NCBI GenBank assembly: GCA_902797885.1
Contig: CADBUP010000171.1
Location: 17,687 to 81,686, forward strand
Direction of reading: 5' to 3'
Source: an uncultured Ruminococcus sp.
GTDB lineage: Bacteria; Bacillota; Clostridia; Monoglobales; Monoglobaceae
Length of the DNA stretch: 64,000 bases
Shown here: positions 1 to 64,000 of the stretch, piece after piece
How positions within the stretch are numbered: the stretch's first letter is position 1
Layout of the letters: every line of letters begins with the position of its first letter
The notes under the pieces: generated by a model
Seen by the model: only the letters and a program-made list of their open reading frames with translations
Database searches by the model: none
What the model was told of the DNA's origin: nothing
Program-made: the position numbers and the translations under genes

Positions 1-270
1 TTCGGCCAGAATATGGACGATATTCTTACTCAGCTCAGTGAAGGCGATCTGATTGGTGCTGTGGAATGCTCTATCAATGTTGTGAAGCGCATGAATGTTG
101 CCGAGAGTATGTCCTTTGATCCGTTTATTGACTATATTAAGTCCTGCCGTGGAAAGTGTATTGTCACGGAAGATGGACAAGAAATGACTACGACAGAAGC
201 AGTTGCATATTTGAAGGAGAAGAATCATGAAGCGTCATCTAACACAACTGGAGAAGCAGACGTTGCTTAA
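1..270 (+). CDS. hypothetical protein, 5'-truncated by window edge
   Basis: Frame is open from nt 1 and stops at TAA 268-270. Overlaps the next gene by 44 nt. No motif recognised. Confidence 0.35.
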   Translation, partial: FGQNMDDILTQLSEGDLIGAVECSINVVKRMNVAESMSFDPFIDYIKSCRGKCIVTEDGQEMTTTEAVAYLKEKNHEASSNTTGEADVA

Positions 271-1291
271 TGAATTTGAAAAACACCTGAACGAAGTGAC
301 GGACGGAAAGGTGTCGTTTACAAAAACCATTACGTCGCCTGAAAAGATTAAGATCTTCTATACGCCGGAAGCCTTTTCCAAGACGGTTCGGCTGATCATG
401 TCCCATACAATGGAAGTCGCTTGGCATTGTCTTGTCAGAAAGAAGGATAACAACTATGAAGTATATGACGTGTTGTCCTATCCTCAGACGGTTGGTCCCG
501 CTCACGTTCATGTAAAGATGGGAAGAACCTTTGGTGACGGAAATCCAAAGGATCCTACGAAGTATTATACAGACTGGTACAATGAAGTGGTTCTGAGCAT
601 GCCGGAAGAGGAAGAAGCGAATCTTTGCGGTCAGTGCCATTCACATGTAAATATGGGCACCACGCCGTCTTCTGTCGATATGGCTCAGCAGAAGGAAGAG
701 TTGGAATTGAAAGGCGGCACAGGTTATTATCTGTTCCAAATTTGGAATAAGAAACTGGAAGTAAACTCTTTCCTGTATGATCTGGACGCTGGCGTTATTT
801 ATGAAAAGGAAGACATCGAGGTCGTTGTTGAAGATGACGACTTTACAGAAATGTCTCATAAAATGCTGTTCCAGCAGGAACCGGAAAAACCTAAGCTTCC
901 AGAGAAGAAGAAAGAAACACCTAAAAAGGTAGTCGATTACACAAAGGAAACCGATTACGACAGATATAGCCGATATGACAGATATGGCGACAGCTACTAT
1001 GACTATGGTTATGGCTATGATTATGGCTGGAAAAATCTTCACAATTATTCTATCGGAGCAGAGGCTGACAATGTGTCAGTTAACCTGATTATTGAAGCTC
1101 ACAGCGTTGCCGAAGCAGAATATCTGTTCCAGGAATGGGCCGATGAAAATTTAGATTATTTGTCCACCATTCTGGAAGAAGCAGGAGCAAAGAACACAGA
1201 AGAAATAAGTTTCTCAAAGGCTACGTGGGTTCCAGATCATGAAATTATTGATATACCATATGAAGAGCTAATGGGAGTTGAATCAATTTGA
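227..1291 (+). CDS. JAB/MPN (JAMM) metalloprotease-domain protein with Tyr/Asp/Gly-rich linker and extra C-terminal domain
   Basis: AAGGAG RBS upstream of the ATG. Glu63 (TMEVAW), then H138-S-H140-x7-S148-x2-D151 (CHSHVNMGTTPSSVD, nt 638-679), which is the canonical JAMM motif. Confidence 0.7.
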   Translation: MKRHLTQLEKQTLLNEFEKHLNEVTDGKVSFTKTITSPEKIKIFYTPEAFSKTVRLIMSHTMEVAWHCLVRKKDNNYEVYDVLSYPQTVGPAHVHVKMGRTFGDGNPKDPTKYYTDWYNEVVLSMPEEEEANLCGQCHSHVNMGTTPSSVDMAQQKEELELKGGTGYYLFQIWNKKLEVNSFLYDLDAGVIYEKEDIEVVVEDDDFTEMSHKMLFQQEPEKPKLPEKKKETPKKVVDYTKETDYDRYSRYDRYGDSYYDYGYGYDYGWKNLHNYSIGAEADNVSVNLIIEAHSVAEAEYLFQEWADENLDYLSTILEEAGAKNTEEISFSKATWVPDHEIIDIPYEELMGVESI

Positions 1292-1956
1292 ATTTATCGA
1301 AAAGCTTTGAATTCTTTGATCCTGATAAGCTCAACGGCCGCATCCATATTATCGGGTGCGGCTCCGTTGGCTCTACGGTGGCAGAACTGCTGGCGCGTTT
1401 CGGGATTAAGGAATTCGTATTGTATGATTTTGATGTTGTAATGCCTCATAACATCGTAAATCAAATGTTTACGAGTAAGCATTTATATCGGCCGAAAACC
1501 GAATGCGTTGCGGAAATGCTGAAGGATATCAACCCGGAAGTAAACGTCAAAATTGAACCGGAAGGCTGGAAAGATCAGCAATTGGATGGTTATGTCTTTC
1601 TTGCGGTTGATAATATTGAGCTTCGCAAAAAGATTGTTGAAGACAATAAATACAACACTTATGTGAAGGCTATGTTCGATTTCAGAACCGGACTCACAGA
1701 CGCGCAGCATTACGCTGCTGATTGGTCCGATATGAAGTCCAAGAAAGCATTTGCCAGCACTATGGAGTTTACGCACGAAGAAGCTGTTCAAACTACTCAA
1801 ATGTCTGCCTGCCAGGTCAGCATGTGTGTGGCTCCTACAGTGAGAATGATCGCAAATGTAGGCGTTGCCAACTTCATTAACTTCGCTAAAGGAGAACATC
1901 TGTATAAACAGATCCCCATTGACGCATTTCAATTTACAGTAGACGCAATAGGATAA
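1288..1956 (+). CDS. ThiF/MoeB/E1-like adenylyltransferase-fold protein
   Basis: IHIIGCGSVGSTVAELLARFG is a Rossmann GxGxxG, followed by VLYDFDVV...NIVNQ. TTG start overlaps the JAB stop by 4 nt, suggesting translational coupling. Confidence 0.7.
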   Translation: MNLSKSFEFFDPDKLNGRIHIIGCGSVGSTVAELLARFGIKEFVLYDFDVVMPHNIVNQMFTSKHLYRPKTECVAEMLKDINPEVNVKIEPEGWKDQQLDGYVFLAVDNIELRKKIVEDNKYNTYVKAMFDFRTGLTDAQHYAADWSDMKSKKAFASTMEFTHEEAVQTTQMSACQVSMCVAPTVRMIANVGVANFINFAKGEHLYKQIPIDAFQFTVDAIG

Positions 1957-2267
1957 ACCGAGAAATGATTACCTAATAAAATTAGGATCTACTGATGTTA
2001 TCGATAGAAAATTCTTGATAGGGTATAAGGAGCCCACTAGCGATGCTGCCTGGACCCTCTCAAAAATGTCTGCACGCAATCTAGATGTCTGCACGCACAA
2101 ACGTAGAACACAAATAACTTTCAAAATTAGATAAACTAATGAAACCGGCTAAGAGCAAAGCAATCATCAGAAAAGTTATCGAAGAACTACTTACTAGTCG
2201 GGACTAGGAGGCCTTCCAGAGCTGCCTGGGCAAGGATCTATACTTAATTTAGATTTCGGAGTTTATT
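1957..2267 (+). ncRNA. candidate RT-associated non-coding RNA (retron msr/msd-like or DRT-template-like); unproven
   Basis: 311 nt with no ORF immediately 5' of the RT. Tandem 13-nt duplication ATGTCTGCACGCA (2066-2078, 2085-2097). GCTGCCTGG occurs twice (2045-2053, 2221-2229). CCCACTAG (2033-2040) is complementary to CTAGTCGGG (2194-2202). Confidence 0.3.
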
Positions 2268-3175
2268 ATGATATACGTAACTGTAAAACAAAAAAGAAAT
2301 GACAAACAATTGAAATGGGAAGATTTTCTGTTTAACGAAGATCCTAAAATTCCAAAAATTCACTATGATGAAACCGGAACAATTACGCGAAAATTATTTG
2401 GCCCAAGCAAAGAGATGCTAAAGAGCGTAAATGTTCCGGGTATGATCGCTCTCTTGAAAGGATTTAACACGAAATATTCTTCTTTGTTTGAAAAGAACAA
2501 AGAAGAATTGTACGATCATTTCAAAATTCCAAAGAAAACAGGCGGGTTCAGGCCTATTGACGCGCCTAAGGACGAACTTCAAACAGCACTGAGAGAGCTT
2601 GTTTTTATTCTATCGGAAAAGTTTGGTCTTCTTTACCATACGGCCGCCTTTGCATATGTGAAGGGGCGCTGTATCACAGACGCGGTAAAGAAACACCAAA
2701 TCAATGAGAGCAATTGGATCCTGAAAACAGATTTCAGCGGCTTCTTTCCGTCCACTACATTGGATTTTGCCATGAGCATGATGTCTATGTTGTGGCCCGT
2801 AAGCGAGATATGCAAAACGAAGGCAGGCGAAGATGAATTAAGAAAAGCGCTAAGCCTTGGATTTCTTAACAATTCTTTGCCGCAAGGCACAGTTTTGTCT
2901 CCTATGCTTACAAATTTGATCATGATTCCCATAGATTACACATTATTCAACGAATTTGCTCATAGGAGATTCGTGTATACCAGATATGCGGATGACATTC
3001 ATATCAGCTGTGTTCAAAGCTTTGATATGGATGAAGTTGTTCAAATGATTAAAGAAGCGTTAGAAATCTTTCATGCGCCATACGAAATTAAGAAAGAAAA
3101 GACGCATTATGGATCCAGAAAAGGCAGAAATAAAATTCTTGGCCTGTCTTTGAATGCTGAAAATAACATAACGGT
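2268..3175 (+). CDS. reverse transcriptase, retron/Abi/DRT class, exon 1
   Basis: FRPIDAP; AAFAYVKGRCITDAVKKH...KTDFSGFFPS (retron-like NAxxH/FFxS region); LPQGTVLSPMLTNL; YTRYADDIHIS (YADD, nt 2984-2995); ILGLSLN (VTG-like region). The ORF runs into an intron. Confidence 0.8.
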
Positions 3176-4362
3176 TGGATAAAACGCTTGTCCCTTTAAA
3201 CTGAAAAGTTTATCGATAACATGGTGAACCTGTAAATGCAGGGTGTCTTAATTTATTAAGGCTAACGGGGAAATCTAAACAATATACATAACACTGAAAC
3301 TATGATATAATACCACCAAAGAAAGGTGGTGGCTTTATGCGCTATAAAGACTTGACTGGGCAAAGATTCTTTTGGTTAACAGTAATAAGAAAATTCGACG
3401 ATCCTAATAGTAAAGAAGTAAAGTGGTTGTGTAAATGTGATTGTGGAAACGAAGTCGTCGTAACTGCTGCAAATTTAAAATCTGGGAATACAAAATCATG
3501 TGGTTGTTATTACCGATCGGAAAGATTAAGAGCCAACATAATAGGCAAACAATTTGGTTTTTTGACAGCAATAAAAAGAATAAACTCCAAAGATGTTTTA
3601 TGCAAATGTTTGTGTGGAAATGAAATAGTTGTTTCATATTCAAATTTAACAAGCGGGAACACGAGATCGTGTGGATGTGCGCTTGTAAGATTTATATTGA
3701 ACGATAAATTAACAAACTTGACAGGAAGAATATTTGGAGAATTATTAGTAATTGCTAGATACGGTGATATGAAAGGTAATAGAAACCCAAAATGGCTTTG
3801 TCGTTGCTCTTGCGGAAGATATACTATAGTAGATGGAGAAAAACTAAAGAGTGGACACACGCAATCATGCGGTTGCATGAAAAACAGTTTGCCAGAATCT
3901 ATTATTGTTAATTATCTAAGATCGCACAACGTATCCTATGAAAAAGAATATAAATTCAAAGATTTAAGAAGTGAAAAAGGATATCCACTAAGATTTGATT
4001 TTAAAATTAATACAGAAAACAGTTTTTTCTTATTGGAGTATCAAGGACAACAACACTACTTAAATCACGACGACTTTGGAAAGCAGCAAAGAGAAGTTAC
4101 TGATAAGCAAAAGAAAGATTATTGTATGAAAAATAATATCGAATTAATTGAAATAAAATACGATGAAGAGATAGTTTCAGTTCTGGAAAAAATATTAATT
4201 GAACATTGTATATTGCATGACAATCCCGTGCCAAGCTCTGACCAAGAGAAGGTGTAACGACTATCCCGCGAGGGAGTAGCTTCTACGTGAAACTCGTAGT
4301 CGCGAAGCGCCATGCATCCTAATATGGATGATGATATAGTCTAGCTTTATGGAAACATAAAG
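3176..4362 (+). mobile_element. group I intron (family 1) interrupting the RT gene
   Basis: GGTGAACC (3223-3230), GCTAACGGGGAAATCTAAAC (3261-3280), CCCGTGCCAAG (4224-4234), GAAGGTGTAACGACTATCC (4248-4266) and GATATAGTC (4333-4341, P7 3' strand). The same blocks recur in five other loci. Boundaries are accurate to a few nt. Confidence 0.75.
3337..4257 (+). CDS. intron-encoded homing endonuclease: 3 tandem CxCxCG...SCGC zinc modules + Vsr/DUF559-like PD-(D/E)XK domain
   Basis: AAAGGTGGTG RBS. Three ~50-aa repeats (e.g. WLCKCDCGNEVVVTAANLKSGNTKSCGC). C-terminal LRFDF...LLEYQGQQHY...TDKQKKDYC...IELIEIKY. Confidence 0.75.
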   Translation: MRYKDLTGQRFFWLTVIRKFDDPNSKEVKWLCKCDCGNEVVVTAANLKSGNTKSCGCYYRSERLRANIIGKQFGFLTAIKRINSKDVLCKCLCGNEIVVSYSNLTSGNTRSCGCALVRFILNDKLTNLTGRIFGELLVIARYGDMKGNRNPKWLCRCSCGRYTIVDGEKLKSGHTQSCGCMKNSLPESIIVNYLRSHNVSYEKEYKFKDLRSEKGYPLRFDFKINTENSFFLLEYQGQQHYLNHDDFGKQQREVTDKQKKDYCMKNNIELIEIKYDEEIVSVLEKILIEHCILHDNPVPSSDQEKV

Positions 4363-4594
4363 ACCCACTGGGCGGGAAAAGAAGTACTGGAAAAGTGCCA
4401 CAAACAACCTGATCATGGACTATAAGAACGGCAAGATTTGGGATGTTGACGACATCCGACACTACGAAGGGTTGCTTTCGTATTACAAAATGGTTGAACC
4501 GGATTGTTTTGATCAGCTGGTGAAACACTATGAAGAGAAGTATCACGTTAGTTTAAAGAAGATCATCAAATATTCTTTGAATAACGGCTGGTAA
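4363..4594 (+). CDS. reverse transcriptase, exon 2 (inferred)
   Basis: Open frame from 4361 to TAA 4592-4594 (PTGREKKYW...LEGLLSYYKMVEPDCFDQLVKHY). Joining 3175|4363 keeps the frame (GT+A=Val), giving 379 aa in total. Confidence 0.55.
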
Positions 4595-4599
4595 AGAGC

Positions 4600-5130
4600 G
4601 ATGCCAACAGTTTAAGAAACTGGGATCTGGTGTAATCAAATCTATCTTTACATGAAGGTAAAAATTACTTCAGAGTCGTCATCATAAATGTTTTAAAGCT
4701 CCGTTTTAAAACATTTCTTCTGACGACTCTGAAGTAATTAATAGTAAAATAAATCCTTACCAAATAATTTAAGGATTTATTTAGATCGCTCCATGTGGAG
4801 TTTAGGGTCACTCCCTAAACTTCGCTACCTCTCCAGCTTTTAGCTGGTGTTATCTTCTCCTTTCGTCCGTCGGACTCGTCACCCGACGGACATTATCCTG
4901 AAATTTTAATCTGCGGTGGCGGAATAAACACAAGCGGAATTGAATAAATAAACTATGTTTATTTGATAATCCGCAGTGGACGCAATAACAACGCTCATGC
5001 GAAGCGAGTTGTGTCAGTAGACGCTTATCAGCCTAAGGCGAATAGTTTCAAACAGGTTTTGCGATAAAGGCATATAATTCCTGCTCACTATCAATGTCGC
5101 TATGTGTGGTGGAAATCCACACCCGCAGTA
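4600..5130 (+). ncRNA. candidate large structured RNA / multi-hairpin region (function unknown)
   Basis: About 530 nt with no credible ORF. Hairpin 4663-4739 has a 19-bp outer stem and a 12-bp inner stem. Further hairpins at 4747-4782, 4800-4820, 4834-4848 and 4865-4891, followed by the repeat module 4916-5123. Confidence 0.3.
5099..5123 (+). repeat. 25-nt exact repeat GCTATGTGTGGTGGAAATCCACACC, copy A (contains hairpin GTGTGG/CCACAC)
   Basis: Identical to 6256-6280. Lies about 20 nt upstream of the ATG at 5143. Confidence 0.9.
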
Positions 5131-5142
5131 AAGGAGAACTAT

Positions 5143-5535
5143 ATGCATACGATATTAGTGTCAGAAAAATATTACTTCAGTGATGAAGATATGGAAAACA
5201 TTGTTGTCACGGCGTTAGAAGACGGTATTGGCTATTGGGCTTGTTTGGATAATTCCGATGTGGAGCCACGGGATTGGGGTGACTGGACAAAGAAGCCAAA
5301 GGATATGCCTACATCAGTATATGCCTGGAAAATCATTCAATCTGGCGGCACTCTGCACTTCTTGGATGCAGAAGACGAGACAGCGGAATATTACTTTAGC
5401 CTGGTAAACCTATATACAGGCATCAGTATGGCGATAGGATCTGGTATGTGGGACGGAGACATTGATATATTGGATTCGAGTGTTGCCGATGCTATCTTTC
5501 AATATGGACTATTTGGAAAGTTGGTATATTCATGA
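5143..5535 (+). CDS. hypothetical protein
   Basis: AAGGAG RBS 8 nt upstream of ATG 5143. ATGA stop/start overlap with the next ORF. Confidence 0.7.
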   Translation: MHTILVSEKYYFSDEDMENIVVTALEDGIGYWACLDNSDVEPRDWGDWTKKPKDMPTSVYAWKIIQSGGTLHFLDAEDETAEYYFSLVNLYTGISMAIGSGMWDGDIDILDSSVADAIFQYGLFGKLVYS

Positions 5536-5936
5536 GCAATTGGACGCATGTAGCCGGAATAATCCGGCTGGACTCGTTTCGGATCGATATGTATCCAGAG
5601 CCAAACTTCGATAAACTTTTCGGAAAGAAACTAAATTATGGAAATTGGGAAGACGCACGGAAACATCCTGAAAAATATCTTCCGTTCGGCAGTGAAGGCT
5701 CACTTGATAAATCAGTGTGGGTAAATCCAGAAAAAAGCAGTATTCCTGCGTATACGGTTTCGATCTTTGGCGATCTGAGAGATCATGATTCAGTCAAAGA
5801 TATTATCGAATGGTTCAAAGAAAAGTGTAAATTCTGTAACTCTGACAATACACATGTTTGGGTGCGGCAGGCGACTATTACAGCATCTAACGAGCGATAC
5901 GGAACAGAGTCTTGGACATACGAAGAAGAAGCTTAA
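5532..5936 (+). CDS. hypothetical protein
   Basis: Translationally coupled ORF of 134 aa. No motif recognised. Confidence 0.65.
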   Translation: MSNWTHVAGIIRLDSFRIDMYPEPNFDKLFGKKLNYGNWEDARKHPEKYLPFGSEGSLDKSVWVNPEKSSIPAYTVSIFGDLRDHDSVKDIIEWFKEKCKFCNSDNTHVWVRQATITASNERYGTESWTYEEEA

Positions 5937-5954
5937 TCCCGCGAAAGCGGGTAC

Positions 5955-6025
5955 GCAGCCGTAATGTAATGGCAACATATTTGCCTTCCAAGCAAAATTT
6001 GCGGGTTCGAATCCCGTCGGCTGCT
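5955..6025 (+). tRNA. tRNA-Gly (anticodon UCC); CCA follows at 6026-6028
   Basis: Hand-folded cloverleaf: acceptor GCAGCCG/CGGCTGC, D stem ATGT/ACAT, anticodon stem TTTGC/GCAAA with loop CTTCCAA, T arm GCGGG-TTCGAAT-CCCGT. Confidence 0.85.
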
Positions 6026-6028
6026 CCA

Positions 6029-6667
6029 AGGGAAAACGTGCGCTAAAATCTTCAAAGTGACCCTGCAAACGGTAAAAGAAGATTGACTGATAGGAAAGAC
6101 TATCGTTTTGCTGTGGCGGAATAGACAACCATAATCAAACCAATGCGCTTGGATTGGGAAGTTGGCAAGCAAATTATACAAGTTGCTTGTAGTAGACGCT
6201 TAAAACGTAAGGCTTGTCGCCGGTAAGCCCTTTGTGGAGCCGTGGCCGCAGTACTGCTATGTGTGGTGGAAATCCACACCGGCAAAACAATAGACCTGCC
6301 AGCGCCTCTGCTTAGCACGCGTACCTTGGGGGCACCGCATAACCGAACGCGGTATATAAGATTATGTAACTACGGTTGTTAGTGTTACTGCGCAGAGATG
6401 AAAGCTAACGTAAAAATTCTCAGCGCGTTTAACTTTGGTAAGGGCCCCGCACGCTGAGACAAGTGACGCGAACCATGCTGGGACTTTTATATGGTCTTTT
6501 GATATCTTCGGATTGAGAAAGTATGAAAACGGACGTGTCCATAAAAAAAGAAAGCCCAAATTTAAAGCCTGTAATAATCCTAGGTATATTACCAGCTTCT
6601 CACAACAGTCCAGTTCATATCGGCTTTCGGATAACCAACCATTTCGGATTGCATTGTGAGAACTTAT
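6029..6667 (+). ncRNA. candidate large structured ncRNA between two tRNAs (ROOL/GOLLD-class is a hypothesis only)
   Basis: About 640 nt with only short mutually overlapping ORFs on both strands. Visibly more GC-rich than its surroundings. Hairpins at 6166-6189, 6209-6232, 6261-6279 and 6390-6427. Flanked directly by tRNA-Gly and tRNA-Pro. Confidence 0.3.
6256..6280 (+). repeat. 25-nt exact repeat GCTATGTGTGGTGGAAATCCACACC, copy B
   Basis: Identical to 5099-5123. Part of a larger shared module (6113-6280 versus 4916-5123). Confidence 0.9.
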
Positions 6668-6740
6668 CTGGGTGTAGCGCAGTTGGCAGCGTGCCTGATT
6701 TGGGATCAGGAGGCCGCCGGTTCAAATCCGGCCACTCAGA
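6668..6740 (+). tRNA. tRNA-Pro (anticodon UGG)
   Basis: Acceptor CTGGGTG/CACTCAG (one G-U), anticodon stem CCTGA/TCAGG with loop TTTGGGA, T arm GCCGG-TTCAAAT-CCGGC. Confidence 0.85.
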
Positions 6741-6766
6741 TTAACAAAAAAAGGAGACAGATATCT

Positions 6767-7255
6767 ATGCCGTTGGAAGATAAATATTATTACATTGTCA
6801 GAAAACTGATCGAAGAAAAGAAAACGATTTCCACTATGGAAAGCTGCACCGGCGGATTCATTGCCTCTATGATTACCGATATTCCAGCCGCTTCAGAAGT
6901 AATAAAAGGCGCATTTGTAACATACAGTAATGAAGCTAAAATCAAACAAGGTGTACCTGAATGGATAATTAAATCGCGTGGTGTGTACTCAAATGAAACA
7001 GCATATATGATGGCCTACGCTTGTGCAAGACAGTATAACTCAAACGTTGGAATTGGTATCACGGGATGCTTCGGTAGCATAGATCCGCAAAATAAAGACG
7101 GCGTTCCTGGCGTTGTGGATATCGCAATTGTAGACGGAATTTACTCTGATTCGTGGACAAAAACGTTCGGCCCGTTTGGTTCTCGGCATGATTATAAAAT
7201 TGCCGTAGCTGATTTCGTAGCAGATAAACTAATGGAAATCCTGGAGATCGCCTGA
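6767..7255 (+). CDS. pncC: CinA C-terminal-domain / nicotinamide-mononucleotide deamidase-like protein
   Basis: AAGGAG RBS. ISTMESCTGGFIASMITDIPAASEVIKGAFVTYSNEAK matches the ESCTGG...G.V.YSN signature of the CinA/PncC family. The upstream in-frame extension overlaps tRNA-Pro and is rejected. Confidence 0.7.
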   Translation: MPLEDKYYYIVRKLIEEKKTISTMESCTGGFIASMITDIPAASEVIKGAFVTYSNEAKIKQGVPEWIIKSRGVYSNETAYMMAYACARQYNSNVGIGITGCFGSIDPQNKDGVPGVVDIAIVDGIYSDSWTKTFGPFGSRHDYKIAVADFVADKLMEILEIA

Positions 7256-7270
7256 CGGTCTCCCCTATCT

Positions 7271-7343
7271 GCGCCTGTAGCCAAGAGGATAAGGCCGCGC
7301 TCTTCTAAAGCGCTATTCGCGGGTTCGATCCCTGCCAGGCGCG
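7271..7343 (+). tRNA. tRNA-Arg (anticodon UCU)
   Basis: Acceptor GCGCCTG/CAGGCGC, anticodon stem GCGCT/AGCGC with loop CTTCTAA, T arm GCGGG-TTCGATC-CCTGC. Confidence 0.85.
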
Positions 7344-7370
7344 TTTTATTTCGCTATAAGGAGAAGTATT

Positions 7371-7763
7371 ATGAAAGAGTTTCTCTTGTTAATTACAATT
7401 ATTTTCTTTCATATTCTGGACGATTTTCATCTGCAGGGAATCTTAGCCTCCATGAAGCAAAAGAATTGGTGGGCAGAGCATTATCCTGATAAACTGTACA
7501 AGCATGATTATATTATCGCGCTGATTACACACTCTTTTTCCTGGTCGTTCATGGTTCATTTGCCGGCGTTCGTCTATCTGTATATCACAGGTAAACAAAT
7601 GCCATTGTTTTTCTTAATCATTTCTTTCGTGGCGCATATATGTTGTCACGCCTGTGTTGATAACGATAAGGCGAACAGACATATTATTTCGTTAGTTGAA
7701 GATCAATGTATTCATCTTATTCAGCTAATAGGAATCTGGATGATGTTCGTGCTATATCGTTAA
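7371..7763 (+). CDS. integral membrane protein (DUF3307-like, HILDDFHLQG motif)
   Basis: AAGGAG RBS. Several hydrophobic segments. Confidence 0.6.
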   Translation: MKEFLLLITIIFFHILDDFHLQGILASMKQKNWWAEHYPDKLYKHDYIIALITHSFSWSFMVHLPAFVYLYITGKQMPLFFLIISFVAHICCHACVDNDKANRHIISLVEDQCIHLIQLIGIWMMFVLYR

Positions 7764-7776
7764 GGAGAAGATAAAA

Positions 7777-8100
7777 ATGGAAATAAAAACTGAGTTAGTC
7801 CCAAGATATAAAGTTGGAGATCGAGTCAAAATCCGGTCAGTTCCAACGATACGACATCTATGTGCGACAACAGGTTTACTTGCTGGCTGGGGCTCACCAA
7901 TGGAGGAATTTTGCGGTAAAAGTTATGTTATTTCATCCATTGAACTATCCAATAGAAAAAATTTCTTTAAATATAAATTTCTTAAAATGCCAGAATCTAT
8001 GCAAATGTGGACGTGGTCAGAAGATATGTTCGATTTGGACGTTTCTCAGGAAGAGATAGAAAAACAGGAAAACGAGTTTCTGGAATTGATCGGTTTCTGA
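7777..8100 (+). CDS. hypothetical protein
   Basis: AAGGAG RBS. 107-aa ORF. Confidence 0.6.
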   Translation: MEIKTELVPRYKVGDRVKIRSVPTIRHLCATTGLLAGWGSPMEEFCGKSYVISSIELSNRKNFFKYKFLKMPESMQMWTWSEDMFDLDVSQEEIEKQENEFLELIGF

Positions 8101-8127
8101 TTATTATTTTCAGAAATGGTCGTTTTC

Positions 8128-8159
8128 GCGTCATCATTCGAGAATTGACGTAATGGAGA
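8128..8159 (+). repeat. conserved 26-nt element GCGTCATCATTCGAGAATTGACGTAA (copy 1), possible promoter/operator
   Basis: Identical 26-mer at 34197-34222. Contains TTGACG and the inverted pentamers CGTCA/TGACG. Confidence 0.6.
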
Positions 8160-8216
8160 GAAAGCCGCTCATTCAAAAAGCGTCTCGCTCTATTACTAAA
8201 TCAGAAGGGGGTCAGT

Positions 8217-8450
8217 ATGAGACAAATTATTTTCAAAGACCTTGAGGAAGGAACAATACAGGCTGGATTTTTGATGGATGACGGAACTGTTGTATGCGGA
8301 TGCTGCGGCGAAGAATACAATGAAAGTGAAAAAGGAATCAGATATGAGATCCTGAAAACTTCTGATGATTGGGCGGATATCCAGGTTGCAATTCTTGTTG
8401 AGAATCAAGAGTTGTATAACTACGTTGAGACAATAAATAAAGGAGAATGA
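8217..8450 (+). CDS. hypothetical small protein (CGCCG motif)
   Basis: GGGGG RBS. ATGA overlap with the next ORF. Confidence 0.55.
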   Translation: MRQIIFKDLEEGTIQAGFLMDDGTVVCGCCGEEYNESEKGIRYEILKTSDDWADIQVAILVENQELYNYVETINKGE

Positions 8451-9526
8451 TTATTATGGGTTCACTGATTGTAGCTGTTGTTTTGATTTTTGGTGCATTC
8501 GTGATTGACCGTGTTGTAGGAAAGGATCCTGAGCTTAATGAAAAAATCAAAAAGTATCAGGCTTTTGTGTCTGATCCGAACGCAGACCGATACGATAAGC
8601 GAGAGAGACAGGAAAAACTGGAAAAACTGGAAGCAAAACAGAAGAGGCAGAAAACTACGGCAAAGCTTGCCAGCATCGCCTGCGTCGTTCTTGCCGCCGT
8701 GTTTATTATTTCTTCAACCGTAGCAGTAGTCCCCACAGGATACACAGGAATCAAAACTACGTTCGGCAAAGTGGAAGATGATACAATTTCCTCTGGCGTA
8801 AACTTCATCTTACCTTGGCAATCCATTGTCAACATGGACAACCGCACACAGAAGGTGCAAATCGATACGCAGGCCTTTTCCAGCGACATTCAGCAGGTTG
8901 ATATTAAACTGAGTGTAAACTACAATATCGATCAGGAAACGGCCCAGCTGCTGTATAAAACCGTAGGCACAAATTACTATGAAAACGTTATGTTCCCGCG
9001 CATTCAGGAGAATACGAAGGCTGTGTTTTCTCAGTATTCAGCGGAAAGCCTGGTTGAAAAGCGCAACGCCCTGTCTGCTGAAGTGGCAAATGCTACCGCA
9101 TCCGATATGAGACAGTACGGTATTACTATTGTTTCCATCTCTATTGAGAATATCGATTTTACTGACGCGTTTACCGACGCTGTAGAAGCTAAGCAGGTCG
9201 CTGCGCAAAAGAAATTGACAGCGGAAACAGAGCAGGCGCAAAAGACAATGGAAGAAAAAGCTGCCGCTAAGCGAGCTATCATAGCGGAGAACGCGAAGGC
9301 TGAGCAGGCCATTATTGCCGCTAAAGCCGATCTTGAAGTAGTTCAAATTCAGGCTGAAGCCAGTTTGTACGCCGGTCAGCGCGAAGCTGAAATGAATATG
9401 CGCATCGCTGAGTCTCTCACTCCTGAATTGATTCGGTATAAGTGGATTAACCAGTGGAACGGTCATCTTCCTTCTACTGTATTAAGCGATACCGTAGATG
9501 TTATGATGATGATGGATAAGGAATGA
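8447..9526 (+). CDS. SPFH/prohibitin (band 7) domain membrane protein
   Basis: N-terminal TM segments, then TGYTGIKTTFGKV...INFILPW...VDIKLSVNY...ITIVSISIENIDF...AVEAKQVAAQ, typical of the SPFH fold with a coiled-coil tail. Confidence 0.7.
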   Translation: MIIMGSLIVAVVLIFGAFVIDRVVGKDPELNEKIKKYQAFVSDPNADRYDKRERQEKLEKLEAKQKRQKTTAKLASIACVVLAAVFIISSTVAVVPTGYTGIKTTFGKVEDDTISSGVNFILPWQSIVNMDNRTQKVQIDTQAFSSDIQQVDIKLSVNYNIDQETAQLLYKTVGTNYYENVMFPRIQENTKAVFSQYSAESLVEKRNALSAEVANATASDMRQYGITIVSISIENIDFTDAFTDAVEAKQVAAQKKLTAETEQAQKTMEEKAAAKRAIIAENAKAEQAIIAAKADLEVVQIQAEASLYAGQREAEMNMRIAESLTPELIRYKWINQWNGHLPSTVLSDTVDVMMMMDKE

Positions 9527-9539
9527 GCGGTATAAGAGT

Positions 9540-10034
9540 ATGAGCCAGATGAAGGTAAACTTTGTAGCTTCATGGCGTCCAGACGCTGATAAGTTTTACA
9601 ACGCTGACGCCCAAAAGGTAGCGGAAGAGATATATTCCATAGGTGAAAATCCACAGGCTTCAGACATTCTGAATATGGCCAGAAACAGCGAGACTGAAAC
9701 TCATAAGCTCATCGAGTGGGATGACACTTTGGCGGCTGAGAAATATCGACTGAAGCAGGTTGCAAACATTCTTCACGATCTTCATATTGTAAAGATCGGG
9801 CTGAACGAAGAAAAGAAAGAAGAACGACTGAAGGTCCCCGTAAGGATGTTCTATCACTTAAACGGCGAATCGGGTTATCGTTCTTCTCCAGCCATCTTTC
9901 AGGATGAATCACTGCATCATAAGCTGCTGATGACCGCTATGTCAGAACTGCATGCATTCAGTAAGAAGTACGCTACGCTTTCTGAATTAAAGCCAGTGTT
10001 TGAAGCTATTCAAAATTTAGATAAGACAGCTTAA
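9540..10034 (+). CDS. hypothetical protein
   Basis: 164-aa ORF. No confident motif. Confidence 0.55.
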   Translation: MSQMKVNFVASWRPDADKFYNADAQKVAEEIYSIGENPQASDILNMARNSETETHKLIEWDDTLAAEKYRLKQVANILHDLHIVKIGLNEEKKEERLKVPVRMFYHLNGESGYRSSPAIFQDESLHHKLLMTAMSELHAFSKKYATLSELKPVFEAIQNLDKTA

Positions 10035-10039
10035 TCGCT

Positions 10040-10300
10040 GTTTTATTCATAGAATATAGAATATTACAACATAACGTATCGAAGTATAGAATATTATAAG
10101 ATATTATATCATATCATAGCCAGTTCACCTGAGAGCATAAGATCTCTCAAGAATAGTATTCAACAATTAAGCGAATAACAGCTTAATATAGGAAAGCCTA
10201 CTATAGAATAATATAGGATACTACACCATAAAACAGATCCTTTATGCTTTCAGGTGAGCTGGCTATTGCCAGCAATACAAAACAGGATAAATTAGGTTAG
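10040..10300. repeat. AT-rich iteron-like repeats plus long imperfect inverted repeat (candidate origin or regulatory locus)
   Basis: TAGAATA(T)TA at 10050, 10057, 10087 and 10203, with a variant at 10212. Inverted arms 10116-10144 and 10236-10266 (ATAGCCAGTTCACCTGAGAGCATAAGATC versus GATCCTTTATGCTTTCAGGTGAGCTGGCTAT). Confidence 0.5.
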
Positions 10301-10366
10301 GACAGATCAGGCAAAAACAGCATAAAATAAAACATTAAAATTAATTTGATTATAGGAGCGATGATT

Positions 10367-11032
10367 ATGGCTGAAAAGAAAGTTAAAATACAAAAAGAAG
10401 AAACTGCAAATCTGATCGATATCGAAGCGCATGTAAAACATATGCTGGTCACAGTAGAAGGCGATGGAGATCTTGTACTGAACAAGATGAACGCTCGAAA
10501 TGAACGTATGCTTATGGCAGACGATCGAAAATCAATTAAGCAGGTGCCCAACTTATGGGAAGATATTATCACATCTATCCATTGGCGGGATGATCTTGGG
10601 ATGGACGACACGTACGTTGAAAGTACGGAAGACATCCTTCACAACCTGCTAAAGACAAATGCTCCATGCATTACAGCTTTTGGACTGAAGAAAAGCTTTG
10701 GCGATGCCGTCGTTCGTAATGGCATCGATAAATATAAAACGAAAATTGATAACGCGATTAATGTAATTGCTGAAAATGGTCTAATTCCTGTATCGTTTTC
10801 TGGATGGGACGTTGAAAAGCGGCTGATGAGCCCGAAGAAGGGTAGTCCGCTGACTGTATATCTGAACCACTTTCATAACTGGAATGCGCGGTTTCAGGTC
10901 GATTATCTGGATCACGTCTACAGCCGGGATCAGATTTTGAATTTTATTAATCTGGCAGGATTTGGCGGCGGAATCGGCAGCGGCAGGAGTAGTGGTTACG
11001 GCCGCTATCATATCGTAAAAGTTGAAGAATAA
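10367..11032 (+). CDS. hypothetical protein with C-terminal glycine-rich loop reminiscent of RAMP/Cas6-type proteins
   Basis: AGGAG RBS 8 nt upstream of ATG 10367. The C-terminus LAGFGGGIGSGRSSGYGRYHIV resembles the G-rich loop (GxGxxxxxGxG + hydrophobic) of RAMPs. The assignment is speculative. Confidence 0.6.
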   Translation: MAEKKVKIQKEETANLIDIEAHVKHMLVTVEGDGDLVLNKMNARNERMLMADDRKSIKQVPNLWEDIITSIHWRDDLGMDDTYVESTEDILHNLLKTNAPCITAFGLKKSFGDAVVRNGIDKYKTKIDNAINVIAENGLIPVSFSGWDVEKRLMSPKKGSPLTVYLNHFHNWNARFQVDYLDHVYSRDQILNFINLAGFGGGIGSGRSSGYGRYHIVKVEE

Positions 11033-11043
11033 ATCAAATAATT

Positions 11044-11090
11044 AAGTAAAGCGTCTGTATCGCCTCAGATACGGACGCTTACTTTTTTAT
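11044..11090 (+). terminator. rho-independent terminator
   Basis: Stem AAGTAAAGCGTCTGTATC / GATACGGACGCTTACTT followed by TTTTTAT. Confidence 0.7.
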
Positions 11091-11213
11091 ACAAACATTT
11101 TGTTCATACGTAGAAAAAGGGGGGGGCTCTTAATCTTGCGACCGATAGGTTATGCTTGTTAACGACCGGTCTAAGTAACTGCACAAGCTGTAGAATCTGA
11201 AAAGGAGATAGGA

Positions 11214-11752
11214 ATGAGCGACAAATCATATCTTAAGAATCAAATCAGATTGGTATCCCTGAACGCGAACGATCTGTTTACAGATCAGGAACACGAAGTC
11301 TTCATGGATGTATGTGATCTTGTCCATGAACTGGAGAAAATGGACGCGGATGAAAACGCAGATCAGCTCCTGAAGAAAGAGTTAATAGCAAAGAGAAAAG
11401 AAAAATCTGCGCTGTTAACCGCCCTAATTAAGCAACATGCTGGCATTCCAAGAAAAGTAAGACTAAAGTCAGTCCTCATCCAGAATAAGGATCAGCCGCT
11501 CCCGACTGCAGCCACATGGAAGAATCTCAAATTCTCAAAGAAGATTTGTGAATTTGAGTCTGAAATGAGCCGTGCTATGGGGCTGCACCATCTAGACTAT
11601 ACGTTTGATAAAATTATCATTAAGTGGAAAAATATTGATCTCATGGAACAAATTGTTAAGGACGGATTCACTTTTGATATTTTAAAAGACGACGGCACTG
11701 TTGAAACGAAGAAGTTTCAGTACCTTACAAGTTCAGCTGGTCAAATTGGCCT
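11214..11752 (+). CDS. YonO-like single-subunit (two-barrel) RNA polymerase, exon 1
   Basis: AAGGAG RBS. The ORF ends inside intron landmarks. Part of a four-exon gene whose exons sum in frame to 959 aa. Confidence 0.6.
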
Positions 11753-12065
11753 GTAAGTCCCTTTCTGCCTCATCAGCAGGGTCACATACTTGTGGCTAAC
11801 GGAGAAAGCTAAACACATTCAATATCTAAATTACAACATTCTGTTATATGAAATCAGATATGACGAGAACGCGATTCGACGTCTTGATGAAATATTGAAT
11901 GTGCACGCTAATTCCGTGGGAACGGCTTCGGCTGAGCCTGTATCGACTATCTCCGCATCGGGAGAGTAAGGCTGTTATTGATACACAGTCTGAAATGGGC
12001 TTCTGCAAAATTTGCAGTAAGATATAGTCAGAGCCATATGAAAATATGGATAACTCGCAATTAAG
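11753..12065 (+). mobile_element. group I intron (family 1), endonuclease-less, with decayed HE remnant
   Basis: GCTAACGGAGAAAGCTAAAC, CGACTATCTCC, GATATAGTCA and GAAA-tetraloop hairpin CCATATGAAAATATGG. 11841-11918 translates LLYEIRYDENAIRRLDEILNVHANSV, the C-terminal tail of the family-1 endonuclease. Boundaries are approximate. Confidence 0.65.
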
Positions 12066-12171
12066 AACTTCTAAAATTTCATGTATATCAGAAGAAATGT
12101 GGCAGAAAATCCATGATCGTATCATGTGCGGTCTAACGTTTGAAAAGATCAACGCAAAAGGCGGGTGCAAT
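12066..12171 (+). CDS. YonO-like RNA polymerase, exon 2 (106-nt micro-exon, inferred)
   Basis: Open frame TSKISCISEEMWQKIHDRIMCGLTFEKINAKGGCN between two introns. The 3' end could instead be 12177. Confidence 0.45.
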
Positions 12172-12472
12172 GTGAATTGATTTTAGTTCCTTTGCGCAGT
12201 AATGTGCATAGCAAATGTGGTGAACCTACACATGTAGGGTGTCCAGACTGATGGGCTAACGGTAAAAATCTAAAACAAAAGCCCGTCGGTCTGGGCGCTT
12301 GTCATGACAATACCGTGCCAAGTCCAACCATGTCGGTTGGGAAGGTGTAGAGACTATTCCGTAAGGAAGTACACAGCCGGTGAAAATCCAGCGTGGAAGC
12401 GCCACACGACCTGTAAAGGCCGATGAGATAGTCCACTCCCTGTGAAATACTGCGAAAGCAGGGGTATAAAGG
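12172..12472 (+). mobile_element. group I intron (family 1), ORF-less
   Basis: GGTGAACCTACACATGTAGGGTGTCC, GCTAACGGTAAAAATCTAAAAC, CCGTGCCAAG, GAAGGTGTAGAGACTATTCC, GAGATAGTCC and CTGCGAAAGCAG tetraloop hairpin. About 300 nt. Confidence 0.7.
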
Positions 12473-13882
12473 AAACTGCTTGCCTATATTGCGTTGTCAA
12501 ATTCTGCCACTGATCCTTGGGACGACTTTGATATTGACCGTGTCATTGTTGTTCCAGACTGGGAAGCACCAGTAACTGGTGATATGCTGTACATAAAGCC
12601 AGATTACACAACAGAACGCGGTATCCGCACCGTTATGATCAAGCATACAGACGGTTGCGGAATGATGCTTCCTTCTGTATCTGACAAGAATTTTATGATT
12701 CGTGGACCGTTTGTTAAAGGATTACTCTCAGTGTTCGATTACATAAAATTTTGTAAAGAACATGGGGTTAAGCCAGAAATTGAAGATATTTACGGTGTTG
12801 TTCACGACTTGGAAAAAGAAAGAATTAATATCATTCTTTTTAAATCCATGTTTAAAATGAGCCACTACTTTGATTCCTGGAACTCGTACAAAGAATCCTT
12901 TAAGAAATACGGCTGCCACTTTGGGAAAACGAATTACGAAGAAGACTATTTGCCGGACAAGCAAATGAATTACCAGTTCACGCAAGCGGTGAATATGACT
13001 GATGAAGAAATCAGTAAATACACCGAGAAAGCACACAAGCGGCTGGAGAACCTCGCGAAGAATAAAACCTCCATGCTGCAAATGCTGAAAGCTTCTTCTA
13101 CTTCTCCTAATCCCTATTGTCGCGCTCTAATGATATATCCTGAATTGCTTAGAGATTACTACTCTCGTCAGCAATTGAAGGATATAAAGAAGAAAATGCT
13201 GTACGACGCAAAGTCCGGCGCAATCAAGTGCGAAAATAAGCGGTTGTTTGTCATCCCGGATTTATATGCTGCGTCAGAATACTATTTTCTTCATAAAGAG
13301 CGGCCTGACGGCCTTCTGAAAAATGGCGAAATCGCCTGCCGGCCGTACCGCACTCGCGGCAAAGCGGACGTCCTTCGCTCACCGTCGCTTTATATGGAAC
13401 ATAGTATAAATACTATTGTTGCTGATCCTAAAGTGTACGAATGGTTTACAACCGACGCAGTTGTGACCAGCTGCCATTCAATGATAAGTCGTATTCTGCA
13501 ATTCGATGTCGATGGAGATCAACTTAATGTGGTGGTTGATCCAGTAATTGTAAACGCAGCCGAAAGAAATCTGAAAGAACACGACATTGTCCCTTTGTTC
13601 TATGACGCGGCGAAAGCTAAAGATGAAATTGTCAATAAGGATTCAATATTCAACGGCCTGAAAAGAGCGCATGAATATTCAAATATTGGCGAGATCAGCA
13701 ATATGCTTACGTGTCTGTGGAATAGAAACAAGCCGGATATTGAAGCAGCTGCATTGCTTACTGCTCTCAATAATTGGCGCATAGATGGAGCAAAGACCGG
13801 ACTTGTTTATGAATACGCAAGTTATCCTCAAGTAACTAAACGTATAAATAAAGCTACAGGGGGATCTCACGCAAAGATGCCT
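12473..13882 (+). CDS. YonO-like RNA polymerase, exon 3 (catalytic DxDGD)
   Basis: ILQFDVDGDQLNVVVDP matches the Mg-binding NADFDGDQ motif of the multisubunit RNAP beta-prime barrel and of YonO/QDE-1-type enzymes. Confidence 0.7.
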
Positions 13883-15338
13883 TAACGAATAGGGCCGCAT
13901 ATTGGTAACAGTATGTGATAACGTGGTGAACCTGCAAACGCAGGGTGTCGCAGAAATGCGGCTAACGGGGAAAACTAAACGCAATTATTTTACTTAACTT
14001 TATACAGAAAGGTGGTGATAATATGAGCCATGCAAAATATTATAACGGAAAAACCATTAAAGAATGGTCTGCTGTTTGTGGGATCGAAGCAAAAACAATC
14101 AAAAACCGACTTAAAGAAGGTTGGTCTATTGACCATGCGATTTCTGTTCCGCTCGGTGAAAAGCGCGTTGCGACAATATCTCTATCAAAAATAGCTGCAG
14201 AAAATAAAATGTCGTTTAGTACATTGAAAAACAGGATCAACAAAGGAATGACAATTGAAGAAGCGATTAAATACGATCCGCGAAAAGATATGATAGGATA
14301 TAGATCAGGACGGCTTGTCGTAGAAAAAGAAATTGAACCAAAACGTGATCCATCTGGGAGACCAAGAAGACAGTTTTTATGTTTGTGCGATTGCGGAAAT
14401 GAAACAACAGCTCTTGCCGAAGTACTTATTTCTGGGAACAAGCGATCTTGCGGTTGTCTCGGAAAAGAAATAACATCTAAAAGACAAGAGAAAAATCTAA
14501 TTGGACAAACATTTGGAAGATGGTATATAGAAAGCGAAGCTTTTCGCGACAATCAAGGTATTCATTGGAACGCAGTGTGTTCTTGCGGAAATAAAGGCAC
14601 TCCAACAACAAGCAACTTATTAAAGGGAGTGAGCACGTCTTGTGGGTGTTACAATAAAGAACAAACCTCATTGCGTGAAAGAAAAGATTTAACAAATCAA
14701 AAGTTCTTTATGCTGACAGCGATTGAATACATTGGAATCGATGAATACAATAATTGTCTTTGGCGATGCAAATGCGATTGCGGAAATGAAATTGTGACGA
14801 CAGCCGGAAGATTGCTTGGAGGACAAATCATTTCATGTGGATGCCTTAGATCAAAATATGAACGTATGATTGAAGATGTTCTTATCTCGAAAAATATTTT
14901 CTTTAAAAAAGAAAAATATTTCAAAGATTTAAAACATATCAATTATTTGTTTTTTGATTTTTGCATCATAGATCATGATAACAACATTCATTTGATAGAA
15001 TATCAGGGCAAGCAGCACTATGTTGACTGTGGGGAATTTGGTAGATTGCAACGAGAGATAACAGATCAAATGAAAAAAGATTATTGTTCGAAAAACAATA
15101 TTCCATTATATGAAATTCGCTACGATAGCAATGTCGAAGATGAATTAAATAAGATAATTGCGCATGTCAATCCCGTGCTAAACTCTGAATTATCAGAGGA
15201 AGTGTAACGACTATCCCGTAAGGGAGTAACTACTACGTGAAATTCGTAGTTGTGAAGTGCCACGCAGACAAAGGATAGCTTTGCCTGAAGATATAGTCTA
15301 TTCCCCTAATAAATATCGGGAAACCGAGGGTACTATAG
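13883..15338 (+). mobile_element. group I intron (family 1) with homing-endonuclease ORF
   Basis: GGTGAACCTGCAAACGCAGGGTGTC, GCTAACGGGGAAAACTAAAC, GTGTAACGACTATCCC, GATATAGTCTA and TCGGGAAACCGA hairpin. Joining 13882|15339 is in phase 0. Confidence 0.75.
14023..15207 (+). CDS. intron-encoded homing endonuclease: 2 HTH-like repeats + 3 CxCxCG...SCGC modules + PD-(D/E)XK domain
   Basis: AAAGGTGGTG RBS. Contains LCLCDCGNE...SCGC, VCSCGNK...SCGC, WRCKCDCGNE...SCGC and FFDF...LIEYQGKQHY...IPLYEIRY. Confidence 0.75.
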   Translation: MSHAKYYNGKTIKEWSAVCGIEAKTIKNRLKEGWSIDHAISVPLGEKRVATISLSKIAAENKMSFSTLKNRINKGMTIEEAIKYDPRKDMIGYRSGRLVVEKEIEPKRDPSGRPRRQFLCLCDCGNETTALAEVLISGNKRSCGCLGKEITSKRQEKNLIGQTFGRWYIESEAFRDNQGIHWNAVCSCGNKGTPTTSNLLKGVSTSCGCYNKEQTSLRERKDLTNQKFFMLTAIEYIGIDEYNNCLWRCKCDCGNEIVTTAGRLLGGQIISCGCLRSKYERMIEDVLISKNIFFKKEKYFKDLKHINYLFFDFCIIDHDNNIHLIEYQGKQHYVDCGEFGRLQREITDQMKKDYCSKNNIPLYEIRYDSNVEDELNKIIAHVNPVLNSELSEEV

Positions 15339-16163
15339 TATTTCTTTCAATACAGTAAAAACGGCCGCTCATCAGGAAAGCCAAAGGAAAGCTACGCGAA
15401 GCCTACCAAATCAACCATGAACAGGATCTGTGCCGCATTCGATGATATCGGCAACATCAATCTGAATTTTGCAGGAGTGCCGCCGTTTAATTATCAGATG
15501 CTGCTTTCAGAGCCGTTCTATGACAAAAACACGGAACTAGTTCAAACATTCTGCGATTTAGACAGCATGTCTATCTCAACAGAAATAGCTCTGTCTGAAA
15601 TTCCGCCGCATGAAAGAAACTCTACTGGAATGTATGAAATTTTGGCAGACGTCATCAAAGAAACGCTAACGGAGCAATTTGGATCTATGGAATATTGTTA
15701 TCCAATACTCGTAAAAGCGCTTTTTGCTGGCGATAATTGGAAAAAAGCCTCGCATAAAAAGATGTTCTGGCGAATCTTTGGTGAAATTGCACTGCAAAAC
15801 ATAGAAAATAATCTTAAAGACCATACAGTGTGTCCTGATTGCGATGCAAAAATTCCCAAATGGGCCAAAGATCATACATGCCCAAAGAACACTTTAGGCT
15901 TCTACGTGTGCGAAGATTGCGGAAAGCAATGTGTCAGAATTAACTCAAGGCAGGTGCGATGTGAAGAATGCCAAAAAGCGCACAGGGAGGAATCCAACAA
16001 ACTTGCGCATACGAAAATGCGAGAACGTAAAAAGGTGTGTGAGAAACGGTGTATTTCTTTCTTGCGATCACGCTCGATGGCAACGTCAGAGACGGAACCT
16101 TCTGGCCAGCCTATGTTCTTTGTAAATCATGGACAACAAGCGAAAAGCGATCAGGATGGATAA
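15339..16163 (+). CDS. YonO-like RNA polymerase, exon 4 (C-terminal Zn-ribbon region)
   Basis: In-frame TAG at 15336-15338 marks the upstream limit of the open frame. CPDCDAK...CPKN...CEDCGKQC...CEECQ cysteine pairs. Confidence 0.6.
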   Translation, partial: YFFQYSKNGRSSGKPKESYAKPTKSTMNRICAAFDDIGNINLNFAGVPPFNYQMLLSEPFYDKNTELVQTFCDLDSMSISTEIALSEIPPHERNSTGMYEILADVIKETLTEQFGSMEYCYPILVKALFAGDNWKKASHKKMFWRIFGEIALQNIENNLKDHTVCPDCDAKIPKWAKDHTCPKNTLGFYVCEDCGKQCVRINSRQVRCEECQKAHREESNKLAHTKMRERKKVCEKRCISFLRSRSMATSETEPSGQPMFFVNHGQQAKSDQDG

Positions 16164-16240
16164 TCGTCCATTATCAAGACGGAATTCCTGTTCGAGCTCT
16201 ACCTAAAGTAATTGTAACAGAGATTATCGGTCACGAGGAA

Positions 16241-16603
16241 ATGATTCAATTTATGAGTTCGTATCAGAAAGTTGATTCTAAAACTCATAAACATTTTCAT
16301 CCCCATGGGGCGCTGTGCTGGTATGAGTGCAATCAGTACGGCGACCCCACGGGGGTCGTTTATTTCATTAAACGAGTGCCTGAATGGAGAATGATTTACA
16401 ATTTCTCAGAACGCGGCTGGCAGCAGTTAAAGAAAACATTAGCACGTAAGCCAGAATGGAACGAGCTGTTAAATTCAGACGTCCAGTTGGAACGGATGAA
16501 GTTTACAGATACAAAGATGCTGCTGCATCAAAATTCACACGAAAAAGATTTAAGAGAATTTAGGGGGTTAAGAGATGCCGGAAGAGAAGATGAACAGAAC
16601 TGA
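16241..16603 (+). CDS. hypothetical protein (start uncertain; frame open from 16049)
   Basis: The ORF overlaps the RNAP 3' end. First ATG after the RNAP stop is at 16241, with GAGGA immediately upstream. Confidence 0.4.
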   Translation: MIQFMSSYQKVDSKTHKHFHPHGALCWYECNQYGDPTGVVYFIKRVPEWRMIYNFSERGWQQLKKTLARKPEWNELLNSDVQLERMKFTDTKMLLHQNSHEKDLREFRGLRDAGREDEQN

Positions 16604-17306
16604 TCAGAACATGCGATTCTATGTACAGGTTCAGAATACGCCAAAAGATGCGCAAAAACCATTCAGCAACGGCAGATTTAACGGTACAGACGTAAATCCA
16701 ATGTACCGAATTAAGATGCTCACAATGATGTTTGGTCCAGTTGGCGAAGGTTGGTGGACGGAAGATGAGCAATATACGATGGTTCCTTGTGAAGCAACTG
16801 GTGAAGTCGCCGTCTTCTGCACGCTGAAATTGTTTTATCGTGATCCAGACACCCATGAAGTAAGTAAAGGTATAAGCGGCGTAGGCGGCAATAAGTTCCT
16901 TGTGTCGCAAAAGTCAGGTAAATACTGCAATGATGAAGCCTATAAAATGGCTTACACAGACGCGGTGTCCATCGCCTGTAAAGCACTTGGCTTTTCTCAT
17001 GATATTTATTATCAGAATGATAGAACAAAGTATACAATGTACAATGACAATCAGCCGGATCAACAAGGAACTCAGCCGGCAGTCAACATTCATTCTGCCA
17101 GCTCCGTTGAATTAATTGATAAGATCGCAAAGCGGCTGGATGTTATTGGATCTGGCATGAAGACGACAGAAAAAACGGCTTTTGCCAAGAAAACCATTGT
17201 ACCTATCATTGGTTCTATGAACTACAAAACATGCACAGATATTGATAAACTTCAGAAATTGTTGGACGAACTGAATAAGGACAATACACAGAATAAGGCG
17301 GCATAA
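16575..17306 (+). CDS. Rad52/Sak-like single-strand annealing protein
   Basis: DEAYKMAYTDAVSIACKALGFSHDIYY resembles the conserved Rad52-family helix-hairpin (sDAlKRa...fGiG..lY). Confidence 0.55.
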   Translation: MPEEKMNRTDQNMRFYVQVQNTPKDAQKPFSNGRFNGTDVNPMYRIKMLTMMFGPVGEGWWTEDEQYTMVPCEATGEVAVFCTLKLFYRDPDTHEVSKGISGVGGNKFLVSQKSGKYCNDEAYKMAYTDAVSIACKALGFSHDIYYQNDRTKYTMYNDNQPDQQGTQPAVNIHSASSVELIDKIAKRLDVIGSGMKTTEKTAFAKKTIVPIIGSMNYKTCTDIDKLQKLLDELNKDNTQNKAA

Positions 17307-17308
17307 TC

Positions 17309-17557
17309 ATGAGTCTCGGTTCTGAATGTATATTTGAATCATATGTTTACGAATTAGAACAAAGAGATAGAATCGAACGTGAAGCAGCACAAGGTATATG
17401 GGTCACATATGACGGCAGGCAAATACCTGTCCGCGAAATGACAAGAGACCATATCGAAAAAGCTATGGGCTATATAAAAAGAACAGATAAAACAGATATG
17501 ATGTTGCCATGGCTTACGACATTTAGAAATGAACTAATCAGACGATATGGCGTTTAA
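17309..17557 (+). CDS. hypothetical small protein
   Basis: 82-aa ORF tightly packed after the annealase gene. Confidence 0.6.
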   Translation: MSLGSECIFESYVYELEQRDRIEREAAQGIWVTYDGRQIPVREMTRDHIEKAMGYIKRTDKTDMMLPWLTTFRNELIRRYGV

Positions 17558-17701
17558 TTGTTTTTGCTGCTGTAAGCTGGATGCGAGGGGCGACGGAATG
17601 CAGGTGCCTTGCGGTGGTTGGGTTCGAGTCCCTGGTCGTCCCGAACGTTAACTTACAAGCGGCTAAACCGCATTTACACATTATTAAGGAGAATAAATTA
17701 T

Positions 17702-18124
17702 ATGGCAAATGACGCTCGTGTAAACATTGTTGGTAACATTATCAACGAACCTAAAACAAGTCAGTGGAATAACACTACAATATTAAGCTTTGGCGTTAGC
17801 GTAAGAACAACTAAGAAGCAAGAAGGATCTCAATATTACGAATCCGATATTTACAATGTTTCTGTTTGGGGCAAACAAGGCGAAACGTTGCTGAATCAAA
17901 TTCAGAAAGGAACAATGGTCTGGGTTGAAGGCGATCAAATGATGCGCTCGTATAAGAATAGAAACAACGAGACTGTCACTTCGCCAAGTGTGAATGCGTC
18001 CAGTGTCAAAATTCTGGCCAAAGGAAAATCCAATGGCAATTATCAGCGCCAGGATAACGCGACGAACAATCTGGCAAATCAAATGCAGCAACAGGTGGAT
18101 TCTGAAGAAGAGCCTCCATTCTAA
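17702..18124 (+). CDS. ssb: single-stranded DNA-binding protein
   Basis: AAGGAG RBS upstream of ATG 17702. OB-fold pattern VNIVGNI...FGVSV...WGKQGE. Acidic tail EEEPPF. Confidence 0.8.
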   Translation: MANDARVNIVGNIINEPKTSQWNNTTILSFGVSVRTTKKQEGSQYYESDIYNVSVWGKQGETLLNQIQKGTMVWVEGDQMMRSYKNRNNETVTSPSVNASSVKILAKGKSNGNYQRQDNATNNLANQMQQQVDSEEEPPF

Positions 18125-18137
18125 TAAATAAAAAAAC

Positions 18138-18168
18138 ACCGGCCCTGTCATCAGCGGGGCCGGTTTAA
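18138..18168 (+). terminator. rho-independent terminator
   Basis: CCGGCCC / GGGCCGG stem followed by TTT. Confidence 0.6.
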
Positions 18169-18191
18169 ATTAAAAGGAGAAGGAAAGAGAC

Positions 18192-19801
18192 ATGGATAGT
18201 ATTGCTTCTGCGGTTATTGAATTGGCTAATAAGCACTTTGGAGAATATCGTATCAGGAATGGACAAGTGGTTCCTAAGTATTGTCCGTTCTGCCACGGCG
18301 GACAAAATGGAGATAAGGAAACATTTTCTGTTGGTATGTATAATGGAGCTTTTTCATGTATGCGCGGAAACTGTACTGGCATTTCTGGCGACGGCAAAGG
18401 AACAGAAGGCTCTTTCCAACAGCTATCTAATTATTTCGGAGAATCTGGATTTCAATTTTCCAGTTTGCCGAAAACAATTGGTCTTTCCAAGAAAAAGACT
18501 TATGAACTTCCTGATCCAAACGAACTTCAGCCGCTGACAGACGACATTGTTAATTACATGGGAACTCGTAGCATCTCTCGTCAAACCTTGGATGATTGGG
18601 AAATCGCTTCTGATAAAGACGGGAATATTGTGTTTCCGTTTTACCGGAACGAGAAACTTATTTATGTGAAATATCGCAAGCCTAAGAAGCACACAAAAGA
18701 AGACGGTCCCAAAGAGTGGGCAAAATCCAACACGGAACCGATCCTCTTTGGTATGGATATGGTTTCCTTTAATAAGCCGCTGTGCATCACTGAAGGTGAA
18801 ATTGATTGCCTGTCGCTGTACGAAGCTGGAATTTCCAACGTAGTGTCTGTACCTTCCGGCTGTAACAATATGGAATGGGTCACACTTTGTTGGGATTGGC
18901 TGGAAAACTTTCAACAGATTATTCTGTTTGGAGATTCCGATGAGCCTGGAATGGAAATGTCTTCCACGCTTATGAAGCGACTGGGTGAAGATCGCTGCAT
19001 GATCCCCAAGGAATATCCTGAATGTGTTTATAATGGGCATAATTACAATAGAATCTGTAAGGATGCTAACGAAATTCTGTGCTGTTATGGCCCTGACAAT
19101 TTAAAGACGTTGGTAGAAGCTTGCGAACCTGCGCCGATTAAAGGCGTTCTTCAGGTTTCACAAATTCCATACGTAGATCCAAGAAGCGTTCCAAGAATTA
19201 TGACAGGAATACATACTCTTGATAACATGATTGGTGGGTTCGGAGAATGCGGAATCACGGTAATAAGTGGCATGCGTGGCGAGGGTAAAAGTACGATTAG
19301 TTCTCGCTTTCTTCTTGAGGCAATCGAACAAAATTATAAGTGCTGTGCTTATAGCGCTGAACTTCCTAAAAATCAATTTCTTGATTGGACATTTCTTCCT
19401 GCGACTGAAAGTAAATATGTTACCTATGTAACAGATCCAAGAAACGGAAAAAGAATTCCTCAGGTTCCATTGGAAATCCAGAAAAGAATAAGGAACTGGC
19501 TTGGAGATAGACTGTGGTTGTTTGATAATGGGGCAATTTTTGATGATGATCAACAAACTGCAGTTTTAAAAGTATTTGAAATGTGCGCAAGAAGATATGG
19601 TTGCAAACTTTTCCTGGTAGATAACCTCATGATGCTTCTTACGACTGGAGAAGAAGAAAATGCAGCACAAGGTAGATTTATGGCAAAGCTTAAAGCATTT
19701 GCAAACAAATATAAAGTACATGTTCTTTGTGTGTGCCATCCACGAAAGAAGCCAGCTAACGCTACTTTCTCCAACGATGATGTAGCGGGAAATTCAGTGA
19801 T
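18192..19801 (+). CDS. bifunctional DNA primase-helicase, exon 1
   Basis: Zn finger CPFCHGG...CMRGNC. TOPRIM ITEGEIDCLS...LFGDSDEPG. Walker A GMRGEGKST. Walker B LFLVDNLM. Confidence 0.8.
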
Positions 19802-21063
19802 TAAATTTAGTCACCTCGGCAAGTAATTGTTGAGAAAAATGTGGTGAACCTATACATATAGGGTGTTCCATTTTTGGAGCTAACGGTAAAAATCTAAGTG
19901 ATGTGTTTAAATATATAATGAAAAGGAGGTGAAAGAATGAAACGAGCAGACTTAACTGGACAGACATTCGGGTGGTTAACCGTAGACCATTTTGAAAAAA
20001 TAATAACAGTTGGAAAAAATACAAAAAGAACTTTGTGGTCCTGTACATGTAAGTGCGGAAACACTGCATTTGCAACAACACAGGATTTAAGACAAGGTAA
20101 AGTGGTCTCATGCGGTTGCAAAAAAGCATATAACGCTAAAGATAGAATTATAGACGAAACAGGTAAAATTCATGGATTTCTTCGAGTGAAAGAAAAAGCC
20201 GGATCAGACGAGAATAGAAGAGTTTTATATCGTTGTGAATGTTTGTTGTGTGGAAAAGAGACTATTGTTTCAGGAAAGGCCTTACGTAGAGGCACAACTA
20301 AATCTTGTGGTTGTTTAAAAGTTGAAAATCGAAAGACTTTAGGAAAGAGAACCTTTAAGGATTTAACAGGCAAAACAATAGGGTATCTCTATGTCGAAAG
20401 CAGAGCAGAAAATAAATATTCTCAAGCAGGAAATCAATCAACAATGTGGAATTGCAAATGCCTCCTTTGTGGCGGGAAAACCGTTGTTGCTGGTACTGCA
20501 TTGTGGAATGGTCATACAAGATCTTGTGGATGTCTTCATATGTCATACGCAGAAAAAGACATAAACGATGAATTAATTAAGCTTAAAATTAATTTTTATC
20601 ACGATTATTCTTTCGACGATTTAATCAGCCCTTATTCAACCATGCCTTTACGTTTTGATTTTGCTCTTTTAGATGATTGGGGTTTAGTATTAGCTCTTTT
20701 AGAATATCAAGGAATTCAACACTTTCAAAAATTCAAAGATGGCTTTGGAGATATGCAAAGAGAAATCACAGATCCCATAAAAAAGGAGTATTGTAGAAAC
20801 AATAGCATTCCATTATATGAAATTCGATACAATGAAGAAATTATTCCGGCTCTACATAAAATTCTTTCAATGGTATATAACACATCATATGACAATACCG
20901 TGCCAAGCGAGCAGGAAACTGCTTGAAGGTGTAACGACTATTCCGTAAGGAAGTAGTTTGCAGGCGAAAATCCTGCTTACGAAGTGCCACACTCCTATTC
21001 TCAATAGGATGAAGAGATAGTCTACTCCCCTTGTTAAATATCGGGAAACCGAGGGTATTAAGG
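19802..21063 (+). mobile_element. group I intron (family 1) with homing-endonuclease ORF
   Basis: GGTGAACCTATACATATAGGGTGTTCC, GCTAACGGTAAAAATCTAAG, GGTGTAACGACTATTCC, GAGATAGTCTA and TCGGGAAACCGA. Joining 19801|21064 gives AT+A=Ile and ...AGNSVI|TNIATTVFSLEK. Confidence 0.75.
19937..20926 (+). CDS. intron-encoded homing endonuclease: 3 CxCxCG...SCGC modules + PD-(D/E)XK domain
   Basis: AAGGAGGTG RBS. Contains WSCTCKCGN...SCGC, YRCECLLCGK...SCGC, WNCKCLLCGG...SCGC and LRFDF...LLEYQGIQHF...IPLYEIRY. Confidence 0.75.
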   Translation: MKRADLTGQTFGWLTVDHFEKIITVGKNTKRTLWSCTCKCGNTAFATTQDLRQGKVVSCGCKKAYNAKDRIIDETGKIHGFLRVKEKAGSDENRRVLYRCECLLCGKETIVSGKALRRGTTKSCGCLKVENRKTLGKRTFKDLTGKTIGYLYVESRAENKYSQAGNQSTMWNCKCLLCGGKTVVAGTALWNGHTRSCGCLHMSYAEKDINDELIKLKINFYHDYSFDDLISPYSTMPLRFDFALLDDWGLVLALLEYQGIQHFQKFKDGFGDMQREITDPIKKEYCRNNSIPLYEIRYNEEIIPALHKILSMVYNTSYDNTVPSEQETA

Positions 21064-21313
21064 AACAAATATCGCAACTACAGTATTCAGCTTGGAAAAA
21101 CCTTCAATTCGTGTAACTAAGAATCGAGATTATGGTGAAACAGGCTTTATTCCATGCGACTACGATCCTGTGAATCATAGAATCTTTGAAACTAAATTTG
21201 GTGATAGGGCTGTTTATGGGTGGGATCATACTGGAATTGAAATTCCTGAAGATCAGGCTTGCGCTCTGCCAGAATTTCAGCTTCAATCCAACCGTCAGGA
21301 TCAGCCGTTCTAA
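21064..21313 (+). CDS. primase-helicase, exon 2
   Basis: The frame opens just after the intron 3' hairpin. IRVTKNRDYGETG is the DnaB/gp4-type motif H4 (KNR..G). Confidence 0.65.
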
Positions 21314-21327
21314 AGAAAGGATAGCAT

Positions 21328-21756
21328 ATGATATTTTATTTAATTTTGGCTATTGGAATTATAACACTTATCGCTGCGTGTTTTTGTAACTGGAATCGCG
21401 TTAACGACACTGTTGAAATCGCTTTAGATTTTATTAGCACAGTATTTTGCTGCGCTGCGTTAATTCTTTCTATGATTGTTCTGCTTGTAAATACAAACAT
21501 TGACGCTAAAATCGCTTCCGATCAGGAGCAGTATAGTTCTCTTGTCTATCAATTGGAGAGTGGATCGTTCAACGAAGGCAATTCTGTCGCCAGAAAAGAA
21601 CTGTATAAGGAAATTCAGAAATGGAACGAAGATTTGGCATACAATAAAAAAGCACAGTACGACTTTTGGATTGGTCCCTTCTGTCCTGACTATTACGACA
21701 ATTTTGATTTTATAAGAATTGAAGATGAAGTAAATGCCGAACTGGGTAAGAAATAA
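21328..21756 (+). CDS. membrane protein (2 N-terminal TM segments)
   Basis: AGGA RBS. Hydrophobic N-terminus. Confidence 0.6.
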   Translation: MIFYLILAIGIITLIAACFCNWNRVNDTVEIALDFISTVFCCAALILSMIVLLVNTNIDAKIASDQEQYSSLVYQLESGSFNEGNSVARKELYKEIQKWNEDLAYNKKAQYDFWIGPFCPDYYDNFDFIRIEDEVNAELGKK

Positions 21757-22354
21757 AATAACGTTCTATGGTCCGCAGAACGGAATCGACGAACTGAAAC
21801 AATTTGTTTCCACTGATGAAAGCCTGTTTGACTTCAATCGAATCTTCAAAACACCGGATAGATTAATGTGTGTACCAGCAAGTGAAGACATTGAAGCTTG
21901 TGCAATAGCCTGTCTTAACGCAAAGAATGACGACCTTAATACATGCGATGAATATCAAAGACGCAATTGGGGTTATGATTTTCAAACGTTGGCTGCTTAC
22001 GGCAGAACGTATGAAGACAATGAAATTTTCTTTGGCTATAAAGATTGGTACTCATGGCGATTAGCTAACTGGGGAACAAAGTGGAATTCAGTGGACGCAT
22101 CATGGGAAGGAAACGAATGTACATTTAATACCGCGTGGTCAATACCGCAGCAAATCTATGAAAGACTTGCGCGTACTTTTCCATATATAATGTTCGACGT
22201 GCTATTTGCTGATGAAGACTTAGGGCACAACTGCGGCACCGTTCGTTACAGCGGAGACGGAAGAGTTGTAGTTGATTATGTTGACGAGCTCGACTTTGCA
22301 CGTGATGTGTGGGGAACTACGCTAGAACATGCAGATATAGATTTGCCATTCTAA
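21734..22354 (+). CDS. DUF1281/Api92-like protein
   Basis: MPNWVRNKITF...LANWGTKWN...TAWS pattern. Confidence 0.55.
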   Translation: MPNWVRNKITFYGPQNGIDELKQFVSTDESLFDFNRIFKTPDRLMCVPASEDIEACAIACLNAKNDDLNTCDEYQRRNWGYDFQTLAAYGRTYEDNEIFFGYKDWYSWRLANWGTKWNSVDASWEGNECTFNTAWSIPQQIYERLARTFPYIMFDVLFADEDLGHNCGTVRYSGDGRVVVDYVDELDFARDVWGTTLEHADIDLPF

Positions 22355-22363
22355 GGAGTGCGT

Positions 22364-22819
22364 ATGGACAAAATAAATTCGATCAGAATTTTCTTTGAGA
22401 ACTGTGAATACGCAGACGTTAAAAGAAAAGACTTAGAAAGTATGAGCATTTGTGGCGTAACAAAAAGTTATCATATTAAATCGTTCGCGCAACCCATTTA
22501 TGAAAGTAACACTTGTGAAGAATTGTTTTTACGATTGCTCCCAGCCGCTAATGTTCAGATGACAAACGGTGACACAACATTAACAGTTTTTGAGCGGATA
22601 CAAAGGTATGACGATATCGAATGTATACAAATCAAATATGAAACAAAACCATCCATGGAATTCAGTATTAAATGGAACGGATCACTTGAAACAAATAAGA
22701 ATCAGAGTTCAGTTATTTTGAACAGCGGAATTCTTTTAGTTGTTTGTTCTCCTAACGAAGTAGCACAGAAAATAAAAGAAAGAACAGAGAAACCAGTAAA
22801 AATTTATTACGGAGAGTGA
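22364..22819 (+). CDS. hypothetical protein
   Basis: AAGGAG RBS 5 nt upstream of ATG 22364. Confidence 0.6.
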   Translation: MDKINSIRIFFENCEYADVKRKDLESMSICGVTKSYHIKSFAQPIYESNTCEELFLRLLPAANVQMTNGDTTLTVFERIQRYDDIECIQIKYETKPSMEFSIKWNGSLETNKNQSSVILNSGILLVVCSPNEVAQKIKERTEKPVKIYYGE

Positions 22820-22825
22820 AAAGCT

Positions 22826-22993
22826 TTGACCGCAGAAGAAAGAAAAACAGAAGCTCTGGCCTGGGCGAAAGGCGTTATGGGAAAGATTCTCGACGTTTAC
22901 GTGGATCGTGACTTTGTCGAAGTCGTCGGCAAGGAAGGCGGAGATACACTTACGTTTAGATATTATTCGAAGGATAAGATCTATGAACGATGA
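22826..22993 (+). CDS. hypothetical small protein (TTG start, uncertain)
   Basis: 55-codon ORF filling an otherwise empty gap. Overlaps the next ATG. Confidence 0.3.
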   Translation: MTAEERKTEALAWAKGVMGKILDVYVDRDFVEVVGKEGGDTLTFRYYSKDKIYER

Positions 22994-23165
22994 TGAAAAG
23001 AATTTACTTTGGGATATTCTATGGAAACATAGAAACCACAAGCTGGAAGTAGCACGGTATGGCGGAAATGCCGCTCCTGAAGATGTCTGTCTCGAATGTC
23101 TTGATTGTAACGAAGTTATATTAGACGCTGAACTATATACAATTTGCCCGCAAGAAACGGAGTGA
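22983..23165 (+). CDS. hypothetical small protein (CLECLDC motif)
   Basis: ATG 22983. 60 aa. Confidence 0.5.
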   Translation: MNDDEKNLLWDILWKHRNHKLEVARYGGNAAPEDVCLECLDCNEVILDAELYTICPQETE

Positions 23166-23171
23166 TGTTCT

Positions 23172-23972
23172 TTGCTTGACGAAAACCATAGATATTCATA
23201 CTCTCAGTTATCATCCTTCTCAGAATGTCCATTTAGTTATTACCTATCACATATAGAGCGTCCAAGACCAGAAGAAGCTCCCAACGCCTGGGCTGAGCAA
23301 GGAACATTGATTCATGATCTGCTGGACAAATGGGCAAAGGGCGAACTTAAAAAAGAGGATTTAGCCGCTGAATATACTCGCAGATATGGAGACGAAGTTG
23401 TAACAGCGTTTCCAAGAATGCTGGCAACAAAAGGTTATGCTGAGAAGACATATCAGCAGGGGCTGGAATACTTTGAAAATTTCGATGGCTTTCCAGGTTA
23501 TGAGATAGTTGCAGCAGAAGAAGAGTATAAAATGCCACTGAAACTCACAGACGGAACTGAGCGGCCGTTCATTGCTTACATTGACTTAATTCTAAGAGAT
23601 CTAAGAAACGGCGGACTCGTTGTTATGGACCATAAGTCTAAGTCTTTGGCGTCATTCAAAAAAGATAAAGACAAAATGTATAAACAGCAATTCTTGTACT
23701 CCTATTTCGTTCATGAAAAATACGGCGAGTGGCCTGCCGTTTGCGCTTTTAACCTCTTTAAGGAGAACGGGTACATTGACGAACGTGAATTTACAACAAA
23801 AGAGTATGAGAAAACAATTCAGTGGGCTACAGATGCAATATATGCCATAGAAGAACGTGATCTGCTTGATTGGCTGGAATGTAAAGAGCTTCCAAAGTCG
23901 GGAAAGCCGGATCTGTTCTGTCAATCTATTTGCGGCTGGCATCTCATATGTCCGCAGGCGGCCGGGAGATAG
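23172..23972 (+). CDS. Cas4/RecB-like PD-(D/E)XK exonuclease with 4-Cys cluster
   Basis: YSYSQLSSFSECP...IDLILRD...VMDHKSK (D..D/ExK) and C-terminal CQSICGWHLICP. Confidence 0.7.
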   Translation: MLDENHRYSYSQLSSFSECPFSYYLSHIERPRPEEAPNAWAEQGTLIHDLLDKWAKGELKKEDLAAEYTRRYGDEVVTAFPRMLATKGYAEKTYQQGLEYFENFDGFPGYEIVAAEEEYKMPLKLTDGTERPFIAYIDLILRDLRNGGLVVMDHKSKSLASFKKDKDKMYKQQFLYSYFVHEKYGEWPAVCAFNLFKENGYIDEREFTTKEYEKTIQWATDAIYAIEERDLLDWLECKELPKSGKPDLFCQSICGWHLICPQAAGR

Positions 23973-23974
23973 CT

Positions 23975-24250
23975 ATGAAATTCAAAGATCCTATAGTTGG
24001 TGAGCAATACGATGAGTTTGTCTCCGTAATGCTTCGCTGCGCTGAGAAAAATCAGCTTCCTCAGCTAATGGAAATACGTGATGTTTCTAAAGTTACGCTT
24101 CCAGACATTCACGCCTTTATGTTGAAATTTACAAAAGATACATTGCTGAATATGAAATTTCAAGCTGAACTATGTCCTTACTGCGATAAGCTGCACGCTT
24201 TTTTGTTCGTAGACTATCCAGAAGAGGACGAACAAGAACCTTTAAATTAG
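23975..24250 (+). CDS. hypothetical protein
   Basis: ATG 23975 lies 2 nt after the upstream TAG stop. Confidence 0.55.
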   Translation: MKFKDPIVGEQYDEFVSVMLRCAEKNQLPQLMEIRDVSKVTLPDIHAFMLKFTKDTLLNMKFQAELCPYCDKLHAFLFVDYPEEDEQEPLN

Positions 24251-24260
24251 GAGATGCTAT

Positions 24261-24482
24261 ATGGGCGCTTACAGAGACAGAACAATGACCAATGCTTTCG
24301 GGAATGTAAATAAAGAGTGGAAGTATATGGTACGGCTTGCTGTCAGAATCAGAGAAGGCTATTACACTATAAAAGAAGAACAAGAATACAGGAAACTCTT
24401 TACTGGTATTTATAAACGGCTTTTGGAGGACCCAATGGACCAATTATATCAAGAGCGAGACGGTCGTAAACGTGCCAGCTAA
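24261..24482 (+). CDS. hypothetical small protein
   Basis: AGGAG RBS. 73 aa. Confidence 0.55.
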   Translation: MGAYRDRTMTNAFGNVNKEWKYMVRLAVRIREGYYTIKEEQEYRKLFTGIYKRLLEDPMDQLYQERDGRKRAS

Positions 24483-24511
24483 TCAAAATAAAAAATGGGG
24501 AGTGATGCACT

Positions 24512-26230
24512 TTGCTTGAGTACGAGGGGTATCACATTCACACTTGTTACAGTAATGCCCTAACTCAGCCGGATTCTACTGTGTTCATCAAGGATTACGC
24601 GAAAGCTTACCGAGAACGCGGGCATAAGGTATTGTGCATCTCAGAGCATGGAAATCGATCCAATGTGTGGGAGCAATTCGATATATGCGAAGCGTATAAG
24701 AACGATAAAGACAGTCCTTATGTAATGACGCCGATTGCGGCGGCTGAAGCATATTTTGTTCCAGACAGGCTAAAAGAAGTTGACGGAAAGAAAGACGGCA
24801 GAAACTTTCATTTGATTCTTGTAGCGAAAGACATGGAAGGTTTCTACGAATTAAACGAAGCGTTGTCGGAAGCCAATCTGACAGGTTTCTACAGTAAAGC
24901 CAGAGTGGATTTCGATATTCTGTCTAAGCTGGATTATAAACATTTTATATGCACAACCGCATGTGTAAGTGGCATATTAAAGGATGAAAGCTGCGAGCAG
25001 CTGGCTTGTCAGTTACATGAAATATTTAGAGAGAATTTCTATCTGGAAGTACAGCATCATCCACAAAGAATCCAGGCTGAAACAAATATCAAGGCTCTTC
25101 GGTTATATAAGAAATATAATTGGCCGCTGATCTACGGAACAGACAGTCACTATATTAACAAGGAAGACAAAATTCTGAGAACGGAGTTAATGAAGTCTGC
25201 AAATATAACATATGGCGATGAAGATTCGTTCGATCTTCATTTACCAACGGCGGCTGAAGCGTTCAAACTATTCCAAACTCAGGGCGTGCTGTCTAAAGCT
25301 CAGATCGAAGAAGCTATGGAAAACACTCTAATTTTGAGAGATTTTGAAGGCATACACTTTACAAAAGAAAAGAAGATTCCAAATTCTTATCCAGGAGTAC
25401 CAATAGAAAAAAGAAATTATCTATACAAGAAAACAGTTTGCGACGAATATATTAAGAAGGCAGGTATGCCAAATAAAGAAGAAGCAGCTGAGATTCATGC
25501 GGAAATGGACACGATAGCCGATACAGGTACGGCTGATTATTTCCTTATCATGAAGCGAATCATTGATAAGGGAATTGAATATGGTGGAGTATTAACTACA
25601 ACCGGTCGTGGATCAGGCGCATCGTTCGCAACTAACTACGCTATGGGATTTTCATCGATAAATAGATTACACTGCGCTGTAAAAATGTATCCTGAGCGTT
25701 TTATATCAGCTGATCGTTTGGCTAATGGGCTTCCAGATCTGGATTGCAACATGGCAAATGTATCTGCTTTCGAAAAGGCTGGAAAAGAAATATTAGGCGA
25801 ATATGGATGCCTTCCGATGATTGCGTTTGGAACCGTAAAAACACTATCAGCATTTAAATTGTTGGCCAGGGCCAGAGATTTGGACTTTGACACATCCAAC
25901 GCTGTGTCAAAACAAATTCAGAATTACGAACAAGACGTAAAATACGCCAAAGAAAACAACAGCGATGATCCTGATTATGATGTTGACGATGAAGTGCAAA
26001 TTGAGAATTATATTGACGATCAATACATAAAACTTGTTGAAGATTCAAAGCAGTATAAAGGAATTATAATAAGCACTTCTCCGCATCCCTGCGCTCATCT
26101 TTTATTAGATAAGGATATTCGAAGAGAGATTGGCGTTATTCGTGTCAAATCAAAATCTGGAAACAAGGACGCTGTATATGCCGCATTTATTGACGGAAAG
26201 ACGGCAGATAACTACAACTACTTAAAAGCT
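24512..26230 (+). CDS. DNA polymerase III alpha (DnaE)-like replicative polymerase, exon 1 (PHP + palm)
   Basis: N-terminal PHP signature YHIHTCYSN...ISEHGN. The ORF runs into intron landmarks. Confidence 0.75.
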
Positions 26231-27655
26231 AGATATTTGGCCTTTTCTATGGTAACATAGAATTGAAACATGGTGAACATATAAATATATGGTGTTGGGA
26301 TAAAACCCAGCTAACGGCAGAAAGCTAAATGCGAATAGATCAACAACGAAGAAAGAAGGTGAATAAATGCCAGCGAAAAAGAATTTAATTGGCCAAACAT
26401 TTGGGTGGTTAACTGTAATTAAAGAAGCTGAACCACTTATCTTGGCGAGCGGAAAATCAAGAACACAATGTGTTTGTTTGTGCAAATGTGGAAAGGAAAC
26501 AATCGTATCCTCTCAGTCCCTTATACAAGGCACAACAATTTCTTGTGGCTGTTTTGGTGCTATCGCAAGAACAGAAGGAAAAAGAAAAGCCGTGGAAAAC
26601 AAAATGCTCGATAAGCATTTTGGTCGCTGGCACGTTGACAGTTACGCTGGACAAAAATATTTACCTTCTGGTCAAACTCGTAGCTTATGGAATTGTACAT
26701 GTGAATGCGGAACACGCAGAACATTAACTACAAATCAATTAAATGAAGGAAGTTTAAGCTGTGGATGTTTACGTAGCGAACTCGCATCTGCTAGAGAAAC
26801 AATAAATTTAATTGGTATGCGTTTCGATTCTTTAGTGGTGTTAGAAAGAATTGGTTCAAAACATTATGGAAAACAAAAATTATCCATGCCACTATGGAAA
26901 TGCAAATGCGACTGCGGAAAAGAATGCATTGCAACATCTAGAGCTTTAATTGAAGGCAGAAAAAAATCATGTGGATGTCAACGCAGATTAAACTTAGAAG
27001 GTTTACGATTTGGATTGCTTGTAGTTATAAAATACGATGAAACAAAGAAAAAATGGCTTTGTAAATGCGACTGTGGAAACCTTACATATAAAGCTGCAGG
27101 GCATCTTCGAGCTGGCAGTGCAATTAGTTGCGGTTGTCAAGCAATGTCAAAAAATGAGATAATCATAAATGACTATCTCATGAATAAAGGAGTTAAATTT
27201 GCAAATCAATATTCTTTTAAAAAACTAAAAGGGCCTAATGGCGGGCAATTGAGATTTGACTTTGCAATTTTGAATGAAGATAATTTTCCAGTCGCGTTAA
27301 TAGAGTATCAAGGGCAGCAACATTTCGAAGAAATAGAAGGATACGAATATTTCGGAAAAACGGCTCGCGATATAACGGATTTCATTAAAAGGTTGTTCTG
27401 CGATCAAACACATATAGATCTATACACAATAAGCTACAATCAAAACGTAATTGAAGAATGCGATAAAATTCTTTCACAAATAAAATTCGCACATGCCAAT
27501 GCCGTGCCAAGCTCGAAAGAGAAGGTGTAACGACTATCCCATAAGGGAGTAGAACTCAGTGAAACTCTGCGTTCGAAGCGCCATGCAACCGGTTTTACGG
27601 TTGAAGAAATAGTCTAAACCCCTAATAAATATCGGGAAACCGAGGGTATTCATTG
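26231..27655 (+). mobile_element. group I intron (family 1) with homing-endonuclease ORF
   Basis: GGTGAACATATAAATATATGGTGTTGGG, GCTAACGGCAGAAAGCTAAATG, GGTGTAACGACTATCCC, AAATAGTCTA and TCGGGAAACCGA. Joining 26230|27656 gives ...YNYLKA|DFLRVDVV, matching the DnaE LKxDFLGL box. The two exons total 1161 aa. Confidence 0.75.
26367..27530 (+). CDS. intron-encoded homing endonuclease: 4 CxCxCG...SCGC modules + PD-(D/E)XK domain
   Basis: GAAGGTG RBS. Four repeats (CVCLCKCGKE, WNCTCECGTR, WKCKCDCGKE, WLCKCDCGNL, each ending SCGC). LRFDF...LIEYQGQQHF. Confidence 0.75.
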   Translation: MPAKKNLIGQTFGWLTVIKEAEPLILASGKSRTQCVCLCKCGKETIVSSQSLIQGTTISCGCFGAIARTEGKRKAVENKMLDKHFGRWHVDSYAGQKYLPSGQTRSLWNCTCECGTRRTLTTNQLNEGSLSCGCLRSELASARETINLIGMRFDSLVVLERIGSKHYGKQKLSMPLWKCKCDCGKECIATSRALIEGRKKSCGCQRRLNLEGLRFGLLVVIKYDETKKKWLCKCDCGNLTYKAAGHLRAGSAISCGCQAMSKNEIIINDYLMNKGVKFANQYSFKKLKGPNGGQLRFDFAILNEDNFPVALIEYQGQQHFEEIEGYEYFGKTARDITDFIKRLFCDQTHIDLYTISYNQNVIEECDKILSQIKFAHANAVPSSKEKV

Positions 27656-29422
27656 GATTTTCTAAGAGTAGATGTAGTTAAAATAATTTCTGAAACATTC
27701 AAACTAATTGGAAGACCAGTTATGACTGTTTCAGAATTAGACGAGGCCGTCAAAAACGACGACGAGGTTTGGAATCTTTACAAAAATGGAATAACATTTG
27801 GATTGAATCAGGTTGAAAAGGAAAAGTCGTCTAAGCGCTGTATGATATATAAACCGCACAGTGTGCCGGAGTTGTCTGCGCTGGTTGCAGCAATCCGCCC
27901 AGGTTTCAAATCGATGCTTGATACGTTCATCAACAGGAATCATTTTGAGTATAACATTCCGTCGCTTGACAATTTATTGAAGACAGAATATATACCTGAA
28001 TCGTTCCTAATGTATGATGAACAAATTCTGCAAATTCTAAAAGCAGCCGGAATACCTGGTCCTGATGCGTATGCATGCACAAAGGCGATTAAGAAGAAAA
28101 AGGCAGATAAAGTTGCGTCATTTAAAGAACGTTTTAAATCTGGATTCGGAAAGATGCTTCAAGAAAAAGAACACGCATCAAAAGAAAAAGCAGACGAAAC
28201 CGTGGAAGAAATATGGAGAATTATAAATGACGCTGCGTCGTATATGTTTTGCAGTGCTCACAGTGTTAGCATGGCCTATGATAGCTTATACTGCGCCTGG
28301 TTAAAAGCTCATTACCCATATGAGCTTTACGTCACAATGCTGAAACTCTACGACGAAAAGAAGAATACGGACAAAATCTCAGCTATTATTTCAGAAATGA
28401 AACGTTATAAAGGTATTCGTCTTCTTCCTGGCAGATTCGGGCAGGACAATAGAGATTGGCTGGTAGATAAAGAACATGCCACGATCTCTCAAAGCATATC
28501 CAGCATCCGGTATATCAGCAAAGAAGCGGCTGAGGTTCTCTATCAGATAGGGCTTAACGACGAAGCTGTTATGGGAACCATCTATAAACCAGCCGTTCTT
28601 AAAGATTCTGTCAAGAAAGATATTGCCGCAATCAAAAAGAAGCTAAAACAGCTCAAAGAACGGTATGACAAAGAAGCTCCGTCGGACCTATCAAAAGAAG
28701 AGTTGTTTCGCTTTACGGAAGAAAAGGAAGGAATTGCTCAGGCTGGTGCGGAAATGGAAGAGCTTTTGCGCAATATTGAGTTAAGTCCAGATTCCTATGA
28801 AACTCAAGCCGAAGAAATTGATGTAATAGCAAAGCTGGATTGCTTCACGAATGTTCTTCGGGCAATTCAAATGAACGCTAACGTCAACACCAGAATGATT
28901 GAAGTGTTAATTGGAATAGGGTACTTCAGCCGTTATGGTAAAACAGAAAAGCTTATGAAAGTCTTTAATGAGTTCTTCGAGGGAAAACAAAAGTTAACAA
29001 AGACAATCAAAAGTTTTCAGGAGCGGCTGGAATATATGCGGAACTATGAAGCTTCGCTGCCAGATGAAGACCTTCCGATCGGCTTACGCCTACAAAAGGA
29101 ATTTGATAACATCGGTCTCTGCCTTACCGCGTTTCCCAGCGCTCCTTCCAACCTATATTTCGTCGAAAGTGTTGATGATAAGTATAGTGTTCGAGCTAAG
29201 CTTTACAGCGTTCAGCGCGGAACAATAGGTACAATCAGAATTACAAAGAAACAACAGGAAATTATGCCGTTAAAAGAAGGAAATTTGATTGTTATGGAGA
29301 AATATAATATGCGTCAAAGATGTTCCTATAAAGACGGCAAGAGGATTCCTATTCCAGGCGAGAAAGATTGTTGGGTTACTAATTATTCTATTATATACGA
29401 GAATCAACTTTCCGCAGCATAG
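27656..29422 (+). CDS. DnaE-like polymerase, exon 2
   Basis: DFLRVDVV...AAIRPG...MFCSAHSVSMAYDSLYCAWLKAHYP matches the fingers/HhH region pattern of pol III alpha. Confidence 0.7.
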   Translation, partial: DFLRVDVVKIISETFKLIGRPVMTVSELDEAVKNDDEVWNLYKNGITFGLNQVEKEKSSKRCMIYKPHSVPELSALVAAIRPGFKSMLDTFINRNHFEYNIPSLDNLLKTEYIPESFLMYDEQILQILKAAGIPGPDAYACTKAIKKKKADKVASFKERFKSGFGKMLQEKEHASKEKADETVEEIWRIINDAASYMFCSAHSVSMAYDSLYCAWLKAHYPYELYVTMLKLYDEKKNTDKISAIISEMKRYKGIRLLPGRFGQDNRDWLVDKEHATISQSISSIRYISKEAAEVLYQIGLNDEAVMGTIYKPAVLKDSVKKDIAAIKKKLKQLKERYDKEAPSDLSKEELFRFTEEKEGIAQAGAEMEELLRNIELSPDSYETQAEEIDVIAKLDCFTNVLRAIQMNANVNTRMIEVLIGIGYFSRYGKTEKLMKVFNEFFEGKQKLTKTIKSFQERLEYMRNYEASLPDEDLPIGLRLQKEFDNIGLCLTAFPSAPSNLYFVESVDDKYSVRAKLYSVQRGTIGTIRITKKQQEIMPLKEGNLIVMEKYNMRQRCSYKDGKRIPIPGEKDCWVTNYSIIYENQLSAA

Positions 29423-29462
29423 CGGAAACTCCCAAGTAGTGATAAATTTGGAGTGAAGAAAA

Positions 29463-29759
29463 ATGAAGAAAATCTACAGTATCCCGAGCGCGTTCGGCGG
29501 ACAGGACTTCTATGATGAAAACGGAAACCGTGTTGGATACTCCGTACCAGGCATTGGAGGCGGCGAGGACTTTTACGGTTCAGATGGAAGCTTCGGGTAT
29601 TCAGTGGACTCTATCTTAGGCGGTCAAGATTACTACAGCAATAAAGGAAACGCGCACTCGTTTGAATCTCCATTCGGCGGGCAAACGATTCGCGGAGACA
29701 TAAACGGGTACAGTTTTGATTCACCGTTTGGCGGACAAAACATAACGCTTGACGATTGA
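29463..29759 (+). CDS. Gly-rich repeat protein (GGQDFY-type repeats)
   Basis: Five to six degenerate repeats of F/LGGQD(F/Y)Y..G...GYS. Confidence 0.55.
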   Translation: MKKIYSIPSAFGGQDFYDENGNRVGYSVPGIGGGEDFYGSDGSFGYSVDSILGGQDYYSNKGNAHSFESPFGGQTIRGDINGYSFDSPFGGQNITLDD

Positions 29760-29815
29760 TTTTTCTTCTTTGATAACAATAGGGAGTTCTCGAATAAAAA
29801 AGGGGGAACTATCCT

Positions 29816-30241
29816 ATGGGTTATATGTTACCATTAAGATTTATAAAGGTCTCAAATAAAAGATCAGACGTAAAACAATTCGACGTGGCAATATGCGCCA
29901 CCAGAATTGTCGCTATGATGTCTACAGATATTTATCAGGCAAGAAGAACAGTAACGGCTGAAAAAAAGGCTGGCTCACTAATTAACGCCTGCGGAACGTC
30001 TGCGACAAAAACAGCGATCTTTCTGGATAATGGCGCTGTTGTCGCGTCGCCTTTGTCTATTCCTGTTTTACTGAACTCAATCGAAAAAGCGAACAGTAAA
30101 GCCGGAGCAAAACAAACATACAGAATGAAAGTTTACGACGTAGTCGATGAAGATCCTCAGCCGGAAATTGACGAAGATATCAATGAGCTTTCCGCGTATG
30201 ACGAATCTGAAGAAGAAGATTACGATGATTATAGTGAATAA
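29816..30241 (+). CDS. RemA/DUF370-like DNA-binding regulator with acidic C-terminal tail
   Basis: ICATRIVAMMS...ARRTVTAEKKAGSLINACGTSATKTAIFLDNGAVVASPLS aligns by eye with RemA ISANRI..IVSP..APIKR...A...G.LIDAT.GR.TRAV...DS....SA. Confidence 0.55.
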   Translation: MGYMLPLRFIKVSNKRSDVKQFDVAICATRIVAMMSTDIYQARRTVTAEKKAGSLINACGTSATKTAIFLDNGAVVASPLSIPVLLNSIEKANSKAGAKQTYRMKVYDVVDEDPQPEIDEDINELSAYDESEEEDYDDYSE

Positions 30242-30292
30242 GCGGTTTTCTGGTCCGCTTTTCAAATACAATTACAATAGGAGTGATTATTA

Positions 30293-30478
30293 TTGAGTGA
30301 TTCCAACCAGATGAAGCAAAACAAAGAAGGGGATTGGGTTATGGAAAACAAGATTCAACAAATTCTGGCTGACATCGAGAACTACAAAGAAGCAATTGAG
30401 GATGCACGCAACGCATTAGCTGCGGCGGAACAGGAATTGGACGAAGAGCTCGAAAAAGAGTTAGCTCAGGAAGAATAA
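30293..30478 (+). CDS. hypothetical small coiled-coil protein (start uncertain)
   Basis: TTG at 30293. Alternative ATGs at 30311 and 30338. Confidence 0.4.
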   Translation: MSDSNQMKQNKEGDWVMENKIQQILADIENYKEAIEDARNALAAAEQELDEELEKELAQEE

Positions 30479-30485
30479 CCCTTTT

Positions 30486-30521
30486 AGAGCCGGAGGTAAA
30501 ACTCCGGCTCTTTCTTTTATT
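30486..30521 (+). terminator. rho-independent terminator
   Basis: AGAGCCGGAG-GTAAAA-CTCCGGCTCT followed by TTCTTTTATT. Confidence 0.75.
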
Positions 30522-30550
30522 AACAATTGCTCGCTAGGAGTTTATATATT

Positions 30551-30865
30551 ATGCTAACTAAACTTGAACTTGGCGCTGGTTATTTAACATTTACGAATGC
30601 GCAAGGTGAAAATTGGAGATTGGAATTAAATGGCGTTTCAGATCCAGAAATAACTGCATCATTATATGATACCTATGTAAGAGACGCTAGCGGTAATATC
30701 ATTGCCAGCATTGCTGATGGAAGGATGTTTAGTTTCAGCTGCAACGCGAGGTCAATAACGCTGGAAAAGAACAATGAATATAGGATGCAATATGCACCAA
30801 CTGAAATTTCGACAGAGTATTCAGAAGAAGACATAAGAGAATTAATTATAGGAGAACAGGAATGA
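30551..30865 (+). CDS. hypothetical protein
   Basis: AGGAG RBS 10 nt upstream of ATG 30551. Confidence 0.55.
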   Translation: MLTKLELGAGYLTFTNAQGENWRLELNGVSDPEITASLYDTYVRDASGNIIASIADGRMFSFSCNARSITLEKNNEYRMQYAPTEISTEYSEEDIRELIIGEQE

Positions 30866-31317
30866 GTTATTACGCAACTCTCGGCGGAGATATTGTCGTC
30901 AAAGAGAATAATTTCAATGAAGTATTTGAAAGAGCGGATAAGATCTTTCCTTATGCTGGAAAATGGAAAGACGGGATTGAAGTCAGCGGATATGATAACT
31001 ATCATGAAGAAGAAATCAAAGACTTCTTAGACGAAATTGCTCCATACACAGAGTCTGGTGAAATTTTCTTTACCGGCGAAGACGATACAAGATGGAAGTT
31101 CAAATTCACGGGCAATAGATGGGAAGAATTCAACTCTAAATGCGTCTATGAAGGAGAACCGTTTATTGAGTCGCCTCGCGATAAAGCTGAGCTTGTAGGT
31201 CAATTGATCGACCAGATTCAGGACAATATGCAGCTTGATTTTATAATAGATGGAGAATTATATGACACATTAAAATCAAAAATAACCGAAACGCTGCATA
31301 ACTGGAGCATTCTATGA
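30862..31317 (+). CDS. hypothetical protein
   Basis: ATGA-coupled ORF. 151 aa. Confidence 0.6.
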   Translation: MSYYATLGGDIVVKENNFNEVFERADKIFPYAGKWKDGIEVSGYDNYHEEEIKDFLDEIAPYTESGEIFFTGEDDTRWKFKFTGNRWEEFNSKCVYEGEPFIESPRDKAELVGQLIDQIQDNMQLDFIIDGELYDTLKSKITETLHNWSIL

Positions 31318-31550
31318 ATAAGACAATCACACTTAAGGACATTGTAGAAAAAATAGGCGATTGTATTATTGAGTACAGAACTTGGCTCCCAGACGGTACG
31401 GATGTTCTCAGCGGATACTGTAAGTTCGTCAATAATGAACTGATTTCATTAGATGGCGACTCATATTCTATGGATGACGTATTCGTTAAATATTCTGTGT
31501 CTCAGCAAACAAAACAAGTTACCATTTGGTACGAATCGAAATGGATTTAA
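31314..31550 (+). CDS. hypothetical protein
   Basis: ATGA-coupled ORF. 78 aa. Confidence 0.55.
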   Translation: MNKTITLKDIVEKIGDCIIEYRTWLPDGTDVLSGYCKFVNNELISLDGDSYSMDDVFVKYSVSQQTKQVTIWYESKWI

Positions 31551-31559
31551 GGATAAATT

Positions 31560-31742
31560 ATGAATTCACCTCCGTGCAAAAACTGTCAAAGTTGAATGCT
31601 GGGCTGTCACGCTATTTGTTCAGATTACACAGAATGGAAACAGAAAAAAGAAAATGAACTGAATAAAAGAAAGCAAGAATTAGATAACGTGGACACCGTC
31701 GTTCGCAGCATACTTCGCAAACACAAATATACATCGCATTAA
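31560..31742 (+). pseudogene. small Cys/His-rich protein gene with in-frame TGA (31593-31595)
   Basis: MNSPPCKNCQS*MLGCHAICSDYTEWK... The stop sits where CGA (Arg) would give a CxxCxxR..GCHxxC pattern. The downstream part alone (31596-31742) could still be translated. Confidence 0.45.
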
Positions 31743-31755
31743 AAGGGAGTTTGTT

Positions 31756-31944
31756 ATGAAAGTTAGTCCTTGTCCAAACTGCGGGCATGATCGCGCTTGG
31801 TTAATCCGTAGCATAGGAAGTAATAAAAAACGTTTCCGAATTGAATGCCCTCAATGTCATTATAAATCCGAAAATAAAAGCTCTCCAAACAAGGCGGCGA
31901 GAGCCTGGAACAAAGCAAAAGGATTGATCTCAAATGGGAGTTAG
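31756..31944 (+). CDS. Lar-family restriction-alleviation-like zinc-ribbon protein
   Basis: CPNCGH...ECPQCHY...AARAWNK matches the Lar pattern CPFCG...C..C...A..AWN. Confidence 0.55.
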   Translation: MKVSPCPNCGHDRAWLIRSIGSNKKRFRIECPQCHYKSENKSSPNKAARAWNKAKGLISNGS

Positions 31945-32131
31945 TGAAATCGTTGTATTGGTCGGTGTGTTTGTTATAGGATTCTTTGTTGGATTGGATA
32001 TTAACAATTTGTCAAAGAAATCCAGAGAACAGGAATACCACATTCAGTGGCAACAGGGTTACAACGCTGGCTGGTCAGATGCATTATCGACAAAGCAACG
32101 GTTAATGGATAGAGAAAATTTAAATCGCTAG
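31934..32131 (+). CDS. small membrane protein
   Basis: N-terminal TM (IVVLVGVFVIGFFVGL). Confidence 0.5.
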   Translation: MGVSEIVVLVGVFVIGFFVGLDINNLSKKSREQEYHIQWQQGYNAGWSDALSTKQRLMDRENLNR

Positions 32132-32143
32132 GTGGTGTTTTAA

Positions 32144-32596
32144 TTGGTATTTGTTGGAATTGATCCAGGTGCTAAGGGCGGATGGTCTATTATCCATGAA
32201 GCTGGATCTGTAGAGTCCCATATCTGGGATGATATAAAGTTTATTGAGTCTATGAGGGACTTATCATTAACGAATTATAAAAACTGCAGATGCGCATTGG
32301 AAAAGGTAGGCGCAATGCCAAAGCAGGGGTTATCTTCCACATTTAAATTTGGAGAGAGCTACGGCGAAATACAAGGAATCCTGAAAGCGCTTGGTATACC
32401 TTTCCAAACTGTTCCTCCACAAACATGGAAAAAATCTTTTAGCCTAATCAATCAAGATAAATCAAAAAGCATTGAAACAGCCCAAAAGCTTTTCCCTGGA
32501 GTTGACTTAATCCCAACAGAGCGCAGCCGTAAAGCCAGCGATGGCATGGCTGAAAGCTTATTATTGGCGGAATACGCAAGGAGACATTTTGGTTAA
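32144..32596 (+). CDS. RuvC-like Holliday junction resolvase (phage type)
   Basis: VGIDPGAKGGWSII N-terminal catalytic Asp motif. TTG start. C-terminal DGMAESLLLAEY. Confidence 0.6.
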   Translation: MVFVGIDPGAKGGWSIIHEAGSVESHIWDDIKFIESMRDLSLTNYKNCRCALEKVGAMPKQGLSSTFKFGESYGEIQGILKALGIPFQTVPPQTWKKSFSLINQDKSKSIETAQKLFPGVDLIPTERSRKASDGMAESLLLAEYARRHFG

Positions 32597-32865
32597 TGAC
32601 AAGAGAAGACGTATTGCAAACAGCGCATGATGCTGTAAACGGCAGCCGCCATGAAGATTATGGCAGCGCTGAAAATAACTTTAAGATCATCGCAAAATTC
32701 TGGAACGCGTATCTTAATATGGATAACGTAATCGAAGCCAAAGACGTAGCGGCAATGATGGCGCTTCTCAAAATAGCCAGAATTGCCAGCGGGCACGGAA
32801 AGAGCGACAATTGGGTCGATCTCGCCGGTTATGCCGCGTGCGGCGGAGAAATAGAAGGTAAGTAA
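32596..32865 (+). CDS. DUF6378-like protein
   Basis: GSRHEDYGSAENNF...MMALLKIARI pattern. Confidence 0.5.
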   Translation: MTREDVLQTAHDAVNGSRHEDYGSAENNFKIIAKFWNAYLNMDNVIEAKDVAAMMALLKIARIASGHGKSDNWVDLAGYAACGGEIEGK

Positions 32866-32880
32866 GGAAGGTGATTCCCT

Positions 32881-33159
32881 ATGCCTGAATGGGCTTGGAT
32901 TATCGCACTGTTTATCGGAATGAGCGCAGCGTATTATTGTGGCTATAAACTTGGAACTTCTGAAGCAGACGAAGCGCCATCTCAAAAGGCCTGGATTGAA
33001 GTTAGAAAATATGGCATCGACAAACAACTTGAGTCCGAAAAGTACGCTATTGACAAAGAACACGAATTCAATTTAGAGCTCATGGAACGCGGCGCGTTTG
33101 ACAAGATCGTTGAAGAAGAAAATGACGAAGACGACAAAGAGGAAAAGCAACATGGGTAA
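32881..33159 (+). CDS. small membrane protein with acidic tail
   Basis: N-terminal TM. 92 aa. Confidence 0.5.
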   Translation: MPEWAWIIALFIGMSAAYYCGYKLGTSEADEAPSQKAWIEVRKYGIDKQLESEKYAIDKEHEFNLELMERGAFDKIVEEENDEDDKEEKQHG

Positions 33160-33718
33160 ACTATGGAAACACTTTAAAACGATTTGTCTTCATAAAAAAT
33201 ATGTGTATGAAGAATGTAAAGCTTGCGGTCTGCTCTGGCAAGGAATCGTTCACGATCTGTCCAAATTTAGTCCAACGGAATTCGTTCCCTCCGCTAAGTA
33301 TTTCCAGGGAGATCGCAGCCCAATTTCTAAAGAGAAAGAAGAAATTGGATATTCTAAGGCTTGGCTGCATCATAAAGGCCGCAACAAACATCATTGGGAA
33401 TATTGGACAGACTTTGACGATAACGGAAATGTTACGTGTGTAAAAATTCCTTTTAAATATGTCGTTGAAATGGTTTGCGACTGGATTGGGGCTGGAAAAG
33501 CTTACTCAAAAGAGAAATGGGAAAATAAATCTCCTTTAGACTATTACATTGCAGTTCGCTCAGGCCGCCATTTCCATCCAGAAACAGAAGATCTTATTTT
33601 AAAGTTCTTAAACTGTATTAAAGAATATGGACTGGAAGAATTTCATGATATGGCAAAGTGCGGCTATGGATACGCATATCTTCAAGCAGACTACGATCAT
33701 CCGGGTATGTGTCCGTAA
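33152..33718 (+). CDS. DUF5662-like His-rich protein
   Basis: ATG 33152. HDLSKF...HHKGRNKHHWEYW. Confidence 0.55.
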   Translation: MGKLWKHFKTICLHKKYVYEECKACGLLWQGIVHDLSKFSPTEFVPSAKYFQGDRSPISKEKEEIGYSKAWLHHKGRNKHHWEYWTDFDDNGNVTCVKIPFKYVVEMVCDWIGAGKAYSKEKWENKSPLDYYIAVRSGRHFHPETEDLILKFLNCIKEYGLEEFHDMAKCGYGYAYLQADYDHPGMCP

Positions 33719-33744
33719 AAATAAAGAGAAGGAAATAAAATCGT

Positions 33745-34158
33745 ATGAGAGTAAAATTAGATCCAGGTGCTAAAATTCCAACAAGAGCTCACACTAAAGA
33801 TGCGGGACTTGATATTTACAGCCGCGATACAATGCTCGTGCCTGCGCATGGCAACGCCATTTTTCACACCGGTGTTCATGTCGAATTGCCAAGCGGCTCT
33901 GTCGGTATGCTGAAAAGTAAAAGCGGTCTTATGGTTGTTCACGATATTACTAGCGAAGGAACGATCGATGAAGAATACATGGGTGAAATCATTGTCAAGC
34001 TTTTTAATCACGGTAACAGAGATTATACTGTGTGTGAAGGCGACAAAATCAGTCAGCTTGTTGTGTTAAATTGCATCCGTGACACTGTGGAAATCGTAGA
34101 TGAATTTGAATATATCACAGACCGAGGAACAAACGGAATTGGAAGCACTGGAAAATAA
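33745..34158 (+). CDS. dut: dUTP diphosphatase
   Basis: All five motifs are present: AGLDI, KSKSG, GTIDEEYMGEI, GDKISQLV, RGTNGIGSTG. Confidence 0.85.
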   Translation: MRVKLDPGAKIPTRAHTKDAGLDIYSRDTMLVPAHGNAIFHTGVHVELPSGSVGMLKSKSGLMVVHDITSEGTIDEEYMGEIIVKLFNHGNRDYTVCEGDKISQLVVLNCIRDTVEIVDEFEYITDRGTNGIGSTGK

Positions 34159-34196
34159 GTTTGTCTTTATGTATTAATGTATACCTGTCTACAATT

Positions 34197-34228
34197 GCGT
34201 CATCATTCGAGAATTGACGTAAGGGAGA
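34197..34228 (+). repeat. conserved 26-nt element GCGTCATCATTCGAGAATTGACGTAA (copy 2), directly upstream of the NAD operon
   Basis: Identical to 8128-8153. Ends about 14 nt before ATG 34242. Confidence 0.6.
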
Positions 34229-34241
34229 AAAGGAGCTAGAA

Positions 34242-34790
34242 ATGAATAACATTCTTATTGTCATTGATATGCAGAATGATTTTGTCGATGGTTCATTAGG
34301 CACAAAAGAAGCTCAGGCAATTGTGCAGAAAGTTGTTGATCGAATTAATAAAGCTAAAGAAGAGCATTGGAGAATCTACTACACCCAAGATACTCACTAC
34401 GATGATTACCTTGACACGCAGGAAGGAAAAAAGCTTCCTGTAGAACATTGTGTTTATGGAACAGATGGGTACAACCTTAACCGCGAAGTAAGTAACGCAA
34501 TGAATTGCTATGAAGACCTTCACAAATATACAAAGAATACATTCGGCTGTATCGATTTGGCTGAAGATCTATGCTTTGAGGCGCAAGACGCCGGCACGGA
34601 ACATCTTATGAACATTGAGCTTATTGGCCTGTGCACAGATATTTGCGTTGTTTCCAACGCGATGCTTCTGAAAGCGTTTATTCCAGAGGCTACAGTTTCC
34701 GTCAACGCGTCCTGCTGCGCGGGCGTAACGCCTGAAAAACATGAAGCGGCGCTCAAAACAATGGAAAGCTGCCAGATTAACATTATATAA
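34242..34790 (+). CDS. pncA: nicotinamidase / isochorismatase-family cysteine hydrolase
   Basis: LIVIDMQNDF (catalytic Asp), QDTH...VEHC (metal site), K..F, GLCTDICV (catalytic Cys). Confidence 0.7.
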   Translation: MNNILIVIDMQNDFVDGSLGTKEAQAIVQKVVDRINKAKEEHWRIYYTQDTHYDDYLDTQEGKKLPVEHCVYGTDGYNLNREVSNAMNCYEDLHKYTKNTFGCIDLAEDLCFEAQDAGTEHLMNIELIGLCTDICVVSNAMLLKAFIPEATVSVNASCCAGVTPEKHEAALKTMESCQINII

Positions 34791-34801
34791 GGAGAAGAAC
34801 G

Positions 34802-35584
34802 ATGTATAATTTCGATCCTGCTGAGGCAAGAAATATTCTGGTTGAGTCAATTCGCAAAACTGTGCATATGTTAGGATCCAACAAGGTTGTAATTGGCATT
34901 TCCGGCGGCAAAGACTCCACAATTACTGCCGCATTGTGCGCTCGCGCACTAGGCAAAGAAAATGTATATGGAGTAATGCTTCCCGATGGAGAGCAATGCG
35001 ATATAGCGGATAGCATTCGTGTTTGTAATGCTTTGGGAATTCACCGTATAATTGTGAACATTCGAGAGATGCATAAAGATCTATTGCGTGAAATAGACTT
35101 TTCAAATTGTGATCCGCATACAGATAATTTTCTTGTCGATTATTCCAAAGAAGCTGATATTAACGTAGCTCCACGACTTCGTATGACGGTGCTCCGATAT
35201 ATCACGCAGGCACTGGGCGCTCGGCTGGCTGGAACAGGGAATCTGTCTGAAATCACTGTTGGCTACTGTACCAAGGACGGCGACACTTCCTGTGATTTTT
35301 CCGTTCTTGGTGGACTTACCAGCGTCGAAGTTGTCCAGGTTGGTTTAACGATGCCGGAAATTCCTCGTGATTTGGTTGTGAAGACTCCAACGGATGGACT
35401 CTCTGGAGTAAGTGACGAAGAAAAGCTTGGAATTTCTTACGACGACATTCATCATTATATTCGGAAAGACCAGGAAATTCCTAAAGTAGTGGCTGATAAA
35501 ATTGCAACAATGGAAAAGAAGAATTTTCATAAGCGTTTCCCGCCGCTGGTTATCTATAATGTGGAATGGCCGAACATTTTATAA
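34802..35584 (+). CDS. nadE: NH3-dependent NAD+ synthetase
   Basis: VVIGISGGKDSTITAAL PP-loop (SGGxDS). GVMLP. GTGNLSE...GYCTKDGD. Confidence 0.8.
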   Translation: MYNFDPAEARNILVESIRKTVHMLGSNKVVIGISGGKDSTITAALCARALGKENVYGVMLPDGEQCDIADSIRVCNALGIHRIIVNIREMHKDLLREIDFSNCDPHTDNFLVDYSKEADINVAPRLRMTVLRYITQALGARLAGTGNLSEITVGYCTKDGDTSCDFSVLGGLTSVEVVQVGLTMPEIPRDLVVKTPTDGLSGVSDEEKLGISYDDIHHYIRKDQEIPKVVADKIATMEKKNFHKRFPPLVIYNVEWPNIL

Positions 35585-35595
35585 AGGAGATTACA

Positions 35596-36228
35596 ATGGA
35601 AAAGGTTTTAGCCTTCTTTGGAGCGTTTAATCCACCAACAAAGGCTCATGTAGAACTGGCTAAGTTTGCCGCCGAGAAAACCGAACGTGATCGCGTTATC
35701 TTTATTCCGTCAAAATCTGAATACATCACAACAGAACAAAAGAAGAATTTCAGTTTCTCAGATGAAGAACGCCTCGATATGTTATACGAAGTATATGAGA
35801 AGAATTCTGATTGGATGTTATTTACCGATCATGACATTCTGTCTGAAACGCAGCCGAGATCTTATGAAACGCTCAAGTGGCTGAGAGACGAAAAGGATTA
35901 CGATCCTACGCTTCTTATTGGCGCTGATCAATTCTTTGACATGGAAGAGCATTGGAAGAACGTCCCAGAAATAGCCAAAGAATTTGGAATTGTTGTGCTT
36001 ACAAGAAGAGCCTTTTCCATTGACGCTATCATGCAGCACTCTGCGTTCTATAAAGAAATTAAGCCTCATGTACAGGTTGTGGAAACACCAAAGAATACAA
36101 GAAATGTTTCTTCTTCGTGGATCAGAAATAATATGATTGAAGTCCAGGAGCGGCTTCGCTACCTAAAGACGGATTTAACACCGGAAATTTACGATTATAT
36201 CAAGGAGTGCTACCTATATGAAATTTGA
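35596..36228 (+). CDS. nadD: nicotinate(-amide) mononucleotide adenylyltransferase
   Basis: FFGAFNPPTKAH ((H/T)xGH-type motif) and VSSSWIRN (ISSTxxR motif). AAGGAG RBS. Confidence 0.75.
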   Translation: MEKVLAFFGAFNPPTKAHVELAKFAAEKTERDRVIFIPSKSEYITTEQKKNFSFSDEERLDMLYEVYEKNSDWMLFTDHDILSETQPRSYETLKWLRDEKDYDPTLLIGADQFFDMEEHWKNVPEIAKEFGIVVLTRRAFSIDAIMQHSAFYKEIKPHVQVVETPKNTRNVSSSWIRNNMIEVQERLRYLKTDLTPEIYDYIKECYLYEI

Positions 36229-37432
36229 GCCAATAATTGATTCGCTGCTATCGACCGATCTTTATAAATTCAACATGCAACAGGTTATGTTTCATAAACA
36301 CACGGATTTATCTGGCACATACCTGTTTAAATGCCGCAATAAGGATGTTGTGTTTACTTATGAGATGCTGGATGAGATCAATGAGCAAATCGATCATCTA
36401 TGCACATTGACATTTCAGGAAGACGAACTGAATTATCTGCGGTCTATTCGGTTTATCAAATCGGACTATGTTGAATTTCTGCGGCTGTGGCGTCCTATCA
36501 GAGACTATGTGTATACCTGGTTGACTCCTAATGGAGAGTTAAATATTGAAGTCAGCGGGCCGCTGTTCTCCTGTATGCAGTTTGAAATTTACTTACTTGA
36601 AATCGTCAATGAAGTATACTTCAGAACGAAGTATGCGGATCAGTGGGCATACGTCATGAACTCAGCATATGACCGGCTTAATGATAAGATCGCTCGCTTC
36701 AATGATGGCACTTATACGTTTAAGTTTGCAGAGTTTGGCTGCCGCAGACGGCTATCCCGTTCCTGGGAAGACACCGTAGTAAGCCGGCTGGCGAAAGAAA
36801 CGAACAATATGGTTGGGACCAGCAACGTATATCTGGCTAAGAAATATGGGCTTACACCTATTGGAACTTTCGCGCATGAATTTGTCCAAATGTATCAGGG
36901 AATCCCTAAGATCCCGTTGGCCTATACCAACTACTATGCCCTCAAAGATTGGTACAACGAATACAAGGGCGACAATGGAACAGCACTGACCGACACTATT
37001 ACCACTGATCTGTTCCTTCTGGACTTTGACCGTTCTATGTGCAACAACTTTACCGGTGTTCGTCATGACAGCGGCGACCCTTACGAGTGGGGCGAAAAGA
37101 TCATTCGTCACTATGAAAAGTACGGAATTGATCCGAAAACAAAGACGCTATTGTTCTCAGATTCTTTGAATTTTGACAAGGCTCAGGCGCTGTACGATCA
37201 CTTCAAAGACAGAACAAAGGTATCGTTTGGCATTGGAACTTATGTTTCTAACGATACGATGGTCGAACCGTTGAATATCGTAATTAAATTACAATCTGTC
37301 AACGGAAATCCTGTAGCAAAGCTGTCAGACTCTGAAGGAAAAACTATGTGTCAGGATGAAAATTACGTCCAGTATCTTCGTAACGCTGTAAAATTCAGGT
37401 TAGACAGAGAAGGAAGCAGCTATGGAACCTAA
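36218..37432 (+). CDS. pncB: nicotinate phosphoribosyltransferase
   Basis: TDLYKFNMQQ, EFGCRRR, GTSNV, FAHEFVQ and RHDSGDP, the classic NaPRTase blocks. Confidence 0.8.
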   Translation: MKFEPIIDSLLSTDLYKFNMQQVMFHKHTDLSGTYLFKCRNKDVVFTYEMLDEINEQIDHLCTLTFQEDELNYLRSIRFIKSDYVEFLRLWRPIRDYVYTWLTPNGELNIEVSGPLFSCMQFEIYLLEIVNEVYFRTKYADQWAYVMNSAYDRLNDKIARFNDGTYTFKFAEFGCRRRLSRSWEDTVVSRLAKETNNMVGTSNVYLAKKYGLTPIGTFAHEFVQMYQGIPKIPLAYTNYYALKDWYNEYKGDNGTALTDTITTDLFLLDFDRSMCNNFTGVRHDSGDPYEWGEKIIRHYEKYGIDPKTKTLLFSDSLNFDKAQALYDHFKDRTKVSFGIGTYVSNDTMVEPLNIVIKLQSVNGNPVAKLSDSEGKTMCQDENYVQYLRNAVKFRLDREGSSYGT

Positions 37433-37787
37433 ATGGTTATATCGACTGGAAAGTACAGATCCTTCCAAAGGACTTTGGTATAATGCCGCTGGTGATTATG
37501 TTTGGACCATTGGCACGCTGCCAGATTGCCAAACCAAAGATCTCCCTATGGGATATGACGAACGTTACAGAAGAAATGGCAGGCACTGGTATTCATCTTG
37601 TTCCAATCCAGAAGATTTGGCGCACTGGTTTTCGTTGAACGATGCATTAAAACTTATGGAGAAAGGATTTCGGTTTATGAGGTATTTAGCTACTGAATAC
37701 ACCGAATATTCTTTGGAAACTGTTTTCATTAAAGATACGTGTTTAGACTGCCAACCAGTCGATCCACGTACTTTATATCAGGAGTAA
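37422..37787 (+). CDS. hypothetical protein co-operonic with pncB
   Basis: Overlaps pncB by 11 nt. 121 aa. No motif. Confidence 0.6.
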   Translation: MEPKWLYRLESTDPSKGLWYNAAGDYVWTIGTLPDCQTKDLPMGYDERYRRNGRHWYSSCSNPEDLAHWFSLNDALKLMEKGFRFMRYLATEYTEYSLETVFIKDTCLDCQPVDPRTLYQE

Positions 37788-37789
37788 TT

Positions 37790-38122
37790 ATGACTGTACT
37801 CTTTTTTAAAGTGGAAGATGTTTTAAATTTCCCCGAAACAGAAGCTCGATCTCCAACTGACAGACTTGGAATTGTAGACAAGCTCGTAAAAAATTTACAA
37901 AAAGAGCTCCAGGATCTCGGTCCTGGGGCTCAACTTGTTTTGTACGGAGACTGGGCAAAAGACTGGAATTTTGACAACGACTTATGCACTGCCGACGGAA
38001 AATATTTAAACAGAAAACTTGATCGCAGAGGTCTTCATATTATGGATAAAGCAGAAGGCATAAATCCGATCGTCAACTACATCGAAAAGAAACATGTTGA
38101 TCATCACAAAATATTAGCGTAA
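37790..38122 (+). CDS. hypothetical protein
   Basis: AGGAG RBS. ATG 37790. Confidence 0.55.
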   Translation: MTVLFFKVEDVLNFPETEARSPTDRLGIVDKLVKNLQKELQDLGPGAQLVLYGDWAKDWNFDNDLCTADGKYLNRKLDRRGLHIMDKAEGINPIVNYIEKKHVDHHKILA

Positions 38123-38136
38123 AGGAGAAAAGAAAA

Positions 38137-38370
38137 ATGCGTGACGAATGTATTTATCCTGAAATCTATATTCAGATGTACCGCCGAAATCTTGACAGTA
38201 AGGAACTGGCAAACTTAACTGGAATCAACTATACGTCTCTTCGCAGAAAAATGCGCGGCATCACACCGTTCAAGTTAGACGAAGCAAAATTAATTCAGAA
38301 AGCGCTTAATTGCAGGGCAACACTGGATGAGCTCTTTGATACAATTAAAAGTGAAGACACGGTAGGGTAA
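38137..38370 (+). CDS. HTH (Cro/CI-like) DNA-binding protein
   Basis: ELANLTGINYTSLRRKMRG helix-turn-helix. Confidence 0.55.
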   Translation: MRDECIYPEIYIQMYRRNLDSKELANLTGINYTSLRRKMRGITPFKLDEAKLIQKALNCRATLDELFDTIKSEDTVG

Positions 38371-38372
38371 TA

Positions 38373-38582
38373 ATGGGTGTATCAGATTTGTTAATAGGAT
38401 TGAATCCTGATATAAACAAAAGAAAAAATGTTATCAGAATGATCAAAGCGAATAATGGGTACTGCATCAGTCAGCCTGGTAAATCGCAAGATACAAAATG
38501 CCACTGTAAACGATTTAAAGAAACAGGCGAGTGCTTATGCGGTCTGTTTTTAACCTTACAAGTAGTAGAAGTTGAACATTAA
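38373..38582 (+). CDS. hypothetical small Cys-rich protein
   Basis: 69 aa. CHCKRFKETGECLCG. Confidence 0.5.
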   Translation: MGVSDLLIGLNPDINKRKNVIRMIKANNGYCISQPGKSQDTKCHCKRFKETGECLCGLFLTLQVVEVEH

Positions 38583-38593
38583 AGAGGAACGCT

Positions 38594-38923
38594 ATGAAGC
38601 TAGAAAATGAATATAGTATTCTTGTCCTGCTACTGCGCAAAATAGTTGAAGCACCAAGGCTTTCTCAACGTAAAAAGTTAGAGACAATCTTCATCCAGCG
38701 GCTGAATCAGTTTAAAAAACATATCCAGCAGGTGGATGAAAAAATAAATCGCATCGCCGATCAGGTAGCACCGAAAAAAGAAACGAGCCAGTTCGAACAA
38801 GACTACTTGAAATATGACAAGATAATGGATTGTTTTCGGTACGTTCCTAAATTAGATCCTGATAGTATATTATATAAATTTAATTTTAAGGAAGGCGGCA
38901 ACAATGAAAATAGAAACGCTTGA
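38594..38923 (+). CDS. hypothetical protein
   Basis: 109 aa. GAGGA RBS. Confidence 0.55.
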   Translation: MKLENEYSILVLLLRKIVEAPRLSQRKKLETIFIQRLNQFKKHIQQVDEKINRIADQVAPKKETSQFEQDYLKYDKIMDCFRYVPKLDPDSILYKFNFKEGGNNENRNA

Positions 38924-39530
38924 TGTTCACGGATTTGAACCGGCGATAATCGCCATGAGAAATCCATTTAATAGCTGGCCCAAATCAGACAGTTGGCGAG
39001 ACGATCCTGATTTTCATATTGGGGAGGCCGATAAAGCACTATCTTTAAAACTTCAGAAGGCCGGACCGGAACACTGTAAACATCTGCGAATGATCATAGT
39101 TTGGACAGACATAATAGCTGATTTTACTTTTTGGAAGCAGTTTGACACATATAGAGCTGGAATAGAAAAAGTATCAACGTCTACAATGCATAAACTTATG
39201 TCTCGCAAACTTACAATGAATGATTTTTCTGCTATTGAAGGCAAATATGGAAAATATTGGCCTTCTGATCTTGTTGCAGCCGTAGGCGCAATCAATATGA
39301 TGATCGAGAAATATAAAGCTTGTGATGATCCAGAGCAAAAGAAAGAGATTTGGCAAGAAGCTGTCAACCTCCTTCCTAATTCATATCTTCAAAAACGAAC
39401 CGTCATGATGTCATACGCTGCTATTAGAAATATTGTTAGGCAGCGCGAGGGTCATAAACTTGGAGAATGGAAAAAGTTTATCGACTGGGCAAAAGAGCTG
39501 CCAGAATCCTGGATGATTTTCGATGAATAA
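38904..39530 (+). CDS. ThyX (Thy1)-like fold protein, divergent (RHR box replaced by TYR)
   Basis: GPEHCKHLRMIIVWTDIIADFTFWKQFDTYR and LPNSYLQKRTVMMSYAAIRNIVRQR follow the ThyX layout, but the RHRxxS signature is not intact. Confidence 0.45.
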   Translation: MKIETLDVHGFEPAIIAMRNPFNSWPKSDSWRDDPDFHIGEADKALSLKLQKAGPEHCKHLRMIIVWTDIIADFTFWKQFDTYRAGIEKVSTSTMHKLMSRKLTMNDFSAIEGKYGKYWPSDLVAAVGAINMMIEKYKACDDPEQKKEIWQEAVNLLPNSYLQKRTVMMSYAAIRNIVRQREGHKLGEWKKFIDWAKELPESWMIFDE

Positions 39531-39539
39531 GGAGTCGTA

Positions 39540-39749
39540 ATGGAACTTGTAAGAATAAAAGATTCTAAATATACACAGTATATCCACGCTGCGCTAATTG
39601 AAGGTTTTTATTTTGACGGCTACAAAACAATCATTACGACGGCCGGAGGTTGTTCCTATTGCTTCAACGACGACATAACTCAAGAATTGGCTAAGGTACT
39701 GACAAACAGCGTAGGAATCAAAACAATTGTAGTTGATAAACAGGAGTGA
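39540..39749 (+). CDS. hypothetical small protein
   Basis: 69 aa. AAGGAG RBS. Confidence 0.55.
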   Translation: MELVRIKDSKYTQYIHAALIEGFYFDGYKTIITTAGGCSYCFNDDITQELAKVLTNSVGIKTIVVDKQE

Positions 39750-39754
39750 TTAAC

Positions 39755-40327
39755 GTGGGTTACAAAAGGCTTTCACAACAGCAAATCGACGAAATATGCG
39801 AACTAAGCCAAGCAGGATTTTCCAATAAGGATATATCTGTTGAGCTTGGCATTGCTCAGCATACAGTAGCAAAGTATGTTGGAATAAAGCACAAACGGTC
39901 AAATATCACCGAAGACGTAATCAAACAAATGCAGTCGCTACGGTCGAAAGGATTAAGCAATTCACAGATTGCTTTAGAGCTTGGCATGTCAAAAACGACC
40001 GTAGATAACCACATTGGACTGCAGAAAAGTATGAACAGAGCTGTATACGGCAGCTTAGTTGCTTATTCAACAGGAGATTCATTTGTAAAGGAAAGTAAAA
40101 TGAGTACTGGAAAGCTGAAGCAAACTAAAACATCGGTTTCCTGGGATGGTAAAGAATATAGTTATAAGGCCAGCACAGATGGACAAATCAGAATTACCAG
40201 TCCTACTGGAGTTGCCACGTCGTTTACTCGTGATCAGTTCCTCACTTTTATGGCCGAGCTAAGCGAGGTTCTCGACTGGGTTGAAGAAAACAGTAAAAAG
40301 GAATCCGTTATGCTGTATCATCAATAA
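39755..40327 (+). CDS. protein with two tandem HTH (sigma region-4/LuxR-like) repeats; regulator or small-terminase-like
   Basis: AGFSNKDISVELGIAQHTVAKYVG and KGLSNSQIALELGMSKTTVDNHIG. GTG 39755 lies 8 nt after AGGAG. Confidence 0.55.
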   Translation: MGYKRLSQQQIDEICELSQAGFSNKDISVELGIAQHTVAKYVGIKHKRSNITEDVIKQMQSLRSKGLSNSQIALELGMSKTTVDNHIGLQKSMNRAVYGSLVAYSTGDSFVKESKMSTGKLKQTKTSVSWDGKEYSYKASTDGQIRITSPTGVATSFTRDQFLTFMAELSEVLDWVEENSKKESVMLYHQ

Positions 40328-40338
40328 CAAAGCAATAT

Positions 40339-40506
40339 GAGAATTGCTTTGCTTATCCGGTACACGGATCTGTCGGTGTAATCAGCAGAACAAAGAGGTT
40401 ACTTATCTTCAGGAAAGACTCATTACTGAGCTTTCCTGAAGAATCTATTGGAATAAAATATTGTTCGGAAAGGCTTAGAACAACATTTTATTAGAAAGCA
40501 ATTCTC
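40339..40506 (+). other. closed multi-hairpin element (two internal hairpins enclosed by a 12-bp stem)
   Basis: GAGAATTGCTTT (40339-40350) pairs with AAAGCAATTCTC (40495-40506). Inner hairpins are CTTCAGGAAAG...CTTTCCTGAAG (about 40407-40440) and AATAAAATATTGTT...AACAACATTTTATT (about 40453-40492). Confidence 0.5.
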
Positions 40507-40519
40507 AAAAGGTGAAGAT

Positions 40520-41059
40520 ATGATTGGAAAATTAAAAGACCTCACAATGAATAGGGATGGAACACAGAATATTACTATAACTGTTCAAGCCGATTTTCGG
40601 GAAGAGTTTGATGAACTGGCCGATAAAGACGTTTCAATAGAAATTAAAAAATATAGCGTTCATCGATCGATGGATGCCAATAATTATTTATGGCATCTAT
40701 GTTCAGAAATAGCGAAAAAAACATCGAAATATTCTACTTCGAGTAAAAATGATATTTACAAAGAGGCAATTAAAGCAAAGGGAGAATTTGAACCACTTGT
40801 AATAAGAAAAGAAGCAGTGCAAAAATTCTTAGACAGGTGGGCAGAAAAAGGTATCGGCTGGTTTGCTGAAGTTATTGATGACTATAAAGACGAATATAAA
40901 ATTGTTCATGCTTTTTATGGGAGCTCCACATACGATTCAACAGCAATGAGCAAAATATTGGATTACGTTATCTTAATTGCAAACGATTTAAACATACCGA
41001 CAATGACCCCTAAAGAAAAAGAAAGACTTTTGATTGCTTGGAATAAAAAAAGAAGGTGA
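40520..41059 (+). CDS. ninB: NinB/Orf-family recombination mediator
   Basis: KYSVHRSMDANNYLWHLCSEIAKK and YGSSTYDSTAMSKILDYVILIANDLNI parallel lambda NinB RNRSLDQNRKLWACLGDVSRQ and GQSTSRMRVGEFAELLELIQAFG (recalled from memory). Confidence 0.55.
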   Translation: MIGKLKDLTMNRDGTQNITITVQADFREEFDELADKDVSIEIKKYSVHRSMDANNYLWHLCSEIAKKTSKYSTSSKNDIYKEAIKAKGEFEPLVIRKEAVQKFLDRWAEKGIGWFAEVIDDYKDEYKIVHAFYGSSTYDSTAMSKILDYVILIANDLNIPTMTPKEKERLLIAWNKKRR

Positions 41060-41065
41060 TGTATC

Positions 41066-41821
41066 GTGAACGATTCAGATCCAACAACCGAAATATGGAA
41101 ACCAATATTAGGATATGAAGGTTTATATGAGGTTAGCAATTTAGGAAAAGTACGAAGTTTAAATTGGAAAAACAAAAAAGGAGTAGTTCATGAACTTACA
41201 TATAAACTTACTAGAAATTATTTTAGCGTTGGACTAACAAAACAAGGAAAACAAAAATGGCATAAAGTACATCGATTAGTTGCGACTGCTTTTATAGACA
41301 ATCCAGAAAATAAACCTCAAGTAAATCATAAAGATTGCAACAAGTTAAATAATTGCGTCTCTAATTTGGAATGGTGCACAGCAAGTGAAAATATGAGACA
41401 CGCAGAAAACAATGGATTAATGGAAGCAGCGCACGCGGCAATTGTTAAAGCTTGTCGTAAAAAAGGATGGCCTGGAGTAAAAGCAAGCGTAGAATCCGCT
41501 CGAAAAACAGGATGGAGCCATATGAAAGATATTAGTAAAAAAGGAGCCGCTGCAGCTAAAAAAGCACGTTCGAAACCAGTCGCCGCTTTTAATATTAACG
41601 GTGAGCTTGAACATACTTTTGAAAGTGCTACTGAGGCTGAAAAAAATGGATTTTCTTCACAAGCTATAAGCGCATGCTGTTTAGGGAAAAGAAAAACGCA
41701 TAAAGGATTCATCTGGTGTTTCATAGAAACTCTTGGAATTCCAACTATGACACCAGCAGAAAAAGAAAAGCTGCTTATGCAATGGAGTAAGAAAACTGAA
41801 AAGAAAAGCTCGGCTGCATAA
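41066..41821 (+). CDS. free-standing HNH homing endonuclease (NUMOD4 + HNH_3-like) carrying a duplicated NinB C-terminal tail
   Basis: WKPILGYEGLYEVSNLGKVRS (NUMOD4). VHRLVATAF...VNHKDCNKLNNCVSNLEWCTASENMRHA (HNH). The last 30 aa, LGIPTMTPAEKEKLLMQWSKK, duplicate NinB LNIPTMTPKEKERLLIAWNKK. Confidence 0.75.
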   Translation: MNDSDPTTEIWKPILGYEGLYEVSNLGKVRSLNWKNKKGVVHELTYKLTRNYFSVGLTKQGKQKWHKVHRLVATAFIDNPENKPQVNHKDCNKLNNCVSNLEWCTASENMRHAENNGLMEAAHAAIVKACRKKGWPGVKASVESARKTGWSHMKDISKKGAAAAKKARSKPVAAFNINGELEHTFESATEAEKNGFSSQAISACCLGKRKTHKGFIWCFIETLGIPTMTPAEKEKLLMQWSKKTEKKSSAA

Positions 41822-41840
41822 AAAGGTGGTGATGCAATAT

Positions 41841-42119
41841 ATGTCGGACAGTATTATGCAGGATAAAGAAGAATGTTATGTAAGCGGATCCAGAATCAAT
41901 TTAGACCGGCATCATTAGCATTGTTTGCACGGAACAGCTAATAGAAAGCTCGCTGAAAAGTGGGGGCTGTGGGTATGGCTAAGGCACGATATTCATATGG
42001 ATATTCATGAAAGAAACAAGAAACTCGACAGAGAGTTAGAGCAGGACGCTCAGCGGGCTTTTGAAGCTAAATACAGTCATGAAAAATTTTTAGAAATTTT
42101 CAGAAAAAATTATTTATAA
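41841..42119 (+). pseudogene. small His/Cys-motif protein gene with in-frame TAG (41916-41918)
   Basis: MSDSIMQDKEECYVSGSRINLDRHH*HCLHGTANRKLAEKWGLWVWLRHDIH... AAAGGTGGTG RBS before ATG 41841. Only the 3' part (41925-42119) is an uninterrupted ORF. Confidence 0.45.
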
Positions 42120-42134
42120 CCGGGAGATTGATTA

Positions 42135-42422
42135 ATGATCGAAACTGTAAAAAGAGAACCTGTTTTTCATGTTGGCTGCAGTGAACTTACTGGAGCAATT
42201 TATGCCGGAATAATCAATAAAAAAGGAACTAAATGGCTAAAGCAAACTGACGTTACGCAAGAAGCGCTTGCTGCTGTCAGAGATCATTTTATGAATGCGT
42301 ACTCCAGTCAAAAAGAACCGGTAGGTACTGTCGGTTATCAATGGACAACAAAAGATGGCAAAACAATAACTTTGCAGTTAAATATAGCGGAAACTCATGA
42401 AAGAAGTGATTTAATTGCCTGA
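42135..42422 (+). CDS. hypothetical protein
   Basis: GGGAG RBS. 95 aa. Confidence 0.55.
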   Translation: MIETVKREPVFHVGCSELTGAIYAGIINKKGTKWLKQTDVTQEALAAVRDHFMNAYSSQKEPVGTVGYQWTTKDGKTITLQLNIAETHERSDLIA

Positions 42423-42714
42423 CTTAAATAATACAACAAGTTATCAATGGTCTACATATATAGTTCCAACGCAGACATATAACATTGTCGATGGAACCAT
42501 TGAATATAATCCTACTTTAACAAACATGACATCTGAATATATGGATACGAAAACATATATAAGAGACATAGTTGAAGAAGTTTTATCGAGTTCCCGCATT
42601 AAGGAATTAGACGATCTCAAAGGAAAAGTCAGATATTTAGAATGCTTAATAGTAGATCTTCAGCGAAAGATTGAAGCGCTAACTGAGACTGTATTATTCG
42701 ATAAACAATCTTAG
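42415..42714 (+). CDS. hypothetical coiled-coil protein (TTG start uncertain)
   Basis: ORF overlaps the previous gene by 8 nt. Confidence 0.4.
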   Translation: MPDLNNTTSYQWSTYIVPTQTYNIVDGTIEYNPTLTNMTSEYMDTKTYIRDIVEEVLSSSRIKELDDLKGKVRYLECLIVDLQRKIEALTETVLFDKQS

Positions 42715-42722
42715 GTGTTATT

Positions 42723-43157
42723 ATGAAGAATAAAGAAGAAAAAATCATTTTAGAAATGACAAGAGAGCAAGCTTTAACTATTGAAATAGCCTGTGAGCTA
42801 CTGGCTCGGCTACATATTGGGCAGTTCAAAGAACTTACAAATATTCTGTTGCCTATTCATGGAACAGACGCAAATGATTACTGCCGTCGCCGAGATGACG
42901 CAAATGATGCGCTTGACTTGGCCGCAAAATTAATGTTCGGCAGAACGCCATACAACACGCCAAATATTACAAAAAAAACAGAAGAACATAATCGAGCCTG
43001 GAATATTTATCAAGTCCTTCGTTACACCAGAAGTTGGCACGACCATCCAGAAGGTGACCACTGGAGTGTATGTTTTGACGAACCAATGAATATGATCGCT
43101 GGCGAACCGCTGCCGAAATGCAAAATTGTAAAGAACGAACAAGACAATAACACGTAA
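42723..43157 (+). CDS. hypothetical protein
   Basis: 144 aa. ATG 42723. Confidence 0.55.
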   Translation: MKNKEEKIILEMTREQALTIEIACELLARLHIGQFKELTNILLPIHGTDANDYCRRRDDANDALDLAAKLMFGRTPYNTPNITKKTEEHNRAWNIYQVLRYTRSWHDHPEGDHWSVCFDEPMNMIAGEPLPKCKIVKNEQDNNT

Positions 43158-43174
43158 AGAAGTGTGTATATTGT

Positions 43175-43399
43175 ATGGCTACAAAAATTTATTGTGCTTC
43201 TATTGATTGTAAATTTTGCAACGAAAAGGGAGTCTGTACGGCTAAGAACGTTGAGTTGAGCTGGCACAGTGTGATGACAGTATACGAAGGACGACAGTAT
43301 TTCAATAAGTGTAAAACTTATGAACTAAGTGAAGAAGCAAAAGAAATATATGGAAAGGTGAGAGATTATTTTGAAAATTACGTGGGACAAAGAAAATAG
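43175..43399 (+). CDS. hypothetical small Cys-rich protein
   Basis: CASIDCKFCNEKGVC motif. 74 aa. Confidence 0.5.
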   Translation: MATKIYCASIDCKFCNEKGVCTAKNVELSWHSVMTVYEGRQYFNKCKTYELSEEAKEIYGKVRDYFENYVGQRK

Positions 43400-43631
43400 C
43401 GATCCGTATACTGCTGTTGGTAATTATATTGGAGAACATTTCGGCTGGTACAATAGTTACATTGCTAGAATTAAGACTACAACTCTTGGCGAATCAAACG
43501 AATACGTTACGCCGATAGATTATCTTTCTGAAGATTTCGAGTGGGAAAACGATTGGTATGAAGGTGGAGAAGTTGAGTTGCTTGGCGTAATATCGGTCGA
43601 AGATATCGAAGTGCCGCCGCTTAAAGAATAA
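43371..43631 (+). CDS. hypothetical protein (non-ATG start)
   Basis: 86-aa ORF overlapping the previous gene. Confidence 0.4.
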   Translation: MKITWDKENSDPYTAVGNYIGEHFGWYNSYIARIKTTTLGESNEYVTPIDYLSEDFEWENDWYEGGEVELLGVISVEDIEVPPLKE

Positions 43632-43672
43632 GCGCAAAAGAAATAATTAAATATATCGTAAGACAAAAGAAA

Positions 43673-43891
43673 TTGAGAAACGATATATACTGCGTAGGCA
43701 TTAATGATTCTATGCGTATGGTTTTATCAGCGGCAGGAGCGCTGTTGAGTTGGGAAGAGAACCATCCCGGCGCTTACGTTATCCATAATGGTTTGTGCGG
43801 GCTGCCGTATGTTATCGATAATTCATTTGAAAAAATTCAATTAATGAACCGAACAGAATATCTGGAATGGAGCAATAGTAAATATTTATAA
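43673..43891 (+). CDS. hypothetical protein (non-ATG start)
   Basis: 72-aa ORF followed by a strong terminator. Confidence 0.4.
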   Translation: MRNDIYCVGINDSMRMVLSAAGALLSWEENHPGAYVIHNGLCGLPYVIDNSFEKIQLMNRTEYLEWSNSKYL

Positions 43892-43897
43892 CTGCAT

Positions 43898-43930
43898 AAC
43901 CAGCGGCCGCCAAAAGGCCGCTGGTTTATT
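43898..43930 (+). terminator. rho-independent terminator
   Basis: AACCAGCGGCC-GCCAAAA-GGCCGCTGGTT followed by TATT. Confidence 0.75.
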
Positions 43931-43948
43931 AAATGAAAGGAAACCCAA

Positions 43949-44218
43949 ATGATAGTCCAAGCTGCTTGCCGCGTGATAATTCCAGGAATAAGAGATATAC
44001 AGTGCATACCGCTTCATAGACATGGTGATATGGGAAAAATATTCAAAGCATTTGGATATAAACCCGGCGAATGTAAAATTGTGGAACAAGGATTTATCGA
44101 TAACCATGGCAACTTTTACAACAGAAAGTCTGCATTGAAACATGTAAATGAGTGCGGTCAACGATGTTTGCTTGGAAACTTCAATACAGACGAACTGTTT
44201 TCAGAAGACTTATATTAA
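43949..44218 (+). CDS. hypothetical protein
   Basis: 89 aa. GAAAGG RBS. Confidence 0.55.
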   Translation: MIVQAACRVIIPGIRDIQCIPLHRHGDMGKIFKAFGYKPGECKIVEQGFIDNHGNFYNRKSALKHVNECGQRCLLGNFNTDELFSEDLY

Positions 44219-44230
44219 AGGAGAATAATA

Positions 44231-44566
44231 ATGCCTGAGAAAATTGACACTGTTAGAGAGATTCTGTATAATGAAAAAATAGAACAGATCGCGACTTTGG
44301 CGGCCGAAAAAGCAGCCGAAAGAGTCATTTCTGCTCTAACGAATCTTGACAATGAAACAGCGTATAATTTATTTTCTCCTACTAAAACTACCTTAACCGT
44401 AGAAGAAGCAGCTCACCTTATTGGGGTTTCAAAACCTACGATGTACGCTATTGTTAAAAGACCTAGTTTTCCTGCAATACATATAGGCAGAAAAATTCTA
44501 ATTTGCCGAGATGCTTTGTTGAGATGGTTAAAAGGAGAAGATAGCTATGGGGAAAAGACGGTCTAA
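44231..44566 (+). CDS. xis: excisionase-family HTH DNA-binding protein
   Basis: LTVEEAAHLIGVSKPTMYAIVKR..FPAIHIGRKILICRDALLRWL (HTH_17/excisionase pattern). Overlaps int. Confidence 0.65.
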   Translation: MPEKIDTVREILYNEKIEQIATLAAEKAAERVISALTNLDNETAYNLFSPTKTTLTVEEAAHLIGVSKPTMYAIVKRPSFPAIHIGRKILICRDALLRWLKGEDSYGEKTV

Positions 44567-45683
44567 AGGAGAAGGAACCATCAGAAAAAGAAAGGACGGC
44601 GTATGGGAAGGAAGATTCTACATTAATGGAGTTCAACGCTCTATATATAGCGGATCGCAAAACGATATAAGAAAAAAGATGACTGAATCGTTAGCGGAAA
44701 TAGATAAAGACGAATTTTTAATTGAGAACAATATGACTCTTGAGCAGTGGCTTACTACATGGCAAGAAACGTATTTGTCTGATGTGAAGGATTCCACGGC
44801 TGATAGGTATAAGTCCTGCATAAGAGTTCACATAATCCCAGGGCTTGGCAAAATACCAATATCGAATTTGAAGCAGCCTACAATACAGAAATTTCTTAAC
44901 GAGTGTAAACTTAAAAAGAAGTTGTCAAAAAAGAGTATTCAGAATATCAGACTTGTTATAAATAAAGCAATGACCGAAGCCGTTGAATGTGAACTAATTA
45001 AAAAGAATCCCTGTGCAAAAACAAAGATTCCGGTCTACAGCGAGCCAAAAAAGGAGATGAGACCAATTACTGGAAATGAAATAACCGAATTCCTGGAAAC
45101 AATAAAAGGAAACGAGTACGAGAATCTGTTTTTCGTCGCGTTGTTTACGGGAGCGAGAGAGAGCGAGTTAATCGGGTTGTCTTGGGACTGCATTGATTTT
45201 TCCACTCAGAAAATTCATCTTTACAGGCAGCTGAAAAGATCAAGAGGAAAAAATAGTAAATACGTCTTTTCTTCGCTGAAAAACAATCAAACCAGAACAT
45301 TCACCGCTCCAAAAGAAGTCATTGATGTTCTTAAAAAAGTAAAGCTTAATCAGAACGAACAGAGGCTAAAAATTGGAAACGCATGGCATAATCCTGATAA
45401 TTTAGTCTTTACGAATGAAGTTGGCATGTATATTGAGACAGTTTCTCTTTATAGAAGCTTTAAGAAAGTTGCTGCCAGTATGGGGATCCCAGAATTAAGA
45501 TTCCATGATCTGCGTCATTCATATGCTACATTAGCTCTGGAACGAGGAGTCGATTCTAAAACTGTTTCGATGAACTTAGGGCATGCGACAGTAGCTTTTA
45601 CATTAGATAAGTATGGGCACGTATCCGAAGCTATGATGAGTGATTCAGCAAATAAGATCCAATCATTCATCGAGACAATATGA
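44547..45683 (+). CDS. int: tyrosine site-specific integrase
   Basis: N-terminal SAM-like domain. TGARESELIGL (Arg I), HDLRHSYAT (HxxR), GHATVAFTLDKYGHV (catalytic Tyr). Confidence 0.85.
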   Translation: MGKRRSKGEGTIRKRKDGVWEGRFYINGVQRSIYSGSQNDIRKKMTESLAEIDKDEFLIENNMTLEQWLTTWQETYLSDVKDSTADRYKSCIRVHIIPGLGKIPISNLKQPTIQKFLNECKLKKKLSKKSIQNIRLVINKAMTEAVECELIKKNPCAKTKIPVYSEPKKEMRPITGNEITEFLETIKGNEYENLFFVALFTGARESELIGLSWDCIDFSTQKIHLYRQLKRSRGKNSKYVFSSLKNNQTRTFTAPKEVIDVLKKVKLNQNEQRLKIGNAWHNPDNLVFTNEVGMYIETVSLYRSFKKVAASMGIPELRFHDLRHSYATLALERGVDSKTVSMNLGHATVAFTLDKYGHVSEAMMSDSANKIQSFIETI

Positions 45684-45753
45684 GACGAAAGTGAGACGAT
45701 TTGACCCGCAAAATGACCCATTTTTGACCCAATAAGGGTAGTAATAAGGGTAG
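45680..45753. repeat. arm-type repeat cluster (TGAGACGA x2, TGACCC x3, AATAAGGGTAG x2), probable integrase/Xis binding sites
   Basis: TGACCC at 45702, 45714 and 45725. AATAAGGGTAG at 45731 and 45743. Confidence 0.55.
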
Positions 45754-45803
45754 CAAACAAAGAAAAAGCCCTGGAACCCTTGTAATTCCAAGACTTTTTA
45801 GAA

Positions 45804-45830
45804 CGGAGAAGGAGAGATTCGAACTCTCAG
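45804..45830 (-). other. attP core candidate: 3' fragment of a tRNA (T arm + acceptor CTTCTCC-G, tRNA-Ser-like)
   Basis: The minus strand reads T-GAGAG-TTCGAAT-CTCTC-CTTCTCC-G. There is no matching 5' acceptor or D arm upstream, so it is not a complete tRNA. Confidence 0.6.
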
Positions 45831-45928
45831 GTGTTCGTACAACCCAGTATAATGCAGTATTACCAAGTCAAGAAAATCAGCGGTTTTTGCAACTTTCAGA
45901 CAACGTCGTACAACTGAAATAAATTCTA

Positions 45929-45950
45929 TTAAGGGTAATAATAAGGGTAG
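45929..45950. repeat. arm-type repeats on the other side of the core (TTAAGGGTA, AATAAGGGTAG)
   Basis: Third exact AATAAGGGTAG at 45940-45950. Confidence 0.55.
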
Positions 45951-46073
45951 TAAAATAAATTATATGCTGTTTCATTGTTAGATTTCTACCAAAGCACCAT
46001 GCGAGTGATGTTTTGTTAGAAACCTATGTTATATATGGAAGATAATCGAAAGTCTTCCTTTTTTATGAGCCGA

Positions 46074-46100
46074 ATAAAAAAGGGCAGCCTAAAAGCTGCC
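46074..46100 (-). terminator. rho-independent terminator for the minus-strand block
   Basis: GGGCAGC/GCTGCCC stem. On the minus strand it is followed by TTTTTTATTC. Confidence 0.7.
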
Positions 46101-46109
46101 CTTAATCAG

Positions 46110-46499
46110 TTAGTCAATAAGATTTATTGCGATACTATCGTATACAATATATTCGCCAGGAATAAAAGCGTCTGGTCTGTCAACGACCTGGAATGTAGCG
46201 TGCTTTATATTGCCTTCTGTCAATAACTCCCATACTCCATTTTCGTTAACAGGAACTATTATAATAAGGTAGAAACTATCTCCAATGAACAGAGTAGATC
46301 GTATATAATAGCCTGCTTTGTCAGTAAAGATGTGTCCGTTAAAACCGTTTTCGTCTACTATTACATAATGGATAAGTGGTGCTTCTTCTATTTGTGTTTC
46401 CTCTGCGTTTGTAATAAACGTAAAGTTAACGGTCATAAGGCATATAATAACCATAAAAATCAGCCAACGAATAAGTCTCTCTTTCAACATAAAGATCAC
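46110..46499 (-). CDS. signal-anchored small protein (function unknown)
   Basis: N-terminal TM LIRWLIFMVIICLMTV. 129 aa. Confidence 0.6.
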   Translation of the reverse strand: MIFMLKERLIRWLIFMVIICLMTVNFTFITNAEETQIEEAPLIHYVIVDENGFNGHIFTDKAGYYIRSTLFIGDSFYLIIIVPVNENGVWELLTEGNIKHATFQVVDRPDAFIPGEYIVYDSIAINLID

Positions 46500-46506
46500 T
46501 CCTTAT

Positions 46507-47814
46507 TTAGGCTAATGCTTTGTTGATAATTTCCAACGCATTCAATAGATTCGTCTTCACCTGTTGAAGTTGCTCTTTTGTTATAACGTCGTCTTCCGAA
46601 TTAGAAGATCCTTCAGGCTTAAGAAATTTGGTCATCATGTAACCAGGCCGTCCAAAATACTGAACAGCACTCCAGCCATCGAGCACATCCATAACTTCAA
46701 TGTTTGTGCCAATAGGTACTTCAAATAGAACCTTTGAAGTTACAGAAGGATTGCTGCGCATATTAACAGTCTTCCCAGTTGGAGCAGTTACAATAGCGCG
46801 ATAAAGAGGTTCTTCCATTTCGCTTTCACCTTTTTCATAGTCTACGTACTTTAATTTTCCGCCATACTTCCAGTTTCCTTGAACGGTATCTCGTTTTATG
46901 CCGCCGGCAACACCCGTACAATGCGTGATACACAGTGGATTTATGGAAGTGACAACGCCGACGTGATAATAGTCTTTTTGATCGGGACTATTCTTATAGG
47001 AAGAAGGAAGGTCATATTTATCTTCGCCTGGGTTTCTGGCCTTAAAGACAATTTCACCGAGAAACATTTTACTAACACTTGGAATATACTCCAAATCATC
47101 TATAGCGTTTCGTGCCGCCCAGTTACTGCCATGTGTTCCTGTCCATTCTCCGCCGGCGAGACGCACTGCACCAATGATTAGGCCGATGCAGTCACATGTA
47201 CCGTTGCTTCCATCGTTTCCTAATTTATATGCTTTGATTCTGTTTACGTTTTCTTGAATGGCTGATAAAAAAGAAGAAAGAGTGATCATGTTGCTCTCCC
47301 CTTTCTCGTCCATAAACATGTTATAAAATTGTCGTCCATAGTTAGCTCTGTTTTGTTTTGATTCTTCGCTTTGATTTTTAGGCTTCTCATACTGCGTAAC
47401 GATAATATCAGACGCTTCCCTGATTGATTTTGCCTCACATACTGAGCGTAAACAGCTCTTATATGTTTGTAGTTCTTTCCACAGAAATTCGAGCTGCATA
47501 GCTAAGTCGCCTATTGATCTGTTTGTTTGGCTTGCATACATCAGAAGGTTTTCTTTACGAGAAGAATAAGTCCATTGAGCGAGGCCGTATCCTGCCGAAT
47601 CAAATACAAAATTTGTATACGTCCAGTTGTCTACGGCCTCTGTGTATTCTTCGTCTGTCATATTTAATTTTCTTTCATATGATCCCTGAAGATTCTTAGG
47701 GTTTAATCCGCTTTCAGCATATAAGTTGCCCATGAGAGCGGCTGTCCCATATGGATTCTTTATCTTATCATAAAGAAAATCCCATATTGTTTTTTCGTTC
47801 ATATTACATTTCAA
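46507..47814 (-). CDS. multidomain endolysin: lysozyme-like N-domain + NlpC/P60-like Cys peptidase + SH3
   Basis: GTAALMGNLYAESGLNP...GYGLAQWT (phage tail lysozyme-like). GTCDCIGLI...YHVGVV (Cys/His). C-terminal VNMRSNPSVTSKVL...GWSAVQY (SH3_3). Confidence 0.75.
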   Translation of the reverse strand: MKCNMNEKTIWDFLYDKIKNPYGTAALMGNLYAESGLNPKNLQGSYERKLNMTDEEYTEAVDNWTYTNFVFDSAGYGLAQWTYSSRKENLLMYASQTNRSIGDLAMQLEFLWKELQTYKSCLRSVCEAKSIREASDIIVTQYEKPKNQSEESKQNRANYGRQFYNMFMDEKGESNMITLSSFLSAIQENVNRIKAYKLGNDGSNGTCDCIGLIIGAVRLAGGEWTGTHGSNWAARNAIDDLEYIPSVSKMFLGEIVFKARNPGEDKYDLPSSYKNSPDQKDYYHVGVVTSINPLCITHCTGVAGGIKRDTVQGNWKYGGKLKYVDYEKGESEMEEPLYRAIVTAPTGKTVNMRSNPSVTSKVLFEVPIGTNIEVMDVLDGWSAVQYFGRPGYMMTKFLKPEGSSNSEDDVITKEQLQQVKTNLLNALEIINKALA

Positions 47815-48577
47815 CCGTAATTAACTTTTTATCGCCATGAAGCGTAATAATTTGTGGTGCGTGACTGGAAGGAAGAAGCTGTTTTCTGGCTGCATATCCG
47901 CCATAGTCAAGCCAGGAAGTCGCGACAATAACTTTCAAAGGCTTGATAGAAACTTTGTTATTGTAAGGATCGATATAAATCTTTCCTGGTTGAGTCACAT
48001 ATGGCTTGTGCGTATGGCCAACAAGTAGAGCGTCTGTTCCATCTATTGTGTATCCAAAGCGTTCATTGCGATTAACGGCAGCGCCAGTCCATATGCCACC
48101 GCCAGCGCCGTGCATCACAGTCAGAATATAACAAGGATCCTTGTGGTCATCTCCAAGCTTGATTTTTAAGAAAGCGATGTTCTCACGGTATATGTCCTCT
48201 AAATTCAGCTTACAGAGTATGTCATACATAGGATCGTCGTCAGCGTCTTTCCAACTGCGCGCTTCATGGTTTCCTGGTACGGCGCACAGGATTCTGTCAG
48301 CTAATGGTTTTAGCATTTCGGCCATCATGATTTTCTGCTCTCTTGGTCTGATAATATCATCAAATGGGCCGGAAACGCTGTTTCGCGTCCCATTGTTGAT
48401 TAAGTCGCCGCCTAAAATAATATAAGCGTTAGGATCATCTAAAACAGAATCGCAAAACTTAGACCACGCTTCACCCATATGTTCCTTCGAACCAAGGTGC
48501 AAGTCTGCGATAAAATGTATGTGTGCGTCTTTTCGTTTTGGAAGTGTCTTTACGATCATATCAAAGTCTTGATGCAT
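47804..48577 (-). CDS. calcineurin-like metallophosphoesterase
   Basis: IADLHLGS, GGDLINNG, PGNHE, HGAGGG and VGHTHKP motifs in canonical order. Confidence 0.75.
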   Translation of the reverse strand: MHQDFDMIVKTLPKRKDAHIHFIADLHLGSKEHMGEAWSKFCDSVLDDPNAYIILGGDLINNGTRNSVSGPFDDIIRPREQKIMMAEMLKPLADRILCAVPGNHEARSWKDADDDPMYDILCKLNLEDIYRENIAFLKIKLGDDHKDPCYILTVMHGAGGGIWTGAAVNRNERFGYTIDGTDALLVGHTHKPYVTQPGKIYIDPYNNKVSIKPLKVIVATSWLDYGGYAARKQLLPSSHAPQIITLHGDKKLITVEM

Positions 48578-48609
48578 AAATCGTACTCCTTAAAAATAAA
48601 AACGGTACA

Positions 48610-48750
48610 TTAATGAATAATGATCTTGTTCATGCAATAGCACGTTACGCAATCGCTTTTTCCGTCGCTGCCGTCGTGACCCAATTCGTAGGCATGGATG
48701 CGGTCGGCGTTTTCCTGGACGCAGGCCAAAAATTGTTTTAATGTGATCAT
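48610..48750 (-). CDS. hypothetical 46-aa protein
   Basis: Not in the supplied ORF track (<60 aa). GGAGCAAACC precedes the ATG. MITLKQFLACVQENADRIHAYELGHDGSDGKSDCVTCYCMNKIIIH. Confidence 0.3.
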   Translation of the reverse strand: MITLKQFLACVQENADRIHAYELGHDGSDGKSDCVTCYCMNKIIIH

Positions 48751-48782
48751 GGTTTGCTCCTTATATACTGTTTTTATGGTTT

Positions 48783-49148
48783 TTAATCAGTAAAATATAC
48801 TCCATAGCATAGCGCCGTTCCGTTAATTGTCGCAAAGTTTCTCATGCCGCCATCATTCCTGATTTGTAAATATCCAACTACGGTACGATCATTGGTGTTA
48901 TATGCGGGAAATGCAATCCATTCTTTACTTTTCGGCATATTGGAAAACAACCCATTAACGGTATCCGCTGGCAATGTTTGCGTAGCCGTAATTTTCGCAA
49001 AAAAAACTACACATTTATCAATCTTGCTATACTCGATATACGTGTTTTCCGAATCAGTTATAGCTGTGTTATAACCTGGTGCTAAACCGATTCTTTTTAC
49101 CGCGTCAATAAGTGCAGGCCGTTCTCCCATACTTGTTGCCATAATCAC
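48783..49148 (-). CDS. hypothetical protein
   Basis: 121 aa. Overlaps the upstream ORF by 4 nt. Confidence 0.55.
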   Translation of the reverse strand: MIMATSMGERPALIDAVKRIGLAPGYNTAITDSENTYIEYSKIDKCVVFFAKITATQTLPADTVNGLFSNMPKSKEWIAFPAYNTNDRTVVGYLQIRNDGGMRNFATINGTALCYGVYFTD

Positions 49149-49390
49149 TCACCTGCCGTTTCTTCTGTCGTGTTATTGCTCTGCCTATCCCACACCCGGC
49201 TTTCAATCATGATACCGTCTGAGCGCAAAATATGTGCGCTATGGTAGGGTATTTCACTCACCGCCGCCGCAGCGCACACTGTGAAAAATTTGGCATACGC
49301 CGCGTTCATATCGGTAAAGTGGTCATAGAGCAATCCAAAGCTGCCGTCATTGCGTACCTGGTTTTCAATCGTTGTGTAAATGGTTTCCAT
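49145..49390 (-). CDS. hypothetical protein
   Basis: 81 aa. AGGAGG RBS. Confidence 0.55.
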   Translation of the reverse strand: METIYTTIENQVRNDGSFGLLYDHFTDMNAAYAKFFTVCAAAAVSEIPYHSAHILRSDGIMIESRVWDRQSNNTTEETAGE

Positions 49391-49403
49391 TTTTCATTCC
49401 TCC

Positions 49404-50489
49404 TTACGTTCCTGTTACGTCGGTGTTGTCGCTGAGTTTGATTTTTACTGTTGTGCTGCCGCTGATCATCGCCGAGAATGTTACACTGTTTGTCGCCGTA
49501 GTCACTGTCCAGCCGCTTTGTACCACGCTTGGCGTTCCGAATTCTATCCTGTCCACGGTCATGCTGGATGTTACGCCCGTTACAGATTTTGTTACGGTTA
49601 CAGTGCTACCTGTGCCTGTTACGGTTCCCATGTTAACAGTGATGGGGATCAGTTTGCGGTTAGCGTAGGTATCGCTGGAATTTGCCGTGCTCAATTGGCA
49701 TTTCAGCAGCTCCAGATCATAATTGGGTGGCGGATCGTTCAGCACCCATACGCCATTTTTCTGGTGGGCGAGGGTTTGAGTGTCACCGATTTCCAGTTTT
49801 ACGGCGACTATAGTAAGCGACGAAACTATTATAAATTTACCATCGCTAAGACTGTAGACGGTCATATTTCCAAGACCACTTCCGCCACTATTTCTTCCAA
49901 AAGTCATGGTGGTGTACTTTAATACGTTTTCACTTGTAAGCGCCGAAAAGGTAACGGTTTTATCCAGCAGTTTCGCAAAGTCATTCACCGTTTGGGCAAT
50001 ACGGCCAGAATTGAATTTTAGGCCCTCGGACAGTAAACTAACATTGCTACTAACATCCATCATCCATCTATCTATAGTGTAACCTATGCCGCTGTATGAT
50101 GTTTGCCCCCGCTGATTGATAGGAAACTGCTTCCCTCCTTGCTGACTGCCGCCGCCAACAAAATACCAGTTATCCAACAGGTTTACGCCCTTCCCGACAA
50201 CTGGCATTTTGCCATCCAGCGCCGCTTTCACACCGCCGCTTTGCACCGGGTTTGTGCTGTTTGCTGTAGGCGTAGCGTCTACGGTAACGGCCTTTTTCGT
50301 CGCCGCGATTACGCCTTGCTCGTTCTGTGAAATCGTGTCAATAAACGCGAGCGCACTACCGCTGGCGCTGGGGGATGATACGGCAGACTGAACGTTTTTC
50401 TTCTCATTCCATTTTGATAAATTATTTACCCAGTCTTTAAATAAAGAAGTGTATTGTCTTAAACGATCTAGGGTGATAAATGTTCCCAC
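49404..50489 (-). CDS. tail fibre / receptor-binding-like protein
   Basis: N-terminal fibre-adaptor-like segment. Ser/Thr/Gly/Val-rich beta-rich body. Confidence 0.5.
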   Translation of the reverse strand: MGTFITLDRLRQYTSLFKDWVNNLSKWNEKKNVQSAVSSPSASGSALAFIDTISQNEQGVIAATKKAVTVDATPTANSTNPVQSGGVKAALDGKMPVVGKGVNLLDNWYFVGGGSQQGGKQFPINQRGQTSYSGIGYTIDRWMMDVSSNVSLLSEGLKFNSGRIAQTVNDFAKLLDKTVTFSALTSENVLKYTTMTFGRNSGGSGLGNMTVYSLSDGKFIIVSSLTIVAVKLEIGDTQTLAHQKNGVWVLNDPPPNYDLELLKCQLSTANSSDTYANRKLIPITVNMGTVTGTGSTVTVTKSVTGVTSSMTVDRIEFGTPSVVQSGWTVTTATNSVTFSAMISGSTTVKIKLSDNTDVTGT

Positions 50490-50534
50490 TTATCGCACCC
50501 CCTTTTTTAATTTATTAAATTCGTAACAATATAA

Positions 50535-50852
50535 TTACGCAAAATCATTTTTAAGAGCGTATACAGCAGCCTCAATAGCTGCATCAATTGCGCTATCGTC
50601 GATGTGGTATCCCTGATCTTTTAAAACATCAAGTACATAGGCTTTTTTCTTTTGTCCTTCAGTAGAATTGAATAACTGCTCTGCGGCTTTCACCGCTGTA
50701 TTTACAGCTAATTTCAAAAGAGCAGCTTGTGTTTCTGTAATTTTACCGTTTTCTGCGTCAACTTTTTTCTTAAGCCAGGGAATGATAAATCCAGTTAATA
50801 CGGCGCTAAGAAGCGCAATTACAGCAAGAATTATTTGAGTTAAATCAACCAT
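50535..50852 (-). CDS. holin (LL-H family-like)
   Basis: Single N-terminal TM (IILAVIALLSAVLTGFIIPW), then the pattern AVNTAVKAAEQL...KKKAYVLDVL...IDAAIEAAV. AAAGGA RBS before ATG 50852. Confidence 0.6.
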   Translation of the reverse strand: MVDLTQIILAVIALLSAVLTGFIIPWLKKKVDAENGKITETQAALLKLAVNTAVKAAEQLFNSTEGQKKKAYVLDVLKDQGYHIDDSAIDAAIEAAVYALKNDFA

Positions 50853-50868
50853 AATTAATTCCTTTCTG

Positions 50869-51195
50869 TCAGCCATTAGCTGAATCATTTTGATAATTAT
50901 TGTTTGAATCAGTATTAATGGCAGAAGATAGTTTTCCTGATAAATCCATCTCCATCTTTGCCTTATCTAATACTGTTAACAAACTTTTTTCATAGATAGA
51001 ATTTTTTGTATATGCCCATACATGGATAATCATAACAATAGATACTATGATTGCCATATAAACACAGGCTATAGCAACTTCTGGACGATAACACATCACA
51101 AACAACAACGCAGAAAGAAATACAATCCAGTATATAGCGCCAGATTTTGCTAGCCATTTACTAAACTGTTTTTTCGGATCCTTTTTTATTGGCAT
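50869..51195 (-). CDS. membrane protein (2 TM)
   Basis: GAGGTG RBS before ATG 51195. Confidence 0.5.
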   Translation of the reverse strand: MPIKKDPKKQFSKWLAKSGAIYWIVFLSALLFVMCYRPEVAIACVYMAIIVSIVMIIHVWAYTKNSIYEKSLLTVLDKAKMEMDLSGKLSSAINTDSNNNYQNDSANG

Positions 51196-51209
51196 AAAAA
51201 CACACCTCA

Positions 51210-51794
51210 TCATTTCAGGAAGTCGTTTTCTCGTTGACAACGCTGATATTCATGATATAGGAACTCATAGTCTGCTTTATATACGTCATTTGTCCAATGA
51301 TTATGTTTAACTAGTCGTTCATATTCTTCATTTTCTTTAATCAGATTTTTAAAGTCTTCTTCTGTGTGTTTTTCCCCGACCCGTAACGATCTTGAGAAAT
51401 TAAGAACGTGTGCCTTTATTCTTGCAATAGCAGCTTTATCTTGACTTAATTCGATTTGTTCTAATCGTTTTTTCGTTTCTTCGGAGTTGTTTGTTACATT
51501 TGTTTTTATTTCGTTCAAAGCGTTAGTTGTTTTCGTGTTCAGTTCGTAGATTTTTTCTTCAGTGTCTTTTTTTAGTTCGTCGATTTTTTTATTTGTGTCT
51601 ACCTTAAGTTCTGCTATGTCTTTTTTTAGACCACCGATCAATCTTGACCCAACCCAATTTAACAATGCGGTTATTGGAGATAGTTTTATTTTTGAAAATT
51701 CAAAAAACAAAGAAAAAACAAAAACAAGTATAACTATCGTCCAACCTGCGTTTTCGGCAATCCATTGCGTAACAGGTTTGGCGATGTCATTCAT
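51210..51794 (-). CDS. membrane-anchored coiled-coil protein
   Basis: AAAGGAG RBS before ATG 51794. One TM, then heptad-like repeats. Confidence 0.55.
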   Translation of the reverse strand: MNDIAKPVTQWIAENAGWTIVILVFVFSLFFEFSKIKLSPITALLNWVGSRLIGGLKKDIAELKVDTNKKIDELKKDTEEKIYELNTKTTNALNEIKTNVTNNSEETKKRLEQIELSQDKAAIARIKAHVLNFSRSLRVGEKHTEEDFKNLIKENEEYERLVKHNHWTNDVYKADYEFLYHEYQRCQRENDFLK

Positions 51795-51912
51795 TGTAAT
51801 GTCTCCTTTCTTGGCACAATGCAACATAATTTAACAGTGTGTCTGGTGTATGAAATTTCATTCAATATTGAATACCGCATAGACCAGATACACTGTCTTG
51901 TTACAGATTGTG

Positions 51913-53016
51913 TTAACTAAATAATGCCGCTATTTCAGCGGCAGTTGCAACGTCTTCGTATATGTTATCCACTGCAGATGTTACAGTACTTACTGTTGCG
52001 GCCTTATTTGTTGAAGAGTCATAAGTTCCGTCAAAAATATATGTAGTGTCTGATCCTGGAATGCCTAAGTTAGTAATATCGTTTTTTGTTACCTTGGACA
52101 CAGAGCCAACGTGTCCTTCTGCTGTCACAGAAAACAAATACAAATCAGCGTTTTTAGCTTGACTTATTTTATTGTTGTCGGTTGCGTGAATATACGCAGC
52201 ATTTCCATAGTCTCCGCGATAAGCTGTAGAACTTGTTGTTCCTAATGCTAAAGAAGGCGATATTTCCACATAGTCGGAACCGCCCCACCTATATGTTAAA
52301 TTTGTGCTAATGTCTACATATATTATACCGGAAACACCAGTTAATGGAAAATTACTTTTCGATGCAAACTCTAAAACATCATCCACGTAAGATGGCAGTT
52401 GCGACGCTGGGACTTTCCCGTATTCGTCTAATTCCGCAAGTCCGTTTGCAGATCCTTTTAGTGAAGAGTCAAGCTTTCCGCTAATATCTTGATGTGAAGT
52501 AATAACAGTGCCAAGGTCAACCACACCAGACGTTCCTTTAGATGATCCGTTCATCGTAATTCCGGTAATTGTCCCCTGATTAGCTGTTGCGTTTTCTGCA
52601 ATTCCATCAAGCTTTGTTTTGTCTTCTGAAGACATGAGGCCATCTATAGATTGTGTGGCAGCGGAATACGTCGTGTTATTATCAGGAATCGTAATAGTCG
52701 TTGCCGTTCCAACGGACGGTGTTAAAGTGATAATATGTCCATCTAAGCTATTCTGTGTTAATGTATAAGTCGTATCTGTTATTCCAGACGGGAGCTGACT
52801 TGATGGTATTTTTCCATCAGATCCCAAAGATGCTACGCCGTTTACGCTGCCGACACTGTCAATGCTTACCTTTTCATCTAAAGCGTCCTGCACACCATTG
52901 ATAACAGCTGCAATAACATCGTTTGTAGGATAATTATTTAATTTCTGGGCGAAATAAGCCAACCCATTAGCGTCCAGAAACTTTTTAACAGCTGTTGCCG
53001 CGTATGTAGTCGGCAT
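51913..53016 (-). CDS. tail fibre protein (paralogue set)
   Basis: N-terminal VKKFLDANGLAYFAQKL. GITDTTY motif. C-terminal AAEIAALFS. Confidence 0.6.
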   Translation of the reverse strand: MPTTYAATAVKKFLDANGLAYFAQKLNNYPTNDVIAAVINGVQDALDEKVSIDSVGSVNGVASLGSDGKIPSSQLPSGITDTTYTLTQNSLDGHIITLTPSVGTATTITIPDNNTTYSAATQSIDGLMSSEDKTKLDGIAENATANQGTITGITMNGSSKGTSGVVDLGTVITSHQDISGKLDSSLKGSANGLAELDEYGKVPASQLPSYVDDVLEFASKSNFPLTGVSGIIYVDISTNLTYRWGGSDYVEISPSLALGTTSSTAYRGDYGNAAYIHATDNNKISQAKNADLYLFSVTAEGHVGSVSKVTKNDITNLGIPGSDTTYIFDGTYDSSTNKAATVSTVTSAVDNIYEDVATAAEIAALFS

Positions 53017-53081
53017 ATTACATTTCCCCTTTCATAGAGAGTGAAGGGGGAAGTGTGTTACCACGCCTTCCCCCATTTTTA

Positions 53082-54014
53082 TTAGCCATCAATTTCAGCG
53101 TTAGCAGAAGCTATAGCAGCATCAATTTCGCTATTAGTCAGTGCCTGAATCGCGGTGTATACATCAGAAGCGTATTGCTTCACGCCGTACACGGTGGCAG
53201 CAGAAGCTAAATCAGAAGAAGTGCCAAGAACAGCGGCAGCAGCGCCAGAAACATCATAAGCAGTAGCAGCGGTAAACGCAGCAGTGCCAAGGCCAGCAAC
53301 AGCAACCTCAGTTCCATCTACCTTAATTGTACCGTTTGTTTCGCCAGTAGTAATGGTCTGCACAGCACTATCGGCAGCATCAAGAGAGTTCTGAACTGCA
53401 GTAGCAAGCTTAGCTTTGGTGATCGTACCGTCAGTAATGGTAGCAGTCACTCGATGCTGTTCGTCGATGGCGATTACCACCATATCACCAACCTGAGAAC
53501 CGGAAGTGACGTATTCAATCAAATCGCCAACGTTAATGTACAAATCATCATTGTCAGCATTTGCGAGAATCAGATGAATGTACGTGCCAGCGGGACCCCA
53601 TTCGCCAGCTTGAGATTTGGTTTCAACAGAACCAGATTCAACCACCATGTCCTTTGGAATGTTGATGGCCGCGCCAACATTAACGGGAGTTCCGGTTCCG
53701 TTGGGAGTCTTCTGCAAATGATAGATTGCAGCATAGTCGCCAGAGTTATCATCCTTCACGATACTGTAAGTATCTTGATCCGCAACAGGAGCAACATACA
53801 AACCCTTATTGCCAGTAGTCTTAATCTGAAGTCTGTTATCAGATTCAGCACTGACAACAACAGAGATCTGGTTGTTGTTTGCAACAGAAACGGCGTCGTT
53901 ACCGGCAGTGACGTTGTCCAGCTTGGAGTCGTACCGATCTCTGATTTTTTCCCAAAGATGACCTACGCCAGCAGAGTTAAGGAATTTCTTGGTTTCAATA
54001 GTTTCATAAGCCAT
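53082..54014 (-). CDS. tail fibre protein (paralogue set)
   Basis: N-terminal KKFLNSAGVGHLWEKI. Ala-rich C-terminus with SEIDAAIASA. Confidence 0.6.
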   Translation of the reverse strand: MAYETIETKKFLNSAGVGHLWEKIRDRYDSKLDNVTAGNDAVSVANNNQISVVVSAESDNRLQIKTTGNKGLYVAPVADQDTYSIVKDDNSGDYAAIYHLQKTPNGTGTPVNVGAAINIPKDMVVESGSVETKSQAGEWGPAGTYIHLILANADNDDLYINVGDLIEYVTSGSQVGDMVVIAIDEQHRVTATITDGTITKAKLATAVQNSLDAADSAVQTITTGETNGTIKVDGTEVAVAGLGTAAFTAATAYDVSGAAAAVLGTSSDLASAATVYGVKQYASDVYTAIQALTNSEIDAAIASANAEIDG

Positions 54015-54042
54015 AATAGTTTACCTCTTTTCTAAATATTTA

Positions 54043-55494
54043 TTACACCAACGCAGGATCAAACGATCCGCCGTTGATAGTAACAGCAGGAGTAGTTTCA
54101 TTAGACAGAATTTCAAGGGCATGATCTGTTCCTTTGAATATACCGTCGTTAATTGTAAGATTCATACCAGCCTTGCCAGGATAGTTAGCGGATTCATGAT
54201 AAATAACCGCAGAAGCAGACATCTTTGTCTTATTGTCTCCAACCCATCCTGGAGTGTGATCTCCGCCAAAAGCGGTGATTTCGCCACCGTTGATTGTTAC
54301 ATTTCCGGCGCGCATAAGAATGCCGCAACCATTATTAGATTTAATAACTCCGCCATTCATAACAAACGTATCGTTGTTTGCAATATATACACCACAGGAT
54401 TCATATCCGTTGGAAACAATGTTGCCAATCAACTCGCCATCATTAAACACTATGTTGTTGCCTCCGCGTCCAGCCGTTCCGTTGGTAAATACAGGAAAGT
54501 TATCTGTTCCTGTAATTTGCCCACCGTTAATTTCAACTGATCCTCCATCGAAAGAACCTATTCCGCCTTCCTTGGCAACAATAGAACCAGAGTTGAACGT
54601 AACCTTAGAGTTACTTCCAATAGCAGAAAAGGCTACATCGCCAGATTGATACTCGCCGCTGTCAATGACAACTTTGCCGCCATTTTCAGCTTGAGCGATG
54701 CGTTTGTTTGCGTTTACACTACCGTTCTTTATTGTGAGTGTTGCATTGTTTGCAACAAGAGCATATCCCTCACCGGAATAAGTTAACGTATTTCCACAAA
54801 GATTCAGAACGGCATCTTGAGAAACATTGACCGACATAGACAATGATATGTTTCCGTCAAGATCAATATTTCCACCTTTAGTAAGCAATTCTTTCAAAGA
54901 AGCTTCAGATGAAGCAGACCCGGTAATAATATCTAATTCATAATTGGATAAAGCTTCAATCTCAATAAAAGATCCCAGATTATCCCAACGAGATTCCGCT
55001 TGATTCCACGCATAGTTTGCGCCATTTTCTTCAACGTCATAAACGTCTCCGTTATGCGGGTTTTGAATATTTTCAAGATCTGCTATCGTAGGCACCTTGC
55101 CGCAATATTTGTAAACTTTACTTACGGCAGAGCGCACTTCTTCAACTTCTGCTTTCGTTGCAGCGTCTGTGATACCATATCCTTCTAAAGTAGTAGGAAC
55201 ACTCTGGATATCGCTCCATTCAACCGCCATCTCAGGGTTATATATGGTATGCACAACGCCGTTTTCATCAATTTTAAGACCATCGCCTATCTTAATGCCA
55301 CCGAGAGAATTTTCAGAAGCAGCTGGAAGTTCGTAATTCTTCAATTCTGCAAGCTTCTCTTTTTCCTGTGACGTATAATTTTCTTCGGATAGACCTTTTC
55401 CGGCTTCTTTTTTCAGGTAGATTTCTTCTGCTTTATTCCATAAATGTTTTACGCCAGCAGAATCCAAATATTTGTTTTCGCTCACCTGCACCAC
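54043..55494 (-). CDS. tail spike/fibre with right-handed beta-helix-like repeats
   Basis: N-terminal KYLDSAGVKHLWNKA. GYGITDA. Repeated ~22-aa G-x-V/I-x-I-x-GG units (NGGKVVIDSG, DGGSVEINGG, NGGVIKSNNG, AGNVTINGGE). Confidence 0.6.
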   Translation of the reverse strand: MVQVSENKYLDSAGVKHLWNKAEEIYLKKEAGKGLSEENYTSQEKEKLAELKNYELPAASENSLGGIKIGDGLKIDENGVVHTIYNPEMAVEWSDIQSVPTTLEGYGITDAATKAEVEEVRSAVSKVYKYCGKVPTIADLENIQNPHNGDVYDVEENGANYAWNQAESRWDNLGSFIEIEALSNYELDIITGSASSEASLKELLTKGGNIDLDGNISLSMSVNVSQDAVLNLCGNTLTYSGEGYALVANNATLTIKNGSVNANKRIAQAENGGKVVIDSGEYQSGDVAFSAIGSNSKVTFNSGSIVAKEGGIGSFDGGSVEINGGQITGTDNFPVFTNGTAGRGGNNIVFNDGELIGNIVSNGYESCGVYIANNDTFVMNGGVIKSNNGCGILMRAGNVTINGGEITAFGGDHTPGWVGDNKTKMSASAVIYHESANYPGKAGMNLTINDGIFKGTDHALEILSNETTPAVTINGGSFDPALV

Positions 55495-55500
55495 CTCCTT

Positions 55501-55737
55501 TTAGCCGTCGATAAGATTATCAAGATCTTCAGTTGTTAAAGGGCCTGTTGGCACATCTCCGAGACCCAAATCTTCAAGTGAAAGATCGCCAGCAAGCTCA
55601 ACCCCATTAATTGTTGGTTTATTTGTTAAACCGTCGTAATCTCCAGGTTCTTTGCTATCTTTTTCAGGGGCAGGAGTGGCAAGAGTGAGAGTAAACATAT
55701 TCCCACTTTTTACTGAACGCCGATCTATTTCATACAA
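55501..55737 (-). CDS. small fibre-associated protein
   Basis: LTNKPTINGVELAG motif. C-terminal TEDLDNLIDG. Confidence 0.5.
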   Translation of the reverse strand: MYEIDRRSVKSGNMFTLTLATPAPEKDSKEPGDYDGLTNKPTINGVELAGDLSLEDLGLGDVPTGPLTTEDLDNLIDG

Positions 55738-55748
55738 TTACTCTCACC

Positions 55749-56105
55749 TCATTCGTTTTCAGCATATGTGACCTCATCAGTTAATACAAATGTGCCAGTG
55801 AATGTTTCTTTGATCATATCTTTATAATTAAGCTGAATATCAAACACATAATTCGGAAATCTTGGATTATTAACTAACATTTTATTTGTGTCGCCTGGTT
55901 CGATTTTAATTTGGTAATCTCCCAAATTTATTTTAGTAATTTCGCCTGTGCTAAGTCTTTTTTGAAATTCATACAATCTGTCTCTTGCCGTTCGTTTTAC
56001 TGTGAAATATATTTCGGTAAAATCCACGTCAGTAGATGTTCCGTTTAGATCGTTTATTAGAAACCGAACCAAACGAATATCGCCTCGCGGCATTCGTATC
56101 ATCAT
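55749..56105 (-). CDS. hypothetical structural protein
   Basis: 118 aa. GAGG RBS. Confidence 0.5.
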   Translation of the reverse strand: MMIRMPRGDIRLVRFLINDLNGTSTDVDFTEIYFTVKRTARDRLYEFQKRLSTGEITKINLGDYQIKIEPGDTNKMLVNNPRFPNYVFDIQLNYKDMIKETFTGTFVLTDEVTYAENE

Positions 56106-56123
56106 CTGGATTTACCTCCTCTG

Positions 56124-56528
56124 TTACCACCGTTGCTCTCCTTGTGTATAAGAAGGATATCCAGGTCTTTGCATGCCGCGCTGAGTATATGAGTTATCGG
56201 CATACGAATTCATACCGGATCCATTTGGGTACGGCATAGGTTGATACATTCCAGACCCCATGTTTCCTTGATTGTTTGGCGCATATGAAAACGCCTGATT
56301 CGACATTCTGCCGCTCATTTGGTTCTGCATTGAAGCCATTTGTTCAGAGCGATAATCCTCTGCTTCCTTCATGGCGCTGTACGTAGCCAGGCTCTTAATC
56401 GCATGCGTGAGCAAATCAATGCGACGAAGATCGCCCTCGCTCATTTCAGCCCCAGTGCGATATTTTTCTTCAAGAAGGTCCAACTCTTTGCACATTTTAG
56501 CTTCGAGTAATTCATGTCTTCTATACAT
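56124..56528 (-). CDS. protein with helical N-domain and Q/N/M/G/Y-rich C-terminal low-complexity tail
   Basis: GAGGAGG RBS before ATG 56528. Confidence 0.55.
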   Translation of the reverse strand: MYRRHELLEAKMCKELDLLEEKYRTGAEMSEGDLRRIDLLTHAIKSLATYSAMKEAEDYRSEQMASMQNQMSGRMSNQAFSYAPNNQGNMGSGMYQPMPYPNGSGMNSYADNSYTQRGMQRPGYPSYTQGEQRW

Positions 56529-56541
56529 GTCTATCGCCTCC

Positions 56542-57000
56542 TCACGCAAGTCTGGTTACTTCTACGTTGAGGTTCCTCAGATTCAGCGCAGGAGCAGGCG
56601 TAGTAGCAGGAGTCGCAGAAACAGAAGCGTTTTCGACAGCTACTGTATAGCAACATCCAACAGGAACATCAATGATGGCAAAACCGGACACATTCCAATA
56701 GGCCTCCGCAACAGTTGGCGTCGCGGTAGCGATACTAGTAGGAACAACTTCCCCGCCAATGGCAATAGCAAGCTGAATTTCTCCAGCCGTTCCACCTTCA
56801 GGAATGGCAATATTTCCATCATAAGAGACACGATAACGTGCAAAACGAGCACATGGATTATTAACGATTCCACGCAGCGTCAGAATGCCAGAACCAGGAC
56901 GATGAATAACATAACCTTTATTACAGGTGATAGCATCATTTAAAAGCGCAGAAGCGCCAGGTTGCACGAGTTGGATCTCGTTATAAGTCCACTCAGACAT
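56542..57000 (-). CDS. hypothetical beta-rich protein (jelly-roll/C1q-like is a guess)
   Basis: 152 aa. GGAGAG RBS. Confidence 0.5.
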   Translation of the reverse strand: MSEWTYNEIQLVQPGASALLNDAITCNKGYVIHRPGSGILTLRGIVNNPCARFARYRVSYDGNIAIPEGGTAGEIQLAIAIGGEVVPTSIATATPTVAEAYWNVSGFAIIDVPVGCCYTVAVENASVSATPATTPAPALNLRNLNVEVTRLA

Positions 57001-57042
57001 AGAAAATCTCTCCTTTTGTCAAAATTAGTTATAACTAAAGAT

Positions 57043-57067
57043 AGGGAACCGATTTTCTCGGTTCCCT
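57043..57067 (-). terminator. hairpin terminator candidate
   Basis: AGGGAACCG-ATTTTCT-CGGTTCCCT immediately downstream of the stop at 57084. Confidence 0.5.
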
Positions 57068-57083
57068 AAAATGACAAGCGTTA

Positions 57084-57466
57084 TTAGGCGGCGTTGCAGC
57101 CACAGCCAGCGCCAAAGTTCTGAGCGCAGCAGTGTGGGTTCTGCACAATGTAAGCAGGCCGAGCAACAGGAGCCAGATACTGTTCAAGAGCGGTGGTCTG
57201 AGCTTCGTTGTTCGCCAGAATCTGAGCAGTTTGAGCGCCCTGAGAAGCAGCAAACCGCAGAGCCTGATTATCGCTGCGAGCCTGATCCAGAGCGTTCTGC
57301 ATACCAGCAATGCGATTCTCATAGTTCTGCTTAATTCCATCCAATTCCAGCTGACAAAGTTTGTCCATGATCTTCTGATTGCCATCGGAAATAGCCAGAC
57401 GAGTGGCGGCACCATCCTGAGCAATATTAGTATTCACGCCTTGAGTCGCCAGACGGTTTTCGCAAC
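57084..57466 (-). CDS. Gly/Trp/Asn-rich, Cys-tailed late protein, exon 2 (inferred)
   Basis: The frame is open upstream of the annotated GTG back to 57487. Ends ...NPHCCAQNFGAGCGCNAA. Confidence 0.5.
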
Positions 57467-57962
57467 CAATTGTGTTATCGTGAAGGCTCTTTATCCTTCA
57501 CTTCTTATAGTTTCCTATAAGTTCGGACTATATCTTCACCCATCGCATTATTGCGATTAGGGGTCGGGCACTTGTATTAGGATTATTGATTACCGTTCTC
57601 ACCTATTAGTCTCTGAACCTTCCGAGATACTATTATCGGTATTCTCTCGGCTTGGCTGCTGATTACCATATTCACATATATAATTTTGATCATATGGCTT
57701 ATCTCTTAAATATCAAGATTTTATCTGAATTAATGTCCAATTCTCTCGCTGCAAATTCTTTACTGAGATATAATTTTTATTAGTGTCTATTTTGTACCAT
57801 TCATATACGTAATACATTATTATCTCCTATTTGTTTCATGCGAACTTAGGCTTCCAGCAATTCACCCGATTGCCAGTGCGGATTACGCCGCACAAGTGCC
57901 ATTGGCGAAAATAGTTTTCGTATTGAAGAAACGCTTGGTTGAATTACGAATCTTCGTTAAGC
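57467..57962 (-). mobile_element. group I intron (family 2, Tetrahymena/IC-like P7 landmarks) with decayed GIY-YIG remnant
   Basis: The minus strand has GGTTCAGAGACTAATAGG (57602-57619) and GAAGATATAGTCCGAAC (57521-57537), which are P7 5'/3' landmarks. GAAA-tetraloop hairpin CTTATAGGAAACTATAAG (57503-57520). Joining 57963|57466 gives T+GT=Cys, in frame. Confidence 0.6.
57713..57817 (-). pseudogene. 34-aa remnant of a GIY-YIG homing endonuclease inside the intron
   Basis: AGGAG RBS. MYYVYEWYKIDTNKNYISVKNLQRENW... parallels I-TevI GIYQIKNTLNNKVYVGSAKDFEKRW (recalled from memory), then terminates. Confidence 0.4.
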
Positions 57963-58317
57963 ACTGTTGGAAAGCATTCTGCATCTGGAAATACTGATTC
58001 ATATCAGCCATCTGTCGATTGCTGGCAGCAGCTTCAGCCTGAGCAAAACCATTAGTCAAAGTGTTCTGAATGCCCTGAATACCAGTCATTACAGAATTCT
58101 GATCGAAGCCGCGCTGAACTTCGGAATAACCGTTGTATCCACCAAATCCATTGTTGCCGCCCCAACCGTTGTTTCCGCCCCAGCCGAACATAGCCATCCA
58201 TACCAGCAAGAACCACATCCAGCCGCCGCCAAACATACCATCGTTTGCGCCGTTGCCATAATAGTTCCCCATAGGAGCTACAGGCATGTACATATTAGGT
58301 CCATTTTCGCTCATCAT
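57963..58317 (-). CDS. Gly/Trp/Asn-rich late protein, exon 1
   Basis: AAAGGTGG RBS. GNYYGNGANDGMFGGGWMWFLLVWMAMFGWGGNNGWGGNNGFGGYNGY. Confidence 0.55.
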
Positions 58318-58437
58318 AAAAAAGCCACCTTTCTTAATTTTGTTTTAAAATGATGAGATATATATAAACAACCGTTTGTACTTATTTTTCGCATGCGTAA
58401 AGCTTAATGAGTCCAACGGTGTTTATCGAAAATAAAT

Positions 58438-58464
58438 AAAACAGTCAGACAAACTGACTGTTTT
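58438..58464. terminator. bidirectional hairpin terminator
   Basis: AAAACAGTCAG-ACAAA-CTGACTGTTTT with T-runs on both strands. Confidence 0.7.
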
Positions 58465-58507
58465 ATAATTACAAGCATTTTCAAGCCCTGTTAAAATTTT
58501 TCTACGT

Positions 58508-58732
58508 TTATCCGTGATTAAAATTAGGGATTGAATTCATTGTTTGCTGAACTTGGTCATTTGTGATACCGCGAGTTTGTTGCAGATATTGTAAAATTTG
58601 ATTTGGGTCATTTTGAATGTTTGCTGGAATGTCAGGAAATTTTTGCTTCAGAAACGCTATTGGGTTTTGCATCACTTGCATCACCTGTTGCATTTTCTGC
58701 TGTCCCATCATCATTGCATAAATTGGGTTCAT
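58508..58732 (-). CDS. Gln/Met-rich small protein
   Basis: 74 aa. MMMGQQKMQQVMQVMQNP. Confidence 0.5.
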   Translation of the reverse strand: MNPIYAMMMGQQKMQQVMQVMQNPIAFLKQKFPDIPANIQNDPNQILQYLQQTRGITNDQVQQTMNSIPNFNHG

Positions 58733-59166
58733 TGATCTCCACCCCGATTTTTACTGTTATGAGTATTAGAAATCATAGATGATAAGCTTTCTATTTGTTT
58801 TTTAAGCTCTTCAAATTCCCGTTTAGAAACATATTGAGACATATCTTTGCCGGAAATTCCATCAGGCAACATCTGCATCATTGTTGGATTTTCTTTGATT
58901 GTATAATCTATTTCAGTCAATGGGTTTGCAGCACCAACCTGATTCCAGCTCTTAAGATATATTTTATTTCCGGTTGAATCCCACAATGGAATTGGTGCAT
59001 TGACCGGTATGCCTATGGGTTTTTGAAACGCTTTAGCTCCAACTTCGCCGTCTACCCATTCCATAAATTTCATATCCTGAGTAAAAGACTGTTGTGTTTG
59101 ATAAGTGGGATAATTGTTGTTGTAATATGGGTTATTATATCCGGGGTTATAATAATTGTTCGCCAT
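58729..59166 (-). CDS. protein with Asn/Tyr-rich N-terminal low-complexity segment
   Basis: AGGAG RBS before ATG 59166. NNYYNPGYNNPYYNNNYPTYQTQQ. Confidence 0.55.
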   Translation of the reverse strand: MANNYYNPGYNNPYYNNNYPTYQTQQSFTQDMKFMEWVDGEVGAKAFQKPIGIPVNAPIPLWDSTGNKIYLKSWNQVGAANPLTEIDYTIKENPTMMQMLPDGISGKDMSQYVSKREFEELKKQIESLSSMISNTHNSKNRGGDQ

Positions 59167-59180
59167 GTAAATCACTCCTA

Positions 59181-59555
59181 TTAATTAATTTTCCAGAAAA
59201 AACTAATTACTTCATTTGATGAATTCCAACTATCAAAGAAATTTCCGTCTATAATAGCAACGGCGTGTTGTCCTGTTCCTACAATATATGTTCCAAATGG
59301 AAACATTTCTGTAAACATTTCTATCGTTATACATCTCGGGCAATCTCTAGGGAGTAAAAAAGGCTCAAATCCTTTTAAATATAAGTAATGTCCCCAGACA
59401 TTATCGTCTGAAGACACGCTGCAATCATTTCTTGCTACTTCATACAGCTCATCAGATACCTGATACCATGATAAGTTAAGTGCTATTGCTATTGCTCGAA
59501 TTACACAATCTGGAACTTCTTTTTTGCATGGATTAGGATTTGCTTGAATCCACAT
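59181..59555 (-). CDS. papain-like (C39/NlpC-like) cysteine peptidase fold candidate
   Basis: PDCVIRAIAIAL (Cys) ... GQHAVAIIDG (His) ... DSW. Confidence 0.4.
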   Translation of the reverse strand: MWIQANPNPCKKEVPDCVIRAIAIALNLSWYQVSDELYEVARNDCSVSSDDNVWGHYLYLKGFEPFLLPRDCPRCITIEMFTEMFPFGTYIVGTGQHAVAIIDGNFFDSWNSSNEVISFFWKIN

Positions 59556-59569
59556 GTCGGATCACCGCC

Positions 59570-61288
59570 TCAAGGAAACAAGGCAGCTATTTCTTCATCA
59601 GTAGCAAAATCATTTAACGCGTCTGAGATAGTTCTATCGTCATCCTGCGTTAATGAAATATCTGTACTATAAAGAATCACGTCTCCGTTTCTGCCATTAA
59701 CAGAATCAACGCTGCCGGTTCCGTCTATTCCAGCGTAGCTTACGTTATATATTTCACTTGTGGAATCATTAAGCCAAGTAATCACAATTTTAGCCCATGT
59801 AAACTTTCCAGGCTGAGGGTTAGGATATTCTGTCCACGTTCCGACAACAGGCGGCGTCGTACCATCATCACTGTTTTGATATGTTACATTAATAGTGGCA
59901 GCTTGAATAGAAGCGGCTTGATTTGCTGCGAATTCTGCATAATATTTAGCATTGTTCGTAGTTGTAGCAGTACCGCCAGTCGCTCCAGTAGCCCAATTTT
60001 CAGCAGAAATAGCGGAATTTTCAGCATTTGTTTCACTTAAAGCCGCGTTCGCTGCAGAATTGGCGGAATTCTGACTACTTAAATCCGCTTGTTGCGCATA
60101 ATATTTTGAATTATTATGATATGTAACATCAGAAGACGAAACGTCTGTTCCATTTTTTTGCCCTACAGCCCAAGCTTCCGCGTTATCTTCTGCGGTTTCT
60201 GCATTATTCTTAGCTACATCAGCTTCTGCTTTGGAAGTCGCGGCATTTGATGCGCTGTTCTCTGCATTTGTTGCCTGCTCTTTAGCTACTCCGGCATAGT
60301 ATTTTGCATTATTGTGGTACGCAGGATCAGAAGAATCAACTTCTGTCCCGTTTTTAGTACCAGCAGCCCATGATTCTGCATTGTCTTCTGCGGTTTCAGC
60401 GTTTGCCTTGGCAGCCTCCGCATTTGTCTGAGCCGTTTCTGCATTGCCTTGAGCGATTTCCGCTTTTTCTTGTGCTGTTTCTGCTGCGGTTTTACTAACG
60501 TTTGCCGCAGATGCAAAATCAGAAGCACTTACAGCACTTAGTTGAGATTGTTCAGAATAATATTTTGCGTTGTTGGTTGGAGATGCTGTTCCTCCGGTTC
60601 CTCCGGTTGCCCAATTTTCAGCAAACGTTGCTGAGTTGTTAGCGTCAGTCGCACTGTTATCAGCATTAATTGCACTGGCTTCTGCGTTTGTTGCGCTTGT
60701 TTCTGCTTGTGTCGCGTAGTACTTAGCGTTATTTGTAGACGTGGCAGTACCGCCAGTACCTCCCGTTGCCCATGATTCTGCCTTTGTTTTTTCTTCTTCG
60801 GCTTCGTTCTTAGCAGCTTGAGCTTGTTCTTTTGCTGTTTCTGCATCGTTCTTATAGTTCAAAGCAGAATCAGCAGAAGCTGCTGCATCTATCGATTTAG
60901 TCAGCGCTTGATTAGCATAGTATTTTGCGTTATTTGTTTCTGACGGCGTTCCGTCACTTCCGCCAGTCGCCCATTTTTCAGCTTTTTCTTCAGACAGCGC
61001 AGCGGCAGTTGCTGAATTTTGAGCGGCTAAAGCATTTTCTGGTACATCTGTAAGTAGTTTGACCCATTCAGTATATGTTAAATCTTTTCCTAAATCGGCA
61101 AATATTTTTTTTGCTTCAGCATAATCAGATACATAGCCAAGCTGCTGAACAAGACCGTCGATATATTCTGCAAAAAGATAACCTGCTTCGCCAGTTGTTT
61201 CTCCGTCTCCAATCCACACACGCACAACGCCACGATATAGTGTTACATATTCTTCAAATTTTGGATAGAAAGTGTAATTATCAGCCAT
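59570..61288 (-). CDS. tail fibre protein with six WATGG...NNAKYYA collar repeats
   Basis: Repeats AE.WATGGTGGTA..TNNAKYYA.QA separated by Ala/Ser/Asn-rich coiled segments. C-terminal DEEIAALFP. Confidence 0.65.
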   Translation of the reverse strand: MADNYTFYPKFEEYVTLYRGVVRVWIGDGETTGEAGYLFAEYIDGLVQQLGYVSDYAEAKKIFADLGKDLTYTEWVKLLTDVPENALAAQNSATAAALSEEKAEKWATGGSDGTPSETNNAKYYANQALTKSIDAAASADSALNYKNDAETAKEQAQAAKNEAEEEKTKAESWATGGTGGTATSTNNAKYYATQAETSATNAEASAINADNSATDANNSATFAENWATGGTGGTASPTNNAKYYSEQSQLSAVSASDFASAANVSKTAAETAQEKAEIAQGNAETAQTNAEAAKANAETAEDNAESWAAGTKNGTEVDSSDPAYHNNAKYYAGVAKEQATNAENSASNAATSKAEADVAKNNAETAEDNAEAWAVGQKNGTDVSSSDVTYHNNSKYYAQQADLSSQNSANSAANAALSETNAENSAISAENWATGATGGTATTTNNAKYYAEFAANQAASIQAATINVTYQNSDDGTTPPVVGTWTEYPNPQPGKFTWAKIVITWLNDSTSEIYNVSYAGIDGTGSVDSVNGRNGDVILYSTDISLTQDDDRTISDALNDFATDEEIAALFP

Positions 61289-61613
61289 TTGTAAGCACTT
61301 CCCTTAAATACTGTACGCCACTACTATTTTTCATTTCGTAGCTTGTGTGTCGTGTCCCGCCTTTTGTGTATACGTTACATTGAATTGTAAAAGAATTATT
61401 GTCGTCAAATAATAATCCTTCTGATTGTGTAAACACAAAAGAAAAAGATGTAATGTTGGTTCCTTCTTGTTCAAATCCAGAAGCAATCTTTTTTTCAAAT
61501 ATAATTTCTTCGTTTTGTTTATAGGAAATAATCACATAATCAATTTCATTAGCGGCGAAAGGAATTACAAACTTATGAGTTATCGTTTCACCAGGAAAAA
61601 ACATTGTGGTCAC
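61281..61613 (-). CDS. hypothetical structural protein
   Basis: 110 aa. Overlaps the downstream gene by 8 nt. Confidence 0.5.
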   Translation of the reverse strand: MTTMFFPGETITHKFVIPFAANEIDYVIISYKQNEEIIFEKKIASGFEQEGTNITSFSFVFTQSEGLLFDDNNSFTIQCNVYTKGGTRHTSYEMKNSSGVQYLREVLTNG

Positions 61614-61630
61614 TTCCTTTCTTGCACAAA

Positions 61631-61993
61631 TTATTCAGCCGGTTCAGTAAATTCAATAAAGTCTTCCAGCGGCTCAATAATTTTCAACGTCATTCCTTGT
61701 GTTATTTTAATTTTAGGTTTAGTGAATTGTTCTATTTCTGCGTCAAGCTGAGAAAGTTCCTGCAAATCTTTAATGTAATTTTGCATAGCCTCGCCTTCAA
61801 GTATTCCTTTGTCGTTAGCGTATTGCCTATATTTATCAAGAAGAGCGTTTTCTCTTTCTGCTTGAAATTCAATATGCGGTTTTAGAATCTTCCGCAGTTT
61901 ATAAATATTCCATTGGTCAAAATCAGTTAACCGTTCATTTTCAGATAAAGCTTCCAAATTTTTGTAAGCATTAATAATTTGATATTGTTTCAT
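61631..61993 (-). CDS. hypothetical helical protein (tail-assembly-chaperone-like position)
   Basis: 120 aa. AAGG RBS. Confidence 0.5.
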   Translation of the reverse strand: MKQYQIINAYKNLEALSENERLTDFDQWNIYKLRKILKPHIEFQAERENALLDKYRQYANDKGILEGEAMQNYIKDLQELSQLDAEIEQFTKPKIKITQGMTLKIIEPLEDFIEFTEPAE

Positions 61994-62023
61994 AACCTTT
62001 TACCTTTCTGTTGTTCGTATAAA

Positions 62024-64000
62024 TTAAGTTTTCTTCTGAGGGATAATGTATGCGGTTGCAGAAAATCCTCCGAGTCTCCATGTCCCTGTACCCATTGAAA
62101 TGTACTCAGTTCCTTGTTTTGTATAAAGTGTTCCATCGTACTTTTCTGTACTATTTCTTACAACTTCAATACTTGTGCATTTATCTATACAATCATTCCA
62201 TCCGTTGTTATATACCCCAGAAGCGTCTATATTTGTTCTTATTGTAGTCCATTCGTTATCTTCATCATCAACCGTTAAAGTGCAACTATGAGTAGAACTA
62301 TTTTCCAATGCTGTTTTTATTTGTGCTTCAGTTCTATTAAAACTAAGAGAAGCAACCTCTTGTTTCAGTACAGTATCACCGCTTTTGTTTTTAACGTATA
62401 CAGTTAATGCCCCGCCCGACCATCCAGAAGTGATCGACGAGGCAGTATTAAAATTTATAGTTGTACCATTAGATAAAGTAATGGAATTATCGGTGTATGA
62501 TTTGATTACGCTATACCATAATTTCCACAACGGATACTGCGTTAAATTTATTACTTGCTCAGTTTCACCAGTTTCAGTGATTGTGTTCAACTTTGTCAAG
62601 TCAACAGTTCCATCTCTCTTTACTCTAAATGGAGCACTTGATGCGGTTGAAGCACCAGCCCATATTGCATATTTAGAAGATGTATTAGACGACAAACCAA
62701 CATAATAAGATCCAGAACCAGAATGAAAACTGTTCGAACCAATGTTCCAGCCACCAATTGTACTTCCTGAACCAGCCGTTATCGTTCCTGTCATAGTCAC
62801 ATTGCCGGTATCAGAAACAGAAAAGTTACCACTGGCAACTGAGAATGTACCACCGGTCTTAATTCTGACGGAATCTTTTGTTATCGTAATACCGCTTGCG
62901 TTTCCAAGCTCGTCCCATACTCCTTGTTCGATTGCGTTATTCATTACGGTAATCGTGGCGTAGTTTGATAATTTCGTGGTTAAATTATCGTCGTTTACTA
63001 CTTTTGTGGATAATGACGATAAATCTATTCTTCCGTTTGTTACGCTGATATTTGCGGCTTTTGTGATAGCCGCAGACGCATTATCGGATAAGCAGCTAAT
63101 ATCTACCTTATCATTTGTTATCATAAGTTTTGCTGCCTTGTTAATTGACGTTTGTGAGTCACTGTTTAAAGAACCCAATGTAATTTTTCCACTGCTGTCC
63201 AACGAGATATTAGCTTCTCGGCCTCCAATGTACAGCGCATTTGCTTTAATTGTTCCCTCTACGCTAACATTCGTGGCGTTTAAATATCCGCCTGCCGTTA
63301 CGTAGAACGGTGCGTTTGACGGGGTCGTGCTGCCGGCCCAAAATGCAACAGCGTTTATTGCTGTCGAACTTGCCATACCCGTAATTCCACCACCGCTAGC
63401 ATTTCCGCTGCGAATTCTGTCTGTGCCTATATACCAGCCGCCGATTGTACTTCCAGTTCCAGCAGTGATCTTTCCATTAAACGTGCCGCTGTTTGCGTAT
63501 ATCTCACCATTGCGTTTCACGTAAAAGTTCGCACTGTCAGGACTTGCTGCTCCAGCCCAAATCGCATAGTCTGACGACGTATTAGAAGACAGTCCCACAT
63601 AGTTAGACGTAGAACCAGAGCTTAACACGTTATTGTTGATTATCCAGCCGCCGGTCATCGTGTCACCGCTGATTGTTCCGCCAATACGTCCTGAAGTGGC
63701 GTAAATAGTACCTGTCACAGTGGCGGAATTCAGCACAGCGTTCACCGCCGTTAAAGTGCCGCCGTTTGTCACTTTAAAATTTGCAGAGGAAGGAGCTGAA
63801 TTTCCAGCCCAAAAAGCAATATTGCTATTTCCAGACGCGGAAGATAAACCAGTAAGTCCGTTATTACTGCTGATTTGATTCGCTGTAATAGACCAGCCGC
63901 CAGTTACCGACGTTCCAGAGATTGTTCCGCCAATATTACCGGAGGCCGCATAGATGTTTCCGTACACGTTGGCGCTTTGCAATTCCGCTCCTACGGCCTT
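62024..64000 (-). CDS. large tail protein with four GGW...YVGLSS...AIWAGA...F.V repeats, 5'-truncated by window edge
   Basis: The frame stays open to nt 64000, upstream of the TTG at 63982. Repeat units of about 60-65 aa. Confidence 0.65.
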   Translation of the reverse strand, partial: KAVGAELQSANVYGNIYAASGNIGGTISGTSVTGGWSITANQISSNNGLTGLSSASGNSNIAFWAGNSAPSSANFKVTNGGTLTAVNAVLNSATVTGTIYATSGRIGGTISGDTMTGGWIINNNVLSSGSTSNYVGLSSNTSSDYAIWAGAASPDSANFYVKRNGEIYANSGTFNGKITAGTGSTIGGWYIGTDRIRSGNASGGGITGMASSTAINAVAFWAGSTTPSNAPFYVTAGGYLNATNVSVEGTIKANALYIGGREANISLDSSGKITLGSLNSDSQTSINKAAKLMITNDKVDISCLSDNASAAITKAANISVTNGRIDLSSLSTKVVNDDNLTTKLSNYATITVMNNAIEQGVWDELGNASGITITKDSVRIKTGGTFSVASGNFSVSDTGNVTMTGTITAGSGSTIGGWNIGSNSFHSGSGSYYVGLSSNTSSKYAIWAGASTASSAPFRVKRDGTVDLTKLNTITETGETEQVINLTQYPLWKLWYSVIKSYTDNSITLSNGTTINFNTASSITSGWSGGALTVYVKNKSGDTVLKQEVASLSFNRTEAQIKTALENSSTHSCTLTVDDEDNEWTTIRTNIDASGVYNNGWNDCIDKCTSIEVVRNSTEKYDGTLYTKQGTEYISMGTGTWRLGGFSATAYIIPQKKT

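Follow-up and report, generated by a model that had tools for sequence, protein, structure and literature searches.

Positions 1-4594 of the window (the whole 64-kb stretch of DNA that was analyzed) pair a retron, that is a reverse transcriptase (RT) with its template RNA, with a small ubiquitin-like tagging kit in an uncultured gut phage. We give about an even chance to the reading that a single phage operon joins the retron to a cassette for ubiquitin-like (Ubl) conjugation, and that this block makes up its 3′ two-thirds. The phage origin of the window is clear: it encodes a split DNA polymerase, a primase/helicase, tail fibres, an endolysin and three tRNAs, together with further introns and homing-endonuclease genes. 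The JAMM, E1, msr-msd RNA and RT lie head to tail on the same strand, and a terminator scan found no terminator-like site between the block genes before 4833. The features are as follows.

1..270, + strand: 3′ end of gene X, which begins upstream of the window
227..1291, + strand: JAMM/JAB metallopeptidase, 354 aa (motif, AF2 model, Foldseek, profile against PDB)
1288..1956, + strand: minimal E1-like adenylyltransferase (ThiF/UBA5/MoeB type), 222 aa (Pfam ThiF)
1953..2266, + strand: predicted retron-type ncRNA, msr-msd (inverted repeat I1; same architecture in 17 divergent loci)
2268..3180, + strand: predicted exon 1 of a retron-class RT, residues 1-304 and the first base of codon 305
3181..4370, + strand: group I intron, 1190 nt (intron-less alleles, Rfam RF00028)
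3337..4257, + strand: intron-encoded homing endonuclease, 306 aa (PHROG matches)
4371..4594, + strand: predicted RT exon 2, residues 305-378 and the stop codon
4833-4847: terminator-like hairpin, probable operon end (terminator scan)

The sequence-only reading had placed and named the JAMM, E1 and RT in the same way, which Pfam, Foldseek and retron profiles bear out. It had also noted that E1/JAB is not known as the partner of any retron or DRT type, and we found no such pairing in PADLOC or the literature searched. The retron is a known kind of element; the Ubl cassette as its probable partner module has no precedent in these sources.

The JAMM motif, described earlier as complete, is indeed so: E63, H138, S139, H140, S148 and D151 were invariant in 43 homologues. 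The AF2 model (pLDDT 85.5) matched Rpn11, CSN5, the Caldiarchaeum Rpn11 homologue and PfJAMM1 in Foldseek, with a best E-value of 5e-9. The family profile matched Rpn11 in PDB at 1.3e-5, and with Pfam alone the protein stayed below threshold (Prok-JAB, E=0.04). A catalytic domain (about residues 1-215) is followed by a low-complexity Tyr/Asp/Gly-rich linker and by a confidently modelled C-terminal domain (about residues 270-350) without assigned identity. The E1 gene starts with a TTG and overlaps the JAMM stop by 4 nt. Its product matches Pfam ThiF (E=3.1e-24) and, in PDB, UBA5 (3.5e-7); its NCBIfam matches to ThiF and 6A-MBL cap2_3 are both under cut-off. It carries a GxGxxG motif, a Mg-binding Asp and a near-invariant S173-A174-C175 (alignment A8).

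The cassette extends upstream of the window. In relatives the full gene order is Ubl/P141-X-JAMM-E1-ncRNA-RT, and the operon opens with a ubiquitin-fold protein with the conserved C-terminus K-x-D/E-N-A. Some of these proteins end with the motif; others continue into a short tail or, frequently, into a fused domain of 125-140 aa (P141). All 40 fused Ubl-P141 proteins share the junction SSIVKIDNAA, and in 14 unfused ones K-x-D/E-N-A closes the chain or lies close to its end. The N-terminal domain of the AF2 model of the Ubl (pLDDT 88.6) matches SUMO, ISG15, ubiquitin, NEDD8 and UBX. A Ubl also lies upstream in a relative whose JAMM is 92% identical to that of the window. The ORF at 1-270, taken earlier as truncated, is the 3′ end of gene X: it aligns with the last part of X in L005 and L117, and the closest relative, L113, has a 468-aa gene at this position. 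Relatives encode an X of about 470-540 aa, whose middle is a coiled coil and whose C-terminal domain bears an invariant P-H...C motif (P404, H405 and C411; alignment A7). Of the Ubl or E2 that had been suggested as possible upstream components, the Ubl was found in relatives and no E2 was identified for the cassette. The module, once described with three proteins, has at least two more, Ubl/P141 and X.

The spacer at 1957-2267 has 311 nt and no plausible ORF. Judged by covariation and layout, it is a retron msr-msd RNA, which gives an identity to what had been noted as a structured spacer. Its predicted parts are listed below.

1953-1966, + strand: a1 arm, overlapping the E1 stop codon
1967, + strand: candidate branching G, directly after a1
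1972-1986, + strand: hairpin SL1
1989-2007, + strand: hairpin SL2
about 2027-2244, + strand: variable center, putative msd
2066-2078 and 2085-2097, + strand: direct repeat ATGTCTGCACGCA, inside the putative msd
2250-2252, + strand: conserved UAG
2253-2266, + strand: a2 arm, ending 1 nt before the RT ATG

Across the 17 divergent loci, in a manually anchored alignment, the inner 8 pairs of a1/a2 were almost always paired and 11 of 12 pairs showed double changes. The a1/a2 score was 0.602; shuffles gave 0.24 (0/500) and slid controls 0.07-0.14. The G after a1 and the AG before a2 were invariant in the same loci. RNAalifold recovered SL2, with 7 of its 9 pairs compensated. The two hairpins and the msr side are conserved and the center is variable: it cannot be aligned with L113, and among 35 close relatives conservation is lowest there. 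The stability of the whole ncRNA was not above that of shuffled sequence (z = -0.06).

The RT is assigned by profile to the retron class, closest to type II-A, in agreement with the earlier class assignment. The ORF at 2268-3182 matches RVT_1 (E=4.3e-19), and its best profile matches are the retron RTs RT_II-A of PADLOC (2.5e-42) and retron_St85_RT of NCBIfam (1.1e-46). This ORF, previously regarded as the whole RT, is predicted to be exon 1 alone; the group I intron with its homing endonuclease had been missed. In L113 and L114, window positions 2245-3180 run directly into 4371-6000 (5594|5595 in L113), and the exon boundary could be placed because L113 is an intron-less allele, with an uninterrupted 378-aa RT gene. 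The predicted 5′ splice site follows U3180, where P1 pairs GGAU with GUCC and sets a U.G pair at the site. P10 would pair CGCU with GGCG of exon 2, and the terminal G is G4370. Rfam matched RF00028 at 4255-4362 (5′-truncated, 30.7 bits, E=1.4e-6) and called neither the whole intron nor its 5′ half. The ORF at 4415-4594 corresponds to positions 258-302, the C-terminal end, of the retron RT_I-A and RT_II-A profiles. The predicted spliced RT has 378 aa, equal to the L113 RT; it is colinear with the L001 RT and covers positions 18-301 of 304 of RT_II-A (174 bits). The endonuclease, with repeated Cys-rich modules and a C-terminal nuclease-like domain, matches PHROG 374 (2.7e-48), 559, 7140 ("intron encoded nuclease") and 9084 ("homing endonuclease"), and has paralogues at 14023-15207 and 26367-27530. 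Positions 3283-3311 resemble a promoter with a TG extension.

We surveyed gene neighborhoods in 54 viral contigs found via the RT and 49 MAG contigs found via the JAMM. The MAG bins predict gut Clostridia as hosts. The order Ubl/P141-X-JAMM-E1-ncRNA-RT was seen in 52 of the 54 viral contigs. The RT was present with the same order in 33 of the 49 MAG loci, and contig ends cut 9 of the other 16. RT homologues, whose co-occurrence with E1/JAB the sequence-only reading had proposed to survey, adjoin these genes on the same strand in more than 85 loci; among them JAMM identity falls to about 27-40% and RT identity to 39-46%. Among seven contexts of JAMM homologues, the order through the RT was kept in five (P0001, P0046, P0050, P0053 and P0054); the P0197 contig stops right after E1, and P0289 has no RT within 4.5 kb after E1. 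In L087 the order is JAMM-RT-E1, and elsewhere additional ORFs lie either between JAMM and E1 or downstream of E1, ahead of the ncRNA. The linkage of the RT with JAMM/E1 survives rearrangement and several insertions, and the recurrent arrangement is far beyond chance. The evidence for coupling is synteny in one broad assemblage of uncultured gut phages, in which shared ancestry alone keeps gene order; on this evidence the retron and the Ubl cassette are likely to be functionally coupled.

Some loci would also fit two independent neighbors, a self-contained Ubl/X/JAMM/E1 cassette and a stand-alone retron whose effector is absent, unrecognized or the RT itself, both placed in a variable part of the accessory genome of this phage lineage, into which RT-based elements often insert. 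No RT accompanies the JAMM-E1 pairs that diverge most (L104, L105/L106, L107/L110 and L109), which carry an X-like protein and a small downstream ORF, possibly a Ubl. A 1.2-Mb Saccharibacteria contig is among the RT-less distant cassettes. In L103 the slot after E1 is filled by a complete UG27 RT system, which is found elsewhere without E1/JAB. In L052/L053, P141, Ubl, ncRNA and RT remain, whereas JAMM and E1 are gone and little is left of X. E1 and the RT lie about 6 kb apart in L082, and probably in L117, with small ORFs filling the gap. The region is also rich in mobile introns and homing-endonuclease genes. However, this explanation, possible but doubtful in our view, does not account well for one-strand adjacency across more than 85 divergent loci, for a linkage that outlasts the order change in L087 and several insertions, or for the lack of a terminator between E1 and an ncRNA that touches or overlaps its stop. 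Moreover, Ubl and P141 still lie beside the retron in L052/L053. To our knowledge, characterized retrons always act with a neighboring effector, and no other candidate effector is conserved beside this RT.

Other functions were considered for the parts. The earlier proposal that the JAMM strips host Ubl marks of the Bil or CBASS Cap2 type from phage or host proteins, the rest being accessory, draws on an intact, strongly conserved active site, on predicted gut Clostridia hosts and on the fact that hosts are known to counter phages with Ubl systems (Bil and CBASS type II; PMC11601596). As a main function it is improbable: the cassette brings an E1 and a Ubl of its own, the latter with a C-terminal motif specific to the family, and is therefore a complete kit built to conjugate, not a lone deconjugase. 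In addition, the Ubl-P141 fusions are an obvious in-house substrate, and nothing ties the family to Bil or CBASS, with JAMM, X and P141 giving no PADLOC matches. A sulfur-carrier pathway like ThiS/ThiF, MoaD/MoeB or TtuB/TtuC, thiolating tRNA or a cofactor, is suggested by the best E1 matches (ThiF, MoeB, TcdA and UBA5 in NCBIfam and PDB), by the three tRNA genes downstream and by a cysteine desulfurase near the block in a few relatives. We regard it as more improbable still, as that desulfurase occurs in just 4 of 115 loci, the E1 scores far under family cut-offs (e.g. 75.7 vs 159 bits) and lacks CxxC zinc motifs (alignment A8), the Ubl ends in D/E-N-A rather than Gly-Gly and is often a fusion requiring a peptidase, and no ThiG/ThiH/MoaE/TtuA-type partner was seen. 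Finally, a group II intron or diversity-generating retroelement (DGR), with the spacer as its RNA, has next to no probability. Its one hint is a weak secondary match to TIGR04416, the group II RT/maturase model, at 69.9 bits against a cut-off of 300, whereas all 25 best PADLOC matches are retron RTs. Rfam searches showed no group II intron RNA, the 64-kb window holds no adenine-variable copy of the spacer, and the spacer itself has the retron a1/a2 and G layout.

If the retron and the cassette act together, the block would be transcribed early in infection as one RNA, and splicing of the intron would restore the 378-aa RT. The RT may then bind the two msr hairpins, prime on the 2′-OH of G1967, start at template base G2252 of the conserved UAG and reverse-transcribe the variable msd leftwards, giving a branched msDNA beginning 5′-CTAAA. 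In parallel, the JAMM would trim the Ubl precursor after ...DNA, and the E1 would adenylate the Ubl C-terminus, probably with a thioester on Cys175, before the Ubl is passed onto target proteins, possibly via X or P141. By analogy with every characterized retron, the RT-msDNA complex would be the regulatory or sensor part and the Ubl machinery the effector part. Its most likely use to the phage is in a conflict with host defences or rival phages. Type I Bub operons follow the same logic as the phage cassette: their JAB, which works with a minimal E1, cuts a Ubl fusion (PMC11601596).

The left end of the window carries most of a gene block whose order in related loci is Ubl/P141-X-JAMM-E1-ncRNA-RT. 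Its reading frames are:

up to 270, plus strand: 3' end of the gene for X, a protein of ~470-540 aa; the 5' end lies outside the window
227-1291, plus strand: JAMM protein (354 aa)
1288-1956, plus strand: E1-like protein (222 aa)
2268-3182, plus strand: first part of the reverse transcriptase (RT) (304 aa)
3337-4257, plus strand: homing endonuclease (306 aa)
4415-4594, plus strand: short ORF (59 aa)

The RT gene is interrupted. ORF 2268-3182 covers retron RT profiles only to position 244 of 304, and these profiles resume with positions 258-302 in the 59-aa ORF 4415-4594. Exons 2268-3180 and 4371-4594, when joined, form a 378-aa ORF. It runs colinear with an RT that is uninterrupted on a gut-phage contig, and the residues ITVGWR over the joint do not vary. 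In a close relative (L113/L114), whose JAMM protein is 92% identical to that of the window, the RT is uninterrupted and 378 aa long. By blastn, window positions 2245-3180 and 4371-6000 are contiguous in L113, with the junction between 5594 and 5595 of that locus. Because the flanks are contiguous in this intron-less relative, the insertion is exactly 3181-4370.

We conclude from its sequence features that 3181-4370 is probably a mobile group I intron, and we infer that it would be spliced. Its ORF 3337-4257 belongs to the homing endonucleases (PHROG 374, 2.7e-48; annotated as 'intron encoded nuclease'). A P1 helix was read from the sequence between exon GGAU and intron GUCC, with a U3180.G pair, as was a P10 helix between CGCU and GGCG of exon 2; the terminal base is G4370. 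When the stretch was scanned in isolation, RF00028 gave a truncated match at 4255-4362, confined to the 3' half of the intron (30.7 bits against a gathering score of 50, E=1.4e-6). Rfam did not call the RT intron on the window or on 1900-4700, and the isolated 5' half had no match. The element is similar to T4/SPO1-like phage introns in that it is inserted at a highly conserved codon block (between ITVGW and R), has an in-frame stop directly 3' of the 5' splice site, has a promoter-like site of its own for the endonuclease ORF, which lies in a peripheral loop, and has close relatives with intron-less alleles. Unlike in those introns, the interrupted gene is a retron RT. We know of no precedent for a group I intron in a retron RT gene.

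Against the PADLOC model RT_II-A the spliced RT reached 1.2e-51, and 18-301 of the 304 model positions were covered. Its 25 best PADLOC models were all retron RTs, and the same was true of three divergent relatives. The top NCBIfam match was retron_St85_RT. Models of group II maturases and DRT enzymes scored far lower. Exon 1 scored 159.5 bits against retron_St85_RT, under its cut-off of 235. By these profile comparisons the RT is of the retron class.

The 311-nt spacer between the E1 and RT genes is bounded by an inverted repeat, in which 1953-1966 (arm a1) pairs with 2253-2266 (arm a2). None of the spacers in relatives resembled the window spacer by blastn. All of them nevertheless share a layout: a1, an invariant G, 4-7 nt, a first hairpin (SL1), 1-2 nt, a second hairpin (SL2), a variable stretch of 150-300 nt, (U)UAG, an a2 complementary to a1, 1-25 nt and the RT start codon. 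In the alignment of the loci, this G is invariant (column 13, directly after a1) and is the candidate branching residue. Both msr hairpins were present in every locus compared.

Pairing of the arms was counted in 17 loci anchored on the invariant letters G and AG. Duplex folding of the spacer ends against mismatched ends was set aside for this anchored alignment, as long-loop duplexes swamped its signal. The arms were paired in 81% of cells, the inner eight pairs nearly always, and 11 of the 12 pairs had changes on both sides. The covariation score was 0.602, compared with 0.24 in shuffles (0 of 500 reached it) and 0.07-0.14 with the partner slid; because the anchors were chosen visually, the count leans somewhat towards the structure. 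In a MAFFT alignment made without guidance, RNAalifold also found SL2, and 7 of its 9 pairs carried compensatory changes. The minimum free energy of the whole spacer was no lower than that of shuffled sequences.

Nowhere in the block is conservation lower than in the centre of the ncRNA. In 35 close relatives its mean column identity was 0.46-0.71, compared with 0.90-0.97 in the flanking genes. Window positions 2027-2244 could not be aligned with 4451-4658 of L113, whereas the flanks are 88-90% identical. In loci of the L007 type the low-conservation centre is 7756-7954. In the window copy the 13-nt sequence ATGTCTGCACGCA occurs there twice as a direct repeat, at 2066-2078 and 2085-2097. A conserved msr side next to a variable centre fits a retron, in which the msr is constrained and the msd is free; the variable centre may also reflect mere neutral drift. 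There is no second or adenine-variable copy of the spacer within the 64-kb window, and a DGR-type template is therefore excluded. The retron class of the RT, as opposed to group II or DGR, bears out the sequence-only reading, which had noted retron-like blocks in it. Judged by its architecture, the spacer is a retron msr-msd, and msDNA is its predicted product.

The JAMM protein matched Pfam Prok-JAB below threshold (E=0.04). Its homologues formed 55 clusters, every one metagenomic and unannotated. In an alignment of 43 sequences E63, H138, S139, H140, S148 and D151 were invariant. The AlphaFold model (pLDDT 85.5) matched Rpn11, CSN5, a Caldiarchaeum Rpn11 homologue and Pyrococcus JAMM1, with a probability of 1.0 and a best E-value of 5e-9, and the family profile found Rpn11 by sequence at 1.3e-5. 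A scan of 1.84 billion representatives gave a family of 1283 clusters at E <= 1e-30. In the model, residues ~270-350 form an extra C-terminal alpha/beta domain (pLDDT ~95) behind a disordered linker rich in Tyr, Asp and Gly. This domain is missing or different in shorter homologues (235-290 aa).

The 222-aa protein is an E1-like protein of the ThiF family (PF00899, 3.1e-24). Its gene starts with TTG and overlaps the JAMM stop by four bases. The closest solved relatives are UBA5, MccB, TcdA, MoeB and ThiF, and the protein was under the cut-off of all NCBIfam equivalogs. An alignment of 19 sequences keeps GxGxxG, D47, D49, N55, Q59, K70, D108, R113 and R133; Ser173-Ala174-Cys175 is near-invariant, and the CxxC zinc motifs of MoeB and ThiF are absent.

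Upstream of X, relatives have genes for a small protein and for P141, a domain or protein of 125-140 aa. In 96 clusters the small protein is fused in front of P141, with the junction SSIVKIDNAA invariant; 14 unfused forms end with K-x-D/E-N-A plus zero to three residues. The AlphaFold model of a fused protein had a pLDDT of 88.6, and its first ~75 residues matched SUMO, ISG15, ubiquitin, NEDD8 and UBX (target TM-scores 0.6-0.73, rmsd 2.2-3 A). Ubiquitin-like proteins of giant viruses were also matched. By its modelled fold, then, the small upstream protein is a Ubl. L113 has it as a fusion with P141 (195 aa, ...AHKDNAAKA...), together with a 468-aa X. The Ubl that the sequence-only reading had thought possible upstream of the window is thus found in L113 and other relatives.

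P141 matched uncharacterised phage proteins only. The middle of X is a coiled coil, and P404, H405 and C411 are invariant in its C-terminal domain. X matched no family or structure, and a profile search of PDB sequences with it gave only coiled-coil noise. An E2 was sought in both proteins. For X, hhalign against human UBE2D2 and Pfam on all 17 X proteins gave nothing; for Ubl-P141, the profile search of the PDB gave nothing, and Foldseek listed only Ubl folds and uncharacterised phage homologues of P141. The 'PH...CxG' of X presumably resembles the 'HPN...C' site of UBC domains, and the alpha-beta4-alpha-alpha order of P141 likewise presumably resembles that of UBC; we treat both as leads only.

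An RT scan of viral contigs gave 54 loci, mostly on gut phage contigs of 70-150 kb. By tblastn, 52 of the 54 had P141, Ubl, X, JAMM, E1, spacer and RT in this order on one strand, with P141 of 130-147 aa, Ubl of 75-82 aa and X of ~490 aa in the set. When 185,579 species genomes were scanned with a JAMM profile, 49 loci were obtained, most of them from Clostridia MAG bins; a retron-type RT was present in 33 of them and a UG27 RT, of another lineage, in one, nine were cut by contig ends, and six had no RT. Many of these loci are on contigs of 100-140 kb and are probably binned phages. Among seven contexts of JAMM homologues from ENA, JGI and Logan, five kept the order through the RT, one contig ended directly after E1, and one had no RT within 4.5 kb after E1. 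The co-occurrence of RT and E1/JAB in relatives, on which the sequence-only reading had staked its proposal, is therefore confirmed.

Some loci depart from the common layout. L076 (7968-13213) has ORFs of 385 and 110 aa between JAMM and E1. L103 (7498-11132), a contig from a Christensenella bin, has Ubl-X-JAMM-E1 followed by a UG27 RT, then a long perfect hairpin at ~9560-9700 and the 177-aa and 287-aa UG27 partners. L052 (5782-8876) and L053 are one deletion variant from two samples. Its Ubl ends with ...KTHNA, X is an 81-aa stub, the a1/G/hairpin and AG/a2 parts of the ncRNA are intact, the RT is 469 aa with an insertion, and a cysteine desulfurase gene lies 3' of the RT.

The window itself is phage DNA, with a two-piece DNA polymerase, a primase/helicase, tail-fibre proteins, an endolysin and three tRNA genes. 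It also has a group I intron on the opposite strand (Rfam) and three paralogous homing-endonuclease ORFs. No cultured relative was found; the best match of the primase/helicase was 32.6% identical, on an unannotated gut contig, and megablast of window 1-6000 against GenBank phages gave no match. The elements outside the block are:

5955-6028: tRNA-Gly(UCC), just 3' of the module
6667-6741: tRNA-Pro(UGG), in the same stretch
7270-7344: tRNA-Arg(UCU), in the same stretch
14023-15207: homing-endonuclease ORF (PHROG 374/559/9084, same family as the RT-intron ORF), between ORFs 12494-13885 and 15417-16163
26367-27530: homing-endonuclease ORF of the same family, between DNA polymerase halves 24512-26260 and 27653-29422 (both PHROG 405)
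57504-57923, minus strand: complete group I intron (RF00028, 71 bits) with a ~170-nt insertion, in the late/structural region

The polymerase gene and perhaps one more are probably also split by introns or by free-standing endonuclease genes. In L061 an RNA ligase/kinase-phosphatase gene lies in the region equivalent to the tRNA stretch.

Functional coupling of the retron and the Ubl cassette is, in our judgement, about evenly balanced between true and false. It is argued for by an adjacency that is conserved across deep divergence and by a linkage that outlasts both rearrangement (L087, 7875-11532, has the order JAMM-RT-E1) and insertions between JAMM and E1 or between E1 and the ncRNA. Arm a1 overlaps the E1 stop, no terminator-like site occurs before 4833, and there is no other conserved neighbour able to act as the retron effector. 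All of this counts against the alternative that the two are independent neighbours, which we consider somewhat unlikely. That alternative draws on loci in which either half occurs alone. The most divergent JAMM-E1 pairs lack an RT and consist of an X-like protein, JAMM, E1 and then a small ORF, possibly a Ubl; their sources include Flavobacteriaceae and Saccharibacteria MAGs and Waltera. In three such four-gene cassettes (L105, 3242-6690; L107, 6877-9961; L110, 6848-9658; from Flavobacteriaceae and Saccharibacteria MAGs, one on a 1.2-Mb contig), a 343-563-aa protein is followed by JAMM, E1 and a 103-204-aa protein. The 'PH-x7-CxG' of the first protein aligns weakly with the C-terminal motif of X (hhalign E=0.0033, probability 9.6%). 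Conversely, JAMM, E1 and most of X have been lost from L052 and L053, in which P141, Ubl, the RT and an intact ncRNA remain. In L082 (9451-16598), and probably in L117, ~6 kb of small ORFs separate E1 from the RT.

The UG27 case also speaks for independence. In L103 a UG27 RT (PADLOC 4.7e-134) starts 9 nt 3' of E1, accompanied by the 177-aa and 287-aa partners that belong to it; the place of the retron is therefore taken by an RT of a second, unrelated lineage. Homologues of these two partners are present in L103, L111 and L112. UG27 RT homologues were searched for by tblastn in GenBank phages; Bacteroides phage BS-TP1 and another contig have UG27 with the same partners, and E1 and JAMM are absent. 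A scan of related loci with the single L103 UG27 RT as query found nothing. Apparently, one type of Ubl cassette can partner two unrelated RT lineages, retron and UG27.

In the proposed mechanism, the whole block would be made as one transcript from which the intron splices out. Synthesis of msDNA would be primed from G1967. JAMM would mature the Ubl, E1 would activate it on Cys175 for transfer to targets, and RT-msDNA would be the regulatory part. The parts list and the RNA architecture are observed in the loci; the catalytic steps are those that the enzyme families would be expected to perform. A more specific proposal is that RT-msDNA, with its fast-changing msd, is a specificity or sensor subunit that steers E1-dependent Ubl tagging, or is itself the tagged target. 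We think this proposal unlikely to be correct as it stands.

Retrons are known as bacterial anti-phage toxin/antitoxin devices and genome-editing tools, and catalogues sort them by partner protein. A retron with conserved Ubl, JAMM and E1 partners would add a mechanistically new partner class, and a lineage-wide retron in large gut phages would show retron use from the phage side of the conflict. To our knowledge, the bacterial Ubl systems described to date (Bil, Bub, CBASS Cap2/3) are host defences. A phage that encodes a complete Ubl/E1/JAMM kit, whose Ubl ends with the unusual ...D/E-N-A, would widen this field, and the JAMM family behind the block is large and unannotated. If RT-msDNA does steer Ubl tagging or is its target, gut phages would possess a protein-tagging device programmed by nucleic acid. 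Ready material for msDNA tests exists in the intron-less alleles and compact ncRNAs.

Among retrons, type II-A (St85/Sen2) shares its RT family with the block and has the closest RT profile. Both have an ncRNA directly 5' of the RT, a1/a2 arms, a G after a1, msr hairpins, a variable msd and accessory genes in the operon. Unlike type II-A, the block has no nucleoside deoxyribosyltransferase-like or other described effector, its partners being Ubl, X, JAMM and E1. It is lineage-wide in large uncultured phages and not in bacterial defence islands or P4-like satellites, its RT has an extra ~70-aa N-terminal region, and the gene carries a group I intron. PADLOC gave no family for JAMM, X, Ubl-P141 or an 85-aa fragment, and for E1 only the Rossmann part of CBASS E1-E2 models matched. 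Since PADLOC found no described accessory effector, the block is placed outside all 13 described retron types. At the level of sequence the RT and RNA qualify as a retron, and the partner set fits no described type. A full-text literature search of incomplete coverage returned no description of a retron or RT joined to Ubl, E1 or JAMM. The observation made from sequence alone is confirmed and refined, and its proposal of an undescribed RT-linked module is supported.

UG27 is a gut-phage RT with partners of unassigned function and an ncRNA, judged probably not to be defence (Mestre et al. 2022, PMC9226505). Like the block, UG27 systems have a phage-encoded RT and a structured ncRNA and are widespread in uncultured gut phages. 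Unlike the block, their RT is of the UG/Abi class 2 lineage, with 177-aa and 287-aa downstream partners, and ordinary UG27 loci such as that of BS-TP1 carry neither Ubl nor JAMM nor E1. The window RT was not assigned to UG27 because its top matches were all retron models.

The Ubl side was also compared with known systems. PRTRC, a cassette in which a ThiF-family protein accompanies PRTRC proteins A-F and a ParB homologue, was rejected (TIGR03736 17.2 bits against a cut-off of 144.75; no match to other PRTRC models). ThiS/ThiF and MoaD/MoeB were rejected at 75.7 against a cut-off of 159, with no CxxC and a carrier that ends with D/E-N-A instead of Gly-Gly. The JAB/E1 pair is very probably not part of these cofactor pathways. 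A sulfur relay was rejected as a desulfurase is nearby in only 4 of 115 loci. Archaeal SAMP/UbaA/JAMM1 and Thermus TtuB/TtuC share with the block a small Ubl, a single-domain E1 with a crossover-loop cysteine and a JAMM, and they conjugate without a recognisable E2 or E3, which corresponds to the minimal composition of the block. In contrast, their Ubls end with Gly-Gly and double as sulfur carriers, and they are chromosomal housekeeping genes in which no RT is involved. Bil and type II CBASS are like the block in a Ubl or Ubl-like C-terminus, E1 adenylation, JAB reversal or processing, and a setting of phage-host conflict. However, Cap2 of type II CBASS is a ~580-aa E2-E1 fusion, to which only the first ~75-100 residues of the block E1 correspond (Cap2 models matched over residues 16-98). 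Membership of type II CBASS was rejected, with no CD-NTase or effector match and an E1 of 222 aa with no recognisable E2. For Bil (BilABCD), Ubl and JAB are present, but the E1 is a single adenylation domain and not a tandem IAD-AAD-CYS protein, and searches with Pfam, PDB profile and hhalign gave no E2; membership was rejected.

Type I Bub consists of BubAB (a Ubl-E2 fusion), BubCD (a JAB-E1 fusion) and BubE (PMC11601596). Unlike in Bub, JAMM and E1 of the block are separate overlapping genes, E1 keeps a near-invariant Cys175 whereas BubCD has no crossover-loop cysteine, and the Ubl ends with D/E-N-A instead of Gly. The block also has the ~500-aa X, a retron link and a phage setting, P141 has no detectable E2 match, and Pfam scans of the cassette proteins gave no match to the DUF6527 serine protease of Bub. 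Membership was rejected on the separate JAB and E1, the retained Cys175, P141 and DUF6527. Shared with type I Bub are an N-terminal Ubl fused to a ~130-aa partner, the need for a JAMM to expose the C-terminus, and a minimal homodimer-type E1, akin to ThiF/UBA5, that is tightly paired with the JAMM. With a Ubl fusion cut by a JAB and a minimal E1, the logic of the Ubl side most resembles that of type I Bub (PMC11601596).

Follow-up and report, generated by a model that had tools for sequence, protein, structure and literature searches.

Seven probable group I introns of two lineages within 64 kb of an uncultured SPbeta-related gut phage

Results

The window, by which I mean the whole 64-kb stretch of DNA that was analysed, is a piece of a 147-kb metagenomic phage contig, and the phage resembles SPbeta in its YonO-type RNA polymerase and its DnaE. 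This stretch very probably carries seven group I introns of two lineages, predicted to be self-splicing, which interrupt five genes (Table 1) at a local density of one intron per 9 kb and whose borders could all be fixed to a single base. The split genes encode a retron-type reverse transcriptase (RT; RVT_1), a YonO-type RNA polymerase (interrupted three times), a Toprim/DnaB-like primase-helicase, the DNA polymerase DnaE (with PHP, pol III alpha and finger domains) and, on the minus strand, a 246-aa protein (phrog_16490) of unknown function, whose gene lies in a region of tail-fibre and endolysin genes. The domain matches agree with the names that an earlier, sequence-only reading of this DNA had given to the RT, RNA polymerase, primase-helicase and DnaE genes, and its count of seven introns in two lineages also stands, with six IA2-like copies found on the plus strand by nhmmer and a single intron, I7, on the minus strand that the Rfam model recognises.

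Table 1. Introns, intron-borne genes and exons in the window (positions count from its first letter)
Feature	Position	Strand	Size	Interrupted gene or context	Endonuclease gene	Exons
I1	3181..4370	+	1190 nt	retron-type reverse transcriptase gene		RT 2268-3180, 4371-4594
I1 endonuclease gene	3337..4257	+	306 aa	in P5 loop		
I2a	11742..12057	+	316 nt	YonO-type RNA polymerase gene		RNAP exon 1, 11214-11741
RNAP exon 2	12058..12177	+	120 nt (40 codons)	micro-exon flanked by I2a and I2b		
I2b	12178..12472	+	295 nt	RNA polymerase gene	no ORF	RNAP exon 3, 12473-13882
I3	13883..15338	+	1456 nt	RNA polymerase gene	14023-15207 (394 aa)	RNAP exon 4, 15339-16163
I4	19802..21063	+	1262 nt	primase-helicase gene	19937-20926 (329 aa)	18192-19801, 21064-21313
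I5	26231..27655	+	1425 nt	dnaE	26367-27530 (387 aa)	24512-26230, 27656-29422
I7	57467..57959	-	493 nt	246-aa gene, tail/lysis region; separate group I lineage		58317-57960, 57466-57084

The ribozyme motifs shared by the plus-strand loci lie where they had been placed from the sequence alone, and far above chance frequency: GGTGTAACGACTATCC has 5 matches against 0.18 expected, GCTAACGGnnAAAnCTAAA 5 against 0.8, and CCGTGCCAAG has four exact matches. Profiles of the 5' and 3' modules detect exactly six plus-strand copies (nhmmer, E 1e-44 to 7e-12); the 3' module profile also matches the core of the T4-type td intron (E 2e-8) and, weakly, I7 (E 1e-3). A covariance model (R1) built from nine relatives in other phages, none of them from the window, was run over both strands of the 64 kb and returned the six plus-strand loci (E 5e-22 to 1e-4), I7 (E 2.5e-3) and nothing else below E 0.9; I1 scored 99.5 bits, I4 98.4, I5 89.2, I3 88.4 and I2b 77.

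With the Rfam model RF00028, a scan that the sequence-only reading had named both as a check and as a possible refutation, the outcome was divided. I7 reaches 71 bits (gathering score 50, E 5e-16) and is a textbook group I intron, whereas none of the six plus-strand introns reaches the gathering score, the best being 24.4 (I2b, E 6e-4 in a local scan), 23.2, 21.8 and 17.7 bits (I2a), with I1 and I4 unreported. However, the T4-type td intron, a proven self-splicer included as a control, obtains 42.5 bits and likewise stays under the 50-bit threshold. This threshold is therefore not decisive for ORF-bearing IA2 introns, and the low scores of the six point to a shortcoming in the model, not in the introns.

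Together the six plus-strand introns make up a single family whose core is IA2-like and consists of P1, a GNRA-capped P2, P3, P4-P6, P7, P7.1, P7.2, P8 and P9. Compensatory covariation is heavy across P2-P9 and backs the core helices P3-P9, the P3/P7 pseudoknot and the P4-P6 domain. Two-sided changes occur in 13 of the 17 pairs of the 5' module, where 93.8% of the cells are paired, and in 18 of the 32 pairs of the 3' module, where 90.9% are paired as against 33-42% once the partners are shifted along. The 7-bp P3 helix recurs in 13 of 13 family members and takes seven sequence variants, P4 covaries through four, and P7, invariant within the window, changes from GACUAU/AUAGUC to GACCAU/AUGGUC in the relatives L042 and phi3T. 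The covarying P7.1 and P7.2 between P7 and P3' and the td-like P4/P6 and J6/7-P7 sequence place the family in subgroup IA2. In the 13 members examined, and in I2a too, P3 does not adjoin J3/4 and P4 as it does in td and Twort, as two covarying hairpins (about 40 nt) intervene. They occupy the site of P3.1, and because this is an optional group I element (PMC3873408), I regard them as marking a variant of IA2 and not as excluding the family from it.

Each of the seven introns allows a P1 with a U.G pair to be drawn. It is convincing in I1 (GGAU/GUCC), I2b (GAAU/GUUC), I3 (GCCU/GGGC), I4 (GUGAU/GUCAC, with U.G) and I7 (AGUGCU/GGCACU), those of I2b, I4 and I7 having been read from the sequence, with the U.G at the splice site in I1, I3 and I7; it is bulged in I5 and weak in I2a. 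The 7-bp P3 reads CAUGGUG/CGCCAUG in I1, which has ACGGGG/UCCCGU as its P4, and UGUGGUG/CGCCACA in I2b. A P10 (GAAUA/UAUUU) adjoins P1 in I3; P10 is unconvincing in I1, I4 and I5.

That a frame-preserving junction restoring a conserved protein box can be drawn at every intron, as first proposed from the letters, was confirmed for all seven against intron-less homologues. In residue-level alignments these homologues cross each junction gap-free and inside a conserved motif, the joined exons appear as single unbroken tblastn pieces against intron-less genes, and at 7 of 7 junctions position -1 is U and the last intron base is G. The exact junctions differ from the ORF ends because the upstream ORFs read on past the true 5' splice sites, by up to about 30 nt, before they reach their stop codons. 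With ^ marking the junction, that of I1 (...GGA T ^ GG CGG...) gives ITVG-W-REKKYW, where the intron-less homologue MT835544 has ITVGWRNLK. Splicing of I2a would give SSAG^QLRTSK (homologues SSAGQIRTKK), the sole junction at that site with U at -1 and G as the last intron base; RNAP exon 2 is then colinear with the YonO, Perkons and D-1873 homologues (RTKK...GG.N.N). The remaining junctions in the RNA polymerase gene read GGCNVN^KLLAYIALSNSA for I2b (homologues GG.S/N.N-K..AY.ALSNSA, gap-free) and HAKMP^YFFQYSK for I3 (homologues K.K.P.FF.Y.K). In the primase-helicase gene, I4 (GTG AT^A ACA) leaves GNSV-I-TNIATTVFSL, of the same length as the homologues' G.S.I-.NLA motif, and in dnaE, I5 leaves NYLKA^DFLRVDVV beside KYLKN^DYL.VTVW, again gap-free. 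For I7 (TGC T^GT TGC) the product is AFQQCCCENRLAT, and the uninterrupted homologues (63-89% identity) have AFQ(S/N)CCCENRLAT.

Four plus-strand introns (I1, I3, I4 and I5) carry diverged homing-endonuclease genes of 34-40% identity, placed in the family in the P5 loop; I2b has none. The 3' end of the I1 gene overlaps P4', P6 and J6/7, its stop codon being the TAA inside GGTGTAACGACT. The endonuclease ORFs match PHROGs of phage homing endonucleases, that of I1 matching PHROG 374, 559, 7140 and 9084 (HNH, intron-encoded or homing endonucleases; E 1e-48 to 1e-21). At the N-terminus 3-4 Cys-rich repeats (W.C.C.CG...SCGC) presumably bind DNA, and the C-terminal domain may be PD-(D/E)XK-like: in an AlphaFold2 model of the I1 enzyme (pLDDT 87.8) it gives weak Foldseek matches to PD-(D/E)XK nucleases (E 0.008-0.1). 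Residues D221, E234, H240, D256 and K259 (pattern D...E.QG..H...D..K) are conserved. Searches of the PDB with one sequence and with the family profile detected no relative, 3R3P and Vsr included, and these two are absent from the best 50 Foldseek matches of the model. The profile search found no free-standing endonuclease copies in the 64-kb window.

Among 80 YonO-type loci the RNA polymerase gene is uninterrupted in 76; the other four have one intron of the plus-strand family each, at aa ~520, 561 or ~655, and none at the sites used in the window. In relatives the corresponding region contains 0-2 introns of the family, inserted at other sites. No intron breaks the RT of L018, L020, L021, L024, L026 and L030 or the primase-helicase gene of L018, L020, L024 and L026; both genes are intact in several relatives (45-62% identity) and are interrupted elsewhere in others. 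Nucleotide similarity to phage introns in GenBank does not extend beyond about 35-55 nt of the core.

Of the six family members, I2a is clearly the most diverged. It is without GGTGAACC, its R box reads CCTGTATCGACTATCT, it scores 28.8 bits with R1 (E 1e-4) where the others have 77-99, its P1 has 3 bp, a mismatch and then 1 bp, and its endonuclease gene has shrunk to about 50 C-terminal codons (E ~1e-4 against the four endonucleases, E 0.0017 against their profile). As P1 is weak and the core has diverged, I2a could splice itself poorly and depend on a helper. One might go further and suppose that splicing has been lost through decay in some of the seven, I2a or the ORF-less I2b above all, and that a degenerating prophage or a defective genome accounts for the RNA polymerase gene or the entire contig. 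I consider this improbable, as all four RNA polymerase exons have open frames and keep their conserved motifs, the DxDGD catalytic loop among them, and as I2a retains P3, P4, P7, P8 and P9 together with a 5-bp P10 (AAUUG/CAAUU) immediately upstream of the P1 strand of its guide sequence. Moreover, it is normal in the life cycle of group I introns for the endonuclease gene to disappear while the ribozyme persists. That the genes are instead truly fractured by free-standing endonuclease insertions, their fragments being translated apart and assembling as subunits without RNA splicing, in the manner that the separate ORFs of the gene callers and the stop codon that every intron presents to the 5' exon reading frame, at most about 30 nt past the splice site, might suggest, is very improbable, since I2a and I2b have a full ribozyme core yet no endonuclease gene, since the downstream fragments have no start codons or ribosome-binding sites at the homology boundary (examples being the 40-codon RNAP exon 2 and the junctions of the primase-helicase and late genes, where a codon is split), and since the covarying RNA helices would be left unexplained.

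Discussion

The RNA architecture with its covariation, the exon junctions, the intron-less alleles of relatives and the family relationships are seen directly in the alignments; the self-splicing, endonuclease activity and mobility that I infer for the window introns would complete the following course. Once transcribed, each intron would fold and excise itself by the standard two-step, guanosine-initiated transesterification, joining the exons. During co-infection the four intron-encoded endonucleases would cut intron-less alleles at the conserved motifs, and repair of the cut allele would copy the intron in (homing). Occasional moves to ectopic sites would account for the presence of one family at different sites in related phages, and I2a and I2b would have lost their endonuclease genes.

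The closest known relatives of the plus-strand family are phage IA2 introns such as T4 td and those of Twort and of the SPO1/Bastille type, which share the core CUAACGGGG...AAUCCCGUGCYAA (P4/P6). Further elements in common are GUAACGACUAUCCC (J6/7-P7-P7.1), P7.2, GAUAUAGUC (P7') and a GNRA-capped P2, and these introns, too, reside in phage protein-coding genes of DNA or nucleotide metabolism and carry an endonuclease ORF in one of their peripheral loops. In td (and Twort) P3 stands directly before J3/4, whereas two covarying hairpins of about 40 nt intervene in the window family; the td sequence was confirmed over its 3' core, by an exact match. The ORF is in P6 in td but in P5 here, and the window endonucleases are not of the GIY-YIG type.

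Another close counterpart is the recA intron of Bacillus phage 0305phi8-36, in which the ORF for the Vsr-like 'EDxHD' endonuclease I-Bth0305I likewise interrupts P5 (PMC3239194). Its enzyme combines N-terminal DNA-binding modules with a C-terminal nuclease domain of the restriction-endonuclease-like superfamily, a plan that the window endonucleases probably follow, and there is an indirect link through PHROG 559, which the window endonucleases match and whose Bastillevirinae members bear a VSR-fold (VSR CATH) signature (PMC11878797). However, I-Bth0305I has a NUMOD2 helix-turn-helix N-terminus in place of Cys-rich repeats, and the conserved D...E.QG..H...D..K of the window enzymes contains no recognisable EDxHD pattern.

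The intron load was initially described as unusual, even by the standard of SPbeta- and T4-type phages. For those phages this stands and the load is high, but among gut phages it is not unprecedented. Genomes of the crAss-like Zeta group have up to 14 introns and 3 inteins (PMC7886860), Jug phages a mean of 18.5 group I introns per genome (PMC12880540), and one Bastillevirinae genus 6 introns in 2 genes, in a single analysed genome (PMC11878797). Like the window phage, the crAss-like Zeta and Delta and the Jug phages are known from gut metagenomes, and many group I introns, sometimes several per gene, break their core replication and structural genes. They infect Bacteroidota, however, whereas the window phage is related to SPbeta-like phages of Firmicutes, and among its split genes are those for a retron-type RT and for an RNA polymerase that is YonO-type and single-subunit-like.

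A phage RNA polymerase gene is also interrupted in PhiPA3, by a group I intron bearing the homing endonuclease gp210 (PMC11620839), although polymerase type, endonuclease family and host all differ. This likeness suggests that the window introns may possibly play a role in competition between co-infecting relatives, and intron-less target alleles for such endonucleases exist in L018, L020, L024 and L026.

Results and discussion

Exon junctions and restored genes

The sequence-only reading had proposed seven group I introns of two lineages, each with a frame-preserving exon junction that restores a conserved protein box. The introns are borne out by motif counts, profiles, junctions and covariation and, in the case of I7, by RF00028 (the Rfam group I intron model), and the junctions, in all seven cases, by residue-level alignment to intron-less homologues (see table). 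Junctions were mapped by loosely joining the flanking open reading frames and comparing them with phage genomes by tblastn, and in every case the intron-less genes aligned across the junction as a single piece. The restored proteins are a YonO-type RNA polymerase of 960 aa (best intron-less matches SPbeta YonO, Perkons and D-1873), a DnaE of 1161 aa (Perkons, Thrax5 and others), a primase-helicase of 619 aa (gut phage scaffolds and phiFN37), an RT of 378 aa (MT835544) and a tail-region protein of 246 aa from the late gene that hosts I7 (Ceridwen and gut scaffolds), which has more than 100 further uninterrupted homologues at 54-89% identity. None of the spliced products contains an internal stop codon, three junctions fall within a codon, and exon 2 of the RNA polymerase gene measures only 120 nt. 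All seven introns show a U 5' of the 5' splice site and end in G. A 3' splice site of I7 after CCUUCACG (giving QQC-Y-NTIG) is wrong according to close homologues, the true site being 13 nt downstream. Gene callers break each of the core transcription and replication enzymes of the region into two to four fragments, a misannotation which the exact junctions correct.

Introns and other features, with window positions unless a related phage locus (L004, L098) is named; slashes or hyphens mark the junction
Feature	Position (strand)	Host gene or content	Spliced product	Intron-less homologue
I1	3181-4370 (+)	RT	ITVG-W-REKK	ITVGWRNLK
I2a	11742-12057 (+)	RNA polymerase	SSAG/QLRTSK	SSAGQIRTKK
I2b	12178-12472 (+)	RNA polymerase	GGCNVN/KLLAY	match without gap
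I3	13883-15338 (+)	RNA polymerase	HAKMP/YFFQY	match without gap
I4	19802-21063 (+)	primase-helicase	GNSV-I-TNIA	same length
I5	26231-27655 (+)	DnaE	NYLKA/DFLRVD	KYLKN/DYL
I7	57467-57959 (-)	tail-region (late) gene	AFQQC-C-CENRLAT	AFQSCCCENRLAT
I3 endonuclease, N-terminal extra	14023-14290	about 90 aa
I7 small ORF	57713-57817 (-)	34 codons
RT gene	2268-4594	retron-type RT
tRNA genes	5955-7344	Gly-TCC, Pro-TGG, Arg-TCT
CinA-like ORF	6656-7255	mechanically listed
RNA polymerase gene, 3' end	15990-16603	overlapped by ORF 16049-16603
ORF-poor stretch	31317-32144	827 nt
phi3T yonO intron	L004:4864-5263	400 nt, family member
td intron	L098:1275-1505	Escherichia phage Pu-Krd-SF4

The seven introns are real and the proposed interpretation is supported; I infer that they splice and home. 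They are new examples of a known phenomenon, with a ribozyme that shows a modest structural variant.

Detection and structure of the ribozymes

Two of the motifs on which the first reading relied occur five times each where 0.2-0.8 occurrences are expected, and a third occurs four times exactly. Profiles of the 5' and 3' modules retrieve exactly six plus-strand copies in the window (E 1e-44 to 7e-12), the sole further match being a weak one to a minus-strand element (E 1e-3). A scan with RF00028, which had been suggested as a check, gave a divided answer: I7, at 71 bits, clears the threshold of 50, but the plus-strand introns reach only 17.7-24.4 bits, with nothing for I1 and I4. The td intron is a proven self-splicer. 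As a control, the T4-type td intron of phage Pu-Krd-SF4 scored 42.5 bits and so also falls below the 50-bit gathering score, which places the failure with the model, in its handling of ORF-bearing IA2 introns. As RF00028 at its gathering threshold misses both the whole family and the T4 td intron, surveys that rely on it will under-count phage introns. A covariance model (R1) built from nine family members of other phages, none from the window, was run with filters off and scored the six plus-strand loci at 99.5, 98.4, 89.2, 88.4, 77 and 28.8 bits and I7 at 23.5 bits (E 2.5e-3), with nothing else in the window below E 0.9.

The structure of the six-intron family was derived from RNAalifold, pair counting and direct checks. 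From the 5' end it comprises P1 with a U.G at the splice site, P2 with a GAAA or GUAA cap, P3, two extra hairpins and J3/4 (UAA), followed by P4, P5 with the ORF inside, P4', P6, J6/7, P7, P7.1, P7.2, P3', P8, P7' and P9 with a GAAA loop. Changes on both sides are seen in 18 of the 32 pairs of the 3' module, whose cells are paired in 90.9% versus 33-42% in slid controls, and in 13 of the 17 pairs of the 5' module. P4 is preserved through four variants, P3 forms seven base pairs in each of the 13 members examined, with seven sequence variants, and in P7 a U-A pair is swapped for C-G in two relatives. The structures were partly taken from the same alignments that were used to score covariation, a concern met by the slid controls and the relatives from outside the window. 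P3 formed from a GGGUGU 3' of the hairpin labelled B was rejected, since covariation with P3' is confined to the upstream strand. The core resembles that of td (T4-type td is matched by the 3' profile at E 2e-8), but the family differs from td and Twort by two hairpins lying between P3 and J3/4, which I treat as a variant because group I introns may have an optional P3.1 (PMC3873408).

Endonuclease genes

I1, I3, I4 and I5 each contain one open reading frame (306-394 aa), which has a Shine-Dalgarno sequence of its own, spans P4', P6 and J6/7 and stops at the TAA of GGUGUAACGACU. The four products are mutually 34-40% identical, match PHROGs whose annotations are HNH, intron-encoded or homing endonuclease, and belong to a protein family with thousands of metagenome members, to which no Pfam family corresponds. 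Three to four Cys-rich repeats (W.C.C.CG...SCGC) precede a C-terminal domain in which D, E, H, D and K residues are conserved. An AlphaFold2 model reached a pLDDT of 87.8; Foldseek matches of the C-terminal domain are weak, the nucleases among them being PD-(D/E)XK enzymes (Bax1, the R2 restriction-like endonuclease and McrC), and neither sequence nor profile search found relatives in the PDB. I file the enzymes as putative homing endonucleases of the PD-(D/E)XK superfamily, and at most as candidates for the EDxHD family. PHROG 559 members in the Bastillevirinae carry a VSR-fold signature (PMC11878797), and I-Bth0305I is located in P5, as are the window endonucleases (PMC3239194). An endonuclease remnant of about 50 codons persists in I2a and only the seven codons that overlap the core in I2b; free-standing copies are absent from the window. 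A ribosome-binding site hidden in a hairpin was dropped as a general control of these genes, as I3, I4 and I5 have no such hairpin and that of I1 is modest (z -2.0).

The I3 endonuclease carries an N-terminal extra part, missing from the other three, which matches PHROG 1065 and 3377 and contains two similar helix-turn-helix-like segments (…TIKNRLKEGWSI… and …TLKNRINKGMTI…) before the Cys-rich repeats. About 170 nt of AT-rich sequence are inserted in the P5 loop of I7 and contain a small ORF (MYYVYEWYKIDTNKNY...), for which no PHROG match was found and tblastn against the family endonucleases gave noise; it could be a remnant of a (GIY-YIG) homing endonuclease, a reading as yet unsupported.

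Distribution among relatives and other phages

Among 80 IMG/VR loci, the YonO-type RNA polymerase gene is uninterrupted in 76 and carries a single family intron in the other four. Two of these introns lie at aa ~520 and the others at aa 561 and ~655; the window sites, 176, 216 and 686, are not among these positions. Among clade relatives, which show 45-62% protein identity and have RT, RNA polymerase and primase-helicase genes in one locus, six have an uninterrupted RT gene and one has a family intron in it at aa ~213. The primase-helicase gene is uninterrupted in four, and in another four it is split at aa 360, 365 or 477. Such relatives thus have zero to two introns in a region where the window phage has five. 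The yonO gene of phi3T (KY030782) contains an ORF-less family intron at YonO aa 625/626 (3' profile E 6e-21; P3 GUCAGUG/CGCUGAC). It is annotated as two CDSs, as in Goe11 and Goe14 ('yonO_1/yonO_2'), and the intron is not mentioned in a preprint on SPbeta relatives. It does not occupy the I3 site, but aligns about 30 codons upstream of the I3 equivalent, at the site of the related phage locus L028. This unannotated family member in a laboratory phage offers an experimental handle.

The intron density had also been called unusual. It is high compared with T4, which has three introns (PMC1865063), and with the Bastillevirinae, in which a survey counted 45 introns in 37 genes and at most six per genome (PMC11878797). 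Up to 14 introns and three inteins occur per genome (145-192 kb) of crAss-like Zeta phages (PMC7886860), and Jug phages have a mean of 18.5 per genome in 360-402 kb (PMC12880540). Seven introns in 64 kb mark the upper end of published densities, yet represent the same phenomenon, and the window brings to three the examples of gut phages with very high intron density, here in a Firmicutes phage.

When 14 related loci are taken together with the window, the family is found at no fewer than 12 different conserved sites in RT, YonO-type RNA polymerase, primase-helicase and DnaE genes, with six copies in the window phage. Conceivably, though I consider it rather unlikely, one family, recognisable by P3.1/P3.2 hairpins and by an endonuclease, encoded in P5, that combines Cys-rich repeats with a PD-(D/E)XK-like domain, is actively spreading in a burst to ectopic sites within the transcription and replication genes of this SPbeta-like gut phage clade, with the endonucleases as a battery of weapons. 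If so, the diverged endonucleases (34-40% identity) would each cut essential genes in relatives that infect the same cell, an action demonstrated for one intron endonuclease of PhiPA3 (PMC11620839). One ribozyme family at many sites, with the endonuclease full, remnant or absent and with intron-less alleles, forms a natural series for studies of site spread, which could show whether intron endonucleases mediate phage competition.

Genome context

Megablast and blastn found no close relatives of the window among GenBank phages, only core matches of 35-60 nt; the megablast fragments of about 54 nt are group I intron 3' cores of Listeria, Enterococcus, Staphylococcus and Bacillus phages. A metagenome contig of 147,132 nt (ENA ERZ27280489 k141_110894) encodes a protein identical to one of the intron-encoded proteins. 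The gene content is SPbeta-like, with a YonO-type RNA polymerase, DnaE, a Toprim/DnaB primase-helicase and a retron-type RT, besides three tRNAs and a minus-strand block of tail-fibre and endolysin genes. The RT scores 159 bits with the NCBIfam retron St85 RT model, below its cut-off of 235 bits, and is flanked by a ThiF-like gene upstream and a CinA-like gene about 2 kb downstream; in several related phages (loci L018-L030) the YonO-type RNA polymerase gene is preceded, at a distance of about 1 kb, by an RT homologue of 42-55% identity. The last ~50 residues of the RNA polymerase exceed all homologues and overlap an ORF in another frame, and one further stretch has neither an ORF of at least 80 aa nor an Rfam match. 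The CinA-like ORF overlaps tRNA-Pro at its 5' end, so its real start must be further downstream.

Follow-up and report, generated by a model that had tools for sequence, protein, structure and literature searches.

What do four cysteine-rich proteins encoded within split phage genes do, and is their design new? The window studied here (the whole stretch of DNA analyzed, 64 kb) belongs to a metagenome-assembled phage of ~147 kb. Its closest phage relatives and its ribosome-binding sites, which are strong and of the GGAGG type, point to a Firmicutes host. A sequence-only reading had described the proteins as an unrecognized homing-endonuclease architecture, in which arrays of zinc units are joined to a Vsr-like nuclease. 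The ORF listing of the window recovered the four genes exactly where they had first been read, all on the + strand: ORF A (3337-4257, 306 aa), ORF B (14023-15207, 394 aa), ORF C (19937-20926, 329 aa), and ORF D (26367-27530, 387 aa). A strong Shine-Dalgarno sequence (AAAGGTGGTG or AAAGGAGGTG) lies 6-9 nt 5' of each ATG.

A six-frame motif scan of the whole 64 kb found 13 zinc units of the form CxCxCG...SCGC, none of them outside ORFs A-D and distributed in the 3, 3, 3, and 4 copies originally claimed. Repetition of so long a pattern 13 times is far beyond chance. The Cys cores of the units in gene A are located at 3430-3507, 3601-3678, and 3799-3876. Units were found at 14380-14457, 14578-14649, and 14767-14844 in gene B, at 20042-20119, 20234-20314, and 20453-20533 in gene C, and at 26475-26552, 26694-26768, 26901-26978, and 27060-27137 in gene D. 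The last two units of gene C are CxCxxCG variants. The middle unit of gene B is degenerate (AVCSCGN...SCGC) and lacks the first Cys, a residue that is probably dispensable because it is missing in ~7% of 340 canonical units. Gene B additionally begins with two HTH-like repeats (14023-14292), also anticipated by the sequence-only reading, which match phrog_1065 and phrog_3377 over residues 6-89 and weakly match Sigma70_r4_2. The zinc arrays are basic (pI 9.1-9.6) and the nuclease domains acidic. The AlphaFold2 model of ORF A (pLDDT 87) defines no fixed inter-unit geometry.

The C-terminal domain (~3883-4254 in gene A, ~14851-15204 in B, ~20543-20923 in C, and ~27144-27527 in D) aligns across all four ORFs, with E187, F220-D221-F222, E234-Y-Q-G-x-Q-H240, T255-D256, K259, C263, and I273-x-Y275 invariant (ORF A numbering). 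The proposed catalytic residues do not vary among the four copies or in 30-38 homologues. A model of the domain (pLDDT 90, pTM 0.80) matched only PD-(D/E)XK nucleases in Foldseek, including the R2 restriction-like endonuclease, AF1548, Bax1, McrC, TnsA (TM 0.56), Hjc, and Cas4. Match probabilities reach 1.00, the best E-value is only 2.7e-3, and 3R3P and Vsr are absent from the top 50 matches. The core order is α-β-β-β-α-β, in which strand 2 carries an Asp, strand 3 and the residues after it carry the motif (I/L)E-x-(Q/D)-G-x-x-H, and the next helix contributes another Asp. The third strand carries E-x-Q, as compared to the canonical E-x-K, and the chemistry is thus assumed by analogy with Vsr.

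Profile searches are in line with this assignment. Of 30 family members, 21 match DUF2726 and one of these exceeds the threshold; there are also matches to DUF559, RAP, and DUF5889, and the domains of ORFs A-D themselves give weak DUF2726/DUF559/RAP matches below the Pfam thresholds (15-18 bits vs 24.7). The nuclease profile has no PDB match. It matches gp194 of 0305phi8-36, annotated as a "homing nuclease", at E 6.9e-11, and 235 viral proteins have the same predicted structure, several of which carry the annotation homing endonuclease or group I intron protein. VSR, DUF559, DUF2726, and 3R3P fall into one clade (Steczkiewicz et al. 2012, PMC3424549), with which the domains of ORFs A-D have in common the core order, the Asp, the E-x-(Q/D)-G-x-x-H motif, and the helix Asp; unlike that clade, they score below Pfam thresholds, are fused to zinc arrays, and are intron-borne. 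Together, the sequence comparisons and the model place the predicted nuclease in the Vsr/DUF559/DUF2726 branch of PD-(D/E)XK, which contains the EDxHD enzyme I-Bth0305I, much as the sequence-only reading had proposed. That no LAGLIDADG, GIY-YIG, HNH, or His-Cys box domain would be present was likewise borne out, none being detected in ORFs A-D by domain, profile, or structure searches.

The further claim that the EDxHD signature is missing was wrong. EDxHD is a composite of dispersed positions and not a contiguous pentapeptide, and all five positions are present in ORF A (E187, D221, Q236, H240, and D256) upon hand alignment to the I-Bth0305I sequence. They align with E170, D196, N208, H213, and D222, the five catalytic positions of I-Bth0305I, the prototype EDxHD (Vsr-like) homing endonuclease, encoded in a Bacillus phage group I intron (PDB 3R3P; PMC3239194), and the flanking hydrophobic strands align too. 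Both designs place an N-terminal DNA-binding region (predicted here) before a C-terminal Vsr-like nuclease. They differ in that the DNA-binding region of I-Bth0305I consists of HTH (NUMOD) motifs and that of ORFs A-D of zinc units, and in that its nuclease domain is Pfam DUF559 whereas those of ORFs A-D lean to DUF2726. Direct similarity between the two is not significant (hhalign E 0.23).

All four ORFs are located within group I introns that are related to one another and interrupt essential genes of the phage. Intron A (3180-4400) interrupts a reverse-transcriptase-like gene with exon 1 at 2268-3179 (frame analysis), the RVT_1 and phrog_2825 matches ending at the insertion; its 5' end was placed by P1 pairing and its 3' end is approximate. 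Intron B (13883-15338) lies in a YonO-like RNA polymerase gene (phrog_8308), with boundaries set by P1 pairing, the 3'-terminal G, and frame continuity across an in-frame junction. Intron C (19802-21063), with P1 pairing GUGAU/GUCAC, enters a primase-helicase gene between the I and the TN of the conserved DDVAG..ITN helicase motif, and its junction is gap-free against the intron-less primase/helicase of Flavonifractor phage Chenonceau. Intron D (26231-27655) separates YLK(A) from DFL in the DNA polymerase III alpha gene; phrog_405 positions 42-600 precede it and 596-1039 follow, and the junction is gap-free against the Pol III alpha of Bacillus phage MrDarsey, whose gene has no intron. A fifth related intron (11739-12472), again in the YonO-like RNA polymerase gene, is flanked by phrog_8308 positions 2-151 and 198-664 and holds only a decayed nuclease-gene remnant (11790-11969, peptide NILLYEIRYDENAIRRLDEILNVHANSV). 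These five insertions, all on the + strand, have a conserved 5' and 3' group I core in common. Sub-threshold RF00028 matches occur in three introns (15112-15320 in B, 27372-27637 in D, and 12183-12454 in the fifth), and the host genes continue collinearly from one side of the insertions to the other. The shared cores, RF00028 matches, collinearity, and gap-free junctions of C and D thus confirm that these are intron ORFs. An ORF-less relative intron was also observed at 57504-57923. Examples of spliced exon junctions are GGGAAATTCAGTGAT joined to AACAAATATCGCAAC and AACTACTTAAAAGCT joined to GATTTTCTAAGAGTA.

The ORFs extend at their 3' ends into the ribozyme core, as might be expected if the zinc arrays bound RNA and the proteins acted mainly as maturases of their own introns, the nuclease being vestigial. 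Maturase activity has evolved in some homing endonucleases of other families, and treble-clef and zinc-ribbon units can bind RNA. Nonetheless, we consider this very unlikely, given the invariance of the proposed catalytic residues and the fusion of the same zinc unit, outside introns, to DNA-directed partners (HNH nucleases, AP2, SF2 helicases, and Mom). The ORF-less and decayed-ORF introns moreover reside in apparently intact genes, which suggests splicing without need of the protein.

We favor, with good confidence, the hypothesis that the four ORFs are homing endonuclease genes in loops of related group I introns. The basic N-terminal zinc array, supplemented in ORF B by the two HTH modules, would bind the intron-less target DNA, and the acidic C-terminal nuclease would cut near the insertion site, within a conserved motif of the host gene. 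Catalysis is presumed to be metal dependent, with D221 and E234 as putative metal ligands, H240 as candidate general base, and E187 and D256 in supporting roles. Repair of the cut from the intron-containing copy during co-infection would copy intron and gene together (homing). The ribozyme would excise the element from the mRNA, so that the essential host genes keep their function. I-Bth0305I works as a dimer, and its site is pseudo-palindromic; the inferred target junctions of ORFs A-D have no palindromic symmetry above background, and a dimeric cleavage mode of this kind is therefore not supported.

Such site-specific nucleases could also be active mainly in phage competition, through marker exclusion of co-infecting relatives or attack on host DNA. 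Close homologues of ORF A do occur at differing loci (P0009, for example, is in another gene neighborhood), numerous members of the family stand alone or have no intron, and nuclease genes are reported to mark where genetic exchange between phages has its boundaries (PMC10055350). Here, however, all intact copies occupy self-splicing introns, inserted where an essential gene encodes a conserved motif, and other phages have these genes without introns, which is the hallmark of homing. The two roles are also compatible, and competition as the main role appears unlikely to us. The remnant in the fifth intron and the lost Cys of the ORF B middle unit could instead point to decaying, inactive relics with repeat arrays that have no present function. 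This is highly improbable: all four reading frames are full length and preceded by strong ribosome-binding sites, their catalytic and zinc-ligand residues are intact, the one missing Cys is of the probably dispensable kind, and the structure models are confident. Under the homing hypothesis, the decayed copy fits the cycle of gain, decay, and loss of homing endonuclease genes.

The architecture is not, as first supposed, unrecognized. Merk & Eddy (NAR 2025, PMC12350094) presented intron-encoded phage endonucleases in which 3-5 zinc domains of ~60 aa precede an EDxHD/Vsr-like nuclease, together with thousands of relatives, in what is the first printed mention of the design. The domain order is the same as in ORFs A-D, unit number and size are similar, and both sets are carried by self-splicing introns in genes for phage replication and transcription. 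The nuclease family is also the same: our profile matches two of the published EDxHD/Vsr-outgroup enzymes, Staphylococcus phage S6_1720 at E 8.7e-31 and Bacillus phage AR9 gp146, annotated in its record as "group I intron VSR", at 1.9e-20, and also the related PB50 intron endonuclease at 5.5e-23. PHROGs already hold the ORF A-D proteins (phrog_374, 559, 9084, and 7140). We found no biochemical study of CxCxCG...SCGC subfamily members in the literature searched.

What sets ORFs A-D apart is the zinc unit, which is very common and, by sequence, distinct from the published one. The Merk & Eddy units are CapR/DUF4379-like, have (C/H)xxC...CPxC ligands, and match Pfam DUF4379, with two of three proteins above the cut-off of 24.5 bits (S6_1720, 64; the related PB50 endonuclease, 34; AR9 gp146, 22.9, just short of it). 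None of 56 CxCxCG...SCGC units matches DUF4379 or DUF723, three match CapR faintly (best E 0.007), and the unit corresponds to no model in Pfam or NCBIfam. When the profiles of the two unit types are compared, the similarity is marginal (E 0.009, probability 4.5%). The unit is present in 124,925 representative clusters, and its fusions to HNH, AP2, HTH, SF2 helicase, and Mom domains fit a DNA-targeting module. The sequence pattern and these fusion partners are the basis for predicting both zinc and DNA binding. In the treble-clef-like unit, a CxC knuckle at the end of a β-hairpin and the CGC that opens a helix would hold one zinc ion, and the array would bind an extended target in the intron-less allele.

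Like NUMODs, the zinc finger and HTH of I-TevI, or C2H2 and TALE arrays, these would be small, independently folding units on linkers that lengthen the site recognized by a nuclease of weak specificity, vary in copy number, and are shuffled between nuclease types. Copy-number variation, part of the original claim, is evident, with 0-8 units in close homologues and arrays of up to 13 in the wider family. The programmable, repeat-per-subsite recognition also put forward is a conjecture. Fold and ligand pattern differ from those of the known modules and arrays just named, and we know of no recognition code for CxCxCG...SCGC units. The spacing of units is irregular (50-73 aa), in contrast to the fixed periods of 28 aa in zinc fingers and 34 aa in TALEs, and speaks against a rigid code, as does the lack of fixed inter-unit geometry in the model. 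In favor of such recognition, variation falls mostly in a few patches on a fixed scaffold.

The four endonuclease genes, ORFs A (3337-4257), B (14023-15207), C (19937-20926) and D (26367-27530), all on the plus strand, encode proteins of 306, 394, 329 and 387 aa, with coordinates that match an earlier sequence-only reading exactly. A six-frame regular-expression scan of the whole 64-kb window for the pattern (C)xCx(x)CG-x(15-17)-SCGC returned 13 zinc units, distributed 3, 3, 3 and 4 over ORFs A-D, and none outside them. The first Cys is missing from the middle unit of ORF B, and ORF C has two units with a one-residue insertion (CxCxxCG). The last ~120 residues are alignable in all four proteins, and this C-domain contains the invariant elements E187, F-D221-F, E234-Y-Q-G-x-Q-H240, T-D256, K259, C263 and I-x-Y275 (ORF A numbering). 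Coordinates, scan and alignment thus bear out the proposed four ORFs with 3, 3, 3 and 4 zinc units and a common C-domain, and profile matches and alignment do the same for the two additional HTH-like repeats at the N-terminus of ORF B. A strong GGAGG-type ribosome-binding site precedes each ORF. The two parts of the proteins differ in charge, with a pI of 9.1-9.6 (strongly basic) for the zinc arrays and of 4.6-5.6 (acidic) for the nuclease domains.

That these genes are intron ORFs, as had been read from the sequence, is confirmed by common intron cores, collinear host genes and two gap-free splice junctions. Splice sites were assigned from P1 pairing, a terminal G and continuity of the reading frame. 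Intron A (~3180-4400, 3' end approximate) interrupts a reverse-transcriptase-like gene, intron B (13883-15338) a YonO-like RNA polymerase gene, intron C (19802-21063) a primase-helicase gene and intron D (26231-27655) the gene for Pol III alpha; a fifth, intron E (11739-12472), shares their conserved core, and all five lie on the plus strand. Long conserved blocks are common to introns A-E at both the 5' end (for example, TGGTGAACCTGTAAAT…GGCTAACGG) and the 3' end (CATGACAATCCCGTGCCAAGC…GTGTAACGACTATCCCGTAAGGGAGTAG…GAAGATATAGTCTA). The Rfam group I model RF00028 matched three of the five at 21.8-24.4 bits, under its 50-bit gathering threshold, and gave no match in introns A and C; these low scores reflect the splitting of the model by the inserted ORFs. 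The endonuclease C-terminal tails, (H/Y)(D/A)N(P/T/A)VPS… at 4215-4257, 15165-15207, 20884-20926 and 27488-27530, are encoded by the conserved ribozyme core sequence CATGACAATCCCGTGCCAAGC, so it is probably the RNA, and not the protein, that constrains their residues.

On either side of the insertions the host genes are collinear with their families. In Pol III alpha, positions 42-600 of phrog_405 match the part that precedes the insertion and 596-1039 the part that follows, and the RNA polymerase matches phrog_8308 at 2-151 and 198-664. When spliced in silico, the intron C product aligns without a gap across the junction (…GGGAAATTCAGTGAT|AACAAATATCGCAAC…) to the intron-less primase-helicase of Flavonifractor phage Chenonceau, and the intron D product does so (…AACTACTTAAAAGCT|GATTTTCTAAGAGTA…) to the intron-less Pol III alpha of Bacillus phage MrDarsey. 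Both introns sit within conserved motifs, DDVAG..I|TN for C and YLKA|DFL for D, and insertion in conserved host-gene motifs is typical of homing sites. The source contig (ENA ERZ27280489) belongs to a metagenome-assembled phage and is 147 kb long; a near-identity search found no close relative of the phage among deposited phages, and matched only a 48-nt conserved intron segment. This segment (15285-15332) is 94-98% identical to DNA in more than 200 phages of Staphylococcus, Listeria, Enterococcus, Bacillus and Lactobacillus, where it is mostly unannotated.

Intron E lies in the same RNA polymerase gene as intron B and retains only the last ~50 nuclease codons (remnant ORF 11790-11969; …NILLYEIRYDENAIRRLDEILNVHANSV…), a snapshot of endonuclease gene decay. 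In the oppositely transcribed part of the window, an ORF-less group I intron (57504-57923, minus strand), which matches RF00028 above threshold at 71 bits, splits a Gly/Asn-rich ORF (58317-57883 and 57437-57084). Homing endonuclease genes usually pass through a cycle of gain, decay and loss, and the decayed copy together with the ORF-less intron is consistent with such a cycle.

No Pfam or NCBIfam model matched ORFs A-D above threshold. DUF2726 (PF10881) scored 15.3-18.2 bits in ORFs B, C and D against a gathering threshold of 24.7 and did not match ORF A; one homologue, P0042, passes with 25.1 bits. Among 30 diverse family members, weak matches were found to DUF2726 in 21 (best E 2.2e-6), DUF5889 in ten, RAP in three and DUF559 in three (best E 0.0084, sub-threshold), with single matches to each of several other PD-(D/E)XK families. 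Neither the full protein nor the profiles of the C-domain and the zinc unit gave a meaningful match when PDB sequences were searched by HMM. A full-length model searched with Foldseek against the PDB gave low-probability matches to polo-box and Csk proteins, which we discarded; since the arrays had diluted this result, the C-domain was modelled alone. The AlphaFold2 model (pLDDT 90, pTM 0.80) has the order alpha-beta-beta-beta-alpha-beta-alpha, and all its PDB matches with appreciable probability (up to 1.00) are PD-(D/E)XK nucleases, including the R2 restriction-like endonuclease, AF1548, Bax1, McrC, TnsA (TM 0.56), Hjc, Cas4 and RecU. The E-values are weak (best 2.7e-3), and Vsr and the I-Bth0305I structure 3R3P are absent from the best 50 matches. 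Because the model matches PD-(D/E)XK nucleases, the restriction-endonuclease-like fold proposed for the C-domain stands, as a predicted member of the PD-(D/E)XK superfamily.

The architecture itself had been taken to be unrecognised, and this does not hold. Merk and Eddy (NAR 2025; PMC12350094) studied four phage endonuclease genes that lie in group II introns, reported that the same phages carry homologues in group I introns, and described three to five N-terminal domains of ~60 aa related to CapR, DUF4379 or DUF723, followed by a C-terminal nuclease of ~100 aa that forms an EDxHD/Vsr outgroup. For comparison we used two of their proteins, AR9 gp146 and S6_1720, plus a related one of Staphylococcus phage PB50. 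The C-domain HMM matches all three (E 1.9e-20, 8.7e-31 and 5.5e-23, respectively), which places the nuclease of ORFs A-D in the same family; the proteins are also alike in the number and size of their units (three to four here, with a period of 53-73 aa). Labels exist as well. The AR9 record calls its copy 'group I intron VSR', and PHROGs lists phrog_374 and phrog_559 as 'HNH endonuclease', phrog_9084 as 'homing endonuclease' and phrog_7140 as 'intron encoded nuclease'. A structure search of viral proteins returned 235 matches at E ≤ 1e-3, annotated among others as restriction enzyme, homing endonuclease, group I intron protein, DUF2726 and treble-clef zinc finger protein. The nuclease class has been known since 2009-2011, and the outgroup with its zinc-domain design since 2025.

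The prototype of the EDxHD class, I-Bth0305I, cleaves site-specifically beside the insertion site as a dimer, leaving 2-nt 5' overhangs. Its EDxHD motif is a composite of the dispersed catalytic residues E170, D196, N208, H213 and D222, in a Vsr-like nuclease that lies C-terminal to an HTH (NUMOD) DNA-binding region (PMC3239194). ORFs A-D resemble EDxHD endonucleases in their location in introns at conserved host-gene sites and in their putative N-terminal DNA-binding and C-terminal nuclease parts. The sequence-only reading had found no EDxHD signature, which was mistaken, as the motif is composite. In alignments of 4, 30 and 38 sequences, E187, D221, Q236, H240 and D256 are invariant or nearly so, and the C-domains of ORF A (SLPESIIVNYL…LRFDFKI…FLLEYQGQQH…VTDKQKK…ELIEIKYDE) and I-Bth0305I (TTPERRVKEIL…WNVDFYL…LAIEVNGVYWH…NKDKRK…RVLTIEDDE) line up motif for motif, so that by hand alignment, made by inspection only, these residues occupy the five EDxHD positions E170, D196, N208, H213 and D222.

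Direct similarity to I-Bth0305I is not significant. When the family profile was compared by hhalign with the I-Bth0305I sequence alone, the same region aligned at E 0.23, and a C-domain profile search of PDB sequences matched neither 3R3P nor Vsr. The I-Bth0305I domain is assigned to Pfam DUF559, and a family-building search with it returned the crystallised construct alone. VSR, DUF559, DUF2726 and 3R3P have been placed in one clade (Steczkiewicz et al. 2012; PMC3424549). These indirect links, through the DUF559 assignment and the clade with DUF2726, are firmer than the direct alignment. The nuclease is described here as probably Vsr/DUF559-like from its family and these clade links; its predicted fold speaks for the PD-(D/E)XK superfamily rather than for the Vsr subtype, and its DUF559 matches are sub-threshold. 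The four inferred exon junctions score 5-7 of 12 for palindromic symmetry against a background mean of 5.4 (P(≥7) = 0.16), no higher than background; a symmetric target site like that of I-Bth0305I is not supported, and its dimeric mode is therefore not assumed. The I-Bth0305I gene is gp29 of phage 0305phi8-36, not gp193. The same genome encodes gp194 (14861-15373 of sequence L002), a free-standing 'homing nuclease' of 170 aa with a single N-terminal CxxC…CxxC zinc ribbon, which is a member of the C-domain family (hhalign E 6.9e-11), so both Vsr-like endonuclease branches occur in one genome.

The zinc unit is a different matter from the nuclease. The proteins of Merk and Eddy carry (C/H)xxC…CPxC units, unlike the CxCxCG…SCGC units here. 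DUF4379, a 'probable treble clef zinc finger', matches S6_1720 at 64 bits and PB50 at 34 bits (cut-off 24.5); AR9 gp146 is near threshold at 22.9 bits, and it scores 21.1 bits against CapR. Pfam searches found neither DUF4379 nor DUF723 in any of 56 CxCxCG…SCGC units or the four ORFs, and CapR matched faintly in three of the 56 (best E 0.007). In a profile-profile comparison of the two unit types the ligands fall in register, with marginal statistics (E 0.009, probability 4.5%). In the full-length AlphaFold2 model (pLDDT 87), each unit consists of three strands and two helices, of which the first is short (L-x-x-G); strand 2 ends in the CxC knuckle, and the second helix begins with CGC. Read from the secondary-structure string, this order suggests a treble-clef-like arrangement. 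The spacer is 16 residues in 81% of 533 homologue units. Of 340 unique canonical units, 93% have the first Cys, and in homologues His (20 units) or Lys (23 units) stands in for the last Cys; from these absences and replacements, the zinc ligands are likely the second and third Cys together with the C-G-(C/H) pair. Nothing in the literature searched, on CxCxC, on tandem zinc fingers with homing endonucleases or on CapR, describes the unit.

A profile of 56 units was searched against 1.84 billion representative proteins and matched 124,925 at E ≤ 1e-3, 67,727 at ≤ 1e-10 and 8,989 at ≤ 1e-30, in arrays of up to 13 copies. The CxCxCG…SCGC unit appears to be a distinct family; it is very abundant, lacks a Pfam or NCBIfam model and is, as far as we found, undescribed. 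The Vsr-like nuclease accompanies it in 31 of 142 newly retrieved top representatives. Elsewhere the unit is joined to SF2 helicase domains, a Mom-family domain, or HNH_3 and AP2 (arrays and fusions are exemplified by representative proteins P0135, P0146, P0224 and P0256 and phage sequences L006-L009); to a true HNH domain in Pseudomonas phage KIL1 (KIL1_0059, which passes PF01844); to AP2 in Clostridioides phage CD1801; and to an HNH-like domain with HTH repeats in Enterococcus phage 113 and Rhizobium phage RHph_I1_23. Array-only proteins also occur. These partners mark the unit as a putative promiscuous, NUMOD-like nucleic-acid-targeting module. They also account for the misleading label 'HNH endonuclease', since some proteins do join the unit to a true HNH. 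[quoted passage not shown]

With the gene and repeat anatomy, predicted fold class, family membership, intron context and intron-less alleles established, a homing mechanism can be proposed. The zinc array, with the HTH modules in ORF B, would bind an extended intron-less target, and the Vsr-like domain would cut or nick nearby, with D221 and E234 as candidate metal ligands, H240 as a putative base, and E187 and D256 contributing. Recombinational repair would then copy the intron, and the ribozyme would keep the host genes functional. Candidate modes of cleavage are a monomeric nickase or transient dimerisation.

From the modular repeats and their varying copy number, a programmable reading of DNA, one repeat per subsite, had been suggested. 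In its favour, variability is concentrated in the loop that precedes the Trp and, counted from the first Cys, at positions 7-9, 11-14, 16-17, 19 and 21, on a nearly fixed scaffold. The array-only protein P0018 (432 aa, no nuclease domain) has seven near-identical units that differ almost only in three patches, recalling the variable residues of TALE repeats. Against it, the period of the units is irregular, at 53-73 aa in the window and a median of 64 (5-95% range 55-72) over 994 intervals, and the full-length model has a pTM of 0.49 despite high local confidence, so no fixed inter-unit geometry is predicted. The array therefore looks more like modules tethered by flexible linkers than a rigid one-repeat-one-subsite solenoid, and we consider a usable recognition code in it unlikely. 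A more novel reading, which we likewise consider unlikely, is that this extremely abundant unit is a distinct module for DNA recognition, whose arrays of 2-13 read long targets unit by unit via three hypervariable patches on an otherwise fixed scaffold. If so, unit specificity could be predicted or re-assorted, and nature would have, besides zinc fingers and TALEs, a third modular way of reading DNA, to which Vsr-like, HNH, helicase and Mom effectors are already attached. The closest ORF A homologues were rejected as same-site orthologues for locating specificity positions, as P0009 lies in a different gene context.

Homing endonucleases drive phage genome mosaicism and have been a source of genome-engineering tools. 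The window provides a dense natural set, with five related introns within 25 kb, four intact genes and one decayed copy, and its predicted targets are directly testable because the exon junctions are defined and two of them were checked against intron-less homologues. The nuclease, judged by its profile matches, belongs to the recently noticed EDxHD/Vsr outgroup. Knowing what one unit recognises would improve the annotation of many phage 'hypothetical proteins', and the unit could yield a new DNA-targeting scaffold.

Several neighbouring genes were also recorded. The RNA polymerase gene that hosts introns B and E (11214-16163) has three exons, encodes a YonO-like single-subunit enzyme, matches Pfam RdRP PF05183 as well as phrog_8308, and contains an FDVDGDQ motif. 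Directly 5' of the RVT_1 reverse-transcriptase-like gene (2268-3179) that is split by intron A lie an ORF with a JAMM-like motif, HSHVNMG…S..D (227-1291), and a ThiF/E1-like ORF (1288-1956); this phage JAB, E1 and RT cluster may be an anti-defence or defence-like module. Between the blocks of replication genes, at 5955-7344 on the plus strand, are tRNA genes for Gly-TCC, Pro-TGG and Arg-TCT.
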